Source: Bilabrum cf. latius
Lineage: Eukaryota
Direction: 5' to 3'
Length of the DNA: 64,000 nucleotides
Assembly (NCBI GenBank): GCA_965178125.1
Contig: OZ237742.1
Coordinates: 248,001 to 312,000 of the forward strand
Part shown: piece by piece, positions 1 through 64,000 of the stretch
How positions within the stretch are numbered: the stretch's first letter is position 1
How the letters are laid out: each line of letters starts with the position of its first letter
Translations under genes and position numbers: made by a program
Notes under the pieces: generated by a model
What the model was told of the DNA's origin: nothing
Database searches by the model: none
What the model saw: the letters and a program-made list of their open reading frames with translations, nothing else

Positions 1-2
1 CA

Positions 3-1667
3 CCGACAGCAGGAGGCGCACCAGGCCTGGATAATCAGCGTGGCACCATCGCCGGCTCGCAGGGCCCTCCCTGCCGAGTCGTGCTGGTGCATACCACTCG
101 CTCTTTGCTGGGCATCGCCAAGTCGATCGGCAAGTTCTCCGCTCCTGCGTGGTTTGGGGAGCCCCCGACACCTGACGAGTGGGCTCGTAGGCTCAGAGAG
201 CACAGGCAGAGCAAGCGAAAGGCACAGAAAGGAAAATCAAGGGAACAGGGGTCTGAAGTTGCGCGGCAATTCGGGCCAGGTGCAGAGTGCACCAGTGATG
301 AATCGGTAATCAGAGGCTTGGCCACGCAGTCCGTTGGCATCGGCGACTTTCTATTGTCGCTGGAGATGTGCCGGGCGAGCAGCTCCGTCCGGGTGCTAGC
401 CCGGAGGGGACCGAGACACGCCAAATGGGCGGCGCTCGGGCTGGCCGCGGCTTGCCTCGACCGCGAGTTGGGTGAGGTGCCGGGTCATGTACGCGAGGCA
501 GTCCACCAGTGGAGTGCCGCAGAATTCAGCCATGTTGAAGCCCTCGGAAGGTGGAAGCAGGGCAAAATTTTGGCTGCGAGTAGTAGGCTAGACGGGGCAG
601 GGGCAAAGCCACGGGCAGGGACAGCTGGGGGGACAGAGCAGGGCCAGGAGTCATCTGTCATGGGCAGGTCTGACGACGGCACAGTCTCGGTTGGTGGTCC
701 TGGCTGCATGCTGCGCGCTTGGATTGCGGTCAGCGAGTTCTGCGCTTTGGTAGGCGGTGGCGGCACTGTCGCAGACACTGGCTCAATGATCGAGCGGGTG
801 CGTCAAGAGGATGACGATGTTGGCTCAATCATGAGAGGTGTAGTGGAGTCGCGCGGTTTGACCAGTGGTGTTGCGAGCGCAAGTGACCGTCTGCAGGCCG
901 CCATGCCACTGATGGCTGCGATTGAGAGGGCGGTGTCTATGGTTACTGCACGGCTGCACGCCCTGATGCTCCAGCAGGAAGGCAGGCTGCTCGTCTATGC
1001 ACTGAGGCCGCCTTCGACTGGACCGCAGCACGCCCAGCCCCTGTCGCCATCACTGCTGCCGGTCTGCGAGCTGCTCGGAGGACATACCGGTGGCGGCCAG
1101 TTCCGCCTCGCGCCGATCAGGCCGATCAAGCCCTGGGAGGACACTGATAGCCCAAGCTCCAGCTCCAGCTCCAGCTCATCATCGTCTGCTGCGACCGGGG
1201 ACGGGGACATTTCTGATTCCGGATTGCTCACACCCGTGCTGCTTGAGGTCGACCACAGTACATTTGTGGCAGACCCTGCGCGGCTGTATGGGGTCGTGCG
1301 GCTCCTCTAGCAGCAATTGCAGCAGCAGCAGCAGCAGCAGCGCGGGGGTGTCCTATTGGGCTCGACCGTGCTGGACGCGCCTCTGCCCCCTCTCCCTCCC
1401 GAGGTGCGGCGGGCCTGCGAGGGCGTGCTGGCCTTCGGGAAAAGGCGCGGGATGACTAGGAGTCGGGCTGTCGGACCACTGTGCGATGCCGAGGGGTGTC
1501 ATCCCGCAGAGGGATCGGCTACTCGACCTCGACCTCGGTGCAGTCGTCCATCCCTGGTGTGGGCGGGCATCGTCTCTCGGCTGCCCGCCGTGATGGTGCT
1601 CGTGATGTGGGGCACCGTTTCTGGGTGCCATCATTGGAGCACTGGCAGGCAGGGTGGCGTCGGGTGA
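3..1667 (+). CDS. Hypothetical protein, 5'-partial, with a C-terminal hydrophobic (TM-like) segment; one in-frame TAG (1308)
   Basis: The frame is open from the window start. ORFs 81..1310 and 1317..1667 are in the same frame, joined by TAG at the head of a poly-Gln tract (CTC TAG CAG CAA TTG CAG CAG...). Ends TGA. Confidence 0.6.
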
Positions 1668-1844
1668 TGGCAGATCTCTCGGTGGCTGGTACGACCGCAT
1701 CATCGTCGTTGTGTTGCATTGCCACACACATGCATGTCGACCACCACGCACTCATCACAGCTTTTTGCGGAACCGCGCGGCGGCCCAGGATTCCGGAAGG
1801 ATCGGCCCGTCAGCTGGCCGTCACCTATCTATCAAGGAGCAAAC

Positions 1845-3100
1845 ATGGCTGCAAGTGGAGTTTCAGCTAAGGAGCTGTTCGAAACCGACCCTATTACACT
1901 CACGCGATGGCTACTTAGCGAGCAAGCTCGCCATAAGGGAGCTACGGGTGACTTCACACTCCTCATGCAGTCAATTCAGCTGGCAAGCAAGGTGAGACCA
2001 CAGCACATGTGTGGCGTCGCATTGCACCCGAATTAGCATACAGTATGGATCGTGTGCCTATAGTGGTGCGCTTGTGCGGGGGCGGCCGGATGGATGTGCC
2101 CCGCGTACAATCGAAGGTGCGACAACTCCCATCGACCAATCCTTCACCGTACGTGCCGCAGGTTGTCTCGACCGCAGTGCGCAAGGCAGGGATCGCTGGT
2201 TTGTTTGGCCTCGAGGGTGCCGTGAACGTTCAAGGAGAGGATCAGAAAAAGCTCGACATCATTGCGAACGAGAACTTCATCAACACGCTCAGATCGAGCA
2301 CGAAGGTGTGCCTCATGGTGTCAGAGGAGAACGACGATCCTGTTACTGTGGCCACGGACAAGTCTGGCAAGTACGTGTGCGTGTTCGACCCTCTGGACGG
2401 ATCGAGCAACATCGACTGCGGCGTGTCTGTCGGAAGCATCTTCGGCGTGTACGAGCGCAAGTCAGCGGTGGGGGAGTGCGCAACTGCGGCTGATGCCCTG
2501 CAGCCGGGCAGCGAGCTGCTCGCAGCTGGCTACACCATGTACGGTAGCTCCACGCAGCTCGTGCTGGCCATGAAGGGCGGCAAGGTCCAGATCTTCACGC
2601 TGGACCCGGCCATCGGCGAGTTCATCCACACGGGAACCGATGTTATGATCCCGGAGAAGCCCAAGCGCATCTACTCTGTCAACGAGGGCAATGAGTCGCT
2701 CTTCCCCGACGCGGTGCGCCGCTTCATCAGGCAGTGCAAGGCAGCGAGCCCCAAGCCCTACAGCCTCCGGTACGTGGGCAGCATGGTCTCGGACGTGCAC
2801 CGCACCCTCCTCTATGGAGGCATCTTCATGTACCCATCCACCAAGTCGGCGCCTGCGGGCAAGCTCAGGCTGCTGTACGAGTGCAACCCCATGTCGATGC
2901 TCATGGAGGCCGCGGGGGGGCGCGCCATCACGGCCCCCGGGCAGCGCATCCTCGACCTGGAGCCCGCCAAGATCCACGAGCGGGCGCCCATCTTCCTGGG
3001 CTGCAAGCGGGACGTGGACATCATCGAGGCGCTGTTGGCCGAGGACGAGGGCAAAGCAGGGGAGGGGGCGGGCGCTGCCACCGGCGGGGCTTCGTCGTGA
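1845..3100 (+). CDS. FBP: Fructose-1,6-bisphosphatase class I, cytosolic type; exons 1845-1991 and 2162-3100
   Basis: Motifs NVQGEDQKKLD, VSEE, FDPLDGSSNID, RYVGSMV, GKLRLLYE. GT..GCAG intron at 1992-2161. Ends TGA. Confidence 0.95.
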
Positions 3101-3512
3101 GGTGAGTGCCAAGCGTGCGCGCGGCTAGAAATTTTGGCATGCATGCATGGATGGATGCATGGCGACCCGGCATGCTCTCTTTAGAGGGTCGAGTAGCTGG
3201 CTGGGGCGCGCCGGAATGCAGTGAATGATCTCGCCCCCACTTTGGGGGCTCGAGAACTGCGCGGCTCCTCCCCCCGCTCGGGGATTCTGGCAGGGCTAGG
3301 CGGATGGATGGATGGGTGCAACGAGAGCGAATACGGACATTAACTGCAGTTGCTTCCGTTTTGATAATGCCCGATTCAATTCAATCCTTGATGACGTGGA
3401 CAATGCCTCCAACACCTTGCTGCGCATGCCCCACGCCCCCCCTTCCTCGGCGCCAGTGGGTTCCTCCAAGCTTCGCATGAGCTGAAAGCGGACCGGTGCG
3501 CGCAAGTGAGAA

Positions 3513-4514
3513 TCACATGGCCTTGACACCGAGGGCCACGCGGAATCCTTCAAACGCCATCATGGAGATGGTTGTGTGCGGGGCGATGCGCATCCAATTG
3601 GGGAAGAACCCCCTGTACAGGGCCATGGGCCCCTCCGCCCTGGTGATGCGCGCAGCTGCGTCCAGCAGGCCTCGGTACAGAGCGGGGGCCTCTTTCCCAG
3701 CTGCCTTGGCCTTGGCTACCTCAGCCTTCTAGTTCATGACACGGCTCTTAATAGTGTCCACAGGGGCGGTCACCACCGCCGTCACAAAGCCCGCGATGCC
3801 GCTAGCGGCGCAGTGGCACTGCCAGCCGTCCTGCATCCACCCGGCGTTGAGCAGGGCGTGCTTGGCGTGGTCGTACCCGGGCACCTAGCACGCCGTCAGC
3901 AATGCGGCCCGCTGCACGTTCGGTCCAACTCCCTGCCAAAGGGCAGATATGCCCCCTTCCTCCCTCACGATCCGCGAGGCGGTCGAAACGAAGCCGTCGT
4001 ACGACACCCCTCCTTGCGCCCGAATTTTTAGTAAATCGGTCGGGGTAGCGAGGGCGCTTCCAATGACCCCGCTCGCTGCACCAGCTGCTAGTTTGATATG
4101 CAATGGCGTGTGACGGCGATCCGTCTCGCCCAAGAGCCGCTTGAATGGCTCATACAGACCCAATCGGATTGAAGAGTCTGCAATTTTAGCAGATGGCAGG
4201 GTATGGTGGCAATGGGATCAATAGCACGATGGCTGATCAAACAGATCTTTCATTACGACAACATACTTACACGACATCTCCCTGGCCATGGCGGGGCCCA
4301 AGCCACTCCAGAGGCCCCGCACTCCTTCAGATTTTCCGATATGGACGAGGCCGGTCAACATGTTCGTATACGGTCGCTTGGCTGGGTCCAAGGCCCTATC
4401 AAGCTGCAACCTAACTTTAACTACATCAAGTGGATTGGTGCAGGATGCACCAATGGCGTTCGAAAGACCGGCTAAACCCAACCTTTCCCACAGCTAAAGC
4501 TCTCGCTGCGGCAT
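3513..4514 (-). CDS. Mitochondrial carrier (SLC25, UCP/dicarboxylate-like); intron 4178-4270; in-frame TAG at 4494, 3885, 3729
   Basis: Three carrier signatures: PLDVVKVRLQ, PTDLLKIRAQ, PVDTIKSRVMN*. Splicing gives REMSYSSIRLGLYEP. Ends TGA. Confidence 0.9.
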
Positions 4515-4737
4515 TATGATGAAGCAAGGCAAATACCTCCGACCGGGAGATACCAGGGACAGGCAGTTCGCTACCGAATTTCCCTTGCGAAACGCGCAAG
4601 GACTCGTATGCAGGCCTCTGGTTGTGTAGCATCCTATAGTCAGTCTGCGATCCCGGTTCGCTCGTCAGTCGCTCTCGGGTTGGCGTTGCCCGTGGCTCGA
4701 CCCGTCAGGAATCAGTGCACACATCCACACGCACCGA

Positions 4738-5916
4738 TCAAGTCCACGCCCACGGCCTCGTTGGGTCCTTTCGCCCAGCAGCGTGGTGCTGCAGCACTGC
4801 CAGCAGCTCCACCGCGGCCTCCTTGGGGCGGTACTCGTCGTCGAAGATGCACGGGTAGTTGTCCGACCCGAGATCCGTGTACCGGTCCGTGAACCCCCAC
4901 GTCACAAACGCGTTGCAACCCGGTCCCTTCCCGGGCTGGCTCGATTTCGCCGCAAGGCAGGCGCTCAGCATATCTCCGTACACCTTGGCCTGGGCCTCCC
5001 GGGCCTCCTTGCCGGCTGGCCCGGGGACGCACTCGGGGCACGAGAGGTCCATCTCCGTGATCTGGGTTGCCAGTCCGAGGTCTCGGATGGCGCGCATGTT
5101 GGCGAGCACTTGCTCCGGGGCGGGGAGCATCCCGAACTTGACGTGCATCTGCAGGCCTACCCCGTCGATGGGCACCCCCCTGGACAGCATGCCCTTGACG
5201 TAATCGAGCTACTTCTAGGCCTTGGTCGAGTTGAGCGCCTCCGCGTTGAAATCATTCACGAACAGTGCCAGCGAATCGGACTGTCTCGCGGCCGCTGCCG
5301 TCCGGAACGCAGTGTCCATGAAAGAAGGCAGCTTCGGGTACCACGTGCCGTTCTTCAGGTCTCCACCGTACGGAAAGCAGCCCCCAGGACCTCGCCCGCC
5401 ATCTTTCGTGCAAAACGGCTCATTGACGACGTCTGTGACGATGGGAAACGCCCCAGCACGGGCCACCATCTGCTCGACGTGGCTTCGAAGCAAGACATCG
5501 AGCACGGTGGCATTCTGCGGCCCGAGCCACTCTGGATTGTGCACACCCCAGCACAAATTGTGAAGCCGAAAACTTCCTCTCATGGCAGCGTTCACCCAGT
5601 GCTAGCTATCCAGACATTCCGTCACGTTCAGGGGTGCCGGAGGGGCCTGAGCCTGCGTGCTCTTCCACTTGCAACCGTTTCCCAGCGTTGTGATTGAGAA
5701 CTGCTGCTTCAGCAGATCTCCATATCCTGGATCGGAAGCATTGAATAAGTACTTGAAATTGTGGGATCCTCCGATCAACACACCAGCTCTCGCAGCCGCC
5801 GATCGCAGCGTCTCGTTTAGATCCACCCCGGACGCTGTGCTCAGCAACTCTGCACGGCTTGCACCAGCTGCCAAGAAATACAATGCAAAAAGTCTATGCA
5901 CCGAGTGGTTGGGCAT
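4738..5916 (-). CDS. Secreted GH10 glycoside hydrolase (endo-1,4-beta-xylanase-like); TAG at 5602, 5215, 5209
   Basis: Signal peptide-like N-terminus. Motifs HNLCW, DVVNEP (acid/base), NDFN, PIDGVGLQMH, QITEMD (nucleophile), TWGFTD. Three same-frame ORFs joined by TAG. Ends TGA. Confidence 0.9.
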
Positions 5917-6094
5917 GTTGCTTGGTCGCGAATGAAAAAAAGAAAGGTGCCGGAACGATAACTCGGATCGCCGGATCAACGACGTCATTTTGCTGCCCTA
6001 CTAGCGCGTCTCCAGTTGTGTCATTGACTTTCACCACCGTGAATCGCATCTTGTGCCTAGATTCTTACCTTTCGGATCGGAATTATCATTCATC

Positions 6095-8518
6095 ATGCGG
6101 GCAGTTGCTGCTGTGCTAGCGTGTGCGTCGGTAACATCTCAGATTGCCTGGGGGATCAGTCCTCAAAAGATCTTGCAGGGAATGTCGTTGGAAGACAAGA
6201 TCGGGCAGATGACGCAACTCGACATATCATACTTCAAGAGCTCGCAGCCTCTCTCGAAGGACAGCCCGCTGGGGCTGGACGCCAAGAAACTCGAGGACAC
6301 GTTCAATTAGTATCGGATAGGGTCCGTCATCAACACCCTGTACACTGGCGTCGATTTGTGCTCTAACGAGTTGGGCAACGCCACGAACGGGTGGACTGTG
6401 GAGCAGTGGCGCGCCATCGTTTCGCAAGTCCAGGCGGCGTCTAAGAAGTCGCAGAGTGGGACGTTTGTCCCCGTCCTCTACGGGCTGGACAGTGTCCACG
6501 GGGCTAACTACGTGCCGGGGAGTGCCATCTTCCCTCACAACACCGGGGTGGCGGCAACGTTTAACACCTAGTGCGCCGCTGCCGCTGGGCGCCGCGCCGC
6601 GGAAGACACGCGAGCCGCGGGCATCCCGTGGATGTTCAGCCCAGTCCTCGGCGTGGGCATCGACCCTCTCTGGAGCAGGCTGTACGAGACCTTCGGGGAG
6701 GACCCCCTGGTGGCCGCCTCGATGGGCGGGGCCTTTGTAGCGAGCGCGCAGCTCGGGGGCGTCAACGCCAGCGACTCGGTGGCCGCCACTGCCAAGCACC
6801 TGATGGGGTACAGCGCCCCCCGGTCGGGCAAGGACCGCACGGACGCGTGGATCCCGGAGCCCTACCTGCGGCAGTACTTTGTTCCCTCCTTCCAGGCCGC
6901 GTTCAACGCAGGCGCGCAGACGATCATGTGCAACTCGGGCTCCATCAACGGCATGCCCGTGCACGCCTCAAGGCCGATCCTCACGGAACTGGTCAGGAAG
7001 CAGATGGGCTTCGGGGACGGGCTGGCGGTCACGGACTGGCAGGACATCGAGAAGCTGCACTTTTACCACCACCTGGCCGCCACCAACGCTGAGGCGGTGC
7101 AGCTGGCCCTGGACGCGGGCATCGACATGTCCATGGTCCCGCTGGACCTGTCCTTCTTCACCACGCTGAGGGACCTGGTGCACAACGGGACCGTCCCCGA
7201 GTCGAGGCTGGACACGAGCGTGCTGCGCATCTTGCAGGCCAAGGCAGACATGGGCCTCTTTGAGAACCCAGTGGCGGCCCCTGCGGCACGGGACCACGTG
7301 CCCGGGAGCCCACAGGCCGAGTTCGAGGCGCTAGAGACGGCCCGCCAGAGCCTCACGCTCATCAAGAACGACCCCATCCCGGGGAACAGCTCCGGGCATG
7401 GGACGGTCCACGGGGCTGGCGATGAGGACGAGGCAGCCCTCGCGCAGCAGCCCGCTGCCCTCCCGCTCGATTGGCTGCCGGCGGGCGGCAAGGTGCTCGT
7501 GACGGGCCCAGCCGCAGCCTCGAGATCGGTCATGTGCGGCGGGTGGACGTTCCACTGGCTGGGCGCCTGTTCCAGCGACGTGGAGTTCAACGGGCGGGGG
7601 CACCTCGTGCACGAGGCGCTGCAGAGCTAGCTGCCGCACGCCGATGTCAGCTTCGTGCAGGGCGCGGGGTTCGACAAGCCCCTCAAGGGCGGGCTGGAGC
7701 AGGCCGCCGCGGCTGCCAAGGACAGTGACGTGGTCGTACTAGTGGTGGGCGAGCCGCCCGAGAGCGAGTCCGAAGGTGACGCAAACACCCTGCTGCTGTC
7801 CTAGCCTCAGATGGAGCTGTACGACGCCGTGGCTGCGGCCGGCAAGCCCATCGTCGTGGTGCTCCTCGAGCCGAGGCCCAGGGTGCTGGGCCGCGTGGCT
7901 GACGGAGCCTCTGCCATCCTCATGGCGTACCTGCCCTGTTACCACGGCGGGCAGGCCATCGCGGAGGCAATGGCTGGCGTGTTCTCGCCCTCTGGCCGGC
8001 TGCCGATCGAGTATCCCGCGACCACGGGCGACCTGGATGTGTACTACCGCAAGCCCACGTCGGACTACTCGTAGGGCACCTCGCAGCCCACGCACAGCCC
8101 GCTCGCTGGCTTCGGCCACGGGCTGACCTACGGCAACATCACGGTGGACTCACTCTCCCTGAGCTCTGCCGAGGTGGCGCCCACTGGTGTGGTGGACCTG
8201 TCTGTGCAGCTCACCAACAGGGGTGCCAGGGCGGCCAACTACACGATCCTAGTCTTCGGGACGCAGCTGTACCGATCACGGATCACGCCCGAGGTGGAAA
8301 TGCTGCGCAAGTTCCAGCAGACGGGCGAGATCAAGCCCGGCAAGTCGTTCGTGGCGCACGTCCAGGTCGAGGCCCAGTCCTTCGCCTACTGGGATTTCAA
8401 CGCGACCATGCGGGTGGACGCGGGCGAGATGGTCCTTCGCGTGGAAGACAAGGCCATCAGCATGCACATTACCGAGGGGGCCGTCGTCAAGCAGGGCACT
8501 CCCATCGGCATGGGCTGA
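6095..8518 (+). CDS. Secreted GH3 beta-glucosidase/xylosidase (~807 aa); TAG at 6308, 6569, 7628, 7802, 8072
   Basis: Signal peptide. Motifs MSLEDKIGQMTQ, YGLDSVHG, WSRLYETFGEDP, AKH, VTDWQDI, AGIDMSM, PSGRLP, FGHGLTY, and an FN3-like C-terminus. Ends TGA. Confidence 0.93.
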
Positions 8519-8763
8519 GGCGGCCAGGTGTGCCTTCGGGATGCCCACATTCATAGCGCGGTGTCTCGGATTAACGCTATGCAGGGTTGTTCTGCGTGGC
8601 TTGCACATATTTTCCCCAAAGTAGACTTCTGGATTCAGGGTTATCCGGATTCCGGATCCGTGCACAGTCCGGATCGACTTCTCGTCGGTGGCAGCAGACC
8701 GTGCGTAACGACCAAAAGCAAAGCACTCAAGTAGACATCAAGCCTCAGCACCCCCCGACGAGG

Positions 8764-11700
8764 TCACCTGCGCCCGCGTCCCCTGCCCCGTCCCCGACCC
8801 CGCTTGCCCCCGCCACGTCCCGGTGGTGCGCCCGATCCCGCCCCCCGAGCCTCCAGCATCGCCGTGGCCTCCTCGGCCTCCTGCATCCCTGCCTGCGACT
8901 CCAGCACCCGCACCGCAAGCTGGATCCTCGCCCGCAGTCGCTGCCGCATGGCCTCGGCCTCGGCGCTGCTGCCCGGGTGCATGACGTCCACGAACTTTCC
9001 GAACTTGCCTTGCAGGAACAGGATCAGCCCGTCCCTTGTTGACCCACGGTCCGCCCCGCTGCCAATCCTCTTCCACAGTGCCTTCTGCTCCGCCTCTGGG
9101 GTGTCCTCCAAGATGGTGCCGATGCACGTGCGTAGGAACAGGAGCGTGGTCTTTGTGGGCCGCAAGAAGTTGAACACCTTGAGGAAGGACAGGCCCAGCA
9201 CGAACCGCTGCACCAGGGCGGCGCTGAGCCGAGCCAGGTTGTAGATGCGCCTGGGCGGGGCCTCCCCGAACAGCTTGAACTGGTCCCACAGCGACAGCTA
9301 GAACGTGAAACGGAAGGATTGGTTGTCCTCGCAGAGCCTGGCTCCCACGGCCGCGTAGTAAGGATTGTACTGCTTCTCCTGCCCGCAGCAATCCAGCAGA
9401 ACTCGCACCACCTCCCGCTCCTGGGCCCCTCGCAGACCCAGGCTCCCCACCCTCTCGATTGCGTCCTGCACGCCCTGGCTGCCCATGACAGCCACGAAAA
9501 TCCTCCTTCTCAGGTCCGTGTTCATCCTCATCCTAGACGCTGCCTCCAGCAGAGCGGCATCCCCACCGGACCGACTCGATGCATCGGCAGCGGCCAGCGT
9601 GCTGCCCAGCTTGCTGCCGCTTGGCTTGTCGCTGCCGGGCCGACTCGATGCGGCCTCGCCTGCCGGCCGCTTTGCGTCCTGCTGGCCGTCAATGCCCGGC
9701 CGTCCCGCCCACGACGCGCCCGTAATCCACCATCTCCCACGCGACCGGATGTGCACGATATCCTCCCAGCGGATCCGGATCTGGCGGTCACCGACGCTGC
9801 CGTCGTCCGCCTGCGTACTTCGCCTGAGCTTGAAGATCCACTTGCGCAGCCTCGATCCCCTCTCCTCCGAGTCTGCCTGGTCTTGCTTCTGCTTGGCGCG
9901 ACGGAGCCCCCCCAGCAGCTCCAGCACCACCTGCACCCTGGCTCGCTCCCCACCCGAGGCGCGAGCAGCAGCACTTGCACCCGCGGCCTTGCCCTTGCCG
10001 ACCACGTAACCAAGTTCGGTGGCCCTTCGCTTCACCAGCTGCAGCAATTTTCGGACGCCCTCGTTATCGTCGGATCTCAGCTGAGAGCCCACCAGTTTGA
10101 GCAGCAGCAGCACTATCCTCACGTCTGCACCCCGGAGCCGGCACGCCAGCAGCCGCAGCACGTCCACGACAAACGCGGCCTGCACCATGCCCATCAGGAA
10201 CATGTATCCCAGCAGCATGGACAGGTTCTGCTGCTCGTTTGTAGTGAGGCCATCGCTGCCGTCCTCATCGTCGTCACTTCCTTCTTCTTCCTGGCTGGCA
10301 CCGCGTCCTCTGGCAGCCTTGCTAGCAGCCTCGCCGGCACCATCGCTCGCGAAACCAGACGCCGCCTGAGCCTCTGCCTCCTCCTCCGTGTCTGGCAGGT
10401 CCAGTGCCCGCCTCAGCTTTACAACCACCGCCTCCAGGAGCGCAGACCCGGCCCCCGCGCCAGCGTACACGTGCTGCGTGGCAAGCACCGCGGCATACAC
10501 GACGATGAGCTGCTCCCCGACCTTGGTGCCTGCACACAGCTGCTCGGTGACGCAGGCAGCCGTAGCGGTAGTCACCTCAGCGCTGGCATAGGGCCCCCTC
10601 AGCCCGTGCAGCTCCTTGGAAATCGGGTCCACGTTGGTCTCTGCAAGCCGGTTGATCAGTCCTTTGATTCGGCGCTTCATGGTGGCCATGCGAGCGTCGT
10701 CCTCGCTGCTCCGCGGGAGTCCACTCGAGGCAGGAGAAGATCTAGCGGCAGCTGATCCAGAGGTACTGGAAGCTGCAGCAGCTGCTGCCGCCGCTCTTCG
10801 GAGGTGTGGAGGCACGTACGCCCCAGGCGTCTAGCGAGGCGCAGCGCCTGGCTGCTCCGAACCTGCAGCCTGTCCACGGCTGGTGCCGGAATCTTCCTCG
10901 CTGTCGCTATCAGTGTCCCCGCTCGCCCCTCCGCCATACATGGCAGCTGCCATTGCGCGGCGCCGGGCAGCTGCCTTGCGGAACCTGTTCGCCTCGTCAT
11001 CATCATCGTCCTGGTCCTCGTCGTCATCACCATCGTCATCACCACTGCCGCTGCCACTGCCTGAAGAGGCGTCCGAGTCTGACCCCGCCTTTGCTCTCGC
11101 TCTATCCCCCACTGAGGTGCCTGTCTACTTCTCCCGCGCGCGGATCAGAGCCGCCAGCTTCGACCGGCTACCTTGCTGCCCGGCTGTCCCCTCCTCTTCC
11201 TCCCCCTCCCCCTCCTCCTCAACTTCCTCCTAGTCACTGCTCGAGTCTGATGAGTCACCGGTGCTGCTACTTGAGCTTGGATCTGAGCTCGAGTCGGATT
11301 CCCCTGCGCTTTCACTCCCACTGTCGCTGTCACTGTCACTCCCACTATCGCTGCTGTCGCTGTCGCTGTCGCTGCCGCTGTCCGTATCGCTATCGCTGTC
11401 GTTCCTCCGAGACGCGGACTTGCCCTCCTCCTCTCGGAGATGGCCAGACCCAATCCGATCCAGGTCCATCATGAGGTCCGCCAGCCCGGCCCCGTAGCCG
11501 TCCTTGCGCAGCTCCAGCTCCATCTGCTTCCATGCCTTGGTTCTCTTGCGCTTCGGGCCGGCTGCAGCGTCGCCGTCGGCCTCCTCGGGCGCTTCATCAA
11601 ACTCTCTAGCGGCTTCTTTGGTCTTGTTCCCCGAAACTCCAAGCAGTTTCTCCAGGCGCTCAATCTCAGCGTCCTCGGGGTCGCTGTCGTCTCCCTCTAG

Positions 11701-12099
11701 GAATGCAGCTCGATCATTTTGCGATGCGGCGCTGAAGCTGCTGGAACCGATTAGGTTCTGCTTTTTAAGAGACTTGTAAAAATCTGCATTCTTGCCCGAA
11801 GACAAGATGCTCTTCTTTGGCTTGCGTTGCTGCGCAAATCGAACTCGAGGCTGCTCCTGTGCTCTTTGGACCTGGGGCTGCGCATCCCGACTTTCGCGCG
11901 CCGTGCGGCGCTTTTTGGATGGTTGCTATCGTGGAATCGGTGCTCTCTTCTGCTTTTTGGCTTTCCGCTGCTGCTTGCGTAGTTCTCGCCTGCTCAACTT
12001 GCTGTTCCCAGCTGCCGAAGACATGCCTGGATGCATGGCACCCCAGTCGTCCCCATCCGCACCGCTCGCCTCAAGTTCTGCCCTAGATCTTTTAGGCAT
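8764..12099 (-). CDS. NOM1: Nucleolar MIF4G/MA3 domain protein NOM1/Sgd1 (~1,111 aa); TAG at 11926, 11230, 11125, 10831, 9298
   Basis: Motifs EIERLEKLLG, YVPPHLR, IKGLINRL, GRWWITGASW, RMNTDLRRRIFVAVM, CCGQEKQYNPYY, FTF*LSLWD. All segments share one frame. Ends TGA. Confidence 0.9.
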
Positions 12100-12221
12100 T
12101 CTAGATTTAGTGTACAAACGACTGCCCTTTCTCTGTCATGCAATCACAAAAAATGCAGGAAACAGTGACGAGTGCACCATCCGCCAACAGCAACTGCACC
12201 AACGGCTCCAGCAACGCTTCG

Positions 12222-14960
12222 TCAGGAAGCACCGTGCACTGCCAGCGGGCTGCTATTCCTGAAATCCTTCTGGTCGTTACGCCTACCTCGTTCCCCGGAG
12301 AATTGCCGCCTCGTCTCCCCTGCTTGCTCGCGAGGCTGGTGGTCCCCTGGCCCCGATGCAACCAGCGCAGGTCTGGACCGGAAGTAGGGCGAGGCCCCCG
12401 GAAGGGGGGTGGAGGGAGACGACGCGGACTCATGGTCCCACCCTGCATCCACCCCAGCCGCCTCTCCCGGCCCCTGCCCGCCACTGACCGTACCCGCAGG
12501 CACAGCCCGAGCCACGGCCAGCCGTCCATCCCCCTCCCCCTCCCCCTCCACCTCCCCGTCGCTCCAAGTGATTTTCCTCTCGTCCGAACCAGACCACTCG
12601 GTCGAAGGCAGATCGCCATGCGCAAACGCACCTCCAGCAGCAGACGAAGAGCCGGGGCTCCCTTCTCCTCCACGCACGCCGCCGGCAGCTCCGGCCGCTC
12701 CGGAGGCAAATGCAAGCCCTTTTCCATCACCGCGGGGAGACTTGCCCCTGCCTATACTAGCACTGTCTTGCAGCGCCGGTCTGGGCTCCCTCAGCCCTAT
12801 GGACTCCAGGCACATGTCGAAGATGGCCTGGACCGCGATCCTGGCCTCGGGCACGAAATCGAAGTTGATGAACCCGTGGGGCAGGTTCCGGTACACGCTC
12901 AGAGTCACCGGCTTGCCCAGTCGCCGGAGTCTTGTCGAGAAGTCGATGGCGTCGTCAAGAAGCGGATCCAGCCCGCCCACCACGATGTGGGTAGAGGGCA
13001 GACCCACCAGCAGTCGGTCGGGTGCCAGGCCTGGGTTCACCAGAGGCAGGTCGCAGTGCTTGCCGATGTACTCCTCGGGAACGTACGAGGCAGCTAGCTC
13101 CTTGAGCAGCCGGATGGGCACCAGCGGGTCGTTGATGTGCAGCGCGCGGCTGGGGGATGGGGTGTCGTTCAGGTTGAGAGCCGGGTACACGGGGACGAGC
13201 GCCTCTGGGCCCCGCACCCGCTCCTTGACGCATCGCAGCGCAAGGGCGACAGCCAGGTTCCCCCCCGCGCTCTCCCCGATCACCACCATGCGCCTGCTCC
13301 ACGACCTCAGCTGCCTGTAGACCCTCGCGATCTCGTCCAGCGCCACGGGGAACCTGACCTCTGGCGACAGGCTGTAGTGCACGTACACGATGGTCAGCCT
13401 GGGCTCCTGCTTGGCCCACTGCGCCAGCATGCCAGCGTCGAGCCCGAACGAGGTGCCCACGAAGCCACCCCCGTGAATGTACAGCATCACAGAGTCCAGT
13501 GGCGGGCTGGAGCCCGGCCCACTGCTAGCCTCCTGCGGTGCAGACGACGCCGCAGCACCCGCCGCACGGGGCTCCCGACTGCCGATGGAAGATGACGATG
13601 ACGACGACAAGGAGTCCCCGGACCCGGACCCGGCCCCCATGGCACCAGGGAAAGCCCCCGAGCCCTACGACTTGCCCGCAGCCGCGCCAGCGGTAGCAGC
13701 AGCCAGCAAAGACCCGACGCTGCTGCTCGCCCCCATGCGAACTGTCTCCGGCCCAGACCTGTCGAACACGTAGTCGGGCACCACCCGGTCCGCAAACGCG
13801 TGGCACTGCACGCCCCTCACCTCCACCGCGCGGTTGGTCGCCAGGGCAGGAGACCGCAGCCAGCTCAGCTGCCTGGCCGCTGGCGAGTTCAGCTGCATCC
13901 AGACGGACTTGACGAACTCGATGTCGATCTGCTCGTGCATGACATGCTGCGCGTGCTCGGCAGCTTGCCCGGGAAACAAGAGGTAGTATCCCGCCGCGGC
14001 CACCGTGGCGGGCCACCTGAGCCAGGCCCTCCCCCTCTTGAGCTGGTCCCAGCCCACCTTCATGGATGCGTAGCTGAGGTCCAGACCCACCTTGAGAGCG
14101 CCTAGGTGGGCCGTCTTGAAGCTCCAGATGGCGGCGTCCCGCGGCAGGGACGCTTCCTCCAGGAGCTTGCGGGCGGGCACCGCGCTGGCCGTCTCTTGCT
14201 CAGTGGCATCCAGGTCTGCGATGAGAACCGCGTAGGAAGACTGCCTGGCGACGTTGGTCTTTTTGAATACGTGCCGCGTGACCAGCCATATCCTAAGCAG
14301 GATCAGGAGGATGCGGTGCAGTCGCTTGAGCCGAGCAATCAGGTGGTGGCGGCGCATGAACAACCGGTACACGAGAATGCCTGCCACCACCACCACCCCC
14401 GTCTAGCTGAGCGCGTGCAGCCTGCCCCTCCTCCGCTTGGCTGCCAGCCACAGGCGCAGTGCGAGGGCAAGCACCACCACGCCGCCCACCGGCCACAGCG
14501 TGCGGATGAACCGCCTCCAGGACGAATCCTTCTCGATCGCCTGCAGGGTCTCATCAGTGGTCTTGAGCACGTAAGAGAAGTGATACAGGAGCGACGTCAA
14601 GCCGCCCGGGGGCATTCGCTGAAGCGCGATGTGAGCAGGAATACGACGAATCCGGTCCATCGCGTACTCGAGCGAAGCCGTGCGGTCAAGGGGCTGCAGC
14701 TTGGCTTCTTCCAGGATACTGTCGACATGGGCATAGAATACCTGGTCAAGCGCGGAGAGAGAGAGCGTGATATCTCTTAGCTGCTCCTTGAGGTCCGGAT
14801 CAGCCGCCACCGCCGGCTGCTTGAATAGCCGTTGCACGTTCTGAACCACTGTGAGAGCCTAACTGGCCGCCGCAAACAAATGCCTGAAGGCCTGAAACGA
14901 GTCGGACTCCTTCTAGTCATGCTGGGACCGGTCCCTCGGACCTTGCTGCACCAGCGACAT
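12222..14960 (-). CDS. Hormone-sensitive-lipase-family alpha/beta hydrolase with an N-terminal membrane-anchored extension (~912 aa); 4 in-frame TAG
   Basis: Motifs HGGGF, YSLSPE, GESAGG, DPLLDD, HGF. Upstream same-frame ORFs with hydrophobic helices are joined by TAG. Ends TGA. Confidence 0.85.
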
Positions 14961-15221
14961 GGAAAACACGCCACACGGCACAACTTTGTTCCAAGGTGTA
15001 CGACGTGCCGATACCGACAGACACGAGCGCCAGAAAGCTACCACCAAATGAAATTAGTCGGACTTTTTGTGCGGTCTATGCACAGTAAGCAAAAAGCACA
15101 ACGAAACCCGTTCAAGAGTGCGCAGTTGCCGTTCGGGCCGGTTTTTAAAACTATTCGCAACAAAATCTGGATTCAGTGGGTTGTGACTTTCGCAGCAAAA
15201 AGAAGTGGCAAGCACGCAAGC

Positions 15222-16343
15222 ATGGCATGTGCTGCGACCGATATGTGGTCCAATGCTTTGGTTAAATATGCAGGAATATCACCAGGGCTGCCTGACTCTG
15301 GATTTTTCATCACAAATAATGAGATCAAGGCATTCTTTATCATTGTAGTCGTCCAGGTGTTCGCATGGTACGCAGTAGCCGCCATCATGGCGAACGACAT
15401 GTGTTGTCTCCATAGGAACAAGCGATTTGCCTTGTCCTTTATCACGAGCCTTGTAAATGGGATCGTTGCCGTAGCTGTGGGTCTGCTCACGGTTGGTTGT
15501 TCGCTGGAAGGCCAGTGGATGCCAGAGAATGCAAGCGGGATCGAAGCATTGAGCAGGGCGTACTTTGAGAATTTTTTGCTCTCTAGCAGTGCGCTGTCGA
15601 GGTTTATTTCTCTGTGGTTCTTGAGCCACTGCCTCGTGGACATTGCTTTGGCATTGGCCCACTACAGGGAAGAAATGAAGATGGATACAGGCTGGGTGCA
15701 CCACGTCTTTTACACCTGTCTGATGGTGTACGTCCTGAGCACAGATATGGGAACTGGATTCGCGCTGCACCTAGCCAGCGAAACGCCGACGCTGCTTCTC
15801 GCCATTGGGGCTGTGCACGAGCCGTGGGCGATGCAGGACCTCTTTGGACTCACCTTCCTGCTCTTCCGGTGCATCATGCACACCGTCCCGACGATCTTAT
15901 ACGCGGTCTACATGCCGATGTACCCACCTCCGTACCTGCTGCAGCTCGCAACGCTGTACTTTCACGTCAAGTTTACGTGGCACTGGGTGGCCCACCGGTT
16001 CGGGTACCGCAGCGACCCTGCCTACGTGTTCCCTGAACCTGACGAGCGCTGGCACCGACTGAGAGCAGAGGGGAAGGTGCCTCCGCTGGAGGGCGAGGAG
16101 GATCGTCCATCTCAGGCCCGCCCGGGGGTCGGGGAGGAGCAGGATGCCACGAGCGGGGGAGCACACGACGATGCGGGCGGGAACAGGACCGGCTCCAAGT
16201 CGCAGGGAACAAGACAGGCGGTTGCACTGAGCTCATTCGGCAGTAGCACTGCCAGCGAAGCAAGGTCCAAGCAAGCCGCCGAAAGGTCGGGCAGCCGGGC
16301 CAGGCCAGGTCTGCGAGCCAGAGGCACGGCGAAGAGGCAGTGA
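15222..16343 (+). CDS. TLC (TRAM/LAG1/CLN8) domain membrane protein
   Basis: Multiple TM segments and motifs GWVHH, ETPTLLL, FLLFR. Start inferred at ATG 15222. Ends TGA. Confidence 0.75.
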   Translation: MACAATDMWSNALVKYAGISPGLPDSGFFITNNEIKAFFIIVVVQVFAWYAVAAIMANDMCCLHRNKRFALSFITSLVNGIVAVAVGLLTVGCSLEGQWMPENASGIEALSRAYFENFLLSSSALSRFISLWFLSHCLVDIALALAHYREEMKMDTGWVHHVFYTCLMVYVLSTDMGTGFALHLASETPTLLLAIGAVHEPWAMQDLFGLTFLLFRCIMHTVPTILYAVYMPMYPPPYLLQLATLYFHVKFTWHWVAHRFGYRSDPAYVFPEPDERWHRLRAEGKVPPLEGEEDRPSQARPGVGEEQDATSGGAHDDAGGNRTGSKSQGTRQAVALSSFGSSTASEARSKQAAERSGSRARPGLRARGTAKRQ

Positions 16344-16424
16344 GGCCCAGGGCCCAGGCCCTGTCTCAGGCTGGGCCAAGCTCAGGTCCAGGCTCAGCCC
16401 ACGGCAATGCAGGGCAGCGCAAAC

Positions 16425-18677
16425 TCACTGTCTCCCAAAGAGGATGCGCGTGTTGCCGTACATGCTCACGGCCGGGTTGTACCCCGTCACGGTCCGCATC
16501 TTGTCAAGGTCACTGTGCGTGTCCAGAAAGTCCCTCGTCCGCGCCACCTGAGCGACTGGTCGGGCAACAGCGGGGTTGGGGTTCTCTAGGGTATCTGTGC
16601 ATGTGCCTGTGCTGTCCCCGGTGGCAGTGCTTCCGGCACTGCTGCTCATGGAGCTAGCACGGTCTCTCGTCTCCAGTGCGGCACCGCACCACGCCTCTGC
16701 GAGTAGAGCGAAATCCGATGCGAAGAAGATGTCGGCGCAGCCGAAGGGGCGGGCCCTCAGGTAGTCCTCGTGGTCCACGTTGGACCCGGTCTCCGGGCGG
16801 ATGGATGACACGATGGGGGGGTTCCGTGCGGGGATGTACTCATCCTCAGGAGCAGCACCAGCCCCCTCCTCCTCGGTGGCGGTGGGATCGTCGCCTCCAT
16901 CACCCCTGGCCCACGAGTCGGTACCCCCCTTGAAGTTAGTCGGCGTGGGAGCGGGCAGCGCGTTGAAATCCGCGGCGATGAGGCAGTGCCCCGGGAGCGC
17001 CCTGTGCAGCGAGTCGAAGAGTCGGAGGGCGCCCGTTGGCACGAACACCGCATTTGGGCCCTCTCCTCTGGCAGCCTGCCCAGCCTCTGTCCTGAGGCAC
17101 AGTGGCTCCAGCTCAGAGGCGGTCAGGGCCCCCATCTCGCCCCCGAACTCCACCAGCTGCATGCGCTGGGCCCCCATGCGCGAGGCCCTGGTCCATGCCG
17201 GCCCGTCCTCGCGCTCTCCTCCCACGGAGGACCCGCTGGAAGGCAGTCGGGTCCTCCGCAGGACACCCCCAGGCCCCTCTGTGACCAGCACGACGTCCTT
17301 CCCCGTCCTGCCTGGGAGCTGCCTCTCCTCCTCCGTGTACAGCAGCGAGGCGAGGCCCCGCTGTACGCCCTCCACAGCGTCAGAGAGAGCCGCGGCGAAG
17401 GGCTTGCTCTCCTGCTCGGCCCCCTTCTGCTGTCCACCGGACGCGGCGGCGGCTGTGGTGCCCTCAGACCATGCGTGCTCCGGTGGAGGGCTGCTGGTGG
17501 CCAGGCGCACTGCCCGCGCGACGTACTGGTCCTGCACCGGCCGCGTGAGTTCGATCCACCCTCGGGTTCCTGTGATTTGGAGGGGTGCTTGTGCCCACCC
17601 GGGGCTGGTGCTGGAGTACGGGTCGGGGGGTTGCTGGGCCGTGGATAGAGGGGGCGCTGAGGCTGATGCTGATGCTGGCGCTGATGCTGGCGCTGATGCT
17701 GATGCTGGGGCTGATGCTGATGCTGATGCTGAGGATGCCTCGGCCGGGGTGCAGTTTTCTCTGCCAGTGCTGCCGCCAAGAGAATTATTGGTGCTTGTAT
17801 CTCCAGTCAGTGCATGCGACTATGCCGCGCCCTATGCTACTCTGCCTCCGCCCTCGCTGGCATGTCTGCCCGCCGATGCACTATTCACGGGATCTTGCTC
17901 GGCTCGAGGAGACACCACAGCCTCGTGCCAGGGAGCTGCCATCTCCGCGGATGAGTTTTCGGTGCCGACATTATCCTTTCCAATAGGCAGGTTCACTGCT
18001 TTATCGTGCGGCAAGTTGTCCAGCACCTCCAGGGCCACGACAAAGCAGGTGCCCGGGGTCTTTGACCCCACCCCTGCAGCTTCCAGGTCACACGCATCCC
18101 CCACCACGACTCGAGATACGCCACCATGGCCAGCGCCAGCGAGCCTCGCTCTCTATTTTTCCGCGAGCAACTCCGATATTTCTACTATGGTCAGCTGTGT
18201 TCGCTTGTATAGGTCGCCGTGAGCGTCTCGTAGGTAGTTGAGCATGAGGACGGCGTTGGTCCCCGAGCCTGCACCGATTTCGATAATACGAAGCAGTTCT
18301 GGACTGGCTGAAAGCACCTACTGCGCACCTGCACCCTTCCGGTGGCTTCGTCGCTTCTTGCCGCTTCGTTTTTTGCCTAGTTGCCGCAGTTGCCCGGGGA
18401 CCTTCTTCTGCCTTGCTCTGAATTGCTTGACGATGTAGCTAGCGACAGCCTGGCTAAAGTAGGGTGCAAACACCTCAGCCGGCGTAAGCCAAGCCTCTGC
18501 GTTGCCTTCGACCGAGCGCATTGATTTTGCTAGCTTGGCTTCCACCTCGGGACGCCCCAGCAGGCTGCGAAAGTTAAGCGGTGACATTAGCGTCCCAACC
18601 ACGTTCCTCGCGGCAAAATATCCTACTTTGGCATCGTACAAGGCCCTGTGGATGAAATCGCGGACAAGGACTCGCAT
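16425..18677 (-). CDS. NDUFAF7/MidA-family SAM-dependent methyltransferase (~750 aa); TAG at 18318, 18153, 17832, 17820
   Basis: Motifs VRDFIHRALYD..GYF, WLTPAEVFAPYF, IIEIGAGSGT, VEISELLAEK*, ALEVLDNLPHD, ADF, ADIFF..DF. Ends TGA. Confidence 0.85.
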
Positions 18678-18781
18678 GGTTTGTGCTGGATGCTTGCTGC
18701 AGCTTCCTCGGCTCCGATCGATTCTACTCTTCAGCGATTTCACGCTATTCCAGCGCTTCGAGCCACTCAATCGACGGCAAA

Positions 18782-20374
18782 ATGGCAGGAAGAAAACGCG
18801 GTAGAGATGAAGGGGGCGTTGTTGGCGAGGAGACAGGTTCCAAGCGCGCAAGGCTTGGACAGGAGCTGATAGTTGTGAGGACTGGTTGAATGAGGGTGCT
18901 TGTGCGTCTCCACGTGCCACCGATAGAATTCTGTCTTGCTCTTACGTATTTCTCGTTACACGCAGCGGGATGATGGATCATCTTCTGCCCTCGTTGTGAG
19001 CGGAGTGGTTAGCAGAAGCAGTTTGCCGTCGCCCACTATGGAGCTGGCAGGCCATAGTGATCCAGTGTATTGCATGGGATTCGATCCTAGCGGGAAAATA
19101 CTAGCATCCGGCTCGAAGGACAAGCGAATATGTGAGTGGGGGCGGCGTTTGGGAGCCGAACCAACGACCAGCCGCGCTTCTTGAACCGCACAACAGCCTA
19201 CCCTTTTGCCCAAATACGGTTGCTCGCAGTTCTCTGGGAAACGCAAGACAAGTGTTCCAACTTTGCAATGCTCCAAGGCCACAAAGGATCTGTGCTAGAG
19301 CTGGCGTGGGCCACGGATGGTGCCGCTATATACTCGGCCTCAGCAGACAAGACAGCCGCCGTGTGGGACACCGAGAGGCGGCAGAAGCGAAGGGCACTCA
19401 AGGATCACGACGACTTTGTGTACTCTATCGCATGTGCCAGACGCGGCCCCGAGCTAGTCGTCACTGGCTGCGAGGATGGCGAGGCAAGGCTGTGGGATGT
19501 CAGGGACGGCAGCAAGCGGCCTGCCATGAGCGTGCAGCACTCCATGCCATGCCTCGCCGTGGAGTTCTCCGACGACGCGAGCGCTTTCTACACGGGTTGT
19601 TTAGACGAGGCTGTCCGCCAGTGGGACATCCGCCAGCCCAAGGGCCCCGGGGGCAGCGCATCATCCTCCTCTTCCTCGGCAGCAGGCGAGCCGGCACCGT
19701 CGCTCGAGCTGCACGGCCACGCTGGCATGGTCACGTGCCTGAGGCTATCGCCCGACGGGAAATCGCTCCTGTCCAACTCGGCGGATGGAACCCTTCGCTC
19801 CTGGGACGTTCGCCCCTTCGCTGTGCTCGGCAGGCGGTGCCAGCGCCAGTTCGCCGGTGCTAGCCACGGCCGGGGCATGCAGCTGCTGGGCTGCGCCTGG
19901 TCCCCCGACGGACTGACCGTGTCGAGCGGCAGCACCGACGGAACTTGCTTGCTGTGGGACTATGAGTCCGAGCAGTCCCTGTCTGCCGCGGCGACTTCCA
20001 CCGCTGCGCTGATCGCCGTGGTCAAGGCGGGCCAGGGGGTCGGGGGCGGTGCTTCGGCCGGCGCCGGCTCGGGACAGGGGACTGTCCCGGTCGCAGACGC
20101 GGGGATGGTCGCTGCCCAGGTAGAGGGCTCGCTGCACGGTGCCTCGCCCTCCATGCGCCTGCCCGGGCACCGCGGGGCCGTGTACAGGTGCGAGTTCTCG
20201 CCCTCGGAGCCGGTGGTGGCCACCTGCAGCGAGGACGGGCGCGTCCTGCTGGGGGAGCTGCCGGACCTCAGGGCGGGGGCGGCTGCTGCCGCAGGGAATG
20301 AGGAGAGCCGGCATGATCCAGAGGACGGGATCGTGGCGACGTCGGCGTCATCGGGGGCCGGCACAGGGAGTTGA
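18782..20374 (+). CDS. SNRNP40: WD40 protein, U5 snRNP 40 kDa-like; exons 18782-18874, 18966-19131, 19230-20374
   Basis: Motifs RSSLPSPTMELAGH, LQGHKGSVLEL.W, SASADKT, LSNSADGTLRSWDVRPF, LPGH.G. Two GT..GCAG introns restore the frame. Ends TGA. Confidence 0.85.
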
Positions 20375-20501
20375 TGAGTGAATGAATGCAACAAGGAGTG
20401 ACATTTCTTTGCGCAGACTTATTTGCATGCGGTGCGCAAGCAGCATGTCAGACAGCAACGACGCACCGGAGCACCATGCCCGCTCAGACAGGAACAGAGC
20501 G

Positions 20502-22487
20502 TCACCTCGCCCAGATCACGAGTGCCCGGATGGGTGCCACCCACTCGCCGGGGTCGACTGGCACAGCCAGCTCAAGGGCGCGCTGTGCCACGTCGCGCTG
20601 GAATTCGACGGCAAGGGCCTCTTGGTCGAGGACGGGCTCGGTGGGAGTCGTGCCCTGGCTCTTGCAAACAGCCCCGCGGTCGGGAAGACCCTGTTGGCTA
20701 CCGTCAAGTGCGGCGGGCCCGTCTGGAGGTTCTGGACCACCGAACTGCACCACGGGCGCCCCTGCTTGGCGCTGGCTCCAGGAAGGCAGCGGGGCTCCCA
20801 GCCAGTCAGGGGGGGAGGCGTCCTCGAATCGCAGGCCAGCATCGAGGAGGGCGTCGAGGAACACCTCCTGCGTGGATGGATTGCGGCACGCGTTCACAAC
20901 GAGGCCCACCCGACGACCGGACGAAATGGCTCCTGCTGCGCTGCTAGCAGTCGCCTCCGCCCCCCCCTCATTGTTGCCTGCCTCCTCGTCAGCTGCAGGC
21001 ATGGGTGCCATGCCTCGCTACTCAGTCTCGTCAGTTGGAGGCATGGGTGCCATGCCTCGCTACTCAGTCTCGTCAGTTGGAGGCATGGGTGCCATGCCTC
21101 GCTACTCAGTCTCGTCCCCCCCATTCTCTCCTTTCAGGGGCCCCTCGTCCAGTTCACCTCCCAGCGCGAATCCTAGCACCGAGGCAAGCATGCGGGCGGC
21201 GTCCTTGTCGTACACGACATCAGCCCCGAGCACGACACCTGCCCGCTGCAACAGCCGGGCGCACTGCAAGGAGGCCTCCTCCTCCTCGCTCAGTGGGTGT
21301 GCGCCCGAGCCACTCACAGCGCTGCAGGCGCGCAGCTGCCTCTGCAATGCGCCACTGGCAATGTCAGCCCAGTCTAGAGGGGCCACAGATACGCGCATGG
21401 GAGAATGCTTGGTCGGGGAAAGTGAGTCGGATGGGGCAATCTCATCCGCTGGGGCCGAGTCCGCCGCAAAGCACTCCTCGATAGGAACCAGATCGACGAG
21501 TCCAGCTGCGGCCGCACCATCCCCGCCACTGCCACCACTTGCAACCGTGCTTCCAGAGGTATCTGGCCTGTCGCGCTCGCAGCTATCATTGTCGCCCTCT
21601 GTCGGGCTCGTGCACGCAACTGCCTCAACTGCCTCACACGCCGGCGCCAGCTTCAGCTTCAGGGTGGTCTCGGCGGAACCAGCCGAAGCACCGGTCTTTT
21701 CGATTCCTCGGACCCGGTTCAGCGCGGCGTTTCGAGCGAGCACACCGGAGGCAACCCTGTGTAGCTCGGTGCACACTAGGCTGCGCGGCCTGCGGTCCGT
21801 CGGCAGCGTCGCCAGCAGCATGGCAGCAGCGCCCGTCCCGCTCCCCAGCTCCAGGACGTCTTTGCCTCCCAGCAGGCGAGCGAGGTCGGTGAGGTCGTAT
21901 GACGGCCCCACTGGATCGGCCATGGCACTGGTGGCGGGTGCCTGTGCCGGTGCAGGTGCAGGGGAAGCGAGCAAGTCAAGCAGCAGGTGGGTGGCTGGCC
22001 AGCACCTCTGCCCGATGTCACTAAACGCGTGCGATGAAGCGACTCGGGCGCACGAGCACAAGATTTCATTTAGATCGTCAGTGGGAATTCGGGCTGGGTC
22101 GCCGGAGATCGCTTTAGGGGGCCGCAGGACCCCGAACAGGCGTATCCCGACTCTGTCCACCGCTTCCGCAACGCCCGTCCGCATGCATGGGGAATCCCCA
22201 CTGAGCGGCAGAAGAGCTGCAAGAGAGTCAGCAAGAGTATCGTCCATGCCAGCCTCGCACTCTTGCATCAGTTTTCGCAGCAGGTTGGCAGAATATGCAT
22301 GAGGGGGCTGCCATTCTGAGCAGCCACCGAATGCTTGTAGTACCAGGCCAAGAGGTTCTTGGGCCTCTATACTTGGCCAATCTGGAACGTATTCCCTAAT
22401 AATTTGCACACACAGACTGGGAGGCCACTACTGCGCGATACAGTGCACCACCAGTTGATGTACTGTGATTCCACTCTGGGTTGCCAT
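20502..22487 (-). CDS. Methyltransf_16-family lysine methyltransferase (EEF2KMT/FAM86-like, ~661 aa); 4 in-frame TAG
   Basis: Motifs GQRCWPATHLL, VLELGSGTG, LDW, GADVVYD, RNPST. Ends TGA. Confidence 0.75.
20998..21116. repeat. 42-bp coding tandem repeat, about 3 copies (ETE*RGMAPMPPTD on the minus strand)
   Basis: Unit ggcatgggtgccatgcctcgctactcagtctcgtcagttgga at 20998, 21040 and 21082 (last copy partial). Confidence 0.95.
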
Positions 22488-22695
22488 CCAATATGTCACA
22501 GCATCATGAATATGCAGCAAGCAAATACAGTTACGGCGTCTCAAAAGAGACCACCGCTCTTGAATTCTGCGTCCTAATTAACGATACGTCCTTTAGGTAG
22601 GGCACATGCCAGAAATACGCGTGTGCTCTGCCTTGGTCTCCGGCACTCGTCACCGCAGGGGGAAATCAACCGCCGCAAACGACGCAATACATTTA

Positions 22696-25395
22696 ATGGA
22701 AGGTGTAGTTTCAATATCATCAGAGTCTGATTCTGATGACATGGAGACTAGCCACCGCAAGCGCCGCCTGAATAAGAAGGGCAGACAGACCAGGCGAGAA
22801 CCCAGAGTGAGCGAGGATAGTTTTATTGCAAGCGAAGATGAGGAGAGCGACAGTGACGATTCGGCGACCAATGAAGCCATGCGAATGCTGGGTTTGGACA
22901 CTTCGGTAGGCTCGCAAGATCGTCCCACCGTGGATGATGGAATGGAAGAAGCTCTTGGCCTGCTCACCGACGAGGTTGAGAACTAGACTGCCGGTGCCCT
23001 CGGGAGATCCGGAGAAATGAGCATTCGAAGTCCTGCACGGCGCCAGCCGGTGCCTTCCGGTACCTCTGAGCGGGTGCTGTCATCTTAGCCAGCGACCTCA
23101 TAGCAGCGCGTGCTTTCTACAAACCCTGTGACGGATCCGGCAGGAGTTCTCCCTTCTGGCCTACCAAGAAGCACGAGGCTGTTTGGACCGATGGGCATCA
23201 GCCCCTCTCCTTTCTACGCTGCGATTCTGCGCCTGCCCCCAGAGTCTTTGGTGGATCGAGCCGCGTGGGGAAGGCTGGGCGGATCGCTGGCGTCGCACGA
23301 CCGAGCACTTGCTTCTGGGCGAGCACTGGGCTGGCCGGTCGCCTGGGCCCTCGGGGACGCGGACTGCATCTCCACAGACCTAGTGAAATCCTACCACGGC
23401 TAGCGCGACACACCCATGCACGCCCCCGTGCTAGCCGATTGGGCCGCTTACAGGGGCACTGCGGAGAGCCTGCTGGTAGAGGAGACGAGGGCGGAGCTGC
23501 AGCAGTGGGCGGAGGAGGCGGGGCTCAGGGGGCCGCCCCAGCAGGGGGCGGCGTCGCAAGGGGGGCTGCGGGAAGTTGCTCTGCCCTGTAGTCCGTGCAT
23601 TGCATTGCGGTGCGACCGCATGGTGGAGGACCTGGGGGCAACTGGGAGCACGGGGGGGGGAACTCGACACTCGGCTGCCGGTGCGAGTGTGGGAGCTCGG
23701 TCCGCCCCCCATTCGATTCCCGTAGCCAGTTCGGGGCCTGTCCTTATTGAGATGTGCACGCTTGAGCTGCAGGTCCCCATTGGGTCTGGCCAGGCTCCAT
23801 CGAGGTCTCGAGCGGGCGCGCCGAGCGGTGGCAGTGGAAGGGGAAGGGGAAGGAGCGGCGCAGGTGGTGCAGGCGGGTCTCGCTGGTAGGATTCCTTCTC
23901 TTAGGGCACTGCGGTGCTGGTGGGCCGCGCGGTGCAAGAGGCTGCGGGGGGCGGCGTGGGCGGGGGCGGGCAGGCACCGGCACAGGTGGCTCTGTCTTCG
24001 GTGGGCTCCTGCATCGGAGTGGTGGTCTCTTCCAGGGAACAACGCAACCGAGGTGGGGGCCGAGGTCGGGGCAGAGGCAGGGGCCGCGATCGCGGCCGGA
24101 TTAGTGGGATGGGACAGGGACAGGGACAGGGACAGGGATGGGGCTCCGAAGACTGCTGGGTAGTGACCGTGCTGGTGCGGAAGGTCGTGGAGTCGCCGTT
24201 CGTTGCGGCGTTGGCGGGCGTGCTTGCACACGGCAGGAGTCACGTGGCCGGGGGTGGGGCGCAGCTGGGCCGGCAGACCAAGCTCGGCATCGCAGTGCTG
24301 GGCAGCGTCACAACCGCCGCCCGGCAGTGGGCTGCACTCCAGCTGCTGCCACGCGTTGCCTTCTCGGGAACGCTGCTAGACGGGGCTAGGCAGATGATGC
24401 GAGCGAATGGCAACTGGGGATTCTGCCCTGAGGCACCCGCAGCCCATGGCAAGGGCACGAGTGCAATGATACCGTCCGGGCTGGAGGGCCGTGACGTTCT
24501 CGCAGCCACCCGGCTGCAGGCACCCCACCGCAAGGCACTCGAGTCGTCGCTCAACTCGGAGCAGCTGCTGGCAGTGGCTGCTGCCATCCGGCCCACGGAG
24601 AGCGCGTTGGACGGGGCGCGCATGAACGTATGCATGGGCCCTCCGGGCACCGGCAAGACAGCCACCATCGTGGCCATGGTCGGGGCTTTCCTCGCGGGCG
24701 CGGCTGGTATCGTGCCCGGCCGAGCCCTGGCGCGACGCACGAGCACCAAGATGATTGGAGCACCAGCGGCGCGATACTAGAGCTCGTCCACCGCGCATGT
24801 GCCACAGAGGACGCACGTGGCTTCAAGAGGAACAAGCGGCGCCAGCAGTGGACCGACCGTCGGCGGCCGCCTCTCCATCGGAAAGCGGTCCAGGGCGGAA
24901 TCAGACGAGGGAGTCGAGGGAATCGACGCGGATGGGGGCACCGATCTCGAGATCGCGAGAGCCAGCAAGAGGATTCGGGTGGGAGATGCCTAGGCGGGGT
25001 AGGCACGGGCCATCGGAACAGGCAGGGCTGCAAGCGCCGTGCTGCCGCACGAGCCGGCGTCCGCAGTGGCGGGGGTGGCTATTGACCCGCAGCAACAAGG
25101 AGAGGATCGCCCGAGTTCTGCACCCGCAGACTCGCCCAGGCGTCGCATCGCTCGGCTGGGAGCCATCGTTGAGCTGGACGATTCGGACGAGGGTATTGCA
25201 GTGGAGCAGCAGCGGGACGCTGATGGTAGCGATGCATGTGACGGGACTCGTGGTTCTGGCGGTGATGGCGATGATGATGATAGCGAGAATGGTGATGGCG
25301 ATGAGGTTGTACTGCTGGACGCATCGCAAGGAAGCGCCGCGCCAGAGTGGCTCCAGCGGGCCGTAGGAGATCTCGTCATCGACCTTGACTCGGAT

Positions 25396-25448
<53 letters not shown>

Positions 25449-28400
25449 TCATTCGCAGGGGAGCTAGCCACAGCAGGACGATGACGTGGTGGAGGTTGCC
25501 AGCGGCATTGCCACAGGTAGTGATGGTTCGGCTGCGCTGGCAGCCAGCAAGGAACCGGTCGCACGCTCGAAGCCAGCCCGCGCCGAAGGGAAGAAGAGTG
25601 AGCTGCCCCAGGCACATGAGACTTCTGCCAAACAGACAGCGTCACCGGCTGAGGCAACCGGTGGGCAGTCTGCAGTCCCGCGGAAGCGCTTGAGTGCGCC
25701 CCCAGCCAGCACCGGCGCTGCCAAGACCCAGGCAGTGCCTTCCGGCATCGGGGCCGTGAGATCGAGGCCGCCACCCCCTTCCGGAATCGGGGCGGTTCGG
25801 CCTGCCACGGGAGCCGTGTTTCGTGCCCCCGCTGCTTCCGGCACCAACAGGAGCCAAGGAAGTGTGGCTCGAGCAGCAGCTGCTACGAAGTCTGCTCTGC
25901 TGCAGCGGCACGGGTTCCGACCTACCGAGCCAAAAGGCGCGATCGTTGGTGTAAACCGACCCGATGGGTCGATCAGCGCCGCTCGGGCGGTGCAGATGAA
26001 GCAGATCCCGATCGGGATGGGCCTTGCAGCCGCCTCTGTGCTGACTCGTCCGTAGATGGGAAGAGGAGGGGCAGGGACAGCTGGTAGCACCGGTGGTATC
26101 ATTAGCAGCCGTTCTGCATCTGGTGCGGATGCTACAAGGTTCTCCTCTCTAGGCCCGTGGAGCAAGAACCATGCCAGCGTGAATGGCAGTGCGGCACTCA
26201 GCAGGCTCGGTGCGAGGGCGTTCGAGGCGGGCGCTGCAGGCGCGCCCATCCGGGTCACTGACGTGGCGATGCAGCACAGGATGCAGCGCATGCAGGCGCA
26301 GGCTCGGGCGGGCATCGTGACGTCGGCAACGAGCCGGCAGCCAGCGAAGCGCACCTCGGCACCATGGGCACCTGGGCAGGTGCGTGGCGCTGGCGCTGGC
26401 ACGAGCCAAACAAAGGGCAGGGTGCAGCACTCTACGAGGGTGGCAGGGTCACACTCGGCCGCAGCTGTCGCGCGCTTGATACAGCCGGACTCTGCTACAG
26501 CTGCAGCATCCAGCAATGCAACCGCCCCGTCTAGCCACAGCGGTACTCCGTCCGCGAGACCGAGCCGACTCGCGAGGCCCAGCGCAGCGCGGCAGTCGAG
26601 CGCCGGGGCGGCGAGGGCGGTCCTGCGGGGCCGCGTGCTGATCTGCGCGCCCTCGAACGCGGCGGTGGACGAGATCGTGGAGCGGTTAGTGGGGTATAGC
26701 AGGCAGGGGGCAGACGGACAGGGTCTGCGGGACCGGCGCAAGCACGGAGGTGGTGGTGGTGTGCTCGGGTCAGACGGTAGGCACCACCGCCCGATCGTGG
26801 TGCGACTGGGGGCCCCCTCCGCCGTGAAGCCGTCGGTGCTGCCGTACACCCTCGATGCCCTCGCCTCGGAATCCAACGCTCAATCGTCGTCGGACAGGGC
26901 GGGGCGCGGCGATGCCGAGCTGGACCGGCTCAGGGGCAGGGTGCGGCAGCTCCGCGCGCAGCTCAACGAGATCGACAGGCAGATGCAGCAGGCCGCCAGC
27001 GATGAGAAGATGCAGCGAGCGGTGCTGCGAGCGCAGGCCATGGGTCGCGGAGCGCAGTCGAAAGGCAGCCGCGGGGGCACGATCAACACCGGCGGTGCCG
27101 CTGCGTCGGCAAGGCTCAGGCAGCGGCGGGCTGCAGCCGGCAGAGAACTGTCCACAGTGCTGCAGGAGCTGTCCAAGGATGGGGCTGCGACATCCCATGC
27201 ACTGCGGCAGGCTCGGCTCCAGGTGCTCGCGTCAGCTCACGTGGTTGCAACCACCCTGACGGGGGCCTCCGCTGCTGACGGCAGGGAGGTCATCGCTGCG
27301 AGCGGTTCCAGAGGCAGGGTGATCCTGCCGCCCTACGACGCCGTGATCATCGATGAAGCGGGGCAGAGCGGGGAGCTGGGTGCGCTCATACCCATCGTGA
27401 CTGCGTGCATGGCCAGCGGGGGGGGCCGCAGGACGCCCCCCGCAGTTGTTCTCGTGGGCGACCCCAGGCAGCTCCCCGCCACGGTGCTCTCCAGGCGCGC
27501 AGAGCGGGCGGGCTTCGGGTCAAGCCTGCTGGAGCGGGTGGTGCGGAGGGTGCAGATGGAGCGACGGCGGGCGGCGGACTCCACCGAGCTGCGCGGCCCC
27601 GCTGACCGCCCCGCCAGCTCCAGCTCCAGCTCTGCCTCTAGCTCTGGCGCTGGTGCCGGATCGGGCACCACGGGGAGCAAAGAAGACCACGGCCTAGATC
27701 ACGGGTAGTTCGGCCTTGAGTCGGGGCAGTGGAGCTGCGGGCACTTCGCGATGCTCAGAGAACAGCACCGCATGCTGCCTGCCATCCGACTGTTCCCTTC
27801 GAAGCATTTCTACGCTGGGCTGCTGAGGGACGCGGGGACCGTGCGGGCGAGGGAGGAGGAGAGGGAGTCGATGATGGGGAACAAGGCCGCCATCTCCGGG
27901 GTAGCAGGGGTGGACTCGCCCTGGGAGTCGGGCCTGCCCCCGCCCGCGGGCTGGCTGGCCGACCTGCTGCGCGGGGCCGTGCCTCCCATGGTGGTGCTCG
28001 GGCACGAGGCACTGGCGGTGGCACTCCGGACTGGGGACACCCCCCCGGCGCAGTCAGCAGCAGCCGGTGGCACATCCGCCCGGCCTGCTGGTCTCCAGCA
28101 CCAGCACCCTAAGCAGTCTCCCGCGGAACAGGTGCGCGGCGCCGTGTCCGTGGCGCTCCGGCTGCAGACCGGCAGCGCCCTCGAGAATCCCGTGGAGGCG
28201 GGCTTCGTGGCGCTGTGCGCGGCCTCCTGGCTCGGACACGAGGAGAAACAGCTGCGGGCCAGGGACCCCCGGCTGTGGGAGGAGTGGCGGCGGTGGTGCG
28301 GAGCGGGATCAGGAGCGGGAGCGGGAGCAGGTGCTCCGGCAGACAGGTCGCAGGACGAGGGCGGACCTCCTTCCTGGATGCGGCGGAGGGTGGGCGTCAT

Positions 28401-28773
28401 CTCACCGTACCGGAAACAGGTTTCGCTCATCCGGCGTGTCCTGGGTGAGGTCGTGGGGCGGAGGAGGAGCCTGTGCGTGGATGTGAGCACGGTGGATGGG
28501 TTCCAGGGGCAGGAGAGGGACCGGGTGCTCATCTCGTGCGTGCGGCAGGCGGGTTCGCCCGACGGAGGCAGGAGTTCCTCTTCCTCGTTGTCGCCGTCGT
28601 CCTGGCGGAAGGACGGCATCGGGTTCGTCAAGGATCCGCGACGCATGTGCGTTGCGCTGACACGAGCGAGAGATCAGGTCGTGGTGGTCGGCGCGATGGA
28701 TCACTTGGCCAGGCACTCCAAGGACTGGGAGGCTTTCCGGGCCGATGCAACAAGTAGGGGGGTGCTTATATGA
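22696..28773 (+). CDS. Sen1/senataxin-like (Upf1-like SF1) helicase (~2,025 aa); 11 in-frame TAG
   Basis: Motifs LNSEQ, GPPGTGKT, VLICAPSNAAVDEI, IIDEAGQ, GDPRQLPATV, SLLER, EQHRM, ISPYRKQ, TVDGFQGQERD, RRMCVALTRAR, all in one frame. Start is ATG 22696 or 22606. Ends TGA. Confidence 0.88.
25395..25449 (+). repeat. (GAGGAC)n coding microsatellite, Glu-Asp tract
   Basis: Direct inspection. Confidence 0.9.
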
Positions 28774-28846
28774 TAGCGAGACTTACAATGTCCAAACGTG
28801 GGGCATTGGTGTCGCCTTGACGTCGCCAACGAGCAGATGCTCTCAA

Positions 28847-29362
28847 TCAAAGACAACCATTCTCCTTCAACCAATTCTTCACGAACTTCGCGTATTCATC
28901 GGGCTCCTTGTTCATCATATCATAATAGACCCGCTGCCCAGCCATGTGCGCCGTATTCGGATTCTTCAGGAGCATTTGAACACCCAGCAGTATTTCTTTG
29001 ATGCTAATGGTGGGGCTCCAGCCCTCCCCCGCAAGCTTAGTATCTTCTTGCAACAAGCTCAAACAGACTCGTCCCGACGGGAAAACGTTGCAATGCGGCA
29101 GTACAGGGTCAAACTTGACTGTTGGCGGCTTCTGAGGATAGTCACTGCCGAAATGCATCGTCAGCCTGAGCTTAGCGTCCTCGAAATGGGTCCCACTTGG
29201 ACCAGGAATCATGCATACCCAATGAAACATGTCCGTAGAGCCATCAGGCTTCTTGTTGGGCTTGGCTGACATCCCAAATGGGTGGTCTTTCCGGAATCGC
29301 TTGCGTTCGGCTGCCAGGCGCTCCCGGATCGCCGCGACCGATGCACCACCCGAAGCTGCCAT
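28847..29362 (-). CDS. UBC9: SUMO-conjugating enzyme E2
   Basis: Motifs RLAAERKRFRKDHPFG, W.C.IPG, YPQKPP, HCNVFPSGRVCLSLL, IKEILLGVQ.LL..PN. Ends TGA. Confidence 0.93.
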   Translation of the reverse strand: MAASGGASVAAIRERLAAERKRFRKDHPFGMSAKPNKKPDGSTDMFHWVCMIPGPSGTHFEDAKLRLTMHFGSDYPQKPPTVKFDPVLPHCNVFPSGRVCLSLLQEDTKLAGEGWSPTISIKEILLGVQMLLKNPNTAHMAGQRVYYDMMNKEPDEYAKFVKNWLKENGCL

Positions 29363-29542
29363 TCGTGATTAATCTCCCCCACAGTAATTACAAGACAAGC
29401 ACCCAGAGGGGCAAGGTAGGTGACGTTTGGGACCATTTGCGACCACCGGCACCGTGACGAGCGAGCACAGGGCGAGGTTGCGACCGCGGACTAGCCGTTC
29501 TGGAAAACCTGGCTGGCAATCACAAGGTACGAAGGCATTAAG

Positions 29543-31336
29543 ATGCCGCTCGCTCTCCTAGGCAAACAAATGAAAGGTGCCTCGCGAAGGCGGGGTGCCA
29601 AGAAGCGAAAGGATGGAGACGGCGCCGATGCTGCTCTCCTCGCGAAAATTGAAGCAGCGCAGCGGGCAGACTACTTGCGGAGGCTAGCCGAGGCGACCAA
29701 GAAGCAGCTGAAGGACAAAATGTAGAGAGAAAAGGCGCTAACTGCGCTGAATCGCTCCAAGGTTGAGGCTGCTTGGCTCCGCATCATGCGGCTTGCTCGG
29801 GTGGACGAGCTTCGAAGAGAGGTTGAGATCCTCGCGCAGCAGCACGAGAGGAGCGTAGACAGGAAAGACGCCATGTTACAAATGCTAGATTTAGACTTAG
29901 ATAAAGCGGACGAGCAGCTGCAAGTCGCGGTACGCTAGCATTTACGAGGCATAGACAAGCTCATCGCCATTCAGGACGAGAGATTGTCAGATCTGGAACG
30001 ACGCTTCGAGACAGACTTGGGCTCGACGCAGGACGAATTTAGAATGGAGAAAGAGGAACTTATTAAAGCTCACAAGGAAGAGGCCTACGCGCTGAAGTCC
30101 ATCCTCGCTCGTCTGGAGGAGGAGCAGGAAGCAGCCCGGGTGGGCGCCCGGCAGGCGCACGAGCAAGCCAGGGAGGTGTGCCGCACGGCGACGGTGGAGC
30201 GGATCGAAGACCTGTCTCGGCAGGCGGAAGACCGCATCTAGGCACTCGAGGGGCAGTTCCAGGCCGCGCACATGGCCTACTTGAAGCACACAGACACGTC
30301 CTCAGAGAGGTTCAAGGAGCTCTCCGCGAGGGACTCCAGGACGCAGCAGGAGCTCTCCAGGGGGACGGAGCGGATCAAGAGGCTGGAGGCGGAGCTTCTG
30401 CGCCTGCGCGCCAAGATGGCCGCCAACGCCCGTGACTTCAGCGCGCGCAACGCCCAGCTGACCCAGGAGAGGGACGGCATGGCCAAGCACGTGGTCTCGC
30501 TCAAGGGCAGGGTGCAGCGCTCCAGGCAGCGGGCCGCCAGCAAGATGCAGACCCTCAGCCTCGCGGCCAAGGACACCAAGGCAGATCTAGCGGACCGCAC
30601 TGCACTCGCAGAGCGGGTGCTCAAGCTGGCCGAGAGGTGCCGCGGGCTTGAAACCCAGAAGGAGAAGATATCTCCCTTCGACACGGGCAGCAGCGCGGGG
30701 GAGGCCAGCAGCGCCGTGGTGGCAAGGGCCATGGAGGCGGCCCGCAAGGAGGCTGTGGACGAGGAGGACGAGGACGCTGCCATTGGGCTGAGGAGGAGGG
30801 TGGACGGACGGCCGGTCACCACGGGGACTAGGACGGGCGGGGCACGCGCTATCACTGCTGGCGGCACCACGGCTGCGAGAGGCGGGGCTGGGGCGGCGTC
30901 GGGTGGGGCGGGAGAGGGCAAGGAGGACGGCGCAGGGGCTCCTGGTATGGCGGGAGACCAGGGGATCGCGGGGCTGCAGACACACATGGCCGAGGCAGTG
31001 CTTGGAGGGGAGGTGCAGGCCCTGAGGAACTTTCAGAAGCGGTACAACCGCACCCTGGCGCAGAAGCTAGCCCTGGAGAACGAGCGGGCCCACTTGATGC
31101 AGGAGAACGAGCAGCTGCAGGAGATTGCAGCCCAGTACCTCGAGGGCATGTCCCTGACAGAGAGGACGCTGGAGGAGGACAACCCCCTGCTGGTGGTCAA
31201 CGGCAGGGCGGGCGTGGACCCCCGGGTGATGGACGACGAGAGGAGGAAGCGGGGCCCGCCGGGCGGTGCCATCGACGGGTCGCTGAGAGCGAGGAACGTG
31301 CAGGTGCAGTCCATGGGCCGAGGAGCACTTGCCTGA
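29543..31336 (+). CDS. DRC2: Dynein regulatory complex subunit 2 (CCDC65)-like coiled-coil protein; TAG at 29723, 29936, 30239
   Basis: Motifs WLRIMRLARVDELRREVEIL.Q.HER.VDRKDA, LAERCRGLETQKEKISPF, NFQKRYNR, YLEGMS, NPLLVVN. Ends TGA. Confidence 0.85.
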
Positions 31337-31439
31337 GGAGTGCACACACGGCGCTCGCATGTCTTGTCGATGGTGGAAGACACGATTAGCATTTGTTGCA
31401 TCGCACCGATCTGATTCACGCGCTCCAATTCGTAGCAAC

Positions 31440-33486
31440 TCACCAATCCTTGGGCACGGGCGGCAGCTCCGCCAGTGGCTCCAGCCCGCTTCCCTCCCCG
31501 CAGTCCTCCAGCCTAACACCCCCCGTGGGTGCCACTGCGCCGGGTGCGCATGTACCACCGGCGCTCAGCAGCAGCGGGCATACCGTCCCGGACCCGGCTT
31601 CCTCTCCATCTACCTCGTCTCCCTCGTCACCCACAGCCGCACTCGCCGCCACGGGTCCCGCCCTGCTGGCATCCACGGCTCCAGCGCCCCAGCCGAGCCA
31701 CAGCTCCTCCACAGTGGCGCGTGGTTTGGAACCGGACCCTGCCCCTGCACCAACACCGGTCTCGCCCTTGCCCTAGCTACGGGACGCTGCTGCCAGCAAG
31801 CCAGACGTGTCAACGAACAGGGCGAACACGGCGTCGTAGCCACCCGCACCGGGGACCCCGGCCGCCAGCACGCCGGGCAGCGCCGCAGTCGCGTCCAGCA
31901 GCGGGCGCTGGGAGGCTGGCTCGATGGGCACGTCCGCTCCTTCACCCATCGCTCGCAGCAGGCCCCTAGCCTGCCTAAACGCATCAGCAATCCTCTGCAC
32001 GCACCCGAGCACCCTGTTTCGCAGCGAAGGTTCCCTAGGTTCCTCGGCGGAACTCGATGCAGGTGATGCATCCGTGGTGCTGGAGCCCGCAGAGGCTGGC
32101 TTTGCCTCAGCACCGCCGCCGTCGCCGTCAAACCGGAGGGCCTGGGCTGCCTGCATGCCCTCCAGGTACTCAGCTGGTACAGAGAGAAATTTTCCTTCTC
32201 CTTCTCCTTCTCCTTCCGCGAAAGTAGGCGCGGATGTAGAACTGCCGGCTGAGGCCAGCCCGCTCAGCTGGGCAAGGGCGGCTCCAATTTCCTTGTTGGC
32301 AGACTACAGCCCTGCCCAGATCCTCTCCGCCTCTTTGCCCCCCTCCCCTCTCCAGACCAGCACCTTCCTCACCATGGAGGGCGTCTCGCTGCCCCCGTGC
32401 ACGTCCCCCATCGCAAGGTCCAGGCCAGGGGGCAGCTGCAGGGGCGCGATCCCGAAGCCCCAATCGGAGGTGAAGGCAGCCACGAGGGCATCAGTAGGCG
32501 GCGCTCTATCTGCGGCATCGGCATCAGCGCCAGCGCCAGCACCAGCATCTGTTTTCGCACCAGCGCCAGCCGCTGCCACCTCCACCTCCTCCTCCTATTG
32601 GCCCAGCTGCTCCTGCAGCAGCGCCATGTGTTTCTCTAGCACGCTGCGAGGGGCCCTCACGAACTGCGTGGACCCGAACACGGCGGAGCAGACGTCAAAC
32701 CCGCTGCCCACCTTCCCCTGGGCCAGGTTGTGCGCCGCCTGGGCGGTGTTGTGCAGCAGCCGACGGGCGACCTCGCCGGCGAGGTGCCCGCGCGCCTTGG
32801 GAACATCGCTAGCACCAAGGTCAATCGCTCCGGTGTACTGCAGGATGGCGCCCACGAGCGATGTGACGAGAGCGGCCGAGCTGCCCATGCCCGTCTTTGC
32901 GACCACGGGCCTGCCGTCGGTACCAGCTGGGCACGGCATGAAGCGTGGCACCGCCTCGAGAGCAGCGCGTGTCACGCGCTCATTGCGAGCCTTGATGTGA
33001 GAAAGCTGCGAGTAGAAATCATTGCTCGCTCTTAGGCTGATTGCCATGCCACGATGCAGCTACGCCTTCGCCTCCTCGCCGGCGACAGCTTCAGCAATTG
33101 CTGCAGCGCTATCAAAGGCCCACTTGATGAATGACGGGGGATTCTTCCCCGTAGAAATCCCCTTGACTAGCTGTGTCGCTCCATTTTTGCCATCAACTGC
33201 CTTAAAAAGTGTTGCACTGTGGAACTACGGGCTCACGACCATGACTTGGCCCTAGCAGTCACTACCCGTGAGCGCACTAGCAGTACTGTAGAATCGCGAA
33301 GATGACGATACAGTCAGTCCTGCGTTGGGCTACTCGAGGACCAAATAGCCGCCTGCGACTAGTACCTTTCCTGGGGAAGATACGCAATACCTGCGATTTG
33401 AGACTTAGCGGTCATGATACCCTAACAAGATGATGCTGACCAGTGCTTGGGTATATGTTTACAAGCTAACCAGCTTACGATTGCAT
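31440..33486 (-). CDS. ERG8: Phosphomevalonate kinase, ERG8/plant type; intron 33391-33478; 7 in-frame TAG
   Basis: Motifs SSPGKVLVAGGYLVLE, SP*F, KTGMGSSAA, AQGKVGSGFDV, GGSETPSMV, VPIEP, GVPGAGGYDA. Ends TGA. Confidence 0.92.
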
Positions 33487-33634
33487 CTATGCCCTCAATG
33501 TTTCTAATTGTGGCGTTGCGCCGGCATATTCGGCGGATCATCACACCGGTTCGCGAGTTGCAGTTGCGTGTTCCGAACAAACGAACTGGTCATCGGTCAC
33601 AGTTCATAACCGAAAAACCCAGCAGCATCGCAAA

Positions 33635-34234
33635 ATGGCTGAAGTGGGAGGTAGTGCTTTGAAGCGTGTTCTAGTACCGATTGCCCATGGCTCCGAGGAG
33701 ATCGAAGCTGTTTCGATCATAGACACGCTTCGGAGAGCAGAAGTCGAAGTGGTTGTCGCAGCAGTTGGGAAAGACTTGAAGGTGAAGTGCTCCAGGGGGG
33801 TACACCTGGTAGCTGACTGTCTCCTGTCGGATCAGAAGGACGTCGCCGCTAGCTTCGATGCAATCGCCATTCCTGGTGGCATGCCAGGCGCACAGTCGAT
33901 CGCAGATGTGGATGGGATCAGCAAAATTCTGAATGAATTGAAGGAGAACCGCAAATGGATCTCCGCAATCTGCGCCGCCCCTGCGATCGTGCTCGCGAAG
34001 CACGGCATCCTCACCGAATCCACTCCGGCGACATGCTTCCCGGCGGACAAGCTGCGCAGCATGCTCCCCAACGCTTCGAAAGCCGCCGAGAGAGTGGTCG
34101 TTGACACCGATGCAAGACTGATCACGTCCCAGGGGCCGGGCACGGCGCTGGAATTTGCGGTTGAACTGGCAGCGCGACTGGTTGGCACCGATCGAGCCGC
34201 GGACGTGCGATCGAAGCTGCTAGTCAAAGAGTGA
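33635..34234 (+). CDS. DJ-1/YajL (ThiJ/PfpI) family protein
   Basis: Motifs GSEEIEAV..ID.LRRA, PGGMPGA, AICAAPA, ITSQGPGT. Ends TGA. Confidence 0.93.
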   Translation: MAEVGGSALKRVLVPIAHGSEEIEAVSIIDTLRRAEVEVVVAAVGKDLKVKCSRGVHLVADCLLSDQKDVAASFDAIAIPGGMPGAQSIADVDGISKILNELKENRKWISAICAAPAIVLAKHGILTESTPATCFPADKLRSMLPNASKAAERVVVDTDARLITSQGPGTALEFAVELAARLVGTDRAADVRSKLLVKE

Positions 34235-34476
34235 CATCCATCCAATGTGTACGCGATAATATACTCGATGCGGTGATTCTATGACACCAAGCATGCACAT
34301 CACGCCAGGAGTTTCGACAGCCACCCAAAGCACAATGTGTACTGGCGGAATCTACACTGCGCCCCTTTGTGTCTACCCATTGCCCGTGCTGCTAGCTGCT
34401 TGCCTGCATCCTGGCTCGCCCGGCTCGCCCTTCCATGGCACACTGCCACTAGCCAGTTCTCTGCAGCCACCTCGCC

Positions 34477-35925
34477 TCACCGCATCCCGCCCTGCACCTG
34501 CATGCCCTGCACTTGCACCTGCATCCGAGACCCAGACCCAGACCCAGACCCAGCGCCCCGTCGGCCGCTTCCCCCAGCCAATGCCCGGTCCCTACCCCTA
34601 TCCCTGCCCGTTCCACTGCCCCTATTCCCGCTCCTATCTCCCCGTCTGCCCCCTCCAGCCGACCCCCGCGCCCCCCAGTCATGCTCCCGGCCCGGGCCCC
34701 CGCCACCACGGCCCGAAGATGACGACACAGCGGAGGACGAGGACGATGATGGCCCAGACGAGCGCCCCGACACACCCACACCCACACCAACACCCGCACC
34801 CGCACCCGCACCCGCACCACCCGACGCACCCGATCCGGACCGCCGCGAAGACGGCTAGAACGGAGATGAAGATGGTGCAGAGGAGCTCGCAGCCGACGAA
34901 GCCCCCCCGCGGGTCCCGCCCGTGCTGCTGCCGCCGCTGCTCGCACTCTGGCTAGCCCACGTCCTGCTGCTCGCCGGGGCCTCTGTGCCCTCCGTGATGC
35001 CCCACCACGCCGACGAGGCCGTGGTGCGCGGCAGGAACGCGAGGCCCCCCGCGGGGCTCTCCGAGCTGCCATCGACTGCACCTCCTGCGGCGGGCGGGGA
35101 TGCAGACTTGGGGCCGCTCGGGGGCGCGCCGCTGCTCGCTCTCTCTGCCCCGGGGCCGGCTCCACCTGCAGCTCCAGGCTTGCGGCCGAACCTGCCAGCG
35201 GCCTTGCGTTCAAACACACGAGCCATCGCATCGAACTTGGCGCCGTCTAGCAGAGCAGAAGGAGACGTGTCGCCGGCATCGCTCCCGGATGGAAGAGCCT
35301 AGACCCGAAGCGAGCTCCAGCCAGGTATGAGCGATGATACACTTGATGGGCCCTGTTCGGTTCCCAAAACACGCTCAAGATCGACTCCTTTGACGGATTT
35401 TACGTGGTTGAAAATGATATCAATACCTGATTCAAGGCTTCGCAAGAACTACTCATCCTACATTGAAGGAACCGGGGCAGCCTCTTGCGCCTCCTTCAAA
35501 CTGCCCGAACTGGATCCAGGTACGTCTTTCTGTGAAGATCCTTCATCAGGCGATGTTTCGCTGACGGGTACCACTTTGGTGGTCTTCGATACCGGATCAC
35601 TGGAAATATCCTTATCGACTGCTCTGCTTGAAGCCACAGGGGACTGTGATGATGCCATATCCGGCAACCCGCCAGTTTTGTGGGGACTCGTCTGGTCAAG
35701 TCGTGTACTTTGTGGCATCGACTTGGTCATCTCTTCCCTGCGTCGCTTCTGCGGTCTCTCCGAAGGGATGCTATCCGATGTTCGTTTTGTCCCAGCCGCT
35801 TCGTTGCCTGCGCCTTCTGGTAGCTTGGGGCTAGCGCTACCCACATCCTTATTACCAACACCATCACCAGCCTAACTTGCCTCTAACGCCTATTGCAAGC
35901 GTGCAATCTCCCTTCTAGTTGGCAT
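34477..35925 (-). CDS. Hypothetical low-complexity protein with an Arg/Gly-rich C-terminus (~482 aa); about 6 in-frame TAG
   Basis: ORFs 35458..35844, 34855..35226 and 34477..34785 share a frame and are joined only by TAG. ATG at 35925. Ends TGA. Confidence 0.55.
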
Positions 35926-36316
35926 TTTGCTGTGCGGGAGATTGAAAGCGGGGCCAGCAGTCTTCCCAATTGCGGAACCAGGAACCCCAGTGTCGGGCGC
36001 CGCGCACTCTGGGGCAGGGAAAGGCGGTTGGTGATGTAAGGAGTACTAGCACTATGTGGCGAATTATGATTGACTGTGATGTCTTCAATATTTTTGTAGC
36101 TCTATGGCCATCAGCGTTCAACGGCCATGGACGATTTGAAGACGACGTTCAGCCTCAACCACCTGGCGTGGCGACAGATCCACCACACGCAGGCATCCTC
36201 CAAGACTGCGAATTCCATGCCTTAAGCTGCAGCCACCGCTGTTTTGCCGGTAGCTTTGCCGCCCCATTTGCCACCCTGCTGCGGCAACACATGTTCCTAC
36301 TTGCCACCAGCGCGAC

Positions 36317-37735
36317 TCAGCTGATTGTGCAGCATTGGCTCCCCCGCGACGAGTGCTCGCTTCTCCTCGGCAAGTCCTCGCACAACATCCACGGGTGATT
36401 CCTGATCTCCTCCAATGCCCCCAACGCACTCCCTTCTGCCACCTCCCAGCAGCCCCTGCCCCCCGGGTCGCGACTCTTCATGTACCTGTCCGCACCCCGC
36501 ACCCCTCGCGCCAACACCCACACGCACTCCCCGTGCCCTCCAACGCAAGCAGCCGTGAGTGCGTTGAAGGTGCTGTCGAGAGCAGCGCCCGCACGCCCAT
36601 CAGTGCTCGTGTCACGCGCCTGCACCTGCTTGCATGCGGCGGGGGTGCCTGCTCGAGTGTGGCCGCCTGCGAGCCTTCCCAGCACCAGCCGCTTCGCCAG
36701 CTCGAGCGGCCGGCCTTCGGATGCAGCTTGGAATACCATGCCGCTGTCGCGCCTTGCGTCTGCCGCTCGCCTGAAGTGCACCAGGTGTCGCATCCGCTTG
36801 CGATAGGGGTTGTAGTACTGGATGCCGACGAGCTCGCTGGCCTTGGCCAGGCGGAAGATGGCTAGCAGCCATTGCTGTGGGGTGCATCTCATCTTCGACA
36901 TATATTCAAGCGCACTAGTTCTTTGATTTCTCCTCATTTCAAAAATACGTTGGAGCTTGGCTTCGTTGTATTCAGCACAAAAACGCTGCACGACTTCGCC
37001 AAGGTCAGGGCTAGCGTGCAGCAGCGGCACAACGTATTTCCATATATTTTCTTGTAAATTAAAAAGCATTGCAAGCGCTGCTGTTGGCTGCGCTAGTAGT
37101 ACTATGAAATACGTCTAATTCTCGCCGTATCGCTATGACTGGCCTTGTGGCGAAAGACGACTTTAAGGCCAGGCAAGTGCTTACATCGTCCACTAAACAG
37201 TGCTCCGACCCCCTACTGAAGAAAAGGAGTAACTCAAATGCAACAGTATTACATTGCATGAGCGGACATGCCTCCAAAATAGTATAGAACCCCCCTGACT
37301 GCGACAAAAGCAGGTATTGCGGGTATCTAAGAAAGCAAAGCTCCATAATGGCGCGTACCTAGATTCAAGCAACCGGTAGAAGCATTCTGCAGTTGAGCCA
37401 CCGGGATAGCTACATACTTTTGGGGCCTGCATTGGTCTGTCGAAGTCAACGCCGACAATCCCAGCCTCGATCAATGGCTAGAGACAACTCATGAAGAGAA
37501 GACGAAAAGGTACCGGTGACTTCATCACGGAGCCATGTTGGGTATTTCCGCGAAGCTGCATCCTGCAATACCTTTCATTGGTCGTATCAATCACCTCAAC
37601 GGCCCTGCTACTGCACACGCGCCTGTATGCTGGATACCGGCAGATCTCCTCTAGTAGAGCTTCACTAGGTGCCAAACTCCACGATAAGGCACGAGATATC
37701 CCGAAATCGTTCGTTACACCATGCTCGTATTCCAT
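36317..37735 (-). CDS. Orphan protein with an ankyrin-like C-terminal motif, copy 1; introns 37299-37417 and 37088-37184
   Basis: ALTAACVGGHGECVWVLA motif. Intron positions and the 114-nt middle exon are shared with copy 2. Start uncertain. Ends TGA. Confidence 0.55.
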
Positions 37736-37843
37736 GCACTTGAAATATGCAATGCACGAGAATCCCACTTGCGACCGATAGGATCCGCCCGGTTGCATAA
37801 GTGCACACACTGCAACCTTAGAACAGGGTTTGAAGGTTTTTAC

Positions 37844-38364
37844 TATGCTCGCACTTTCAATAACCTGTGTAATGATTGTCATTCTGGGGCTGCCTTCTGC
37901 AGCGTACAAGCACGCCGTGCTGCGCAACCGCAATCGCGGCGAGGAGGCAGTCGCAAGCGAAAGACCGCCCATGGGCAACTGTGGGAGCTCACCGTGCGGA
38001 GGAGGGGCAAAAGTAGGGACTGACCAGTCTGGCTCCATGAGCGGAGGCAGCTTGGATGTCCCACAAGCTGGTACCCGAGCCGAAAGGCGGGGGTGCTGCC
38101 AGTGGCGGTGCCAAGAAACTGTCAACGCACGGCTCGAAGAAGGGCAAGACAGCAGGTGAAAGTCCCGGTCCTGCACAATCTGGTTCAAAATCAAGCAAGA
38201 AGCCGGAGCACATGCCGCAGATAACGCTGGGCCGTGAAACTGGCACCTGGTTCAACGTCCTGCTACCCAACAAACGGCCGCAGCAGGTGCTGGCTTCGGA
38301 TCTCACCCGTAAAGTGCGTAGCTCCGAGACGCCACCAAGTGATGACCTTGTTCGTAAGTCTTGA
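37844..38364 (+). pseudogene. Frameshifted, truncated copy of the secreted protein gene at 40001
   Basis: Shares the LPSAAYKHAVLRNRNRGEE... N-terminus. There is an extra base near 38072 (ggtacccgagccgaaa vs ggccccgggccgaaa). Homology continues in another frame and stops near 38305. Confidence 0.65.
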
Positions 38365-38483
38365 CTGGCGGTTCACCGCGTAGATTGCCAGAATGGACCC
38401 TGCGGCATGACTTGAGTTGGCCGACCCATTGGCTCCGCTGCTGCATGCCAGCAATGCTTGCCCCTAGTAAGCACCACCACGCC

Positions 38484-39854
38484 TCAGCTGATGGTGCAGC
38501 ACTGGCTTCCCCGCGACGAGTGCTCGCTTCTCCTCGGCAAGTCCTCGCACAACATCCACGGGTGATTCCTGATCTCCTCCAATACCTCCAACGCACTCCC
38601 TTCTGCCACCTCCCAGCAGCCCCTGCCCCCCGGGTCGCGACTCTTCATGTACCTGTCGGCACCCCGCACCCCTCGCGCCAGCACCCACACGCACTTCCCG
38701 TGCCCTCCAACGCAAGCAGCCGTGAGTGCGTTGAAGGTGCTGTCGAGAGCAGCGCCCGCACGCCCATCAGTGCTCGTGTCACCTACCTGCACCTGCTTGC
38801 ATGCGGCGGGGGTGCCTGCTCGAGTGTGGCCGCCTGCGAGCCTTCCCAGCACCAGCCGCTTCGCCAGCTCGAGCGGCCGGCCTTCGGATGCAGCTTGGAA
38901 TACCATGCCGCTGTCGCGCCTTGCGTCTGCCGCTCGCCTGAAGTGCACCAGGTGTCGCATCCGCTTGCGATAGGGGTTGTAGTACTGGATGCCGACGAGC
39001 TAGCTGGCCTTGGCCAGGCGGAAGATGGCTAGCAGCCATTGCTGTGGGGTGCATCTCATTTCAACCAGGTGGTCATATGCCCTAATACCTTCCGCAAAAA
39101 TGCTGTTCAGTTCCGTTGTGTTATACTCTAGCGCCCTATACCGCCGGGGCATGTTGCTCAGGTTCGGGCCTGCATGCAATAACGGCACTACGTACCTCCA
39201 GTTCAAGTCTACGTCCATGGAGTTGAATATGACCCGATGTACTATTTCTGGCTGCGATTGTAAGACCGTATGCTGCTTGGTTTGGCTATTAAACAAGCAG
39301 CAAGTGCAACATGCATGGGGGTCCGAATGATGAACCCTCACATTGTGAATTAAGCTTTGCCGCTACCCTACACTTGAAAACAATAGTATCTCAAATGCTA
39401 AAGGGCTGCCTCGGAGCATTGGGCATGCATCCAACAGCGTACAGAATCCCCCTGACTGCGAAGCCATCGAAACGAAGGAATTATTTGAAGTAGTACGTCT
39501 AGCAGTACCTGGCTACGAAGAGTCGATCGTCATGAGTGCATACAGACAGCGATGCCGTACCTTCGGAGCCTGCATTGTTCTGTTGAAGTCTACACCGACC
39601 ATTCCTGCCTCGATAAGCGCCAGCAGGCAACTCTAATTAAAGAGCCGGAACGGCACTGGAGCGTTCATGACCGAACCCTAGATGTACAAGCCGAAGAATT
39701 TAGCCAGACAGTGTACTTTGTTTACATCCACTGCTTCTTCGAAGCCGCTGCTAAACATTCGCTTGTACACAGGATACTAGCAGACCTCTGAAATAGCCTG
39801 GTCGGAAGCCTCATCCCATGAGAAGACGATCTCCTACATAATTCTACCGGACAT
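38484..39854 (-). CDS. Orphan ankyrin-like protein, copy 2; introns 39456-39560 and 39252-39341; several in-frame TAG
   Basis: Paralog of 36317..37735 with conserved splice sites. Start uncertain. Ends TGA. Confidence 0.55.
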
Positions 39855-40000
39855 CAGCGCAGCGACAGCTTGCAAGAGCCAACAACGATGCTACGACACA
39901 ATAAAAGTTGCGACCTCTTGTCTCCCCTGTTGCTCATCATCGTCACGGCCTTGACTACATCCATTTCGCAGCACCTGACACGGCCTGTATAAAGCAGCAT

Positions 40001-41781
40001 ATGCGCACTGCATTCATATTGCTAGCATGCATTGCCCTCATGGCGCTGCCTTCTGCAGCGTACAAGCACGCCGTGCTGCGCAACCGCAATCGCGGCGAGG
40101 AGGCAGTCGCAAGCGAAAGACCGCCCATGGGCAACTGTGGGAGCTCACCGTGCGGAGCAGGGGCAAAAGTAGGGACTGAACAGTATGGCTCTATGAGCGG
40201 AGGCAGCTTGGATGTACCACAAGCTGGCCCCGGGCCGAAAGAAGACAGTGATGGTGCTGCCGCTGCCAGTGGTGGTGCCACGAAACTGTCAACGCATGGC
40301 TCAAAGAAGGCGAAGTCAGCGGATGAAATTGAGGGCCAGGCAACATCAGATTCCAAAACAAGCACTGAGTCGCTGCCACCCCCGCGGGTGACGCTTGATC
40401 GACAAACTGGCACAAGATTCGATGTGCTGCTGCCCAGACAAGCGCCGCAGCAGGTGCTAGCTTCAGATCTCGCGACAATACTGCGTGAAAACAGGATGTT
40501 GATGAACACTAAAGCAATTCGTAAGAAATTGCATGCAAAACCCCGTAATAAAGCTCTTCTGAAGCGATACACGGAGATCTAACCTGAGCCCATCGAAGCC
40601 CTCAATCATGCGACGCAGTCGATCCTACCTCTGCCGCATGCGTGGGCTTGCAAGAGTTCATCATTAGCGTCGAGATAGAAGGCGCAATGCCTCCCGGCGG
40701 GCAACCCTACAGTCTTTTCCAGTCCCCACTTGAAGAAGAATTGGAGACGCTCCGTGATGCAAGCGTGATCGCAACGCATCTTGCGAAGCAGCACACAGCG
40801 TTCGCCGCGTTAAATAAGAGAGTAAATGCTCTCTTGGGTGCTTCAGGTCTGGGTGGACTGGAAGTGTTCGGGAGTGCTCTTGCTGAAGCTCGCGAAGACG
40901 AATCCTTCGTCGCCGGCCTCCTGACCCGGTCTCTCGGCCCCCCTTTTGACCCTGATCAGCCCGCAGATCAGCAGCTCCTAGACAACTTGATGCAAATTGT
41001 GCGCAAGCTTCGCCATGATCTCTGGATGAGTCGAAATTCACCAGCAGGAGACGTTGGCGACCAGCCTGCCACTCGGCACCTGCAGGTCCTAGCAACGCTT
41101 GCCGTGGACGACTTGGAGCATGCCGCCAACGCATGGTAGCATTGGCCTATCACTGATGATACAAGCAGGGGCGATGCGGATACAAGCGATGGTGTGGCGG
41201 CTATGAGCGGCTCGGGCAATTCGCTGGGACTCCGAATCAGCCGGGAGTCCGAAGCAGAATCGTCAGGCGAGCACAGCGAGCCTCAAACTCACCTCAATGG
41301 TGAGGATGTCCCCGCTGGTGCCCAATCGGGTCCTTCAAAGAAAGGTCGCAGGCAGGGCGACCTTGGAGACGGCGTTCTAGCCACCACCGGGTCTGGCTCG
41401 TCGGGATCGTCAGGGTCGCTAGGATCTGGATCGGGATTCTCGTCCGGCTCGTCCAGTGAAGGCGATGGGTCTTCCCAAGAGGCCACCTCGGAGGACCAGG
41501 GCCAGCCCCCGGAGCCGATGGACGGCAAGGACCAGGGCCAGCCCCCGGAGCCGATGGACGGCAAGGACCAGGGCCAGCCCCCGGAGCCGATGGACGGCAA
41601 GGACCAGGGCCAGCCCCCGGAGCCGATGGACGGCAAGGGTGGGCCTCTCGAAGGAGCCGCTGGGGTTGCAGGTGACGGGACACTGGCGGGGACCGACAAG
41701 CATGAGAAGGAGAAGAAGAAGGCCGGGGCCGGGACAGAGAGCTCTAAAGGCGGTGGGGGAGGGAAAGGTGGAGAGACCTGA
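40001..41781 (+). CDS. Putative secreted orphan protein with a C-terminal 12-aa repeat; intron 40521-40618; TAG at 41137
   Basis: Signal peptide MRTAFILLACIALMALPSAA. A GTAAGA..CTAAC..GCAG intron joins the frames. Ends TGA. Confidence 0.65.
41494..41637 (+). repeat. 36-bp perfect tandem repeat x4 (DQGQPPEPMDGK)
   Basis: gaccagggccagcccccggagccgatggacggcaag occurs four times. Confidence 0.97.
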
Positions 41782-42187
41782 CATGGCTACTGCAGCTCGG
41801 CCTGATGCATACCTGGCCTTCCGATGGGTAACGCGCCCGTATGATCGCTAGCATCAAGCTGCCATCCGACTTGCTTTGCTTTGGAACTGTGCTATGATTC
41901 GAGATGTGCCGGACACTGCTGTTGTGCCTTTCCTGACTGAGGGCACGTGACAAGAGGCGAGCTCACGAGGCGAAGCGGCCCAAGAAGCAGTAGGGCTCTA
42001 GTCACTTCCGCGAATCCGGTGGACGGCGGTTGGGCTCTGCAGGTCCGGCGCACTCCATACTTGCTTCGCTGCTGCTCGTACTAGTAAAGTTCAATCATGC
42101 ACATCACCCCACCAGCACGACACACGCATTAACCACTCAAAGAGAGCGCCTTCTGCCCCCTCTACATGCCCTAGACACACCGCGACC

Positions 42188-44317
42188 TCAAGAGGTAGAC
42201 GCCCCCTCCCTGCAGAGTCCCCTGCGCCACCACAGAATACCCACTGCAACCGCGGCCCCAACGAACCCAGCAGCCGCAGTCAGCACCGTGGCTTCCACGC
42301 ACTCAGTACCCTCGCACCCGTCATGCGATCCCTCTGCTCCGCCCCCTGTTCCCTGCAGCCTCGACACGATGCTCGTGTTGGCCGCCAGCATGCCGTTGAA
42401 CCCCACGCTACCCGCTGCGATCGCCAAATTGACCAGCGTGAACAGGAAGCTGTACCCATACGTCTCCCCGGAGCAAGCATTGCAACAGCTCGATGAGACA
42501 ATAACGCGAGACTCAGGATGCTGATCGGTTGCGCCGATCCCCTGGTGCGACACCTGGGTGCCATGCGCTCTGCGCTCCGTGATAGCGCGGTGCATGGGTC
42601 CATGCACACTCCCCTGGCCTTGCGGGCTAGCATGCGCGGCATCGCTGCCAGTGGGACGGCGGCGCTCCGCATCTGCGCGCGGACTATTCTCGTGCATCGA
42701 ATCGACCGGGCTAGGTGTCTCACCCGGCACCCCTTCCGCGGCAATACTATCGTGATCTATAGGCTGACTGCTCCCATTGATGACAGCGTCAGCATCGTGC
42801 CCTGCTAGAGCATGCCTAGCCCGTGGCTCCATGAACCGGCGGCCCACGGTGCCGTCCACCACCCAGACCCGCAGCAGGACCGTCCACGAGGCGAAGAAGC
42901 AGCCCTCGCAGAACCCGACCAGGAGGGTACCCAGGAAGAGCACCCGCACTGGCAGCAGGAGCAGCAGCAGCATTCCCATTCCACCCAGCGGGGCGGCTCC
43001 GAGCATGACGCAGTACCTGGCTGTCTCCATGCTCATCAAGCGAGCCCACGGTCCCGGCACGGCGCAGCATCCAGCCCCGCCTCTCGCGGTCCCAGCCTCG
43101 CCACTACTAGCATACCGCGCCCTCTCACCGACACCAGCCAGGCAGTCGCCCAACACCCCAGCGATGATTCGACCCGCCGTATTACCTAACGAGAACGCCA
43201 GCACCGCGGCCTCGATGGCCACGGTGAGTGTCCTGCTGTCCTTGCTCTGCCCTCCCTCTCTCTCGACCGAATCGTCGCTCTAGCTGCCCTGGGAATGAAA
43301 TCGCGCTTGTGCAATACTTGAGATGCCATTGACTACCACGAACGCTGACCCGATCCCGAGAAAGACCACGAGCCACAGAGCAACCAACCAGCAGTTGCAC
43401 GGCCCCCGCTGGCACCCGGCGTGAGATGGGCGCAGTTCTGCCGCAGGCAAGGCCCGTCGATCTTCTGCAAGAGCAACGACTGCAGGTATTAGTTGATGGC
43501 TCTCGTGGCCTTCGTCCTCAGCGCGCTACGGAGGCACTGCCACTGCCACTCCTCTCTACATGCTGCCGGTGCTTGCTCCACCACTGGAAGGCTCCGCGAT
43601 CCTTGCAGTCGAATCAGGTTCTGGGGCACTCGCCTATGCTGAGCTCCTATGCGCCGGCACCAATTGCTGCAATTCTATGTCATTGGGAGCATCATCGGCC
43701 GTGCGACTCCTGTCACATTCAGCAGCCGAGGTACCGAGAGGAGCAGCAACCGGCAGAGCGCCCTGCTGCATGATCGCAACCAGACCCAACCCGCTGATCA
43801 AACTGATAACACCCATGATAACACCAAATTGCTTAACGCTTCCAGCGACAAGCTCCAATATGCCAGTCGCTACGGCGCCTGCCACCCCAATCGAAGCCAG
43901 CAAGGCTCCAGTCAAGGTGCCCCGGACGTACGGGCTGTACTGAGATTCGTAGAACGCTGATATCGACAAAAATCCCGTGACTGCCGACTGACCCAGAAAG
44001 AATTCACAGAAAAGCAAGTAAAAATCTTCGCCTTGAGGCCGAAAATGGACAACGGCGGCTAGGCCAAAATACGCGAACGACACGCAAAGAACGGCATACA
44101 GCTATCCAACTGCAAAACCAGCCTTATCTACTAGCACGCCATTACAAATTGCAGCATACGAGCCCACAGACGCCAGTGCACCAACTATGGGCAACGGAAT
44201 CGAAGATCCGAAGCCTTGCTCGGACAATTGTCGCGCCACTGCAGCGTATGCATACACTGCTCCGACACACACACCGAATACTAGGCTTAGTAGTATAATG
44301 ATAAATTTATTATACAT
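42188..44317 (-). CDS. MFS transporter, nodulin-like/Mch1 type (~709 aa); 5 in-frame TAG
   Basis: About 12 TM segments in two bundles. Motifs GAVYAY, G.LVDKAG, RGTLTG, NTAGRIIAGVLGD. One frame throughout. Ends TGA. Confidence 0.75.
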
Positions 44318-44537
44318 ATTTGAAGGGTGATAATTGCTATCGTTCACTATAAAGCATGCAGCACAGGCAAAAATGATGTCATGAGAAAGAGAACAAATGA
44401 AATCCGAACAGCCAGCGAGGATGGTGGAGCAAGATCCTGGAGCAAGATGCCACATCATGTGAACCGACCTAACCACGAAAGTGCGTGGTAAGTACTGCAC
44501 AATCAACAGGCTTGCCTACTTAGCGACATGGCTCTTG

Positions 44538-47500
44538 TCATACTGAGCCATTCTCATCCGAAACATCCAGGCGCCGGCCAGCGGTGGTGGAACCCCCAGC
44601 CCCCCAGACCGGCGAGGCCCGAGACCACCGTCTCTCTTTGCTGGCCGCGACGGCAGCCATCAGCCTCTGTGAAGCAGCAGATGCTCGCATGCCCGCGAAA
44701 GTAGTGCGGCGCGAGCTCATCCTGAGACTGCGTCCCACTGGTCCCACCATAGCGGAGCCTTCAGGGCCTCCCGAGTCTGCTGCTCGCATTGCTCGCTTCG
44801 AAACGGCAGGCAGCTCGAGGTTGTTGGGCCGGCTCCCTGGCGACTTGGATGCCTGCAGCTTACCCTCGCTGGCACCCATGCGCACTATGCCCCCCTTTCC
44901 ACTCCCACTCCCACTCCCGTCCTGCGGGCCCACGTCCAGCAGGCTGACCCTCGGTGCCGTGGTCTTCAGCCGCGACATCCTCCTGATGGCCGGCGAGTCC
45001 ATCCCGTCGGTTGCGGCCTTGGACTCGCGCTCGTGCTCCGGGCCCTCGTGCCCGTCGTCTGATGGGCACAGCCAAGCGAGCATCGCCCTTACGCGATGGA
45101 TCAGCAGCACCAGGGCGATCCCCACCAGACAGAACGAGTTGGTCAGAAGCAGGATCGATGTAGCGGCCTCCTTGCCCTCTCGATCCACGCTGGGCGAGAT
45201 CAAGAACAGACCGCAGTAGAAAGTCACGAACTGCGTGCACAGGCAGCCCAGCTCCAGAAGATTGAGCGCCCTGGCGCGGTACGGCCACGCCCTGGTGTGC
45301 ACGATGGCAGACACAAAGACCAGCAGCAGAGCGCAGTATGCCTGCACGTCGATGCCCCTTGGCCGCATAAAAACGGCGATCACCGCGATCCCCACCTTCC
45401 GAACGGCCACCACACTCTCCCAATAGTTGTACTTGGGACGGAATCCAGCATAGAGGAAGTAGAACCGCCTGCCAAAGGCTGCATTGCGAAACAAAGACTC
45501 GCGGTAGGCGTACAGGAAGACACCGACGGCGATCGGCACGCCGAGCGAATAGAGGATAAAGTAGGGCAGCCCAACAGCGAAGCGGAACCAACGAGCTGTT
45601 GGGCTACCACAGCTGACGGCCATGTCGTGCAGCAGCACCTGCCGCGCCTCTGCCTAATCCACGGTCTGCACTGTCCCGCCGCTCCCATTGCCGTCCTCGC
45701 TGCCGCCTACCTCGATGCATGTGAACAGCAGCAGGGCTGCTTGCGATACGGTGGCGTGCAGCAGGAAACCAATGACTAGAGCAGACACCATCGTGCGATC
45801 AAGGGCGTGCGTCCACGATGCAGACTTCTTGAACTGTGTTTGCGCCAGGTTGACCAGCTCGGCAATCTCGACCTCGCCCATCCCAGCCCTCTTGGCCAGC
45901 TGCAAGATGGTCTGCTCCACGCTGCTGGTGCCCTGCTAGATATCATCTGCTTCCGTTTGCACCGCAACACCATCGTTCCCAGCGTCGTCCAAGGACAGAT
46001 CCCCGCTGCGAGACTTCGCGAGCATGCTCGGCCTCCGCGCCAGCACCTGCCTGCCAGTTCTTGATGGAGTCGAGGAGGAGGAAGCGTCACCCGAGCCGGG
46101 AGACTAAGAGTTGCTACCCTGCCTGTCGCCCTGCCAGCGCCCCTGTGCCAGTCGCTCTGCAGTTTCACTGGCCAATTGCATCACAGTTTCCATAGAGATG
46201 GCTCCCTCTGGCCTCGACTCGTCAGTTCGCACTCGACTGGGTCGCTTCGGCGGTGGGCGCACCTTGCGCCTGTCTTTACGGCTCTTGATAGCGGCATGTA
46301 GCGGGTTGGATTCAACGGTGACGTGCTGGAGATCAATGGCATCGCGCTGCAGCCGGCTGGCAGCGGTCATGTTCACGGATGCCTCAGCCACAGTTTTGGT
46401 CGCATCAGCGGTGCACATGTTGATGAAGGCATACCTGCCTACCCAAAAGCAAGATATCAGCAGGACCAGCACGAACGGCGCAAGAAGCACAGCCGATGAG
46501 GTCAGGAAGAACGTACGTTGCCCGTCTTCACCTCCGCTCTGCGGGATAAGGCAGTCAATGCTAACGATGTTCGGGGACACCGAGCTCGCGGTGTCCACGA
46601 AATCGAAGTATCGCACGATCGAGTCGGGCCACGCAAGCTCGAACGAGGCGGCAAGGGCGACTGTTTGCAGGTGGGAAAATGCGATCTTCACGACCATAAT
46701 TTCTACCTTATTCTGAGATGACTTGCCAGAAGTAAGGGTCCCCCGAATCACGATCCCGATGGCTGCCAAGATCACCACAGCCACGACGCATGCAAGCACG
46801 ATGATGAACTCGCGGCTAGCGCATTGGCGGCACAGGTAAGTGCCGCTCCTAGCCCAGCCGAGCTGACACTCGGTGCACAGGACCCCAGTGTGCCCTTCAA
46901 TGCAGCCCTCTTCCACCACCAGGTTGTTCAGCACAGTGTCTGAGGTAAGACCTTGAGACGAACCCGGCTGCATTGCAAGCTGCAGCTCCTGCCGAATGCG
47001 CCCAGCCACCTCTACCGAGGTGTGGTTCTCTGCATCGAGGAGCACAGTGCGCACGAGACCAGACTCCGTGTAGTTGCCCGGCCTGCCCTGGTACTTGGCC
47101 AAGTACTGCCGGGCCTGGACCAGCTCGGCCAGTTCCGCCGCTTGTTGCAGCAGCTGTCTCTGGTATCCACCAGCGTCGTGCCGCAGCGCCGGCTCCGTGA
47201 CACTGTCGCCCTGCAGCAGCCGCCGCATGAAAGTGGCAGATGCATTCGACGATCTTTGCTCCGAATCGGTAGAGTCCAAATCGATCCCGCGGCACACTGA
47301 ACTCTCAGGGCAAGGCTCGAACAGGAGCCCGTGCACAGACCAGGGTACGCGCCAGAAGCCCGACGAAGCTGTCACATTAGGACTAGGCAACCCTTGGCAG
47401 AAGGCGCCGGCTGGACAAGGCAGGCAAACGACTTGCTCCGGATTAGTCAGCAGCAGGTGCGTGGCTAGGAACTCGCCCTGGCTGCACGTCTGGTACACGA

Positions 47501-50500
47501 TGCCGCTCGGCTGAGACCTTGGCCCTTCGCCGGCGTCGTTCAAGGCAGCCACCTAGAATATGTACGGGCGCTCCGAGAATCCGGGCACTTCGATTGTGTA
47601 CTTGATCACGCCCTCTGCCCCGATGTCAGTCCGGTCAGGGCGCTGCTTGTCGAACCTCTGGAAGCGCTCCTGCCCTGCTGGGATAGGCATGCCCTGGAGG
47701 TCGACGCCTGGCGGTGAAAACATTGCATCTGTCGGTACCCGAAGCCGGGCCAGATCACCCTATTCTGACGGGTTGCTGGCTGTAAAGTTTGTGGGGGTGC
47801 TGCTGTTCGAACCGTCGATGGCGAGGTCATAGTAGCCAAGCGCCAGCAGCACCTCAGGAGTCACCTCGTAGAAGTACACGAGGAACTCGTTGGCTTCCTG
47901 AAAGAACCTCTTGTCTCTTTTCAGCGTGTAATCCGTGTCGGAATAGAGCCATGAGAGGCGGATGAGACTCGGGGCAGTCTAGTCGCGCTCACCCACCACG
48001 GCAAATGCTCCGTTGAAGGGCTCGTCCGATGCAGATGCGTAGCCAAACAGCTCGTTCTATTCGTTGCGCAGCCCGCCCCGAGTCGTCACCGCAACGTCTA
48101 GTTCAGTGAGCACAGAAACGTCAGTTGTGGCCTGCTCTGCGAGACTAGCAGCAATTGGCGGCACAGTACAGACGACTGCTGTAGGGCCCTGCCACTGCCT
48201 GTCGAGGCACTCCTGTCCCGCGATGCTTGCTCCCATCACATCCGATGGCTGGCTGCCGAATCCGCTGCCAAGGATGAGGATCGTCTGTCCTTCGCTGGCT
48301 GCGTTGGGAGATATGGTTCTGATCGTCGGGTTGCTGATCACCTCTGTGATTGCATCAAGACTGCCCGACTGGGATCGCTGGCCCTCTACGACCACAAGCG
48401 CCTCGGAGGCACCAGCTGGAAACCCAGCAGGAATCTCCGGGACAGTGCAGCGAACAGCAAAGGGGCTCAGCCATTGCACGTTGAGGCTGCAGCCCACCTC
48501 GCCGGGCTCTTCAGACGACGAGAGGCCACCAAGCAGAGTGATGCTGTCCAGGTGCTCGTGGCTACTGCCAAAGTCAGCGCCGTTGATCTCAAAGGTAGCA
48601 TTACGCTACCCTGCAAACACGTAGCGCGGTGTAATACTGCTGATGGTTGGTGCAAAATACGACCAGATATCTGCTTCAGACGAGTTGACGGTACGAAACA
48701 GGGCTTGCACCGGAATACCGCGCCCTGCCCCTGGCGGGAACCTCGCAACAATGACGTGGCTTGACGGCGATGAGACACCAGGCGGGGTGGGACGCAGCTG
48801 TGCATCGAGCACAAGCTGATCTCCAACGATGACACCCACTAGATCCGAACTGCTGGATGGAAAGTCGAAGCCGGAGACCGTGACTTCGGTGTAATTGGCT
48901 GTGCTGCCACGCAGCGGATCCACTGCGTCGACGACTGGAACCCCCAACCCTTCGAATACGTTTGTGAAGGTCACAGAGCTATTGGAGCTGTCAAAAATAT
49001 CAACTTCACCCCTTGTCGACCATGCGTCCACATCGTTCAACGTGCACAGATAAGCGGAGGAGTTCACGATAGACAGCCCGGAGCACGCATATCCCCCGAC
49101 GTACACCTTCCACAGCCTTGCACGCTCCGAGAGCAGGTTGGTCCCGATGATCACGACCGAGACTTGCTCTTGCCTGGGCAGGAGGACCCCCGGCTCCAAG
49201 CGAGTGACCTGCATGGGGTCATACTCGACATCTGCAGAATTACTGGTTTCGCCGTTTCGCAGCTCCACCGTGACCTGCTCCTGTACGGAGGTTGAAGGCC
49301 TCGGGGGGACAACAGCGATGAGCCGACCCGTGGATGCCCACTGCCAGCTCGGGCTCCTGCTTCCCCCGATCTCTACACTTACCACGTCCGCAGGTTTCGT
49401 GCCGAAGCTACCCAAGAGCTCGATCGAAAACCCACCAATGCTAGGCCTTCTATTGCCCTGCACCAAGACATTGCTAAGTGTGGGCTGGCGAAGAATCTGC
49501 AGCATGCTTCTCTGCACGCGCTGGCCCCCCACGACCAAGCGGACCAAATCAGAGTCAGGGGCTTGAAACCGCGAGCACTCGACTGCCTAGTGACTGAGGT
49601 ACGCCAGCTGCAGGCAGGGCCGCCCGCCGATCTCTAGCTCAAGACCATCGCTGTTCGGGCCAAAGTTTGTCCCATTTACCAGCAAAGAAGACTCGAATCC
49701 AGGCGCACCCGACAGGAAAGAACTGGGCGAAACTTCGGAGAGGCTTGGTGCCGCGTACGAGAAGTCGTCCCACTCGATGACGCGACCACCGCGAAGCAAT
49801 ATCGCCAAGGTCACGCCGTCGCCCACACCAGGAGGTGCTCTGCACATGATCGAAATCGGACGGCCTCGACCGGCAGGCGTGGCTACCATGTCTACGCATG
49901 GCTGCCTGCCAACCGTGACACTTTCAACGTCAGTGCTGCGCTCTCCGCAGCCGTCGCAAAGTATCAGCTAAAATGGCTCAGGATACACCATTGGGTCTGC
50001 ATTTGTCTAGTTTGAGTCAGCCTCCACTGATGTTGCGTTTGCATTGCTCTCGTTGGCCGTTGGCCGCGCCCTATCTTCCCGAATGGTGTACCAAGGCGGT
50101 GGCACGTCACCCGTGGTACCTGTCGTTCCCGGAGTTACGGCCGAGATGCTGGGAGAGCTGTAGTGCTGGAATACGGAAGCGCTCGCCTGCTGGCTTTGAA
50201 CTGTGACCTTCACCTCATTTCCAGACCACGTCAGCGCAGAGACATTACCACACTGCAGCATCGAGTTGCTCAGCCACATGACGCTGCCACAAACCCGACC
50301 GCCGACCGACACCTCATCCACATCGTCAGGAGACCACCCGAAACCAAACCCAGACACGAAGAAGCTCCGCATCCACGGCAAGTATGAACTCTCGTTCCCG
50401 ATCTGCTCGTATTTCATGTCGTAGTTGGGGCTGATCGTATCCACTATTGGGTCATTGTAAGCGAACAGAGAATTCTGAACGGACGAGAATCCAAACGCGT

Positions 50501-53500
50501 TCGTCACCTCCACTGAGAGGCCTCGCCCAGCACCACGCGGAGTGCGGCACTGGATCGACCCCGGGGACAGGTACGTGACCTGAACGCAGGGCACACCCCC
50601 GATCGTGACCGACTGAATGTCTGCATCGCTTTCGCCGAACTCGCTGCCCTCGATGACGAGCTCCTCCGAGCCGAGCTGCGAGAAGACCGACGTCGGGGTT
50701 GCCGCCAGCAGCCGCACGCTGCGAACCTGGGGTCGCTGATACACTCGAACGATACCTCTTCCAACGAAATTCTGCTGCTCCGTCGACGTCTGCACCATGA
50801 TTTCGTCCGACGTGTCGAATGCGGCGGGGTCAACGCCAACACAGCTCAGTTGCTAAGCTCCAGTCTAGGATGCTTGCATAGGAAGCACTTGAGAACAGGC
50901 AGCGCCGCTGATCCAGATGCTCGGCACTCCGTCCGCAGCTACACCAGACCACAGATTGTCCCCTTCGACCACAAACGATGTCGTATTCACAAAGCCAACT
51001 GGTGCGAGCAACGAGTGGCCTGGTGTCAACCGGGAGACACTCGGTGAGTTGTAGCTGAACAGCATAGCGGGAGGTGATCTCATCCCCACGCTGTTGGTGA
51101 TCACGACAGCAATGCTCGTCCCTATCCCAGCCGGTGCAGTGCACTCCAGATCGAGCGATCCAATCACTGTGACTGCGGTGCATGCTCGCCCTCCTATTCT
51201 CACTGCTGGTGTCTGGGGCGTGCCGAGATCCTCCCCACTGAGGCGCCCAAACCCCCCGCCCGAGATTCGGAGCACCGTGTCTCCAGCTACCTAGCCCAGC
51301 GATGGCCTCACTGCAGACACGAACGGTGCGTCTAAGCTGCTGAAGACGCTAAAGCTGGTGCCGATCTGCCCACCGATCGTCACCTGCACTCTCGGAGTTG
51401 CATAGGAGTCCTGCAGCACAACGTGGCACAGCACAGCTGACTCATTCAGCACCCATACACCGCCCGTACACATCTATCCTCCTATGTCAACTGCAGGTGT
51501 GTATGATTCGGATTCACTGTACACGAGCAGCCTGGAAAGGTCCTTCAGAACCCGGTGTACCTGCATGGTGCCAGCGTCGAACCAGAGCGACCATGGATCC
51601 AGTGTGGCGCACTGTTCTGGGACAAGCCACTCTTGCACCGCCGCTGTCATGATTGTGGAGCGATAAGTGGCATTTTGCAGGTGCAGACAAAGACTGTCCA
51701 GCATTGCACGGCGCTCAGTGCCGCGGAGACTCCTCAGCGACACGGGCGACGATCGACCGACCCGTGTGGCCGCGAGGTTGCTGCCCATTATGACGAAATC
51801 TTGCGAGACCGGTCCCTCTAGGGCTCGATCGGGAATCACGCTTGCAACCTGAGGCGCCCGATACGAAAACAAAGCCCCGTTGCTAGTGCGGTACCCCGCC
51901 GAGGACAGGACAACGACCTCGTGATTGGTCCCGGTCCCAGGCGGGTGAGTGCACAGTAGCAAGGTATCCGAGACGTAGTAGTGCTGCAGACACACCTGAC
52001 CGCCAATTAGCACCTCTGCTACATCTCCCTGGTCCTCACCAAAATTCTAACCGAGCACCGTGACGTTGATCCCGCCACTTGTGGCAGCCACGGCAGGCAC
52101 GACCGCGGCCACACTTGGAACGCCGACAGCCCTGAAAACCTCCTCCGTTCGCACAGAAGCTGCCTGGTCCTCCAGCTGCACCACGACAAGGCTACTCCTC
52201 CAGATGGAAGCATCCATCAGAGGGCACATAACGGCAGTATCGTTGAGCACAACGATCGACCGGCACTCTCTTCCACCGACTACAACACTGCTAGGGCTGA
52301 TGCCTGCAGCAACTGCGGCCAAATTATTTCCGAGAATCGTCACGTTGTAAACGGCATCAGGACCAGTCAAGACATACCTTGGCATGACAGTTATTATCAC
52401 AGGAGCGGCATACCCAGCCAACCGAACCCCCCCACTGGCAGCCACGTCGGTAGACGAAACCAACGAGACGTCAACCTGGGAGCCAGCTCCTGCAGGTGCA
52501 ACACACTGTACCGAAGTCGTGCTGATCACCTGTACACTGGTGCACGGCCGCCCACCAATCTCCACGCGAGCAACGGTACCCTTGTTGATGCCCAGGTTGG
52601 TGCCGCTGATCAGGACAGAGACACCCCCGGACGATGGAAACGTCGCGGGGCTCACGGCCGCAATGCTAGGCAGCCCTAGCACTTGCAGACTCTGAACGTC
52701 TCGAGTAACCTAGCCTCCAACGGAGAGAACAATTGCATTGGTCCCAAACTCGCGCACACCACTCACAGTCCAGTTCTGACACTCGATGTGGGAGCTGTTC
52801 ACGACGAGAGGGTCGCAAGGGATGCCGGCGATCGACACGGTTGGCAGACCGCTAGCCAACGCCAGACTACCCAAGTCTGTGCCAAACACGGAAAATGACT
52901 GCCGTTGTTCACCAACAATGACAAAGGCTGGCTTTATTGCCGTGATCTGTGGCGGGTCGTACGCGAAGAACGACGAACCCCCCGCTCGCAGCTTGTTTGT
53001 GAGCTGAACCAGAAGTACTGCTGGATTGCCCACACCGGGAGGCACTGTGCAGGTCATTTCGGTGCGCAGGCCGTTGAACTGGACGGACAAGCAGTCTCTC
53101 CCATTCACTGTTAGGAATTCGAGGGTGGTCGCATCGAGTGCAAGGTTCTGTCCCGTGATCACGATGTCGTAGCCCCCATCCACTCCACCAGATGACGGGG
53201 ACACCGAGTCGACGATAGGCGCGCCCGCAAAGACGAAAACGGATGCGGTTGCCGTTTGCCCACCGACTGTGATCGATGCTGTCGACTCCTCAAACAAATT
53301 CTGGCTCACGTTGAGGCATCGGACGGCGCTCGAGTTGATGAGCTCAATGCTGCCGCATGGCGACCCTCCCACCCGGCCTGCCGAGGGACCCACACCAAGC
53401 CGGATGGAGCCTAAATTGTCTCCAATCATCGTAAAGTTCTGAAACGACAGGGCTTTCTCGCTCTCTGGCGGATCCACGAGCCGCAGGGACGGCTGCCTGA

Positions 53501-56500
53501 AGCTGTAGGCCCGTGGGAGAGTGGCCGTGCCGGCAGGCGTGGTAACCGCGACATCCAGCTAGGCACCGACCCCGCCCACTAAAGTGCACGTGATCTCCTG
53601 GTTGTTGTCGAACAGGCTTGCCTGGGTCTCCATCTAGACGTCAAAGCACGTGAAGCTTCCACCCACGACCACGCTCTGCACATCGCTCGCAACGCTCCCC
53701 AGGTTCCTACCGCTGAGCACAAGAGTCTGATTCGCATCCGTGGGGGCCTGCTGCCCGCTGGTTATCTCGGCACTCGGGGCCTTGTATACCACCACGCCTT
53801 CAGTTAGCGTGCTGCGCTGGCCGCCGTACTCGATGTAGACCGCGCTGCCTTGGCTGACGAGCAGGGCGGCTCCCGCCACCACGCACTGAATCGAGGTGAT
53901 CAGTCCATCGCTGTCGACCGCATCCTGTTGCTAGCCCAAGCATGCAGCTCCTGCTATGCGAATCGTCGCGCTGGAGGCATCCCCGTTGAGTGCAAGGCGG
54001 CTGCCGCTGAGCGTGAACGTCGTGTTCTACCCCGAGACCGCGAACACGCCAGACGGTGAAATGCTCTGAAGGGTAGGTGACTGGAAGCTCACCTAGAAGC
54101 TCGTCTGTGAGCTTGATTGCCCGTCCACCGTAGCTTGCACTGTGAAGGGGCCTCCGATGAGCTTCGGGGTGGTGCAACGCAGCTAAGAAGCTGAATCTCG
54201 TAAGGTCTGTGCGCATGGAATCGACCCTATGCGAACCTAAGCATTGCTGGCGGCTTGGGTCCCGTCCGAAGTGTGGGAGGTAGATGTGCCAAACCCACTT
54301 CCAGAGATCACAACAGACTGCTAGCCGGCCGCATCCAGCGTGAACGAAGACTCGCCGCCGAGCCGCACAGCAGTGATGGCCGGCGGCAAGAACCCGACCA
54401 TGCAGTAACCCACGCGGTCATGTTCAACATCCCACGAAGCAGACAGCGCCCGGGGCTTGCCAGTGCCCGAAGGTATCACCACGCGGAAGGTCTGCAGCGT
54501 TGCTGAGCTGTACGTCGAGAACTGGTCAGCGGACATGCCTTCCTTGATGCCATGGTCGACGGCAGGCTACCCACCGACCCCCGTCGAGGTCCTCGAGTTG
54601 AGCGCTGTCACGACGACGGAACGCTGTTGCGCACCGTCCAGCAGCAGAGCGCCGTTGCTGAAGTCTGTCTCGTTTGCTCCGCACTCCACCGAAGCCGTTC
54701 CGAGCGACATCCGCAAGAGCTTGACTTGAGAATAATTCGCTGCGGCAGAGGACCCCCGTGAGAACCCAGACTAGTACAAATCAACCCAGTCCGAGTCGGT
54801 TAGCACATCATCGAGGCGCGCCTTGGCAGCATGCGAGATGTCGCTCAGAGCTGAGCGATAATCGGGAGACCGCACCACTGGCTGCATTGCGCCGGCATTA
54901 CCGTCAATGTCGTACCGCAAGTTGATGTTGACAATGGTCCCGACGCCCGAAGGCACCTCGGCCGAGACCTCCCAGTCGGAGTGCACCTGCACGCTGGCCA
55001 TCTCCAGGCTGCTCAACTCGCTTGCAGAAGATTGCATCCGCACGCTCGCAAACAGTCGCATGCGAGCTTTGCCGCTGCCCGCGATACGATGTGCTGCAGA
55101 GACCGCTCTGGTCCCGGTGGGACGCACCCACACGTGGGAGCCGAAGTTGACACCAATGACGCGGATACGCTGCTTTCTGTACAAGTCATAGTACTGGATT
55201 TCCTCTTGATTCTCGGTCGGGGATCGACTCACGGCATACGCGATGGGGGATGCGAAATTGAACGTCGGCAAAGTTCCTGTCGCCGGGCGGTCGGCTGCAA
55301 ACAACTGCACGACTTTGCTGCTGCCCACGTCGCTGCTCGGCACGCAGTCGGCCATGGTGGAATTGATGACGCTCACCGAGCGGCAGGCCTGCCCGTCTAC
55401 GGTGACTCGAACCTGTTCGTTGCCTGCGGTGCCAAAGTTTTCGCCCTTGATGCGGATCTTCCACCTCGTGTTCGGCGCGGTGGTATTCACCCAGCGCATG
55501 TGCTGCGGCGGCAGCAGCATGCCGCTGACGGAAGGCAACTCCGTGCTCACTGCGCCAACAAGAGTCTCGCGATGCGTGCTGTTGGACCCGTACTTGAACT
55601 GCACAACCGCATTCATACTGTCCCCGTGGGTCGCTGGCATGACCGCCCGAACTCTGAACTGCTGACAGCTATGCGAAGGGCCCTGCAGAGCTGCGACGTT
55701 CACGCTCGACGCCTCCTCACCCCCAATCCACAGCTTCACGGCGCTGCGAATGTCTGCACGCGCAACCAGGCCAGTGGGCACGGTGACCCTGAACTCGATG
55801 CCTTGCCCCCCTGCCGGATCGTAGCAGCAGCCGGTCGTCAGGTTGAGTCCAGCGGGGGGGCTGGTCGGGTGCCCCGCCCCCGCCTGCAGCTCGATTCGAG
55901 ACCGGTCGCACCTGAACATGGGTGACACCTCAGGCAGGTCATAGTAGAGCGAGTTGGGCACTTCACTCGGGCTATTAATCATGTTGATCTTGCTCGACTC
56001 CATCAGCTGGAACCCATCCTTGATCACCTCCACGATCCCGTCCTGGTACCCGCACTCCGACGCCGGGCAGTCGCAGTGGCTAGGCCCCGTCTCGCCCTGA
56101 ATCGAGGCGCTTGGGCACTTGTGCGCGCCGCTGGACACGCTGAGGCTCGCCGGTGAGTACTTGAGTGTGACTCTGTCCCCCGCGCCGTAGGTCCCCCTGC
56201 CGAAGAACCGGATCCTGCCACCTCCCCCAAGGGCGTCTTCCCCCTTGGCCCCCGGCCATACATCAGGGGGCTCTGCGCGGCTATACCCGCCGCGGGCCGT
56301 GATTTGAGTCTCCTTCGATAGCACGATCGACTCGGTCCCGTACACGGTCAGGTAGACAGTGCCCCCCGACCCCCCCCCGGGAATACCAGGGCCGTACGCA
56401 TCAGCTCCATCAGCGGCGATCACCACGCGGCCAAGGTGGATGCTGCCATGCCTGCTCTGGAAACTGAGCAGCCCGCCAGAGGCTCCGCCGTGTGAAGGTC

Positions 56501-57317
56501 TGCAGAAATCCTCGTCGTCGTAGCCCTTCAGCTCCAGGCTCTGACCGTCCTCAGACACGACCCGGTCGGTGGCGAGACCTCCGCCGCCACCGCCGCCTCC
56601 AGCGAACACAGTCTGCCCCGCCGCGGACAGCACTGCCACTTGGTTGCTGTTGGCTAGGCGGGATCTGCCCCCTCGTCCTCCGTGTGAACCTCCTGCTGCC
56701 CCAGGTACTTCTTGCAGCGCAGAAGCGGGTGGTGAAATGGAACCGTGATTTGTGACGAACGCCCCATTGCTCACCCTAGAATGGCCTCGTGTACCAACAG
56801 GCCTTTGGACCTCTGCCGCATGCTGTATAGTTGAAAATGAAGCGTATCCAGCGGACAAGCCGCCGGCATACCCACCCAAGTAGTTGAGGTGGGAGGTGGT
56901 GTAGGTCCTACCATCACAAGCAAGCGCTTTTGACCGCGCGTTGGCCCCAAACTACCGTGCTTGCACCGTAATATTCTGCATTGGACTAGTGAGGTTCCAT
57001 ACACCACCATCAATGATGATGTCGTAAGACGTGTAGAACCGGAGAGCTCGCCGTCCTGAGAGCTGAATCTTGGTCCCGTAGGCCAATATGATATGGTTGA
57101 ACGAAAAGTCAGCGGATGTAAGCCCGCCGCCGATAGCTCCGATGCTCCCGCCTTTACAAGTTCCGCCACTGCATATGGTGACGGCGTCCGTGTCGATGCT
57201 CAACGTCTCTGTCCCTGCGCAGCACACGAGGTCCTGTCGTCCGAGCTGAAAGCATGCCAGACACAGGGCTGTCAGGTAGCACAGAAGCCACGTCAGGCTT
57301 TGAACAAGATTAATCAT
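44538..57317 (-). CDS. Giant (~4,259 aa) cell-surface protein: signal peptide, Gly-rich region, many IPT/TIG repeats, FN3, Cys-rich modules, multi-pass TM domain; about 28 in-frame TAG
   Basis: Sixteen standard-code ORFs lie in one frame. Each gap was translated by hand and contains only TAG. Repeated P.I..V.P / I.G.NFG / V.IGG..C / C..P.G.G pattern. C-terminal FLYAGFR...YWE.V...RK...PY....N.LE. Ends TGA. Confidence 0.88.
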
Positions 57318-57542
57318 GACTAAGATGATGTTATATTCTGTTTCAGATCCCCATGAGGTTCACAAACTGCCGTGTTGTGAACCGTTTCCGACGACTTGCG
57401 GCGCCGCGCAGAATACGCGGAACCACGGGTTCGCAAGCGTGGTCGCGCTAGCGATGGAGGCAGCAGACTCCGACGAAAGTCTGGAACAGCTATTCATGGT
57501 GCGAATAGCTTGCAAGCACCGCAGCAAGACCCTCGCAATCCC

Positions 57543-59225
57543 TCACTCGATGGCAGGTCCCTCCATCTCCGCAATCCCCAGAAGCACCCGCGCGCAGTCC
57601 TTCATGCGCCCCACGTACTCCAGCTTGGCCACGTGTCCCTCGGGAGTGCCGCAGTACCCCAGCATGGCGCCCCACCATCCCATGGCCATCGTGCCCGTGC
57701 TGTCGTTGTCACCGCTGTGCAGACAACCGCGCTCGCACAGCACCCTGTAGCCTCTCTGGTCCGGACTCAGCTCCTTCTCCTTCTCCTTCTCATCCGCGGC
57801 CTTGCCTGCCTCCCCAGCATCCCCACCACTGGCAGCTTTCCCGTCCTTCTCCCCCTTCTCTTCCCCTCTCCTCGATGCCCTTGCCTTCCCGTCCTCGTCC
57901 TCGTCCTCGTCCTCGTCCTGCCTCGCCAAAAGAGCGTGCACGAGTGCGTCGTAGGCCAGGATGCACGCCTGAGTGCCGCTGGCACCGGGCCACGGCTTGC
58001 GCCTCCTCCTGCTCTCGTCCTCCCCCTTGCGGGCGGGACGGATGCAAAACCGCATGTACTCATCGTCCACCTCTGCCGGAGTTGTGGCGGTGCTGCGGAG
58101 GAACGACACCACCGGGGGTGCTCGGTCGCCATCGTCAGGGGGCGATCGGGCACCGGTGGGAGCGGCGGTATCTGGCGCTGACAGACTCGCTTCTGACGCG
58201 CCTCCGCTCGCTCCCTCCCCTTTGGTGGCGCCTTCTTCCGCTGCCTTGCCGCTGCTCTCTTCTTCGATGAGCCCCCGGATCCGCATGTACTGCTGCCATA
58301 GCTCGATGAAGGGCACGCATTCATGAATGTTCTCTCGGGGAAACCGGCCCGAGGAGTGCAGGTACTCCCCCACCGTGGAGTGTCTGATCTCTCGCAGGGA
58401 TTCCCGGGGATCCTTTCCCTGCGCGACCGCCTCGCCGCCCACGATCCGAAGCAGCCTGCCGGGCCACTCCAGCACAGGCACGCCTCTGAGCGCCAGTGCG
58501 GTGAACAGCCCGCCCGCCACTGAGCCGAGGTAGCCTGTCGGGTGGTGGTGAGACATGCGACCGGTTTCGATTCCGAATTGCACGATCTCCGCCTCCTGGT
58601 CCGCCCGCGGGAACCGCAACCCGATGCACATGGAGCGCATGGCCGCGCCGCACCCTCCCCCTGTCGGGTTGAAGGGCGCCTTGGCCCATCCCAGGCCCGA
58701 TCCGCCACACTGGACGAATCCTTTTCTTGTTGTATTACCCGGTGCTCGGCCAGACATGTCAGAGAAGAAGTCCTTGTGGTACCGCCTCGAGATTTCCTGC
58801 ATGGCAGATTGGATCCACTCTGCGTCGGGTGCCAGGCTTTCCTCCAGGTCCTCAGGAGCAGCACCATCTCCGCCGCGAATTCTCCGACCAGATACAGCAT
58901 ATCTTGCTGCAGACACCGCTCCAACTTTGCAGAACCCCTCCGCAGTGGACAGGTGCAACACCGTATCGTCGGAAACCCTGAAATGCTTTCGGTCGAGTTG
59001 GTAGGCCAGGGGACCAAACTTGGCAGGAGTCTCAGACTCTATGTCCGAATAGATCACACTGACTCCATTAAACTCCCAATTACCGTTTCGGTAACCCAAA
59101 GCATCGCCAACACCAGCAAGCACCATGCAAGCCTCGAATCGATCTTTAAGTGGAGCCCTGACTCGCACTATTGGCGCAACTGTCGACCTACCTGATGTCT
59201 TTGTTGATTTTGCAACAGATGCCAT
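57543..59225 (-). CDS. ADPRH: ADP-ribosylhydrolase, ARH1 (ADP-ribosylarginine hydrolase)-like
   Basis: Motifs GDALGYRNGNWEF, VSDDT, RAPG, GCGAAMRSMCIGLRFP, HHHPTGYLG, HSGDNDSTG. Ends TGA. Confidence 0.9.
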   Translation of the reverse strand: MASVAKSTKTSGRSTVAPIVRVRAPLKDRFEACMVLAGVGDALGYRNGNWEFNGVSVIYSDIESETPAKFGPLAYQLDRKHFRVSDDTVLHLSTAEGFCKVGAVSAARYAVSGRRIRGGDGAAPEDLEESLAPDAEWIQSAMQEISRRYHKDFFSDMSGRAPGNTTRKGFVQCGGSGLGWAKAPFNPTGGGCGAAMRSMCIGLRFPRADQEAEIVQFGIETGRMSHHHPTGYLGSVAGGLFTALALRGVPVLEWPGRLLRIVGGEAVAQGKDPRESLREIRHSTVGEYLHSSGRFPRENIHECVPFIELWQQYMRIRGLIEEESSGKAAEEGATKGEGASGGASEASLSAPDTAAPTGARSPPDDGDRAPPVVSFLRSTATTPAEVDDEYMRFCIRPARKGEDESRRRRKPWPGASGTQACILAYDALVHALLARQDEDEDEDEDGKARASRRGEEKGEKDGKAASGGDAGEAGKAADEKEKEKELSPDQRGYRVLCERGCLHSGDNDSTGTMAMGWWGAMLGYCGTPEGHVAKLEYVGRMKDCARVLLGIAEMEGPAIE

Positions 59226-59379
59226 AGCTTTCGTTGTTCTGTACAGCGTCGATCCACTGCGAATTCAGTAAAATGTCAACCTGGCAATCCTGTCCGTTAT
59301 GACTCCGGACTGTTCTCGCACTCGTCATCATTCTCCTGGCGAGGCGATTGACTGCGCTCACTACCAAGCTACATAAAGC

Positions 59380-60351
59380 ATGAGAATCACTTACATCTTG
59401 GCAGTATGCGTTCTTGCGCTGACCGCTATATGTTGGATCCCAACAGCCGCTGCCAGCCTCGCGAACCAGGTGGAATCCGCCCTGGTGGGCCGGTCGACGA
59501 GGGCCCTCTCGGTGAGAGCTTCAAGCGAGCACCTTCCACACCGCGGCGCAGTATCTTTCCCGCGGCGCGGCAGACGCAGATCAACGAGCCTCCAAGTATC
59601 ATCACCATGCACTGCGGCGATCTGCCGACTCGCACAGGTGCTGCATAAACGGCTCGTGATGGTGCTCCCAGTCGCCACGTTGCGGTCGTTTTCCCCGCTC
59701 GGCGGCAGCCCAGGTGCCGACACGTTGCGATCCGATTCGAACGATCCCTTGAGGTTTTCATCGGACAGCTCAAGACCCACACTCGCTTAGTATCGATCAC
59801 GGTTCACTATTCTGTCCGCAGGTGCTCATGGGGGAGGAGGCGGGTTTGCTCGAAGACGGCCGCAGTCGCATGCTCGCTCGCGGCGAGCAAGTGCCTGAGG
59901 AGGGCGAGCACGGAACCGGGCAAGCAGACGCAACGTAGATCGTCCACGCGGCTATTGAGGGCTCTGCTCCTCCAGCGATTGAATGCGGTACAACCGATGC
60001 AAATCCTCACCCTCAGGCTCACAAACGAGCTGGCACAGGCGGCGGCAAACAGCAGCACCCCGAGCGGCAGCCCGTTCCAGCGGGGCAGGGGTGGTTGTAC
60101 GAGACGTCGGGCAGCTACCAGCAGTAGGGCCAGCGCGCTGGTTCGAGGGACCAACGGTCTGCTCAGCAGCAGCTGCCAAGGGGTCAGCTCCTTCTGGGCG
60201 CCCCGGCGGACCGGGCGCTGCTGACTGCCGGTGGCGAGCAGCTGCTCGATGAGCCAAGTGATGGGATCGACGGGAACCGCAGAGGTGGATCTCTCCGAGG
60301 CGGGCAAGCGTAAGGCAGGAGCAAGATGGATCCGCGTCCGCTTCAACTATG
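59380..60351 (+). CDS. Possible secreted orphan protein; exon structure unresolved
   Basis: Signal-peptide-like start MRITYILAVCVLALTA. Candidate acceptor at 59821 is followed by a Gln-rich frame with two TAG. Confidence 0.35.
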
Positions 60352-60596
60352 ACCCACCGTGGACGCCACCGACTTGCAGTCAGCTTGCTTGGTTGCCTTG
60401 ACGATCCTATCGTCGTCACTGTGGCACTGCGCTCTGTTGAACCGGTCACCGCTGAGGTTCACTTTCCAGCAATTGAACGCGGGAGGATCTCGCACAATAT
60501 TAGAATTCTGTGCGTATTGCCTCGAGCTTGAGAACAACCCGCTCTGATAGTCTGCTGTGGCTACCACGATTCAAGCAGTATTGCAAAGAGATTGTA

Positions 60597-62355
60597 ATGA
60601 GTAGCGCATCGTCATCAGCAGCATCCGCAAGTCAAACCGAAGTTTTCGTATTATCAATACCACTTGATGTTGCTGCCCCCAAGCCAGGCGCTAAAATCGT
60701 CGCTGAATGGCGGGATGGCTCGGATCGTAAGTTGAAAGCTTCTCCTAGTAGAGTATACTGCATGTGGCTACTTAGACTTGGAATTGTCGCCTCGCACATC
60801 CACTCTAAATTATGCAGAAATAGCTGAAATAGTTGAATTGCGCCCGAAAGGCGAGCATACGTTTGGTGTTGTTGCATCAGAAGGTGCAACTACTCGCTCG
60901 GTTGACTTTTACGTCCACTACCCAACCTGTAAGCAAGGCATTGCCGTCGCACCCAAATTGCATCGATCCATGGATAGAATTCCAGCTCCTTGGATGCAAC
61001 TGCCCGTCCACGCAGACGACAAGAGACTCGATGAGTGGATTGGTTTTGAGCGACTGCGGGGTGTAATCACGCTGAACTCCGCCGAAGATGCGGCTACCTC
61101 TGCAGTAGCAGCTGATTCAAGTGATCACGAGGATATTCCAGCCCGAGCAGGACGGAAGAGATCGCGTCGTGCCATGGGATCAGCCGGGGGCGAGCCCATA
61201 CCGGCGTCGGCGGGAGCCTCCCGCAAGCGGGCGCGGAGCACGGCTGAGAAGCAGCACCCTGCGAGCGGGGCCGGTGCCAGCGACCCCGATAGCGGCTCCG
61301 GTGGTTCCGCGGGCCCTTCTACTGCCCCGGCAGAGGCTGGATCGCCCCCGGACCTGGGTCCCCCCGTGCCCGTCGAAGTCTCGGTGCCGCACGAGAAGCT
61401 CCTGCACGCCGCCACCTCGGGCTCCTCCCTTGTTCCCCACACAGAGGGTCTCGATCCCGCGAGCGAGGCCCTGGAGACGCAACACGAGGCGCTGACCAAG
61501 GTGCGCAACATCCAGCGAATCGAGCTGGGCCGGTGGGAGGTCGACACGTGGTACTTCGCGCCCTACCCAGACGAGTTCGCCGGGGACAAGCTGTTCCTGT
61601 GCGAGTTCACGCTCAAGTACTTCTCCACCAAGGAGATGCTCGAGAAACACAAGCGCAAGTGCGGGCTGAGGCAGCCCCCCGGGCAGGAGATCTACAGGGA
61701 CGGCAAGCTGAGCATGTACGAGATCGACGGCAAGACAGAGAGGCTCTACTGCCAGAACCTGTGCCTGCTGTCCAAGCTCTTCCTGGACCACAAGACGCTG
61801 TACTTTGACGTGGACCCCTTCTTGTTCTACGTGCTCTGCGAGGTGGACGAGTACGGCGCGCACATCGTGGGCTACTTCAGCAAGGAGAAGATCAGTCCGG
61901 ACGGCTACAACCTGGCGTGCATCCTCACACTGCCTCCCTACCAGAAGCGCGGCTTCGGCAAGTTCCTCATGAGCTTCAGCTACCTCCTCAGCAAGGCCGA
62001 GGGCAAGCTGGGCTCTCCGGAGAAGCCCCTCAGCGACCTGGGCAAGGTCTCATACCGGTCCTACTGGAGCTACGTGCTGCTGAAAGAGATCTACGACGCG
62101 GGGGACGAGCCCCTCACCATCAAGGGGCTCTCGGAGCGGACGTGCATCACCCCGGAGGACATCGTGTCCACGCTCACCTCGCTCGATATCGTCAGATATT
62201 GGAGAGGGCAGCACGTCGTGTGCGTCAGCCGAGCGGCGGTGGCGCGCTTTCTCGCCAACAACAAGTCTGCCAGGCACTTTGCCAAGCCAGAGTGCCTGCG
62301 GTGGACGCCCCCGAAGATTCCGACCAAGGGAAAGGCAAAGGGCAGGAAGGGGTGA
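60597..62355 (+). CDS. MYST histone acetyltransferase (Esa1/MOF/HAM type); introns 60727-60817 and 60929-61015
   Basis: Tudor-knot FYVHYPTYDKRLDEW after splicing. Motifs [50 protein letters not shown]. Ends TGA. Confidence 0.95.
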
Positions 62356-62518
62356 TTATAATAGGCGCAGGTGTGCCTGTATCCCTGCATCCTGGACATC
62401 GAGTGGTGGGTGGGCCGGGGTAGCGTGTGCTGCTGTGTGATGCACCGGTCACAACCAACCCGCTTGTGGTCAGTCCATTATTTAGTCGCAACAACATTCA
62501 TACAACACAACCATGGAA

Positions 62519-64000
62519 TCAATCAGTTAATAGGCACGTGCATGCCCAGACAACATCAGCGGCCTTTGTCCTCATTCCACGCATCTCAGTGGAGAGAACA
62601 GCAACTGCTTTCACCCATGCGTCCGCACCTCGGACGTGGGCACCCTGCGCCGGGGACAGCTTGGGATGGCTGCGAGCCGACGCGAGGAATTCCCTCCAGC
62701 GGTCCAGATCACTTGCACTCACGTCCAACCGCAATGGATCCTCACCCTGCTCCTCGTCTGCTCGTCTCTGGCACACGACTGCCTCGGGCTCGGGCTCGGC
62801 ACCAAGCAGGTTCATCTCGCGCTCACTTGTGAGGTCGCTTGCCTGCTACCCGCCTGCACCGACCAACGCGCCAAGTATGCTACCTCGGGGAGCATGCACA
62901 GCCCCAGCGCTCCCCGACGCATCCGCTCGTGCACCCCCCGCGGCACCCGCCAGGTCCTTCACCTCCACGTAGCTCCCCGTCGATTGGGTGTGTGCCCCGT
63001 GGCACGCCATGGGGCCCAGCAGCACCCTCAGCAGCACGTCCAGCAGGTTGGCCCGCTCCACAACCGTCACCACGTCGCGAGGGGAGCATGTTGCGCTTTC
63101 TGCACCGTCGCTCGCATGGCTCACGGAGCAGTCGGGCCAGGCTTCGGGCTGGTGCGGGAGCCAAGGTACCGCTCGGCCGATGCAGTCTCGTGGGGTGGCG
63201 CAGGAGAGGGGCAAGGAGCAGTCGCTGCTCGTGGGCTGCAACCCGTCCATATCCGACAGGAACACGCGCAAGCCGTCCTAACGACGGCCATCTCCCGTTG
63301 ACCCAGGCATGACCTGCCACTGGCTGGGCTTCCAGTCACAGATCCACCGACCCATCCCCCTGGCCTCGAGGACCGACTCCACCAGGGATGCCGCGATCTG
63401 TGTCCTCTTACTTGCCTCCTGGGCGATCAGCGCGAACGCTTGCCATTGCACCGACGAGTCGCTCGCGATGCTAGCAGGCCCCCGCTCCGGCAGTACAGAG
63501 GCACGCCGTATGGCTTGCGCCAGCCTGCCCTCGGACCGGACCAGCCACTCGTCCAGGGGAACCGCCCCAGCTGGCAAGTGCCTCACACCCAAGCTGCATG
63601 CTGACCCCTCCAGGCCGGGAGGACTCGCGGCGTAGCCAAGCAGGATGGGGCTGAGCCCCGCCCGCACCCTCCTCACGTCCCTCAGCACGTGGTTCTCCGC
63701 GTCAAGGTCGCACCTGTGCTCGTCCGACCACAGCTCGTATCGGAACATCTCTTGACACCAGCGTTGCGACAGGGCCCCGGGATTTTGCCCCGCCCTCGCG
63801 TCCCATGGGGGTGCTTCGGCGCACGGGAGATCCCGAGGAACAACTGTGCCGCCCTACTCGTTCCCTTGCGGGCCACTCGCATGGCGCTATCCTGTGGTCA
63901 GGAACGGCTTGCCGGAGCGATCGATCGCAAGCAGCTGCCGGTGGGCGACTCTGCCCTCGCCCATGCTAAGGGTTAAGCGGTCCCCATCAAAGCCAGCGTA
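62519..64000 (-). CDS. 5'-partial protein with a divergent kinase-like domain (DIPK/PKDCC-like); 4 in-frame TAG
   Basis: The frame is open from 64000 with only TAG interruptions. SPILLGY, ICDWKPSQW and FLSDMD resemble catalytic-loop and DFG equivalents. Ends TGA. Confidence 0.5.

Follow-up and report, generated by a model that had tools for sequence, protein, structure and literature searches.

Probable glutamine meaning of UAG in nuclear genes of a GC-rich eukaryote

In the stretch of DNA analysed here (64 kb, referred to as the window), nuclear UAG is very probably a sense codon, most likely specifying glutamine, with UGA being the working stop codon and UAA not being a sense codon. The sense reading of TAG is based on its occurrence in conserved and intact genes, in independent contigs including spliced ones, and in alignment columns which favour glutamine. 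Essentially, 17 gene models comprising 15,263 codons were considered, 16 of which are supported by Pfam families or homologues, the 17th being a long membrane-protein open reading frame (ORF) without family hit; within this set the exon borders of the SLC25 carrier are estimated. Together these models hold 84 in-frame TAG codons, which locate to 12 of the 17 models and affect genes on both strands, and neither TAA nor internal TGA occurs in any of them. Another approximately 26 TAG codons reside in seven long ORFs without family support outside the 17 models, so that the estimate of the initial annotation (about 18 genes, 90-100 TAG) was roughly right, while its statement that the frames are free of frameshifts and of in-frame TGA and TAA holds throughout the 15,263 codons. 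For 15 coding sequences, TAG was counted at 5.4 per 1000 codons in frame versus 7.0 off frame, while the corresponding values are 0 versus 16.2 for TGA and 0 versus 2.4 for TAA. When TAG is treated as sense, the longest ORFs reach 4273, 2063 and 1123 aa, the maximum being 726 aa before; the same treatment of TGA yields a maximum of 905 aa and that of TAA leaves ORF lengths unchanged. Notwithstanding that TGA is the more frequent triplet of the window (1570 versus 893 TAG), the ORFs obtained with TGA as sense codon are the shorter ones. In-frame TAG in many genes is beyond chance. The window has a GC content of 62%, and about 12% of its glutamine-type codons are TAG; for the five TAG-free genes, which hold 47 such codons, the chance of finding no TAG is 0.0013.

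The highest number of TAG codons was found in the gene of a giant TIG protein (44538-57317, minus strand; 4260 codons; PF01833, 326.4 bits), which possesses 28 TAG and no TAA or TGA and encodes 24 IPT/TIG repeats followed by a C-terminal TRP-like membrane region downstream of the TAG at codon 3902. The Sen1-like superfamily-1 helicase gene (22606-28773, plus strand; 2056 codons; PF13086, PF13087) carries 12 in-frame TAG, the last of which (codon 1709) locates between AAA_11 and AAA_12, meaning that AAA_12 continues after it. In the glycoside hydrolase family 3 gene (GH3, beta-glucosidase-like; 6095-8518, plus strand; PF00933, PF01915 and PF14310; 6311 homologues found), which ends with TGA, five TAG reside at positions 6308, 6569, 7628, 7802 and 8072, and the Fn3-like domain lies downstream of the final one. 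Likewise, the catalytic domain of the hormone-sensitive-lipase-like alpha/beta hydrolase (12222-14960, minus strand; PF07859, ORF residues 523-729) is encoded downstream of all four TAG of this gene. Pfam domains continue beyond TAG codons in these four genes, and also the genes named in the initial annotation were identified. Next to the Sen1-like gene these are the NOM1/Sgd1-like gene (8764-12099, minus strand; MIF4G and MA3; five TAG, one within MA3), the ERG8-type phosphomevalonate kinase gene (31440-33486, minus strand; 1973 homologues; seven TAG), a dynein regulatory complex DRC1/2-family gene (29543-31336, plus strand; NYD-SP28, PF14772; three TAG) and the SLC25 mitochondrial carrier gene (3513-4664, minus strand; Mito_carr on both exon ORFs; three TAG). 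The predicted 5' end of ERG8 comprises a first exon of only 8 nt and, directly behind it, a GT..AG intron of 88 nt (about 33391-33478), and the sole in-frame TGA of the SLC25 frame falls into a predicted 94-nt GT..AG intron (about 4178-4271). TAG codons were furthermore identified in the genes of a glycoside hydrolase of family 10 (4738-5916, minus strand; PF00331, 164.6-165.9 bits; three TAG, TGA end), a Methyltransf_28 protein (NDUFAF7/MidA-like; 16425-18677, minus strand; PF02636; four TAG) and a Methyltransf_16-like protein (20502-22487, minus strand; PF10294; TAG at ORF codons 50, 492, 506 and 520), whereby three of the latter four TAG belong to a threefold 14-residue tandem repeat with one TAG per unit. 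The long membrane-protein ORF without Pfam family (42188-44566, minus strand) holds six. The TAG-free genes, all assigned by Pfam, encode fructose-1,6-bisphosphatase (2045-3100, plus strand), a WD40 protein (18762-20374, plus strand), DJ-1 (33635-34234, plus strand), an ADP-ribosylglycohydrolase (57543-59225, minus strand) and a MYST acetyltransferase (60970-62355, plus strand).

As judged from alignments with homologues and Pfam families, glutamine is most likely the meaning of TAG, being the best-supported residue. At the TAG corresponding to ERG8 ORF residue 60, the homologue column contains Q in 143 of 150 sequences and E in one. Summed over eight GH3 and ERG8 sites, column log-odds amount to 8.53 for Q, 3.29 for E, -0.73 for S and -3.82 for K, with Leu being outside the eight best residues listed; in a calibration of this procedure with eight sites, 37 of 41 codons gave the true residue in at least 94% of samples, the exceptions being GCA, GCT, GAT and GAA (55-87%). 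Pfam bits summed over seven families (PF00933, PF01915, PF02847, PF02636, PF14772, PF00153 and PF00331) are 789.7 for Q, 781.1 for K, 775.6 for S, 762.0 for L and about 780.1 for E, the last figure being approximate as it was partly carried over from whole-ORF runs. The TAG columns are enriched for Q, the best-scoring residue in both sums. Among the individual families, MA3 of the NOM1/Sgd1-like gene scores 53.7 bits with Q, 52.0 with K, 51.5 with S and 49.9 with L, and PF02636 of the Methyltransf_28 gene 71.0 with Q, 66.7 with K, 66.3 with E, 66.0 with S and 65.9 with L, whereby at one TAG position Q is ahead of the tested alternatives by 4.3-5.1 bits. Most TAG sites fall into variable columns, and two sites, one in ERG8 (site 60) and the other in the Methyltransf_28 gene, account for much of the glutamine signal. 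For 15 TIG-repeat sites Q (1.37) is barely set apart from S (1.18) and T (0.80), values which come with a poor calibration (CAG assigned to Q in only 51% of samples).

A comparison with a close relative (about 7% diverged, protein identity 87-95%) provided a further view on these sites. Within GH3 7403-8456, 34 differences are listed, of which 26 fall on third, seven on first and one on second codon positions (binomial p = 3e-7), and this third-position bias holds through and past the TAG codons; the GH3 frame is under purifying selection across them. At the GH3 TAG codons 7628 and 8072 a T>C exchange yields CAG in the relative, and TAG and CAG interchange between the close relatives. Gene fragments of the relative end exactly before a TAG of the window at TIG 1962, TIG 2451 and ERG8 367, while one ends at TIG 1732, where the window has CAG. 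At seven TAG sites the residues of the relative are Q, Q, Q, K, K, E and G; it is hence non-Gln at four of seven TAG sites versus four of 57 CAG sites (Fisher p = 0.003), an excess which could also reflect mixed decoding. Considering this, TAG might instead encode Glu or Lys, or be read ambiguously as Gln, Lys or Glu by near-cognate tRNAs, an idea to which the two K and the single E among the seven sites lend some weight, as do NYD-SP28, for which K (61.7 bits), S (61.6) and E (61.1) are all slightly above Q (61.0), and the SLC25 carrier, two TAG sites of which correspond to E and S in UCP1 and UCP2; among the solved carriers compared, only the ADP/ATP carrier has Q, at the second site. Ciliates with UAG=Glu are, moreover, among those described in PMC11687900. 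Against this stand the nearly invariant Q of ERG8 site 60, the lead of Q over E and K in the column log-odds, its lead in the Pfam sum (8.6 bits over K, about 9.6 over E) and the two exchanges to CAG, and such decoding is therefore regarded as unlikely.

With glutamine as the meaning of UAG, the question of UAA arises, as a joint change of UAA and UAG is the usual case according to PMC5304391. A code of the ciliate, Hexamita or Amoeboaphelidium type, in which both codons specify Gln and TAA is missing through GC bias, would also agree with the fact that TGA terminates 17 of 17 gene models, no family-supported gene of the window having been shown to end with TAA. However, among Gln, Glu and Lys codons the A-ending form (CAA, GAA or AAA) reaches 0.23-0.25 of the count of its G-ending partner, and if TAA were synonymous with TAG about 20 in-frame TAA would be expected, where none was seen (Poisson p = 1e-9). 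All in-frame TAA of true gene frames are either intronic or upstream of the start. Glutamine decoding of both codons was consequently judged very unlikely. The code is thus of the UAG-only type, with UAA outside the sense codons and UAG most likely meaning Gln, which sharpens the initial annotation. UAA is assumed to serve as stop; in the window TAA terminates only one ORF (37181-38251), which is without family support.

Context-dependent codes (Condylostoma or Blastocrithidia type), where one codon acts as sense in the interior of a gene and as terminator at its end, are documented in PMC4967479, and the ORF delimitation used here would hide a TAG stop trailed by an in-frame TGA. In all 11 family-supported TAG-bearing genes, however, homology or domains extend past the last TAG; within the window none of the 17 genes needs TAG as terminator, and for GH3 a contig of another sequencing run (X5, 6049-8628, 0 differences) reaches 110 nt beyond the TGA. 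A context-dependent TAG is thus considered extremely unlikely.

The reading of UAG as sense throughout is also reflected by contigs from other sequencing runs. Among the pieces listed, those of run X5 show neither differences nor gaps to the window across 17 in-frame TAG, and those of run X6 span 11 in-frame TAG without differences; for the lipase-like gene both an X5 contig (12565-15092) and an X6 contig (12565-15107) are free of differences. The WD40 gene has two GT..AG introns (18875-18965 and 19132-19229, plus strand), which an X11 contig retains; X5, X6 and X12 each provide a contig lacking both, and these three contigs hence derive from spliced RNA. The run table labels X5 as 'RNA? (probably DNA)' and X6 as 'RNA?', so that beyond the spliced contigs an RNA origin is deduced rather than recorded. 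As TAG is unchanged in the contigs of other runs, one of them spliced, this counts against assembly error, editing and micro-introns: UAG is kept in mRNA, as proposed for checking by the initial annotation, with the RNA origin of the contigs being partly inferred. That TAG is untranslated, resulting from assembly errors, pseudogenes, RNA-edited sites or micro-introns, has only the general expectation that in-frame stops mark broken genes in its favour and is given next to no credence, being already contradicted by the exact contigs, which have no joints at these codons, by the substitution bias beyond the TAG codons, by the relative, which has TAG in common with the window at some of these sites and an exchanged codon at others, and by the intact frames. 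Taken together, ORF control, downstream domains, contigs and column tests agree with the view put forward initially, in which TAG has a sense meaning, most likely Gln.

As to the mechanism, UAG would be decoded by a tRNA-Gln with the anticodon CUA, which pairs with UAG but not with UAA and differs by a single mutation from the CUG of ordinary tRNA-Gln, while eRF1 would recognize UAG with reduced efficiency. This combination of tRNA-Gln(CUA) and a weakened eRF1 is the mechanism proposed for Iotanema spirale (PMC5304391). In the 64-kb window no tRNA gene was found and the eRF1 gene is absent. Decoding of UAG must be efficient because a single gene of 4260 codons contains 28 TAG. The share of about 12%, the absence from five short conserved genes and a faster turnover than that of CAG fit a rare and mildly disfavoured codon, which may be gained and lost chiefly at tolerant sites.

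Among the recoded systems described so far, the nuclear code of the fornicate Iotanema spirale (UAG=Gln, UAA and UGA stop; PMC5304391) resembles the one proposed here, as UAG alone is reassigned, to Gln, UAA is not sense and the same mechanism is proposed. Iotanema is, according to the same account, an anaerobic metamonad with mostly UAA stops, in contrast to the 62% GC and the exclusive TGA stops found here, and genes for an SLC25 carrier and for an NDUFAF7-like factor of complex I assembly are present in the window, both of which would point to ordinary mitochondria. Ciliates with UAG=Gln as sole change were further reported, namely Protocruzia tuzeti and two lineages of phyllopharyngeans (PMC11687900); codon and meaning agree with those proposed here, and UAA is likewise absent from coding frames. 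In contrast to those ciliates, the window is a 64-kb chromosome piece of 62% GC, which carries about 20 genes distributed over both strands and GT..AG introns of 88-98 nt. Ciliate macronuclear genomes are typically AT-rich. Codes with UAA and UAG as Gln (NCBI table 6) are listed for many ciliates, ulvophyte green algae, Hexamita, Streblomastix and Amoeboaphelidium protococcarum (PMC11687900, PMC6299283); these share the capture of a stop codon for Gln via a tRNA-Gln variant, and differ in that TAA is sense as well. Amoeboaphelidium was rejected as the source organism, its genomes being given with 40% GC (PMC10608142), and annotated NCBI Amoeboaphelidium proteins were not among the close homologue hits. 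Other nuclear changes of UAG only, likewise uncoupled from UAA, are those of the rhizarian exLh (Leu) and of Scotinosphaera (Ser) (PMC5304391, PMC11687900), whereas here Leu is 27.7 Pfam bits and Ser 14.1 Pfam bits and 9.3 log-odds units under Gln. Genetic code 15 of crAss-like and other gut phages (PMC9523058) also has TAG=Gln, unlike which the genes of the window are eukaryotic and possess spliceosomal introns confirmed by the spliced contigs. The lineage matches none of the known carriers checked.

A separate recoding event, as suggested by the initial annotation, is plausible. It is a serious, though not the favoured, possibility that this is an independent and unreported origin of a UAG-only glutamine code, in a GC-rich, intron-poor, mitochondriate and flagellated eukaryote, being neither ciliate, fornicate nor aphelid, and shared by two or more lineages that have diverged by about 7%. 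As TAG is still disfavoured, being absent from the conserved TAG-free genes and turning over faster than CAG, this clade would capture a fairly young stop-codon capture. Changes of the nuclear code are rare, and splits between UAG and UAA are rarer still. Few such splits are described in PMC5304391 and PMC11687900, namely Iotanema, Protocruzia, some phyllopharyngean ciliates, exLh and Scotinosphaera. Proteins of the organism and of its relative are present in databases as pieces cut at TAG; standard-code gene calling fragments these genes, and a correct translation table is required for annotation and proteome work on this clade. Considering how many runs contain the sequence, the clade may also be culturable. 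A further lineage which combines a gene-dense, normal chromosome with DNA as well as RNA data from several studies would be a good system for addressing (i) how eRF1 loses UAG while retaining UGA, (ii) how tRNA-Gln(CUA) comes about and (iii) how quickly genes take up a newly freed codon.

Eukaryotic genes are tightly packed on both strands of the window, the GC content of which is 62%, and were named by means of Pfam and homologue searches, whereby ORFs from the stretch 59265-60735 were left out of the Pfam scoring. Identified in this way were a fructose-1,6-bisphosphatase (FBPase, 2045-3100), an SLC25 mitochondrial carrier, a GH10 glycosidase (minus strand), a GH3 glycosidase (plus strand, CDS 6095-8518), a NOM1/Sgd1-like MIF4G+MA3 protein, a hormone-sensitive-lipase-like hydrolase, a Methyltransf_28 (NDUFAF7-like) protein (minus strand, 3' end at 16425), a WD40 protein (18762-20374, plus strand), a Methyltransf_16-like protein, a Sen1-like helicase of 2056 codons, a DRC1/2-family (NYD-SP28) protein, an ERG8-type phosphomevalonate kinase (minus strand), DJ-1 (33635-34234), an IPT/TIG protein of 4260 codons and 24 repeats (44538-57317, minus strand), an ADP-ribosylglycohydrolase (57543-59225) and a MYST histone acetyltransferase (60970-62355). 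GH10 and GH3 are divergent neighbours within 4738-8518, their start codons being 178 bp apart, and both N-termini possess hydrophobic stretches which, judged by eye, resemble signal peptides; the two glycosidases may be secreted and regulated together. At its C-terminus the TIG protein has a multi-pass region that weakly resembles the TRP channel family (18.9 bits, under the cut-off); among named relatives, the one closest to the TIG protein is a 'zymogen granule membrane glycoprotein' of Pelomyxa with 23% identity.

Across 17 gene models comprising 15,263 codons, 84 in-frame TAG codons were found in 12 models, while in-frame TAA and internal TGA were both absent and TGA served as terminator in all 17; about 26 further TAG codons locate to long ORFs that have no supporting family. 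In the coding sequences, TGA occurs off frame at 16.2 and TAA at 2.4 per 1000, both being zero in frame, and TAG is about equally frequent in frame (5.4 per 1000 codons) and off frame (7.0). When TAG was dropped from the stop set, the longest ORFs grew from 726 aa to 4273, 2063 and 1123 aa, whereas dropping TGA, the commoner triplet, gave at most 905 aa and dropping TAA changed nothing. Taken together, frame statistics and this ORF-length control show that the TAG pattern is not due to chance. In GH3, the lipase, the helicase and the TIG protein, TAG codons are followed by conserved domains. In the Methyltransf_16-like gene a 14-residue unit is repeated threefold in tandem (21018-21104, minus strand), and as TAG stands at the same place in each unit, it was evidently copied with the repeat. 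A further tandem duplication (36284-40200), with a unit of about 2.16 kb and 93-95% similarity between copies, contains ORFs without a Pfam family and 12 in-frame TAG codons; it also holds the only long ORF with a TAA terminator (37181-38251, minus strand).

Regarding UAA, the codons CAA, GAA and AAA reach 0.23-0.25 times the frequency of the corresponding codons ending in G, so that about 20 in-frame TAA codons would be expected if TAA had the meaning of TAG. None was found in the coding sequences (p = 1e-9), and TAA in frame with true genes always lies upstream of starts or within introns. As a consequence of these missing codons the code is UAG-only, i.e., UAA is not a sense codon, and every supported gene in the window ends in TGA. 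Introns are short and sparse, with lengths of 91 and 98 nt confirmed by spliced contigs and of 94 and 88 nt predicted from sequence. The predicted 94-nt intron of SLC25 (4178-4271, minus strand) follows after about 80 codons, has GT..AG ends and includes an in-frame TGA, and the predicted 88-nt intron of ERG8 (within 33391-33486, minus strand, GT..AG) lies near the 5' end of the gene, behind an apparent first exon of only 8 nt (ATG plus five bases).

Independent data on the TAG codons came from the contigs of four other public sequencing runs (X5, X6, X11 and X12), which were aligned to positions 5936-25935 and whose RNA origin was judged from splice joints. The listed pieces of X5 and X6 represent the same sequence as the window (0 differences, 0 gaps), and 17 (X5) and 11 (X6) in-frame TAG codons lie under exactly matching pieces, with neither base changes nor joints at any covered TAG. 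The TAG codons are, at minimum, confirmed by independent data. Both WD40 introns (18875-18965 and 19132-19229, plus strand, GT..AG) are missing from three contigs, one from each of X5, X6 and X12, in which 18874 is joined to 18966 and 19131 to 19230, whereas an X11 contig is continuous across both; the former three hence derive from spliced RNA. Within the aligned stretch, transcripts are directly attested by these joints only. X5 pieces are gene-sized, as exemplified by 6049-8628 covering the GH3 CDS. As the X5 run is labelled 'RNA? (probably DNA)' and its depth, varying by gene from 16.6 to 85.7, is no reliable measure, we only infer that its unspliced pieces are of RNA origin. One X5 contig covers a convergent pair in 15207-18309, namely a membrane-protein ORF (plus strand, ending at 16343) and the Methyltransf_28 gene, which may reflect overlapping 3' ends of the two genes or a contig of DNA origin.

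The identity of the inserted residue was approached by a column test, in which GH3 was aligned with 120 and ERG8 with 150 homologues, the query TAG being left as X. Summed over the eight TAG sites with enough occupancy, the log-odds were 8.53 for Q, 3.29 for E, -0.73 for S and -3.82 for K, with Trp and Tyr not among the eight best residues; the column of ERG8 site 60 holds Q in 143 of 150 homologues. Calibration on random eight-site sets recovered the true residue in at least 94% of samples for 37 of 41 codons. A Codetta-like comparison using curated Pfam models of seven families, in which TAG was translated as Q, K, S, L or E, gave sums of 789.7 bits for Q, 781.1 for K, 775.6 for S and 762.0 for L, and about 780.1 for E, a sum taken in part from whole-ORF runs. 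Here, the biggest single-family effect came from Methyltransf_28 (Q 71.0 versus 65.9-66.7), while for NYD-SP28 K, S and E scored slightly above Q. Solved structures yielded no match for ERG8 or the Methyltransf_28 protein, and at the two TAG sites of SLC25 UCP1 and UCP2 carry E and S, these alignments being uninformative for Gln. For the TIG repeats (24 own repeats plus 216 from other proteins) the column test over 15 TAG sites was near-flat (Q 1.37, S 1.18, T 0.80) and poorly calibrated, hence too weak to name a residue. Enrichment of TAG columns for Gln was found in both the GH3/ERG8 columns and the seven-family Pfam sum, and the initial reading of TAG as a sense codon, most likely for Gln, holds.

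A close relative, represented by X11, X12 and the protein fragments P0001, P0121, P0123, P0125, P0129 and P0272, shares 87-95% protein identity with the window organism and is diverged from it by roughly 7%. The nucleotide comparison rests on 40 listed of about 1540 differences; 34 of the listed ones fall into GH3 (7403-8456) and affect 26 third, seven first and one second codon positions (p = 3e-7), a third-position excess which indicates that the frame is under purifying selection through and past three TAG codons. At the first positions 7628 and 8072 a T>C exchange makes the TAG of the window a CAG in the relative. Seven window TAG sites are spanned by the relative's fragments, which carry Q at three, K at two, E at one and G at one; fragments stop exactly before the window TAG at TIG 1962, TIG 2451 and ERG8 367, and one ends at TIG 1732, where the window has CAG. 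Given the exchange of TAG for CAG, the Q residues at TAG sites and the fragments cut before TAG or CAG, the relative seems to use the same code.

TAG accounts for 12% of Gln-type codons. The five genes for FBPase, WD40, DJ-1, ADP-ribosylglycohydrolase and MYST, all short and conserved, possess none among 47 Gln-type codons where about seven were expected (p = 0.0013), which suggests that TAG is avoided in some genes. Furthermore, the relative has a different residue at four of seven TAG sites as compared to four of 57 CAG sites (GH3, TIG and ERG8; P0001, P0123, P0129 and P0272; Fisher p = 0.003). Either decoding is not purely Gln and carries some ambiguity, or TAG sites are unconstrained; the usage pattern is consistent with a rare codon that is tolerated chiefly where constraint is absent.

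With 28 TAG codons in one gene, UAG must be read efficiently as sense. According to PMC5304391, no anticodon but CUA would decode UAG without also decoding UAA; this anticodon would be one mutation away from tRNA-Gln(CUG), and eRF1 would have to lose affinity for UAG. In Iotanema the eRF1 change lies close to the GTS motif. Within the window ARAGORN found no tRNA gene, and no Rfam family reached its gathering score.

Among the carriers named in PMC5304391 and PMC11687900, UAG encodes Gln, and UAA is absent from reading frames, in Iotanema spirale, Protocruzia tuzeti and two phyllopharyngean ciliate lineages, UAG encodes Leu in a rhizarian and Ser in Scotinosphaera, and both UAA and UAG encode Gln in many ciliates, ulvophytes, Hexamita, Streblomastix and Amoeboaphelidium. 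The window, which is GC-rich, has the multi-gene layout of an ordinary chromosome and encodes mitochondrial and ciliary functions, matched none of the carriers checked; ulvophytes and Scotinosphaera were left out of the comparison of GC content and gene structure. Identity with Amoeboaphelidium was rejected, as its GC content is 40% (PMC10608142, Table 1) and TAA is reported to encode Gln there as well (PMC6299283). The nearest named homologues (41-61% identity) are scattered across groups and single out no supergroup, comprising stramenopiles (Tribonema, Phaeothamnion, Platysulcus, Ochromonadaceae, Epipyxis), Amoebozoa (dictyostelids, Phalansterium) as well as Colponema vietnamica, Roombia, Cyanophora and animals; Atlas placement assigned the MYST protein to Oomycota and gave nothing useful for FBPase. 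Full-text literature searches, subscription journals and supplements aside, turned up no description of UAG encoding Gln in a GC-rich eukaryote outside the ciliates; as reads of the organism occur in several studies, their producers may already know of the code. In conclusion, the window documents a real UAG-only nuclear code with UAG most likely encoding Gln, possibly of independent origin in this organism, which adds another carrier to a code already known in kind.

What the first reader, a model, noticed from the sequence alone, without database searches (positions are those of the whole stretch)
1665..62521. TGA-only termination; TAA unseen as either stop or sense
All ~25 modelled gene ends are TGA, and no confident model contains an in-frame TAA. 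Apparent TAA ends (e.g. 40580, 37181) fall inside introns. UAA and UAG are normally reassigned together. Here TAA could be a rare stop (a split UAR code, as reported for the fornicate Iotanema), a rare Gln codon, or nearly unused. CAA is used fairly often, so zero sense TAA against ~90 TAG argues against simple UAR=Gln.
Basis: partly seen in the sequence, partly recalled or inferred. Interest (0 to 1): 0.85.

Follow-up and report, generated by a model that had tools for sequence, protein, structure and literature searches.

The report
UAG is glutamine; UAA unused
In this GC-rich protist DNA the stop codon TAG is read as glutamine, every gene ends in TGA, and TAA appears neither inside genes nor at their ends, which is an unusual state for a genetic code.

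Summary
In 25 gene models (18,032 codons) there are 94 in-frame TAG, 0 in-frame TAA, and 25 of 25 ends are TGA. TAA is common off-frame, in leaders and outside genes.

TAG is glutamine. Two TAG codons are CAG in a relative about 6-10% divergent. A metagenome relative has TAG at the invariant Q of the MYST motif YCQNLCLL. Contigs that skip two GT..AG introns elsewhere carry five TAG codons unspliced.

TAA is not an ordinary Gln codon. CAA is 20% of CAR, so about 17-27 TAA were expected (P about 1e-7). TAA is also under-used as a terminator: it is 30% of TAA+TGA outside the models, giving P about 1e-4 for 0 of 25.

I read UAA as an avoided codon, either near-unassigned or only weakly terminating. 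The likely cause is capture of UAG alone (confidence 0.45). Rivals are a working but rare stop (0.30) and a rare Gln codon (0.17).

No tRNA gene, eRF1 or whole genome was within reach, so this is not settled. At 61% GC the window does not fit Amoeboaphelidium (about 40% GC).

The parts
78..1667 (+). ORF of unknown function. Ends TGA 1665-1667. One TAG lies inside a poly-Q run. 5' end open or uncertain.
   Evidence: Coding score; translation; counts; no Pfam hit.
2045..3100 (+). Fructose-1,6-bisphosphatase. Ends TGA. 0 TAG, 0 TAA.
   Evidence: Pfam PF00316 and PF18913.
3513..4163 (-). Mitochondrial carrier, 3' part. Ends TGA. 2 TAG.
   Evidence: Pfam PF00153; PDB alignment to UCP2/UCP1.
4738..5916 (-). 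GH10 glycoside hydrolase. Ends TGA. 3 TAG.
   Evidence: Pfam PF00331.
6095..8518 (+). GH3 beta-glucosidase. Ends TGA 8516-8518. 5 TAG, at 6308, 6569, 7628, 7802 and 8072.
   Evidence: Pfam. Unspliced contig 6049-8628 of run X5, identical to the window. 7628 and 8072 are T>C (CAG) in relatives X11 and X12. P0001 has Q, G, Q at three of the sites. Codons checked.
8764..12099 (-). MIF4G/MA3 protein. Ends TGA. 5 TAG.
   Evidence: Pfam; contig 8819-11182.
12222..14960 (-). Abhydrolase_3 protein. Ends TGA. 4 TAG. One TAA lies in the leader upstream of the first ATG.
   Evidence: Pfam; contig 12565-15092.
15222..16343 (+). TLC-domain-like membrane protein. Ends TGA. 0 TAG.
   Evidence: Atlas lead, TRAM_LAG1_CLN8, score 0.93. 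Contig 15207-18309 covers its stop and that of the next gene.
16425..18677 (-). Methyltransf_28 (NDUFAF7-like). Ends TGA. 4 TAG.
   Evidence: Pfam; contig 15207-18309.
18782..20374 (+). WD40 protein in three exons (18782-18874, 18966-19131, 19230-20374). Introns are GTGAGG..CAG and GTGAGT..CAG. Ends TGA.
   Evidence: GT..AG joints in contigs of X5, X6 and X12; sequence; Pfam WD40.
20502..22487 (-). Methyltransf_16 protein. Ends TGA. 4 TAG, three of them in a tandem peptide repeat.
   Evidence: Pfam; translation; contig 21087-22612.
22606..28773 (+). AAA_11/AAA_12 helicase, 2055 codons. Ends TGA. 12 TAG. One TAA lies 9 codons upstream of the ATG.
   Evidence: Pfam.
28847..29362 (-). Ubiquitin-conjugating enzyme. 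Ends TGA. 0 TAG. The five TAA of the enclosing TGA-bounded frame all lie upstream of the ATG.
   Evidence: Pfam PF00179.
29543..31336 (+). Dynein regulatory complex subunit 2. Ends TGA. 3 TAG.
   Evidence: Pfam; PDB hits to DRC2.
31440..33242 (-). GHMP-kinase family protein (phosphomevalonate-kinase-like; weak Pfam hit). Ends TGA. 5 TAG.
   Evidence: Pfam PF08544, E = 1.2e-4.
33635..34234 (+). DJ-1/PfpI protein. Ends TGA.
   Evidence: Pfam.
34477..35925 (-). Low-complexity ORF of unknown function. Ends TGA. 6 TAG. Low-confidence model.
   Evidence: No Pfam hit. Its codon score over the whole ORF is negative.
36317..36868 (-). 3' exon of tandem copy A (unit 36284-38450). Ends TGA.
38484..39233 (-). 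3' exon of tandem copy B (unit 38451-40617). Ends TGA. 1 TAG where copy A has GAG.
40687..41781 (+). ORF of unknown function with 36-nt tandem repeats. Ends TGA. 1 TAG.
42188..44566 (-). Multi-pass membrane protein of unknown family. Ends TGA. 6 TAG. Start provisional: it overlaps the end of the next gene.
44538..57317 (-). Giant IPT/TIG-repeat membrane protein, 4259 codons. Ends TGA. 28 TAG, 0 TAA, 44 CAA, 139 CAG in its TGA-bounded frame of 4274 codons.
   Evidence: Pfam PF01833, E = 1.7e-99.
57543..59225 (-). ADP-ribosylglycohydrolase. Ends TGA. 0 TAG.
   Evidence: Pfam.
60597..62355 (+). MYST histone acetyltransferase. Exon 1 starts at 60597 and is followed by GTAAGT at about 60727. The main exon runs to TGA 62353-62355. 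The Q of YCQNLCLL is CAG at 61753.
   Evidence: Pfam; alignment A3.
62519..64000 (-). ORF of unknown function that runs off the window. Ends TGA. 4 TAG.
   Evidence: Orthologue in L001 at 36% identity, also ending TGA.
60311..60313 (+). The only TAA that closes an ORF with gene-like codon usage (59828-60313; 161 codons, 2 TAG; TGA follows 13 codons later). It lies inside GTAAGG.
   Evidence: No Pfam hit. No relative in 1.84 billion representatives.
37181..37183 (-). It lies in GTAAGC, in a cluster of five TAR codons that the tandem paralogue does not conserve. Probably an intron.
40580..40582 (+). It closes a weakly scoring ORF on the opposite strand over the 5' part of tandem copy B. Not in a splice-site motif. 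Probably non-coding.
   Evidence: no Pfam hit.

Best explanation
This is nuclear DNA of a GC-rich, intron-poor protist with genes for flagellar parts. It uses a variant genetic code: UAG is an ordinary glutamine codon and UGA is, in practice, the only terminator. UAA is kept out of both roles.

The most likely mechanism is that only UAG was captured, by a tRNA-Gln with anticodon CUA, which cannot pair with UAA. Termination at UAR was weakened to let UAG be read. That would leave UAA functionally near-unassigned: no efficient decoder, and at best a poor terminator. Selection together with GC pressure would then have removed it from reading frames and moved gene ends to UGA.

Shown: UAG is sense and is Gln. 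TAA is absent in frame. All ends are TGA. Both absences are beyond chance.

Inferred: the tRNA set, the specificity of eRF1, and therefore the unassigned or weak-stop status of UAA.
For: UAG as a sense codon.
- There are 94 in-frame TAG in 20 of 25 models.
- The contigs of X5 and X6 skip two GT..AG introns of the neighbouring WD40 gene. An X5 contig runs unspliced through the GH3 gene with its five TAG.
- No TAG sits where coding potential ends.

UAG as Gln.
- TAG at 7628 and 8072 is CAG in relatives X11 and X12 (codons checked).
- The 95%-identical protein P0001 has Q, G, Q at three TAG sites.
- L001 and L002 have TAG at the invariant Q of YCQNLCLL, which is Q in all 8 other aligned MYST proteins.
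- A window TAG aligns with Q in the L001 orthologue.
- Over five GH3 TAG columns Q scores best (6.2 bits), with E close behind at 6.0.
- One TAG lies inside a poly-Q run.

UAA is not an ordinary Gln codon.
- 0 of 18,032 codons are TAA, against about 27 expected at the off-frame observed/expected ratio or about 17-22 at the CAA share.
- L001 has 11 TAG and 0 TAA with CAA at 40% of CAR.

UAA is not a favoured stop.
- 0 of 25 ends are TAA.
- TAA is 30% of TAA+TGA outside the models.
- It is 5 of 22 first in-frame non-TAG stops downstream of the real stops.
- By the Ho and Hurst review, TAA appears universally optimal as a stop (PMC9348620, abstract). Its absence here is therefore unexpected for a working stop.
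Against: - No tRNA gene, eRF1 gene or proteomic datum was within reach. The window has no tRNA and no Rfam match, and no whole genome is held. The mechanism is therefore inference only.
- 25 gene ends allow a true TAA share of up to 11%.
- By the same review TAA usage falls with GC3 across genomes (PMC9348620, figure legend), so a low share is expected to some degree.
- Every eukaryote with a UAG-only reassignment that I read about keeps UAA as a working, preferred stop (PMC5304391; PMC11687900).
- None of the papers I read describes a nuclear code with an unassigned UAA.
- One weak ORF (59828-60313) ends in TAA.
Confidence: 0.45

Rival explanations
1. Split UAR code of the Iotanema type, shaped by GC pressure. 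UAG is Gln, and UAA is still a fully working terminator that is simply rare. The genome is GC-rich and prefers UGA, so a 64-kb sample happens to contain no gene that ends in TAA.
For: - In-frame TAA is excluded exactly as in-frame TGA is: 0 and 0 in 17,946 codons. That is what a stop codon looks like.
- Every UAG-only eukaryote that I read about keeps UAA as a stop.
- A tRNA with anticodon CUA is not expected to read UAA (PMC11687900, discussion passage).
- TAA usage falls with GC3 across eukaryotes (PMC9348620, figure legend).
- 0 of 25 is still compatible with a share of 5-10% (P = 0.28 at 5%, my arithmetic; P = 0.07 at 10%).
- The weak ORF 59828-60313 would be one such gene.
Against: - TAA makes up 30% of TAA+TGA in local non-coding DNA, and 5 of 22 first in-frame stops downstream of the real stops. 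At those shares 0 of 25 has P between 1e-4 and 0.0015.
- Where UAA works it is normally the preferred stop (PMC9348620 abstract; PMC11687900).
- The two gene ends in relative L001 are also TGA, though they are orthologous to window ends and so not independent.
Confidence: 0.3
2. Ordinary UAR=Gln code (NCBI table 6), with TAA legal but very rarely used. A tRNA-Gln(UUA) exists, eRF1 is UGA-only, and codon bias or weak decoding keeps TAA below about 3% of TAR codons.
For: - UAG=Gln with TGA as the only terminator is exactly what table 6 organisms show.
- In ulvophyte green algae with that code TAG is used more than TAA, and only TGA ends genes (PMC2984419, passages).
- It explains 25 of 25 TGA ends without further assumption.
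- UAA and UAG are usually reassigned together (PMC5304391).
Against: - 0 TAA against 94 TAG, while A-ending codons are 18-19% of the CAR, GAR and AAR pairs and 9.5% of TTR. That gives P between about 1e-8 and 8e-5.
- In L001 CAA is 40% of CAR and there is still no TAA among 11 TAR codons.
- Both C>T changes from CAA and G>A changes from TAG should feed TAA if it were synonymous.
Confidence: 0.17
3. Nothing special: sampling or annotation artefact. The in-frame TAG would be introns, pseudogenes or assembly errors, and the TGA-only ends would follow from how the ORFs were defined.
For: The ORFs were first delimited by TGA, so a TGA end is partly built in. Eight models lack homology support.
Against: - An independent codon-usage scan with all three triplets scored neutrally finds 24 TGA-ended ORFs with a score of 30 or more. 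It finds no TAA-ended ORF at that level.
- It finds no TAA or TAG where strong coding potential stops.
- A run contig carries five TAG unspliced.
- TAG is conserved as TAG or CAG in relatives.
- A 4259-codon open frame with 28 TAG cannot arise from errors.
Confidence: 0.03

Closest known systems
Iotanema spirale (Fornicata) nuclear code: UAG = Gln, UAA and UGA stops (Panek et al. 2017, PMC5304391; abstract and passages read)
   Same: UAG alone is read as glutamine and no sense UAA is seen. UGA terminates.
   Different: In Iotanema UAA is the predominant terminator. Here it ends none of 25 genes, although it is common in neighbouring non-coding DNA. This window is 61% GC.
Phyllopharyngean ciliates Hartmannula sinica and Trochilia petrani: UAG = Gln, UAA the preferred stop (McGowan et al. 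2024, PMC11687900; abstract and passages read)
   Same: UAG is reassigned to Gln without UAA. The paper's mechanism is that an anticodon CUA is not expected to read UAA.
   Different: [quoted passage not shown] Here the reverse holds.
UAR = Gln code (NCBI table 6) of many ciliates, ulvophyte green algae, hexamitid diplomonads, Streblomastix and Amoeboaphelidium (PMC2984419 passages; lists of lineages in PMC11687900 and PMC5304391)
   Same: TAG sits at Gln positions and TGA is the only terminator seen. In ulvophytes TAG is commoner than TAA.
   Different: Those organisms do use TAA as Gln. Here there is no TAA in 18,032 codons, plus none in 1,226 codons of a relative. The window (61% GC) does not fit Amoeboaphelidium, whose genomes are about 40% GC (PMC10608142, Table 1). 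No Amoeboaphelidium name appeared among the hits.
Unassigned codons produced by composition pressure (codon-capture theory of Osawa and Jukes; examples such as CGG in Mycoplasma capricolum and AGA/AUA in Micrococcus luteus). Recalled from memory, not from any call.
   Same: A codon that has vanished from reading frames and has no efficient reader. A GC-rich genome would lose an A-rich codon.
   Different: Those cases are bacterial sense codons. An unassigned former stop codon in a eukaryotic nucleus is not described in any paper I read. Whether UAA is truly unread here was not testable.

Membership tests
UAR = Gln code (NCBI table 6) | UAG at glutamine positions | tested here: met
   TAG in the window is CAG in relatives at 2 GH3 codons. 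P0001 has Q at 2 of 3 sites. L001 and L002 have TAG at the invariant Q of the MYST motif.
UAR = Gln code (NCBI table 6) | UAA also used as a glutamine codon | tested here: not met
   0 TAA in 18,032 codons against 94 TAG. 0 TAA against 11 TAG in L001. About 17-27 were expected. The sample is one window, so a share under 3.1% is not excluded.
UAR = Gln code (NCBI table 6) | UGA is the only terminator | tested here: met
   25 of 25 models end in TGA. Both L001 genes end in TGA.
UAR = Gln code (NCBI table 6) | tRNA-Gln genes with anticodons UUA and CUA; eRF1 N-domain altered (NIKS, YxCxxxF, GTS) | not testable with these tools
   No tRNA gene in the window and no Rfam match. No whole genome is held. 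No eRF1 sequence could be reached.
UAG-only reassignment (Iotanema type: UAG = Gln, UAA and UGA stops) | UAG is sense and UAA is never sense | tested here: met
   94 TAG and 0 TAA in frame.
UAG-only reassignment (Iotanema type: UAG = Gln, UAA and UGA stops) | UAA serves as a terminator of real genes | tested here: inconclusive
   0 of 25 ends are TAA, with a 95% upper bound of 11%. One unsupported ORF ends in TAA inside a GTAAGG motif.
Unassigned (vanished) codon | Absent from reading frames and from gene ends while present in non-coding DNA | tested here: met
   0 in frame and 0 at ends. 90 off-frame in the coding sequences and 133 outside the models. 7 in 617 leader codons. This holds for this window only.
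Unassigned (vanished) codon | No cognate tRNA and no efficient release-factor recognition | not testable with these tools
   This needs the genome's tRNA set, its eRF1, and a release or reporter assay.

The most novel reading that the evidence does not exclude
UAA is a truly unassigned codon in this nuclear code. eRF1 would have become UGA-specific and only a tRNA-Gln(CUA) would have arisen. The lineage would then be a living intermediate on the road from the standard code to UAR=Gln. It would show that UAG can be captured first while UAA lies idle, in a eukaryotic lineage that none of the papers I read names as having a variant code.
Probability: 0.3. Interest if true: 0.85.

Novelty: new variant of a known kind. 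Interest (0 to 1): 0.65.

Why it matters
UAA and UAG almost always change meaning together. The few known exceptions all keep UAA as the main stop.

A genome in which UAG is glutamine, UGA alone ends genes and UAA is idle would be a third state. It bears on three points:
- how eRF1 tells UAA from UAG;
- whether codon capture under GC pressure works in nuclei;
- the order of steps towards the common UAR=Gln code.

All three could be tested directly with this organism's tRNA set, its eRF1 and reporter assays.

There is also a practical point. Standard-code gene callers truncate this lineage's proteins. The database copy of the relative's GH3 is 534 residues against the window's 807. Annotating it under table 6 would hide the question of UAA.

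Tried and rejected
Access.
- Whole genome: not held.
- tRNA scan: none found.
- Rfam: no match.

Public runs.
- No RNA holder is listed on record for the stretch searched. The runs marked 'RNA?' are guesses.
- Read laying printed only 40 of 1,355 differences. The fate of most TAG codons and of the stop codons in the relatives could therefore not be read.
- No run was laid on 26-64 kb.

Collection scans.
- Metagenome scan with the 4259-residue TIG protein: 29 pattern matches, none confirmed.
- MYST scan of metagenomes: 6 loci, of which only L001 and L002 belong to this lineage. L003-L006 are other eukaryotes with introns.
- MYST scans of prokaryote genome contigs: none confirmed. Three unrelated loci at 40-55% identity.
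- MYST scan of viral contigs: none.

The TAA-ended ORF 59828-60313: no Pfam hit, and no relative among 1.84 billion representatives.

Lineage.
- The best named relatives are only 41-60% identical: dictyostelids for GH3, a bicosoecid for DRC2, and Phaeothamnion and dictyostelids for MYST. The lineage stays unplaced.
- The atlas gave no useful taxa.
- The aphelid idea was dropped on GC content.

PDB alignments. TAG columns in DRC2 and the mitochondrial carrier fall at variable positions (L/K/A, S/N and E; E and S). That fits a polar residue such as Gln but does not prove it.

Literature.
- Karpov et al. 2013, the first report of the aphelid code, is not held.
- Searches for a GC-rich or stramenopile UAG=Gln code found no paper on such an organism. 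They cover only the held library.
- Supplementary tables of the papers were not seen. They could hold stop-codon counts that bear on the expected TAA share.

Full report
WHAT THE WINDOW IS

The window is 61% GC throughout. It has no tRNA gene and no Rfam match. With TGA as the only stop it holds very long open frames, up to 4274 codons. With TAG also counted as a stop the longest is 727 codons, whether or not TAA is counted.

Pfam identifies eukaryotic genes packed on both strands:
- FBPase, GH3, GH10 and a mitochondrial carrier;
- a MIF4G/MA3 protein, Abhydrolase_3 and two methyltransferases;
- a WD40 protein, an AAA_11/12 helicase and an E2 enzyme;
- dynein regulatory complex subunit 2 (confirmed against solved axoneme structures);
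- a GHMP kinase, DJ-1, a 4259-residue IPT/TIG membrane protein, an ADP-ribosylglycohydrolase and a MYST acetyltransferase.

Introns are few. Contigs of three public runs skip 18875-18965 and 19132-19229, both GT..AG.

THE OBSERVATION

I built 25 gene models. Seventeen have Pfam support. Listed run contigs cover eight at least in part. One is supported by an orthologue.

Together they hold 18,032 codons: 94 TAG, 0 TAA, 139 CAA and 545 CAG. All 25 end in TGA.

The models were first delimited by TGA, so I checked with a method that does not assume that. I trained a codon-usage log-odds score on 12 Pfam genes and scored TAA, TAG and TGA as neutral.
- It finds 24 TGA-ended ORFs with a terminal score of 30 or more, and no TAA-ended ORF at that level.
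- No TAA has 60 coding-like codons upstream, apart from one shadow frame antisense to GH3.
- No TAG sits where coding potential ends.

In the TGA-bounded frames of the Pfam genes, in-frame TAA occurs only upstream of the start codon. This is seen in Abhydrolase_3, the two methyltransferases, the helicase, the GHMP kinase and the E2 gene. The leaders of 12 genes hold 7 TAA in 617 codons.

IS IT MORE THAN CHANCE?

TAA is not rare as a trinucleotide:
- 345 on the two strands of the window;
- 35 and 55 in the two off-frames of the coding sequences;
- 133, against 303 TGA, in the 10,114 bases outside the models.

At the off-frame observed/expected ratio (0.31-0.39), about 27 in-frame TAA were expected. 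TGA is likewise 0 in frame. In-frame TAG has a ratio of 0.41.

If TAA were synonymous with TAG, its share should resemble the A-share of other two-fold R-ending pairs. That share is 0.19 for CAR and GAR, 0.18 for AAR and 0.095 for TTR. P(0 given 94 TAG) then lies between about 1e-9 and 8e-5.

For gene ends, P(0 of 25) is 1e-4 at the local non-coding share of 0.305, 0.004 at 0.20 and 0.07 at 0.10. Among the first in-frame non-TAG stops downstream of the true stops, 5 of 22 are TAA.

Both absences are therefore real for this window. The bound on terminators is loose: up to 11%.

WHAT TAG MEANS

An X5 contig identical to the window runs unspliced from 6049 to 8628, through the GH3 gene and its five TAG. 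The same run's contigs splice the WD40 gene. So the TAG codons are not removed as introns. The run types are guesses by the tool, but the GT..AG joints speak for RNA.

Evidence that TAG is Gln:
- In two runs that hold a relative about 6-10% divergent, the first base of the TAG codons at 7628 and 8072 is C, giving CAG (codons checked). Only 40 of 1,355 differences were printed.
- A database protein 95% identical to GH3 has Q, G and Q at three TAG sites.
- Two metagenome contigs, L001 and L002, encode a MYST protein 77% and 62% identical to the window's. L002's figure is lowered by a frame change near its end. Both have TAG at the invariant glutamine of the motif YCQNLCLL, where the window has CAG and all 8 other aligned proteins have Q.
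- One window TAG aligns with Q in the L001 orthologue of the neighbouring gene.
- Over the five GH3 TAG columns in 31 distant homologues, Q scores best (6.2 bits), with E close behind at 6.0.
- In solved DRC2 and carrier structures the TAG columns are variable polar positions.

Glutamine is the well-supported reading.

WHAT TAA IS

Three readings remain.

(a) A rare Gln codon (table 6). This fits the TGA-only ends, but it needs TAA below about 3% of TAR codons while CAA is 20% of CAR. In L001, which is less GC-rich, CAA is 40% of CAR and there are still 11 TAG and no TAA (P = 0.004).

(b) A working but rare stop, as in the known UAG-only codes. This fits the exclusion from frames. However, in Iotanema and the phyllopharyngean ciliates UAA is the main stop. 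TAA is held to be the optimal stop generally (PMC9348620 abstract). Here it ends none of 25 genes while being 30% of TAA+TGA nearby.

(c) An avoided codon, either unassigned or only weakly terminating. This would follow if a tRNA-Gln(CUA), which is not expected to read UAA (PMC11687900 passage), captured UAG while release at UAR was weakened. It alone predicts both absences, but none of the papers I read describes such a nuclear code.

I put (c) at 0.45, (b) at 0.30 and (a) at 0.17. The ranking rests on 25 gene ends, and a genome-wide count could overturn it.

The single possible counter-example is the ORF 59828-60313 (+).
- It has 161 codons, two TAG, and codon usage like the weaker real genes (0.137 per codon, against 0.129 for the E2 gene).
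- It ends in TAA at 60311, with TGA 13 codons later.
- It has no Pfam hit and no relative among 1.84 billion representatives.
- Its TAA lies in GTAAGG.
- GTAAGT also follows MYST exon 1, and GTAAGC holds the TAA at 37181.
- The two run-confirmed introns start GTGAGG and GTGAGT.

It may be an exon followed by an intron. No RNA was laid there.

THE ORGANISM AND WHAT IS KNOWN

The best named relatives of three proteins are only 41-60% identical: dictyostelids, a bicosoecid and an ochrophyte alga. The lineage is therefore unplaced.

The window (61% GC) does not fit Amoeboaphelidium, whose genomes are about 40% GC (PMC10608142, Table 1).

Relatives with the same TAG usage occur at three distances: the 6-10% divergent one in public runs, the source of P0001, and L001/L002.

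Six literature searches found no description of a GC-rich UAG=Gln code with TGA-only termination. They cover only the held library. Supplements were not seen.

VERDICT

- UAG=Gln with UGA termination is well supported.
- Simple UAR=Gln is disfavoured.
- Whether UAA is a rare stop, a rare Gln codon or idle cannot be settled without the genome's tRNAs, its eRF1 and a large set of gene ends.

I rate it a new variant of a known kind.

Noticed in passing
window, the 25 TGA stops listed: The base after the TGA stop is never A: G 11, T 8, C 6, A 0 of 25. A is about 20% of the window. This is an odd termination context and may relate to how the release factor reads UGA.
   Followed up: no
window 36284-40617: Tandem duplication of a unit of about 2167 bp in a lower-GC stretch. 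The 3' 570 bp and a 5' block are about 98-100% identical, while the middle is only about 60% identical and full of TAR triplets. This suggests gene conversion of exons around a diverging intron. One copy has GAG where the other has TAG.
   Followed up: partly
window 41456-41671 and 20502-22487: One ORF of unknown function has five 36-nt tandem repeats. The Methyltransf_16 gene has three copies of a peptide repeat (DETE-x-RGMAPMPP), each carrying its own in-frame TAG. The TAG was therefore already there when the repeat was copied.
   Followed up: no
window 15207-18309: One run contig bridges two convergent genes whose stops are only 82 bases apart (16343 and 16425). Their 3' ends must overlap or abut.
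   Followed up: no
window 4738-8518: A GH10 gene and a GH3 gene sit head to head, 179 bases apart. Both N-termini look like signal peptides by eye. This may be a small polysaccharide-degrading gene pair.
   Followed up: no
runs X5, X6, X7 and X8: Sequence identical to the window (0 differences over contigs of 2.5 kb) occurs in runs filed under three or four different coded organism names. Either the names are close kin, or this organism travels with other cultures.
   Followed up: no
L001:842-4907 against window 60970-64000: Gene order and orientation (MYST, then the convergent unknown gene) are kept in the metagenome relative. MYST is 77% identical but its neighbour only 36%. The neighbour has 10 TAG in L001 and 4 in the window, mostly at different places.
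   Followed up: partly
L008:10001-10675: A MYST-like stretch, 55% identical over 225 residues, lies inside a 6.65-Mb chromosome record of an actinobacterial MAG. It could be contamination, misassembly or gene transfer.
   Followed up: no
P0001 against window 6095-8518: The database copy of the relative's GH3 starts at an internal Met and has 534 residues against the window's 807. This shows that standard-code gene calling truncates proteins of this lineage in public collections.
   Followed up: partly
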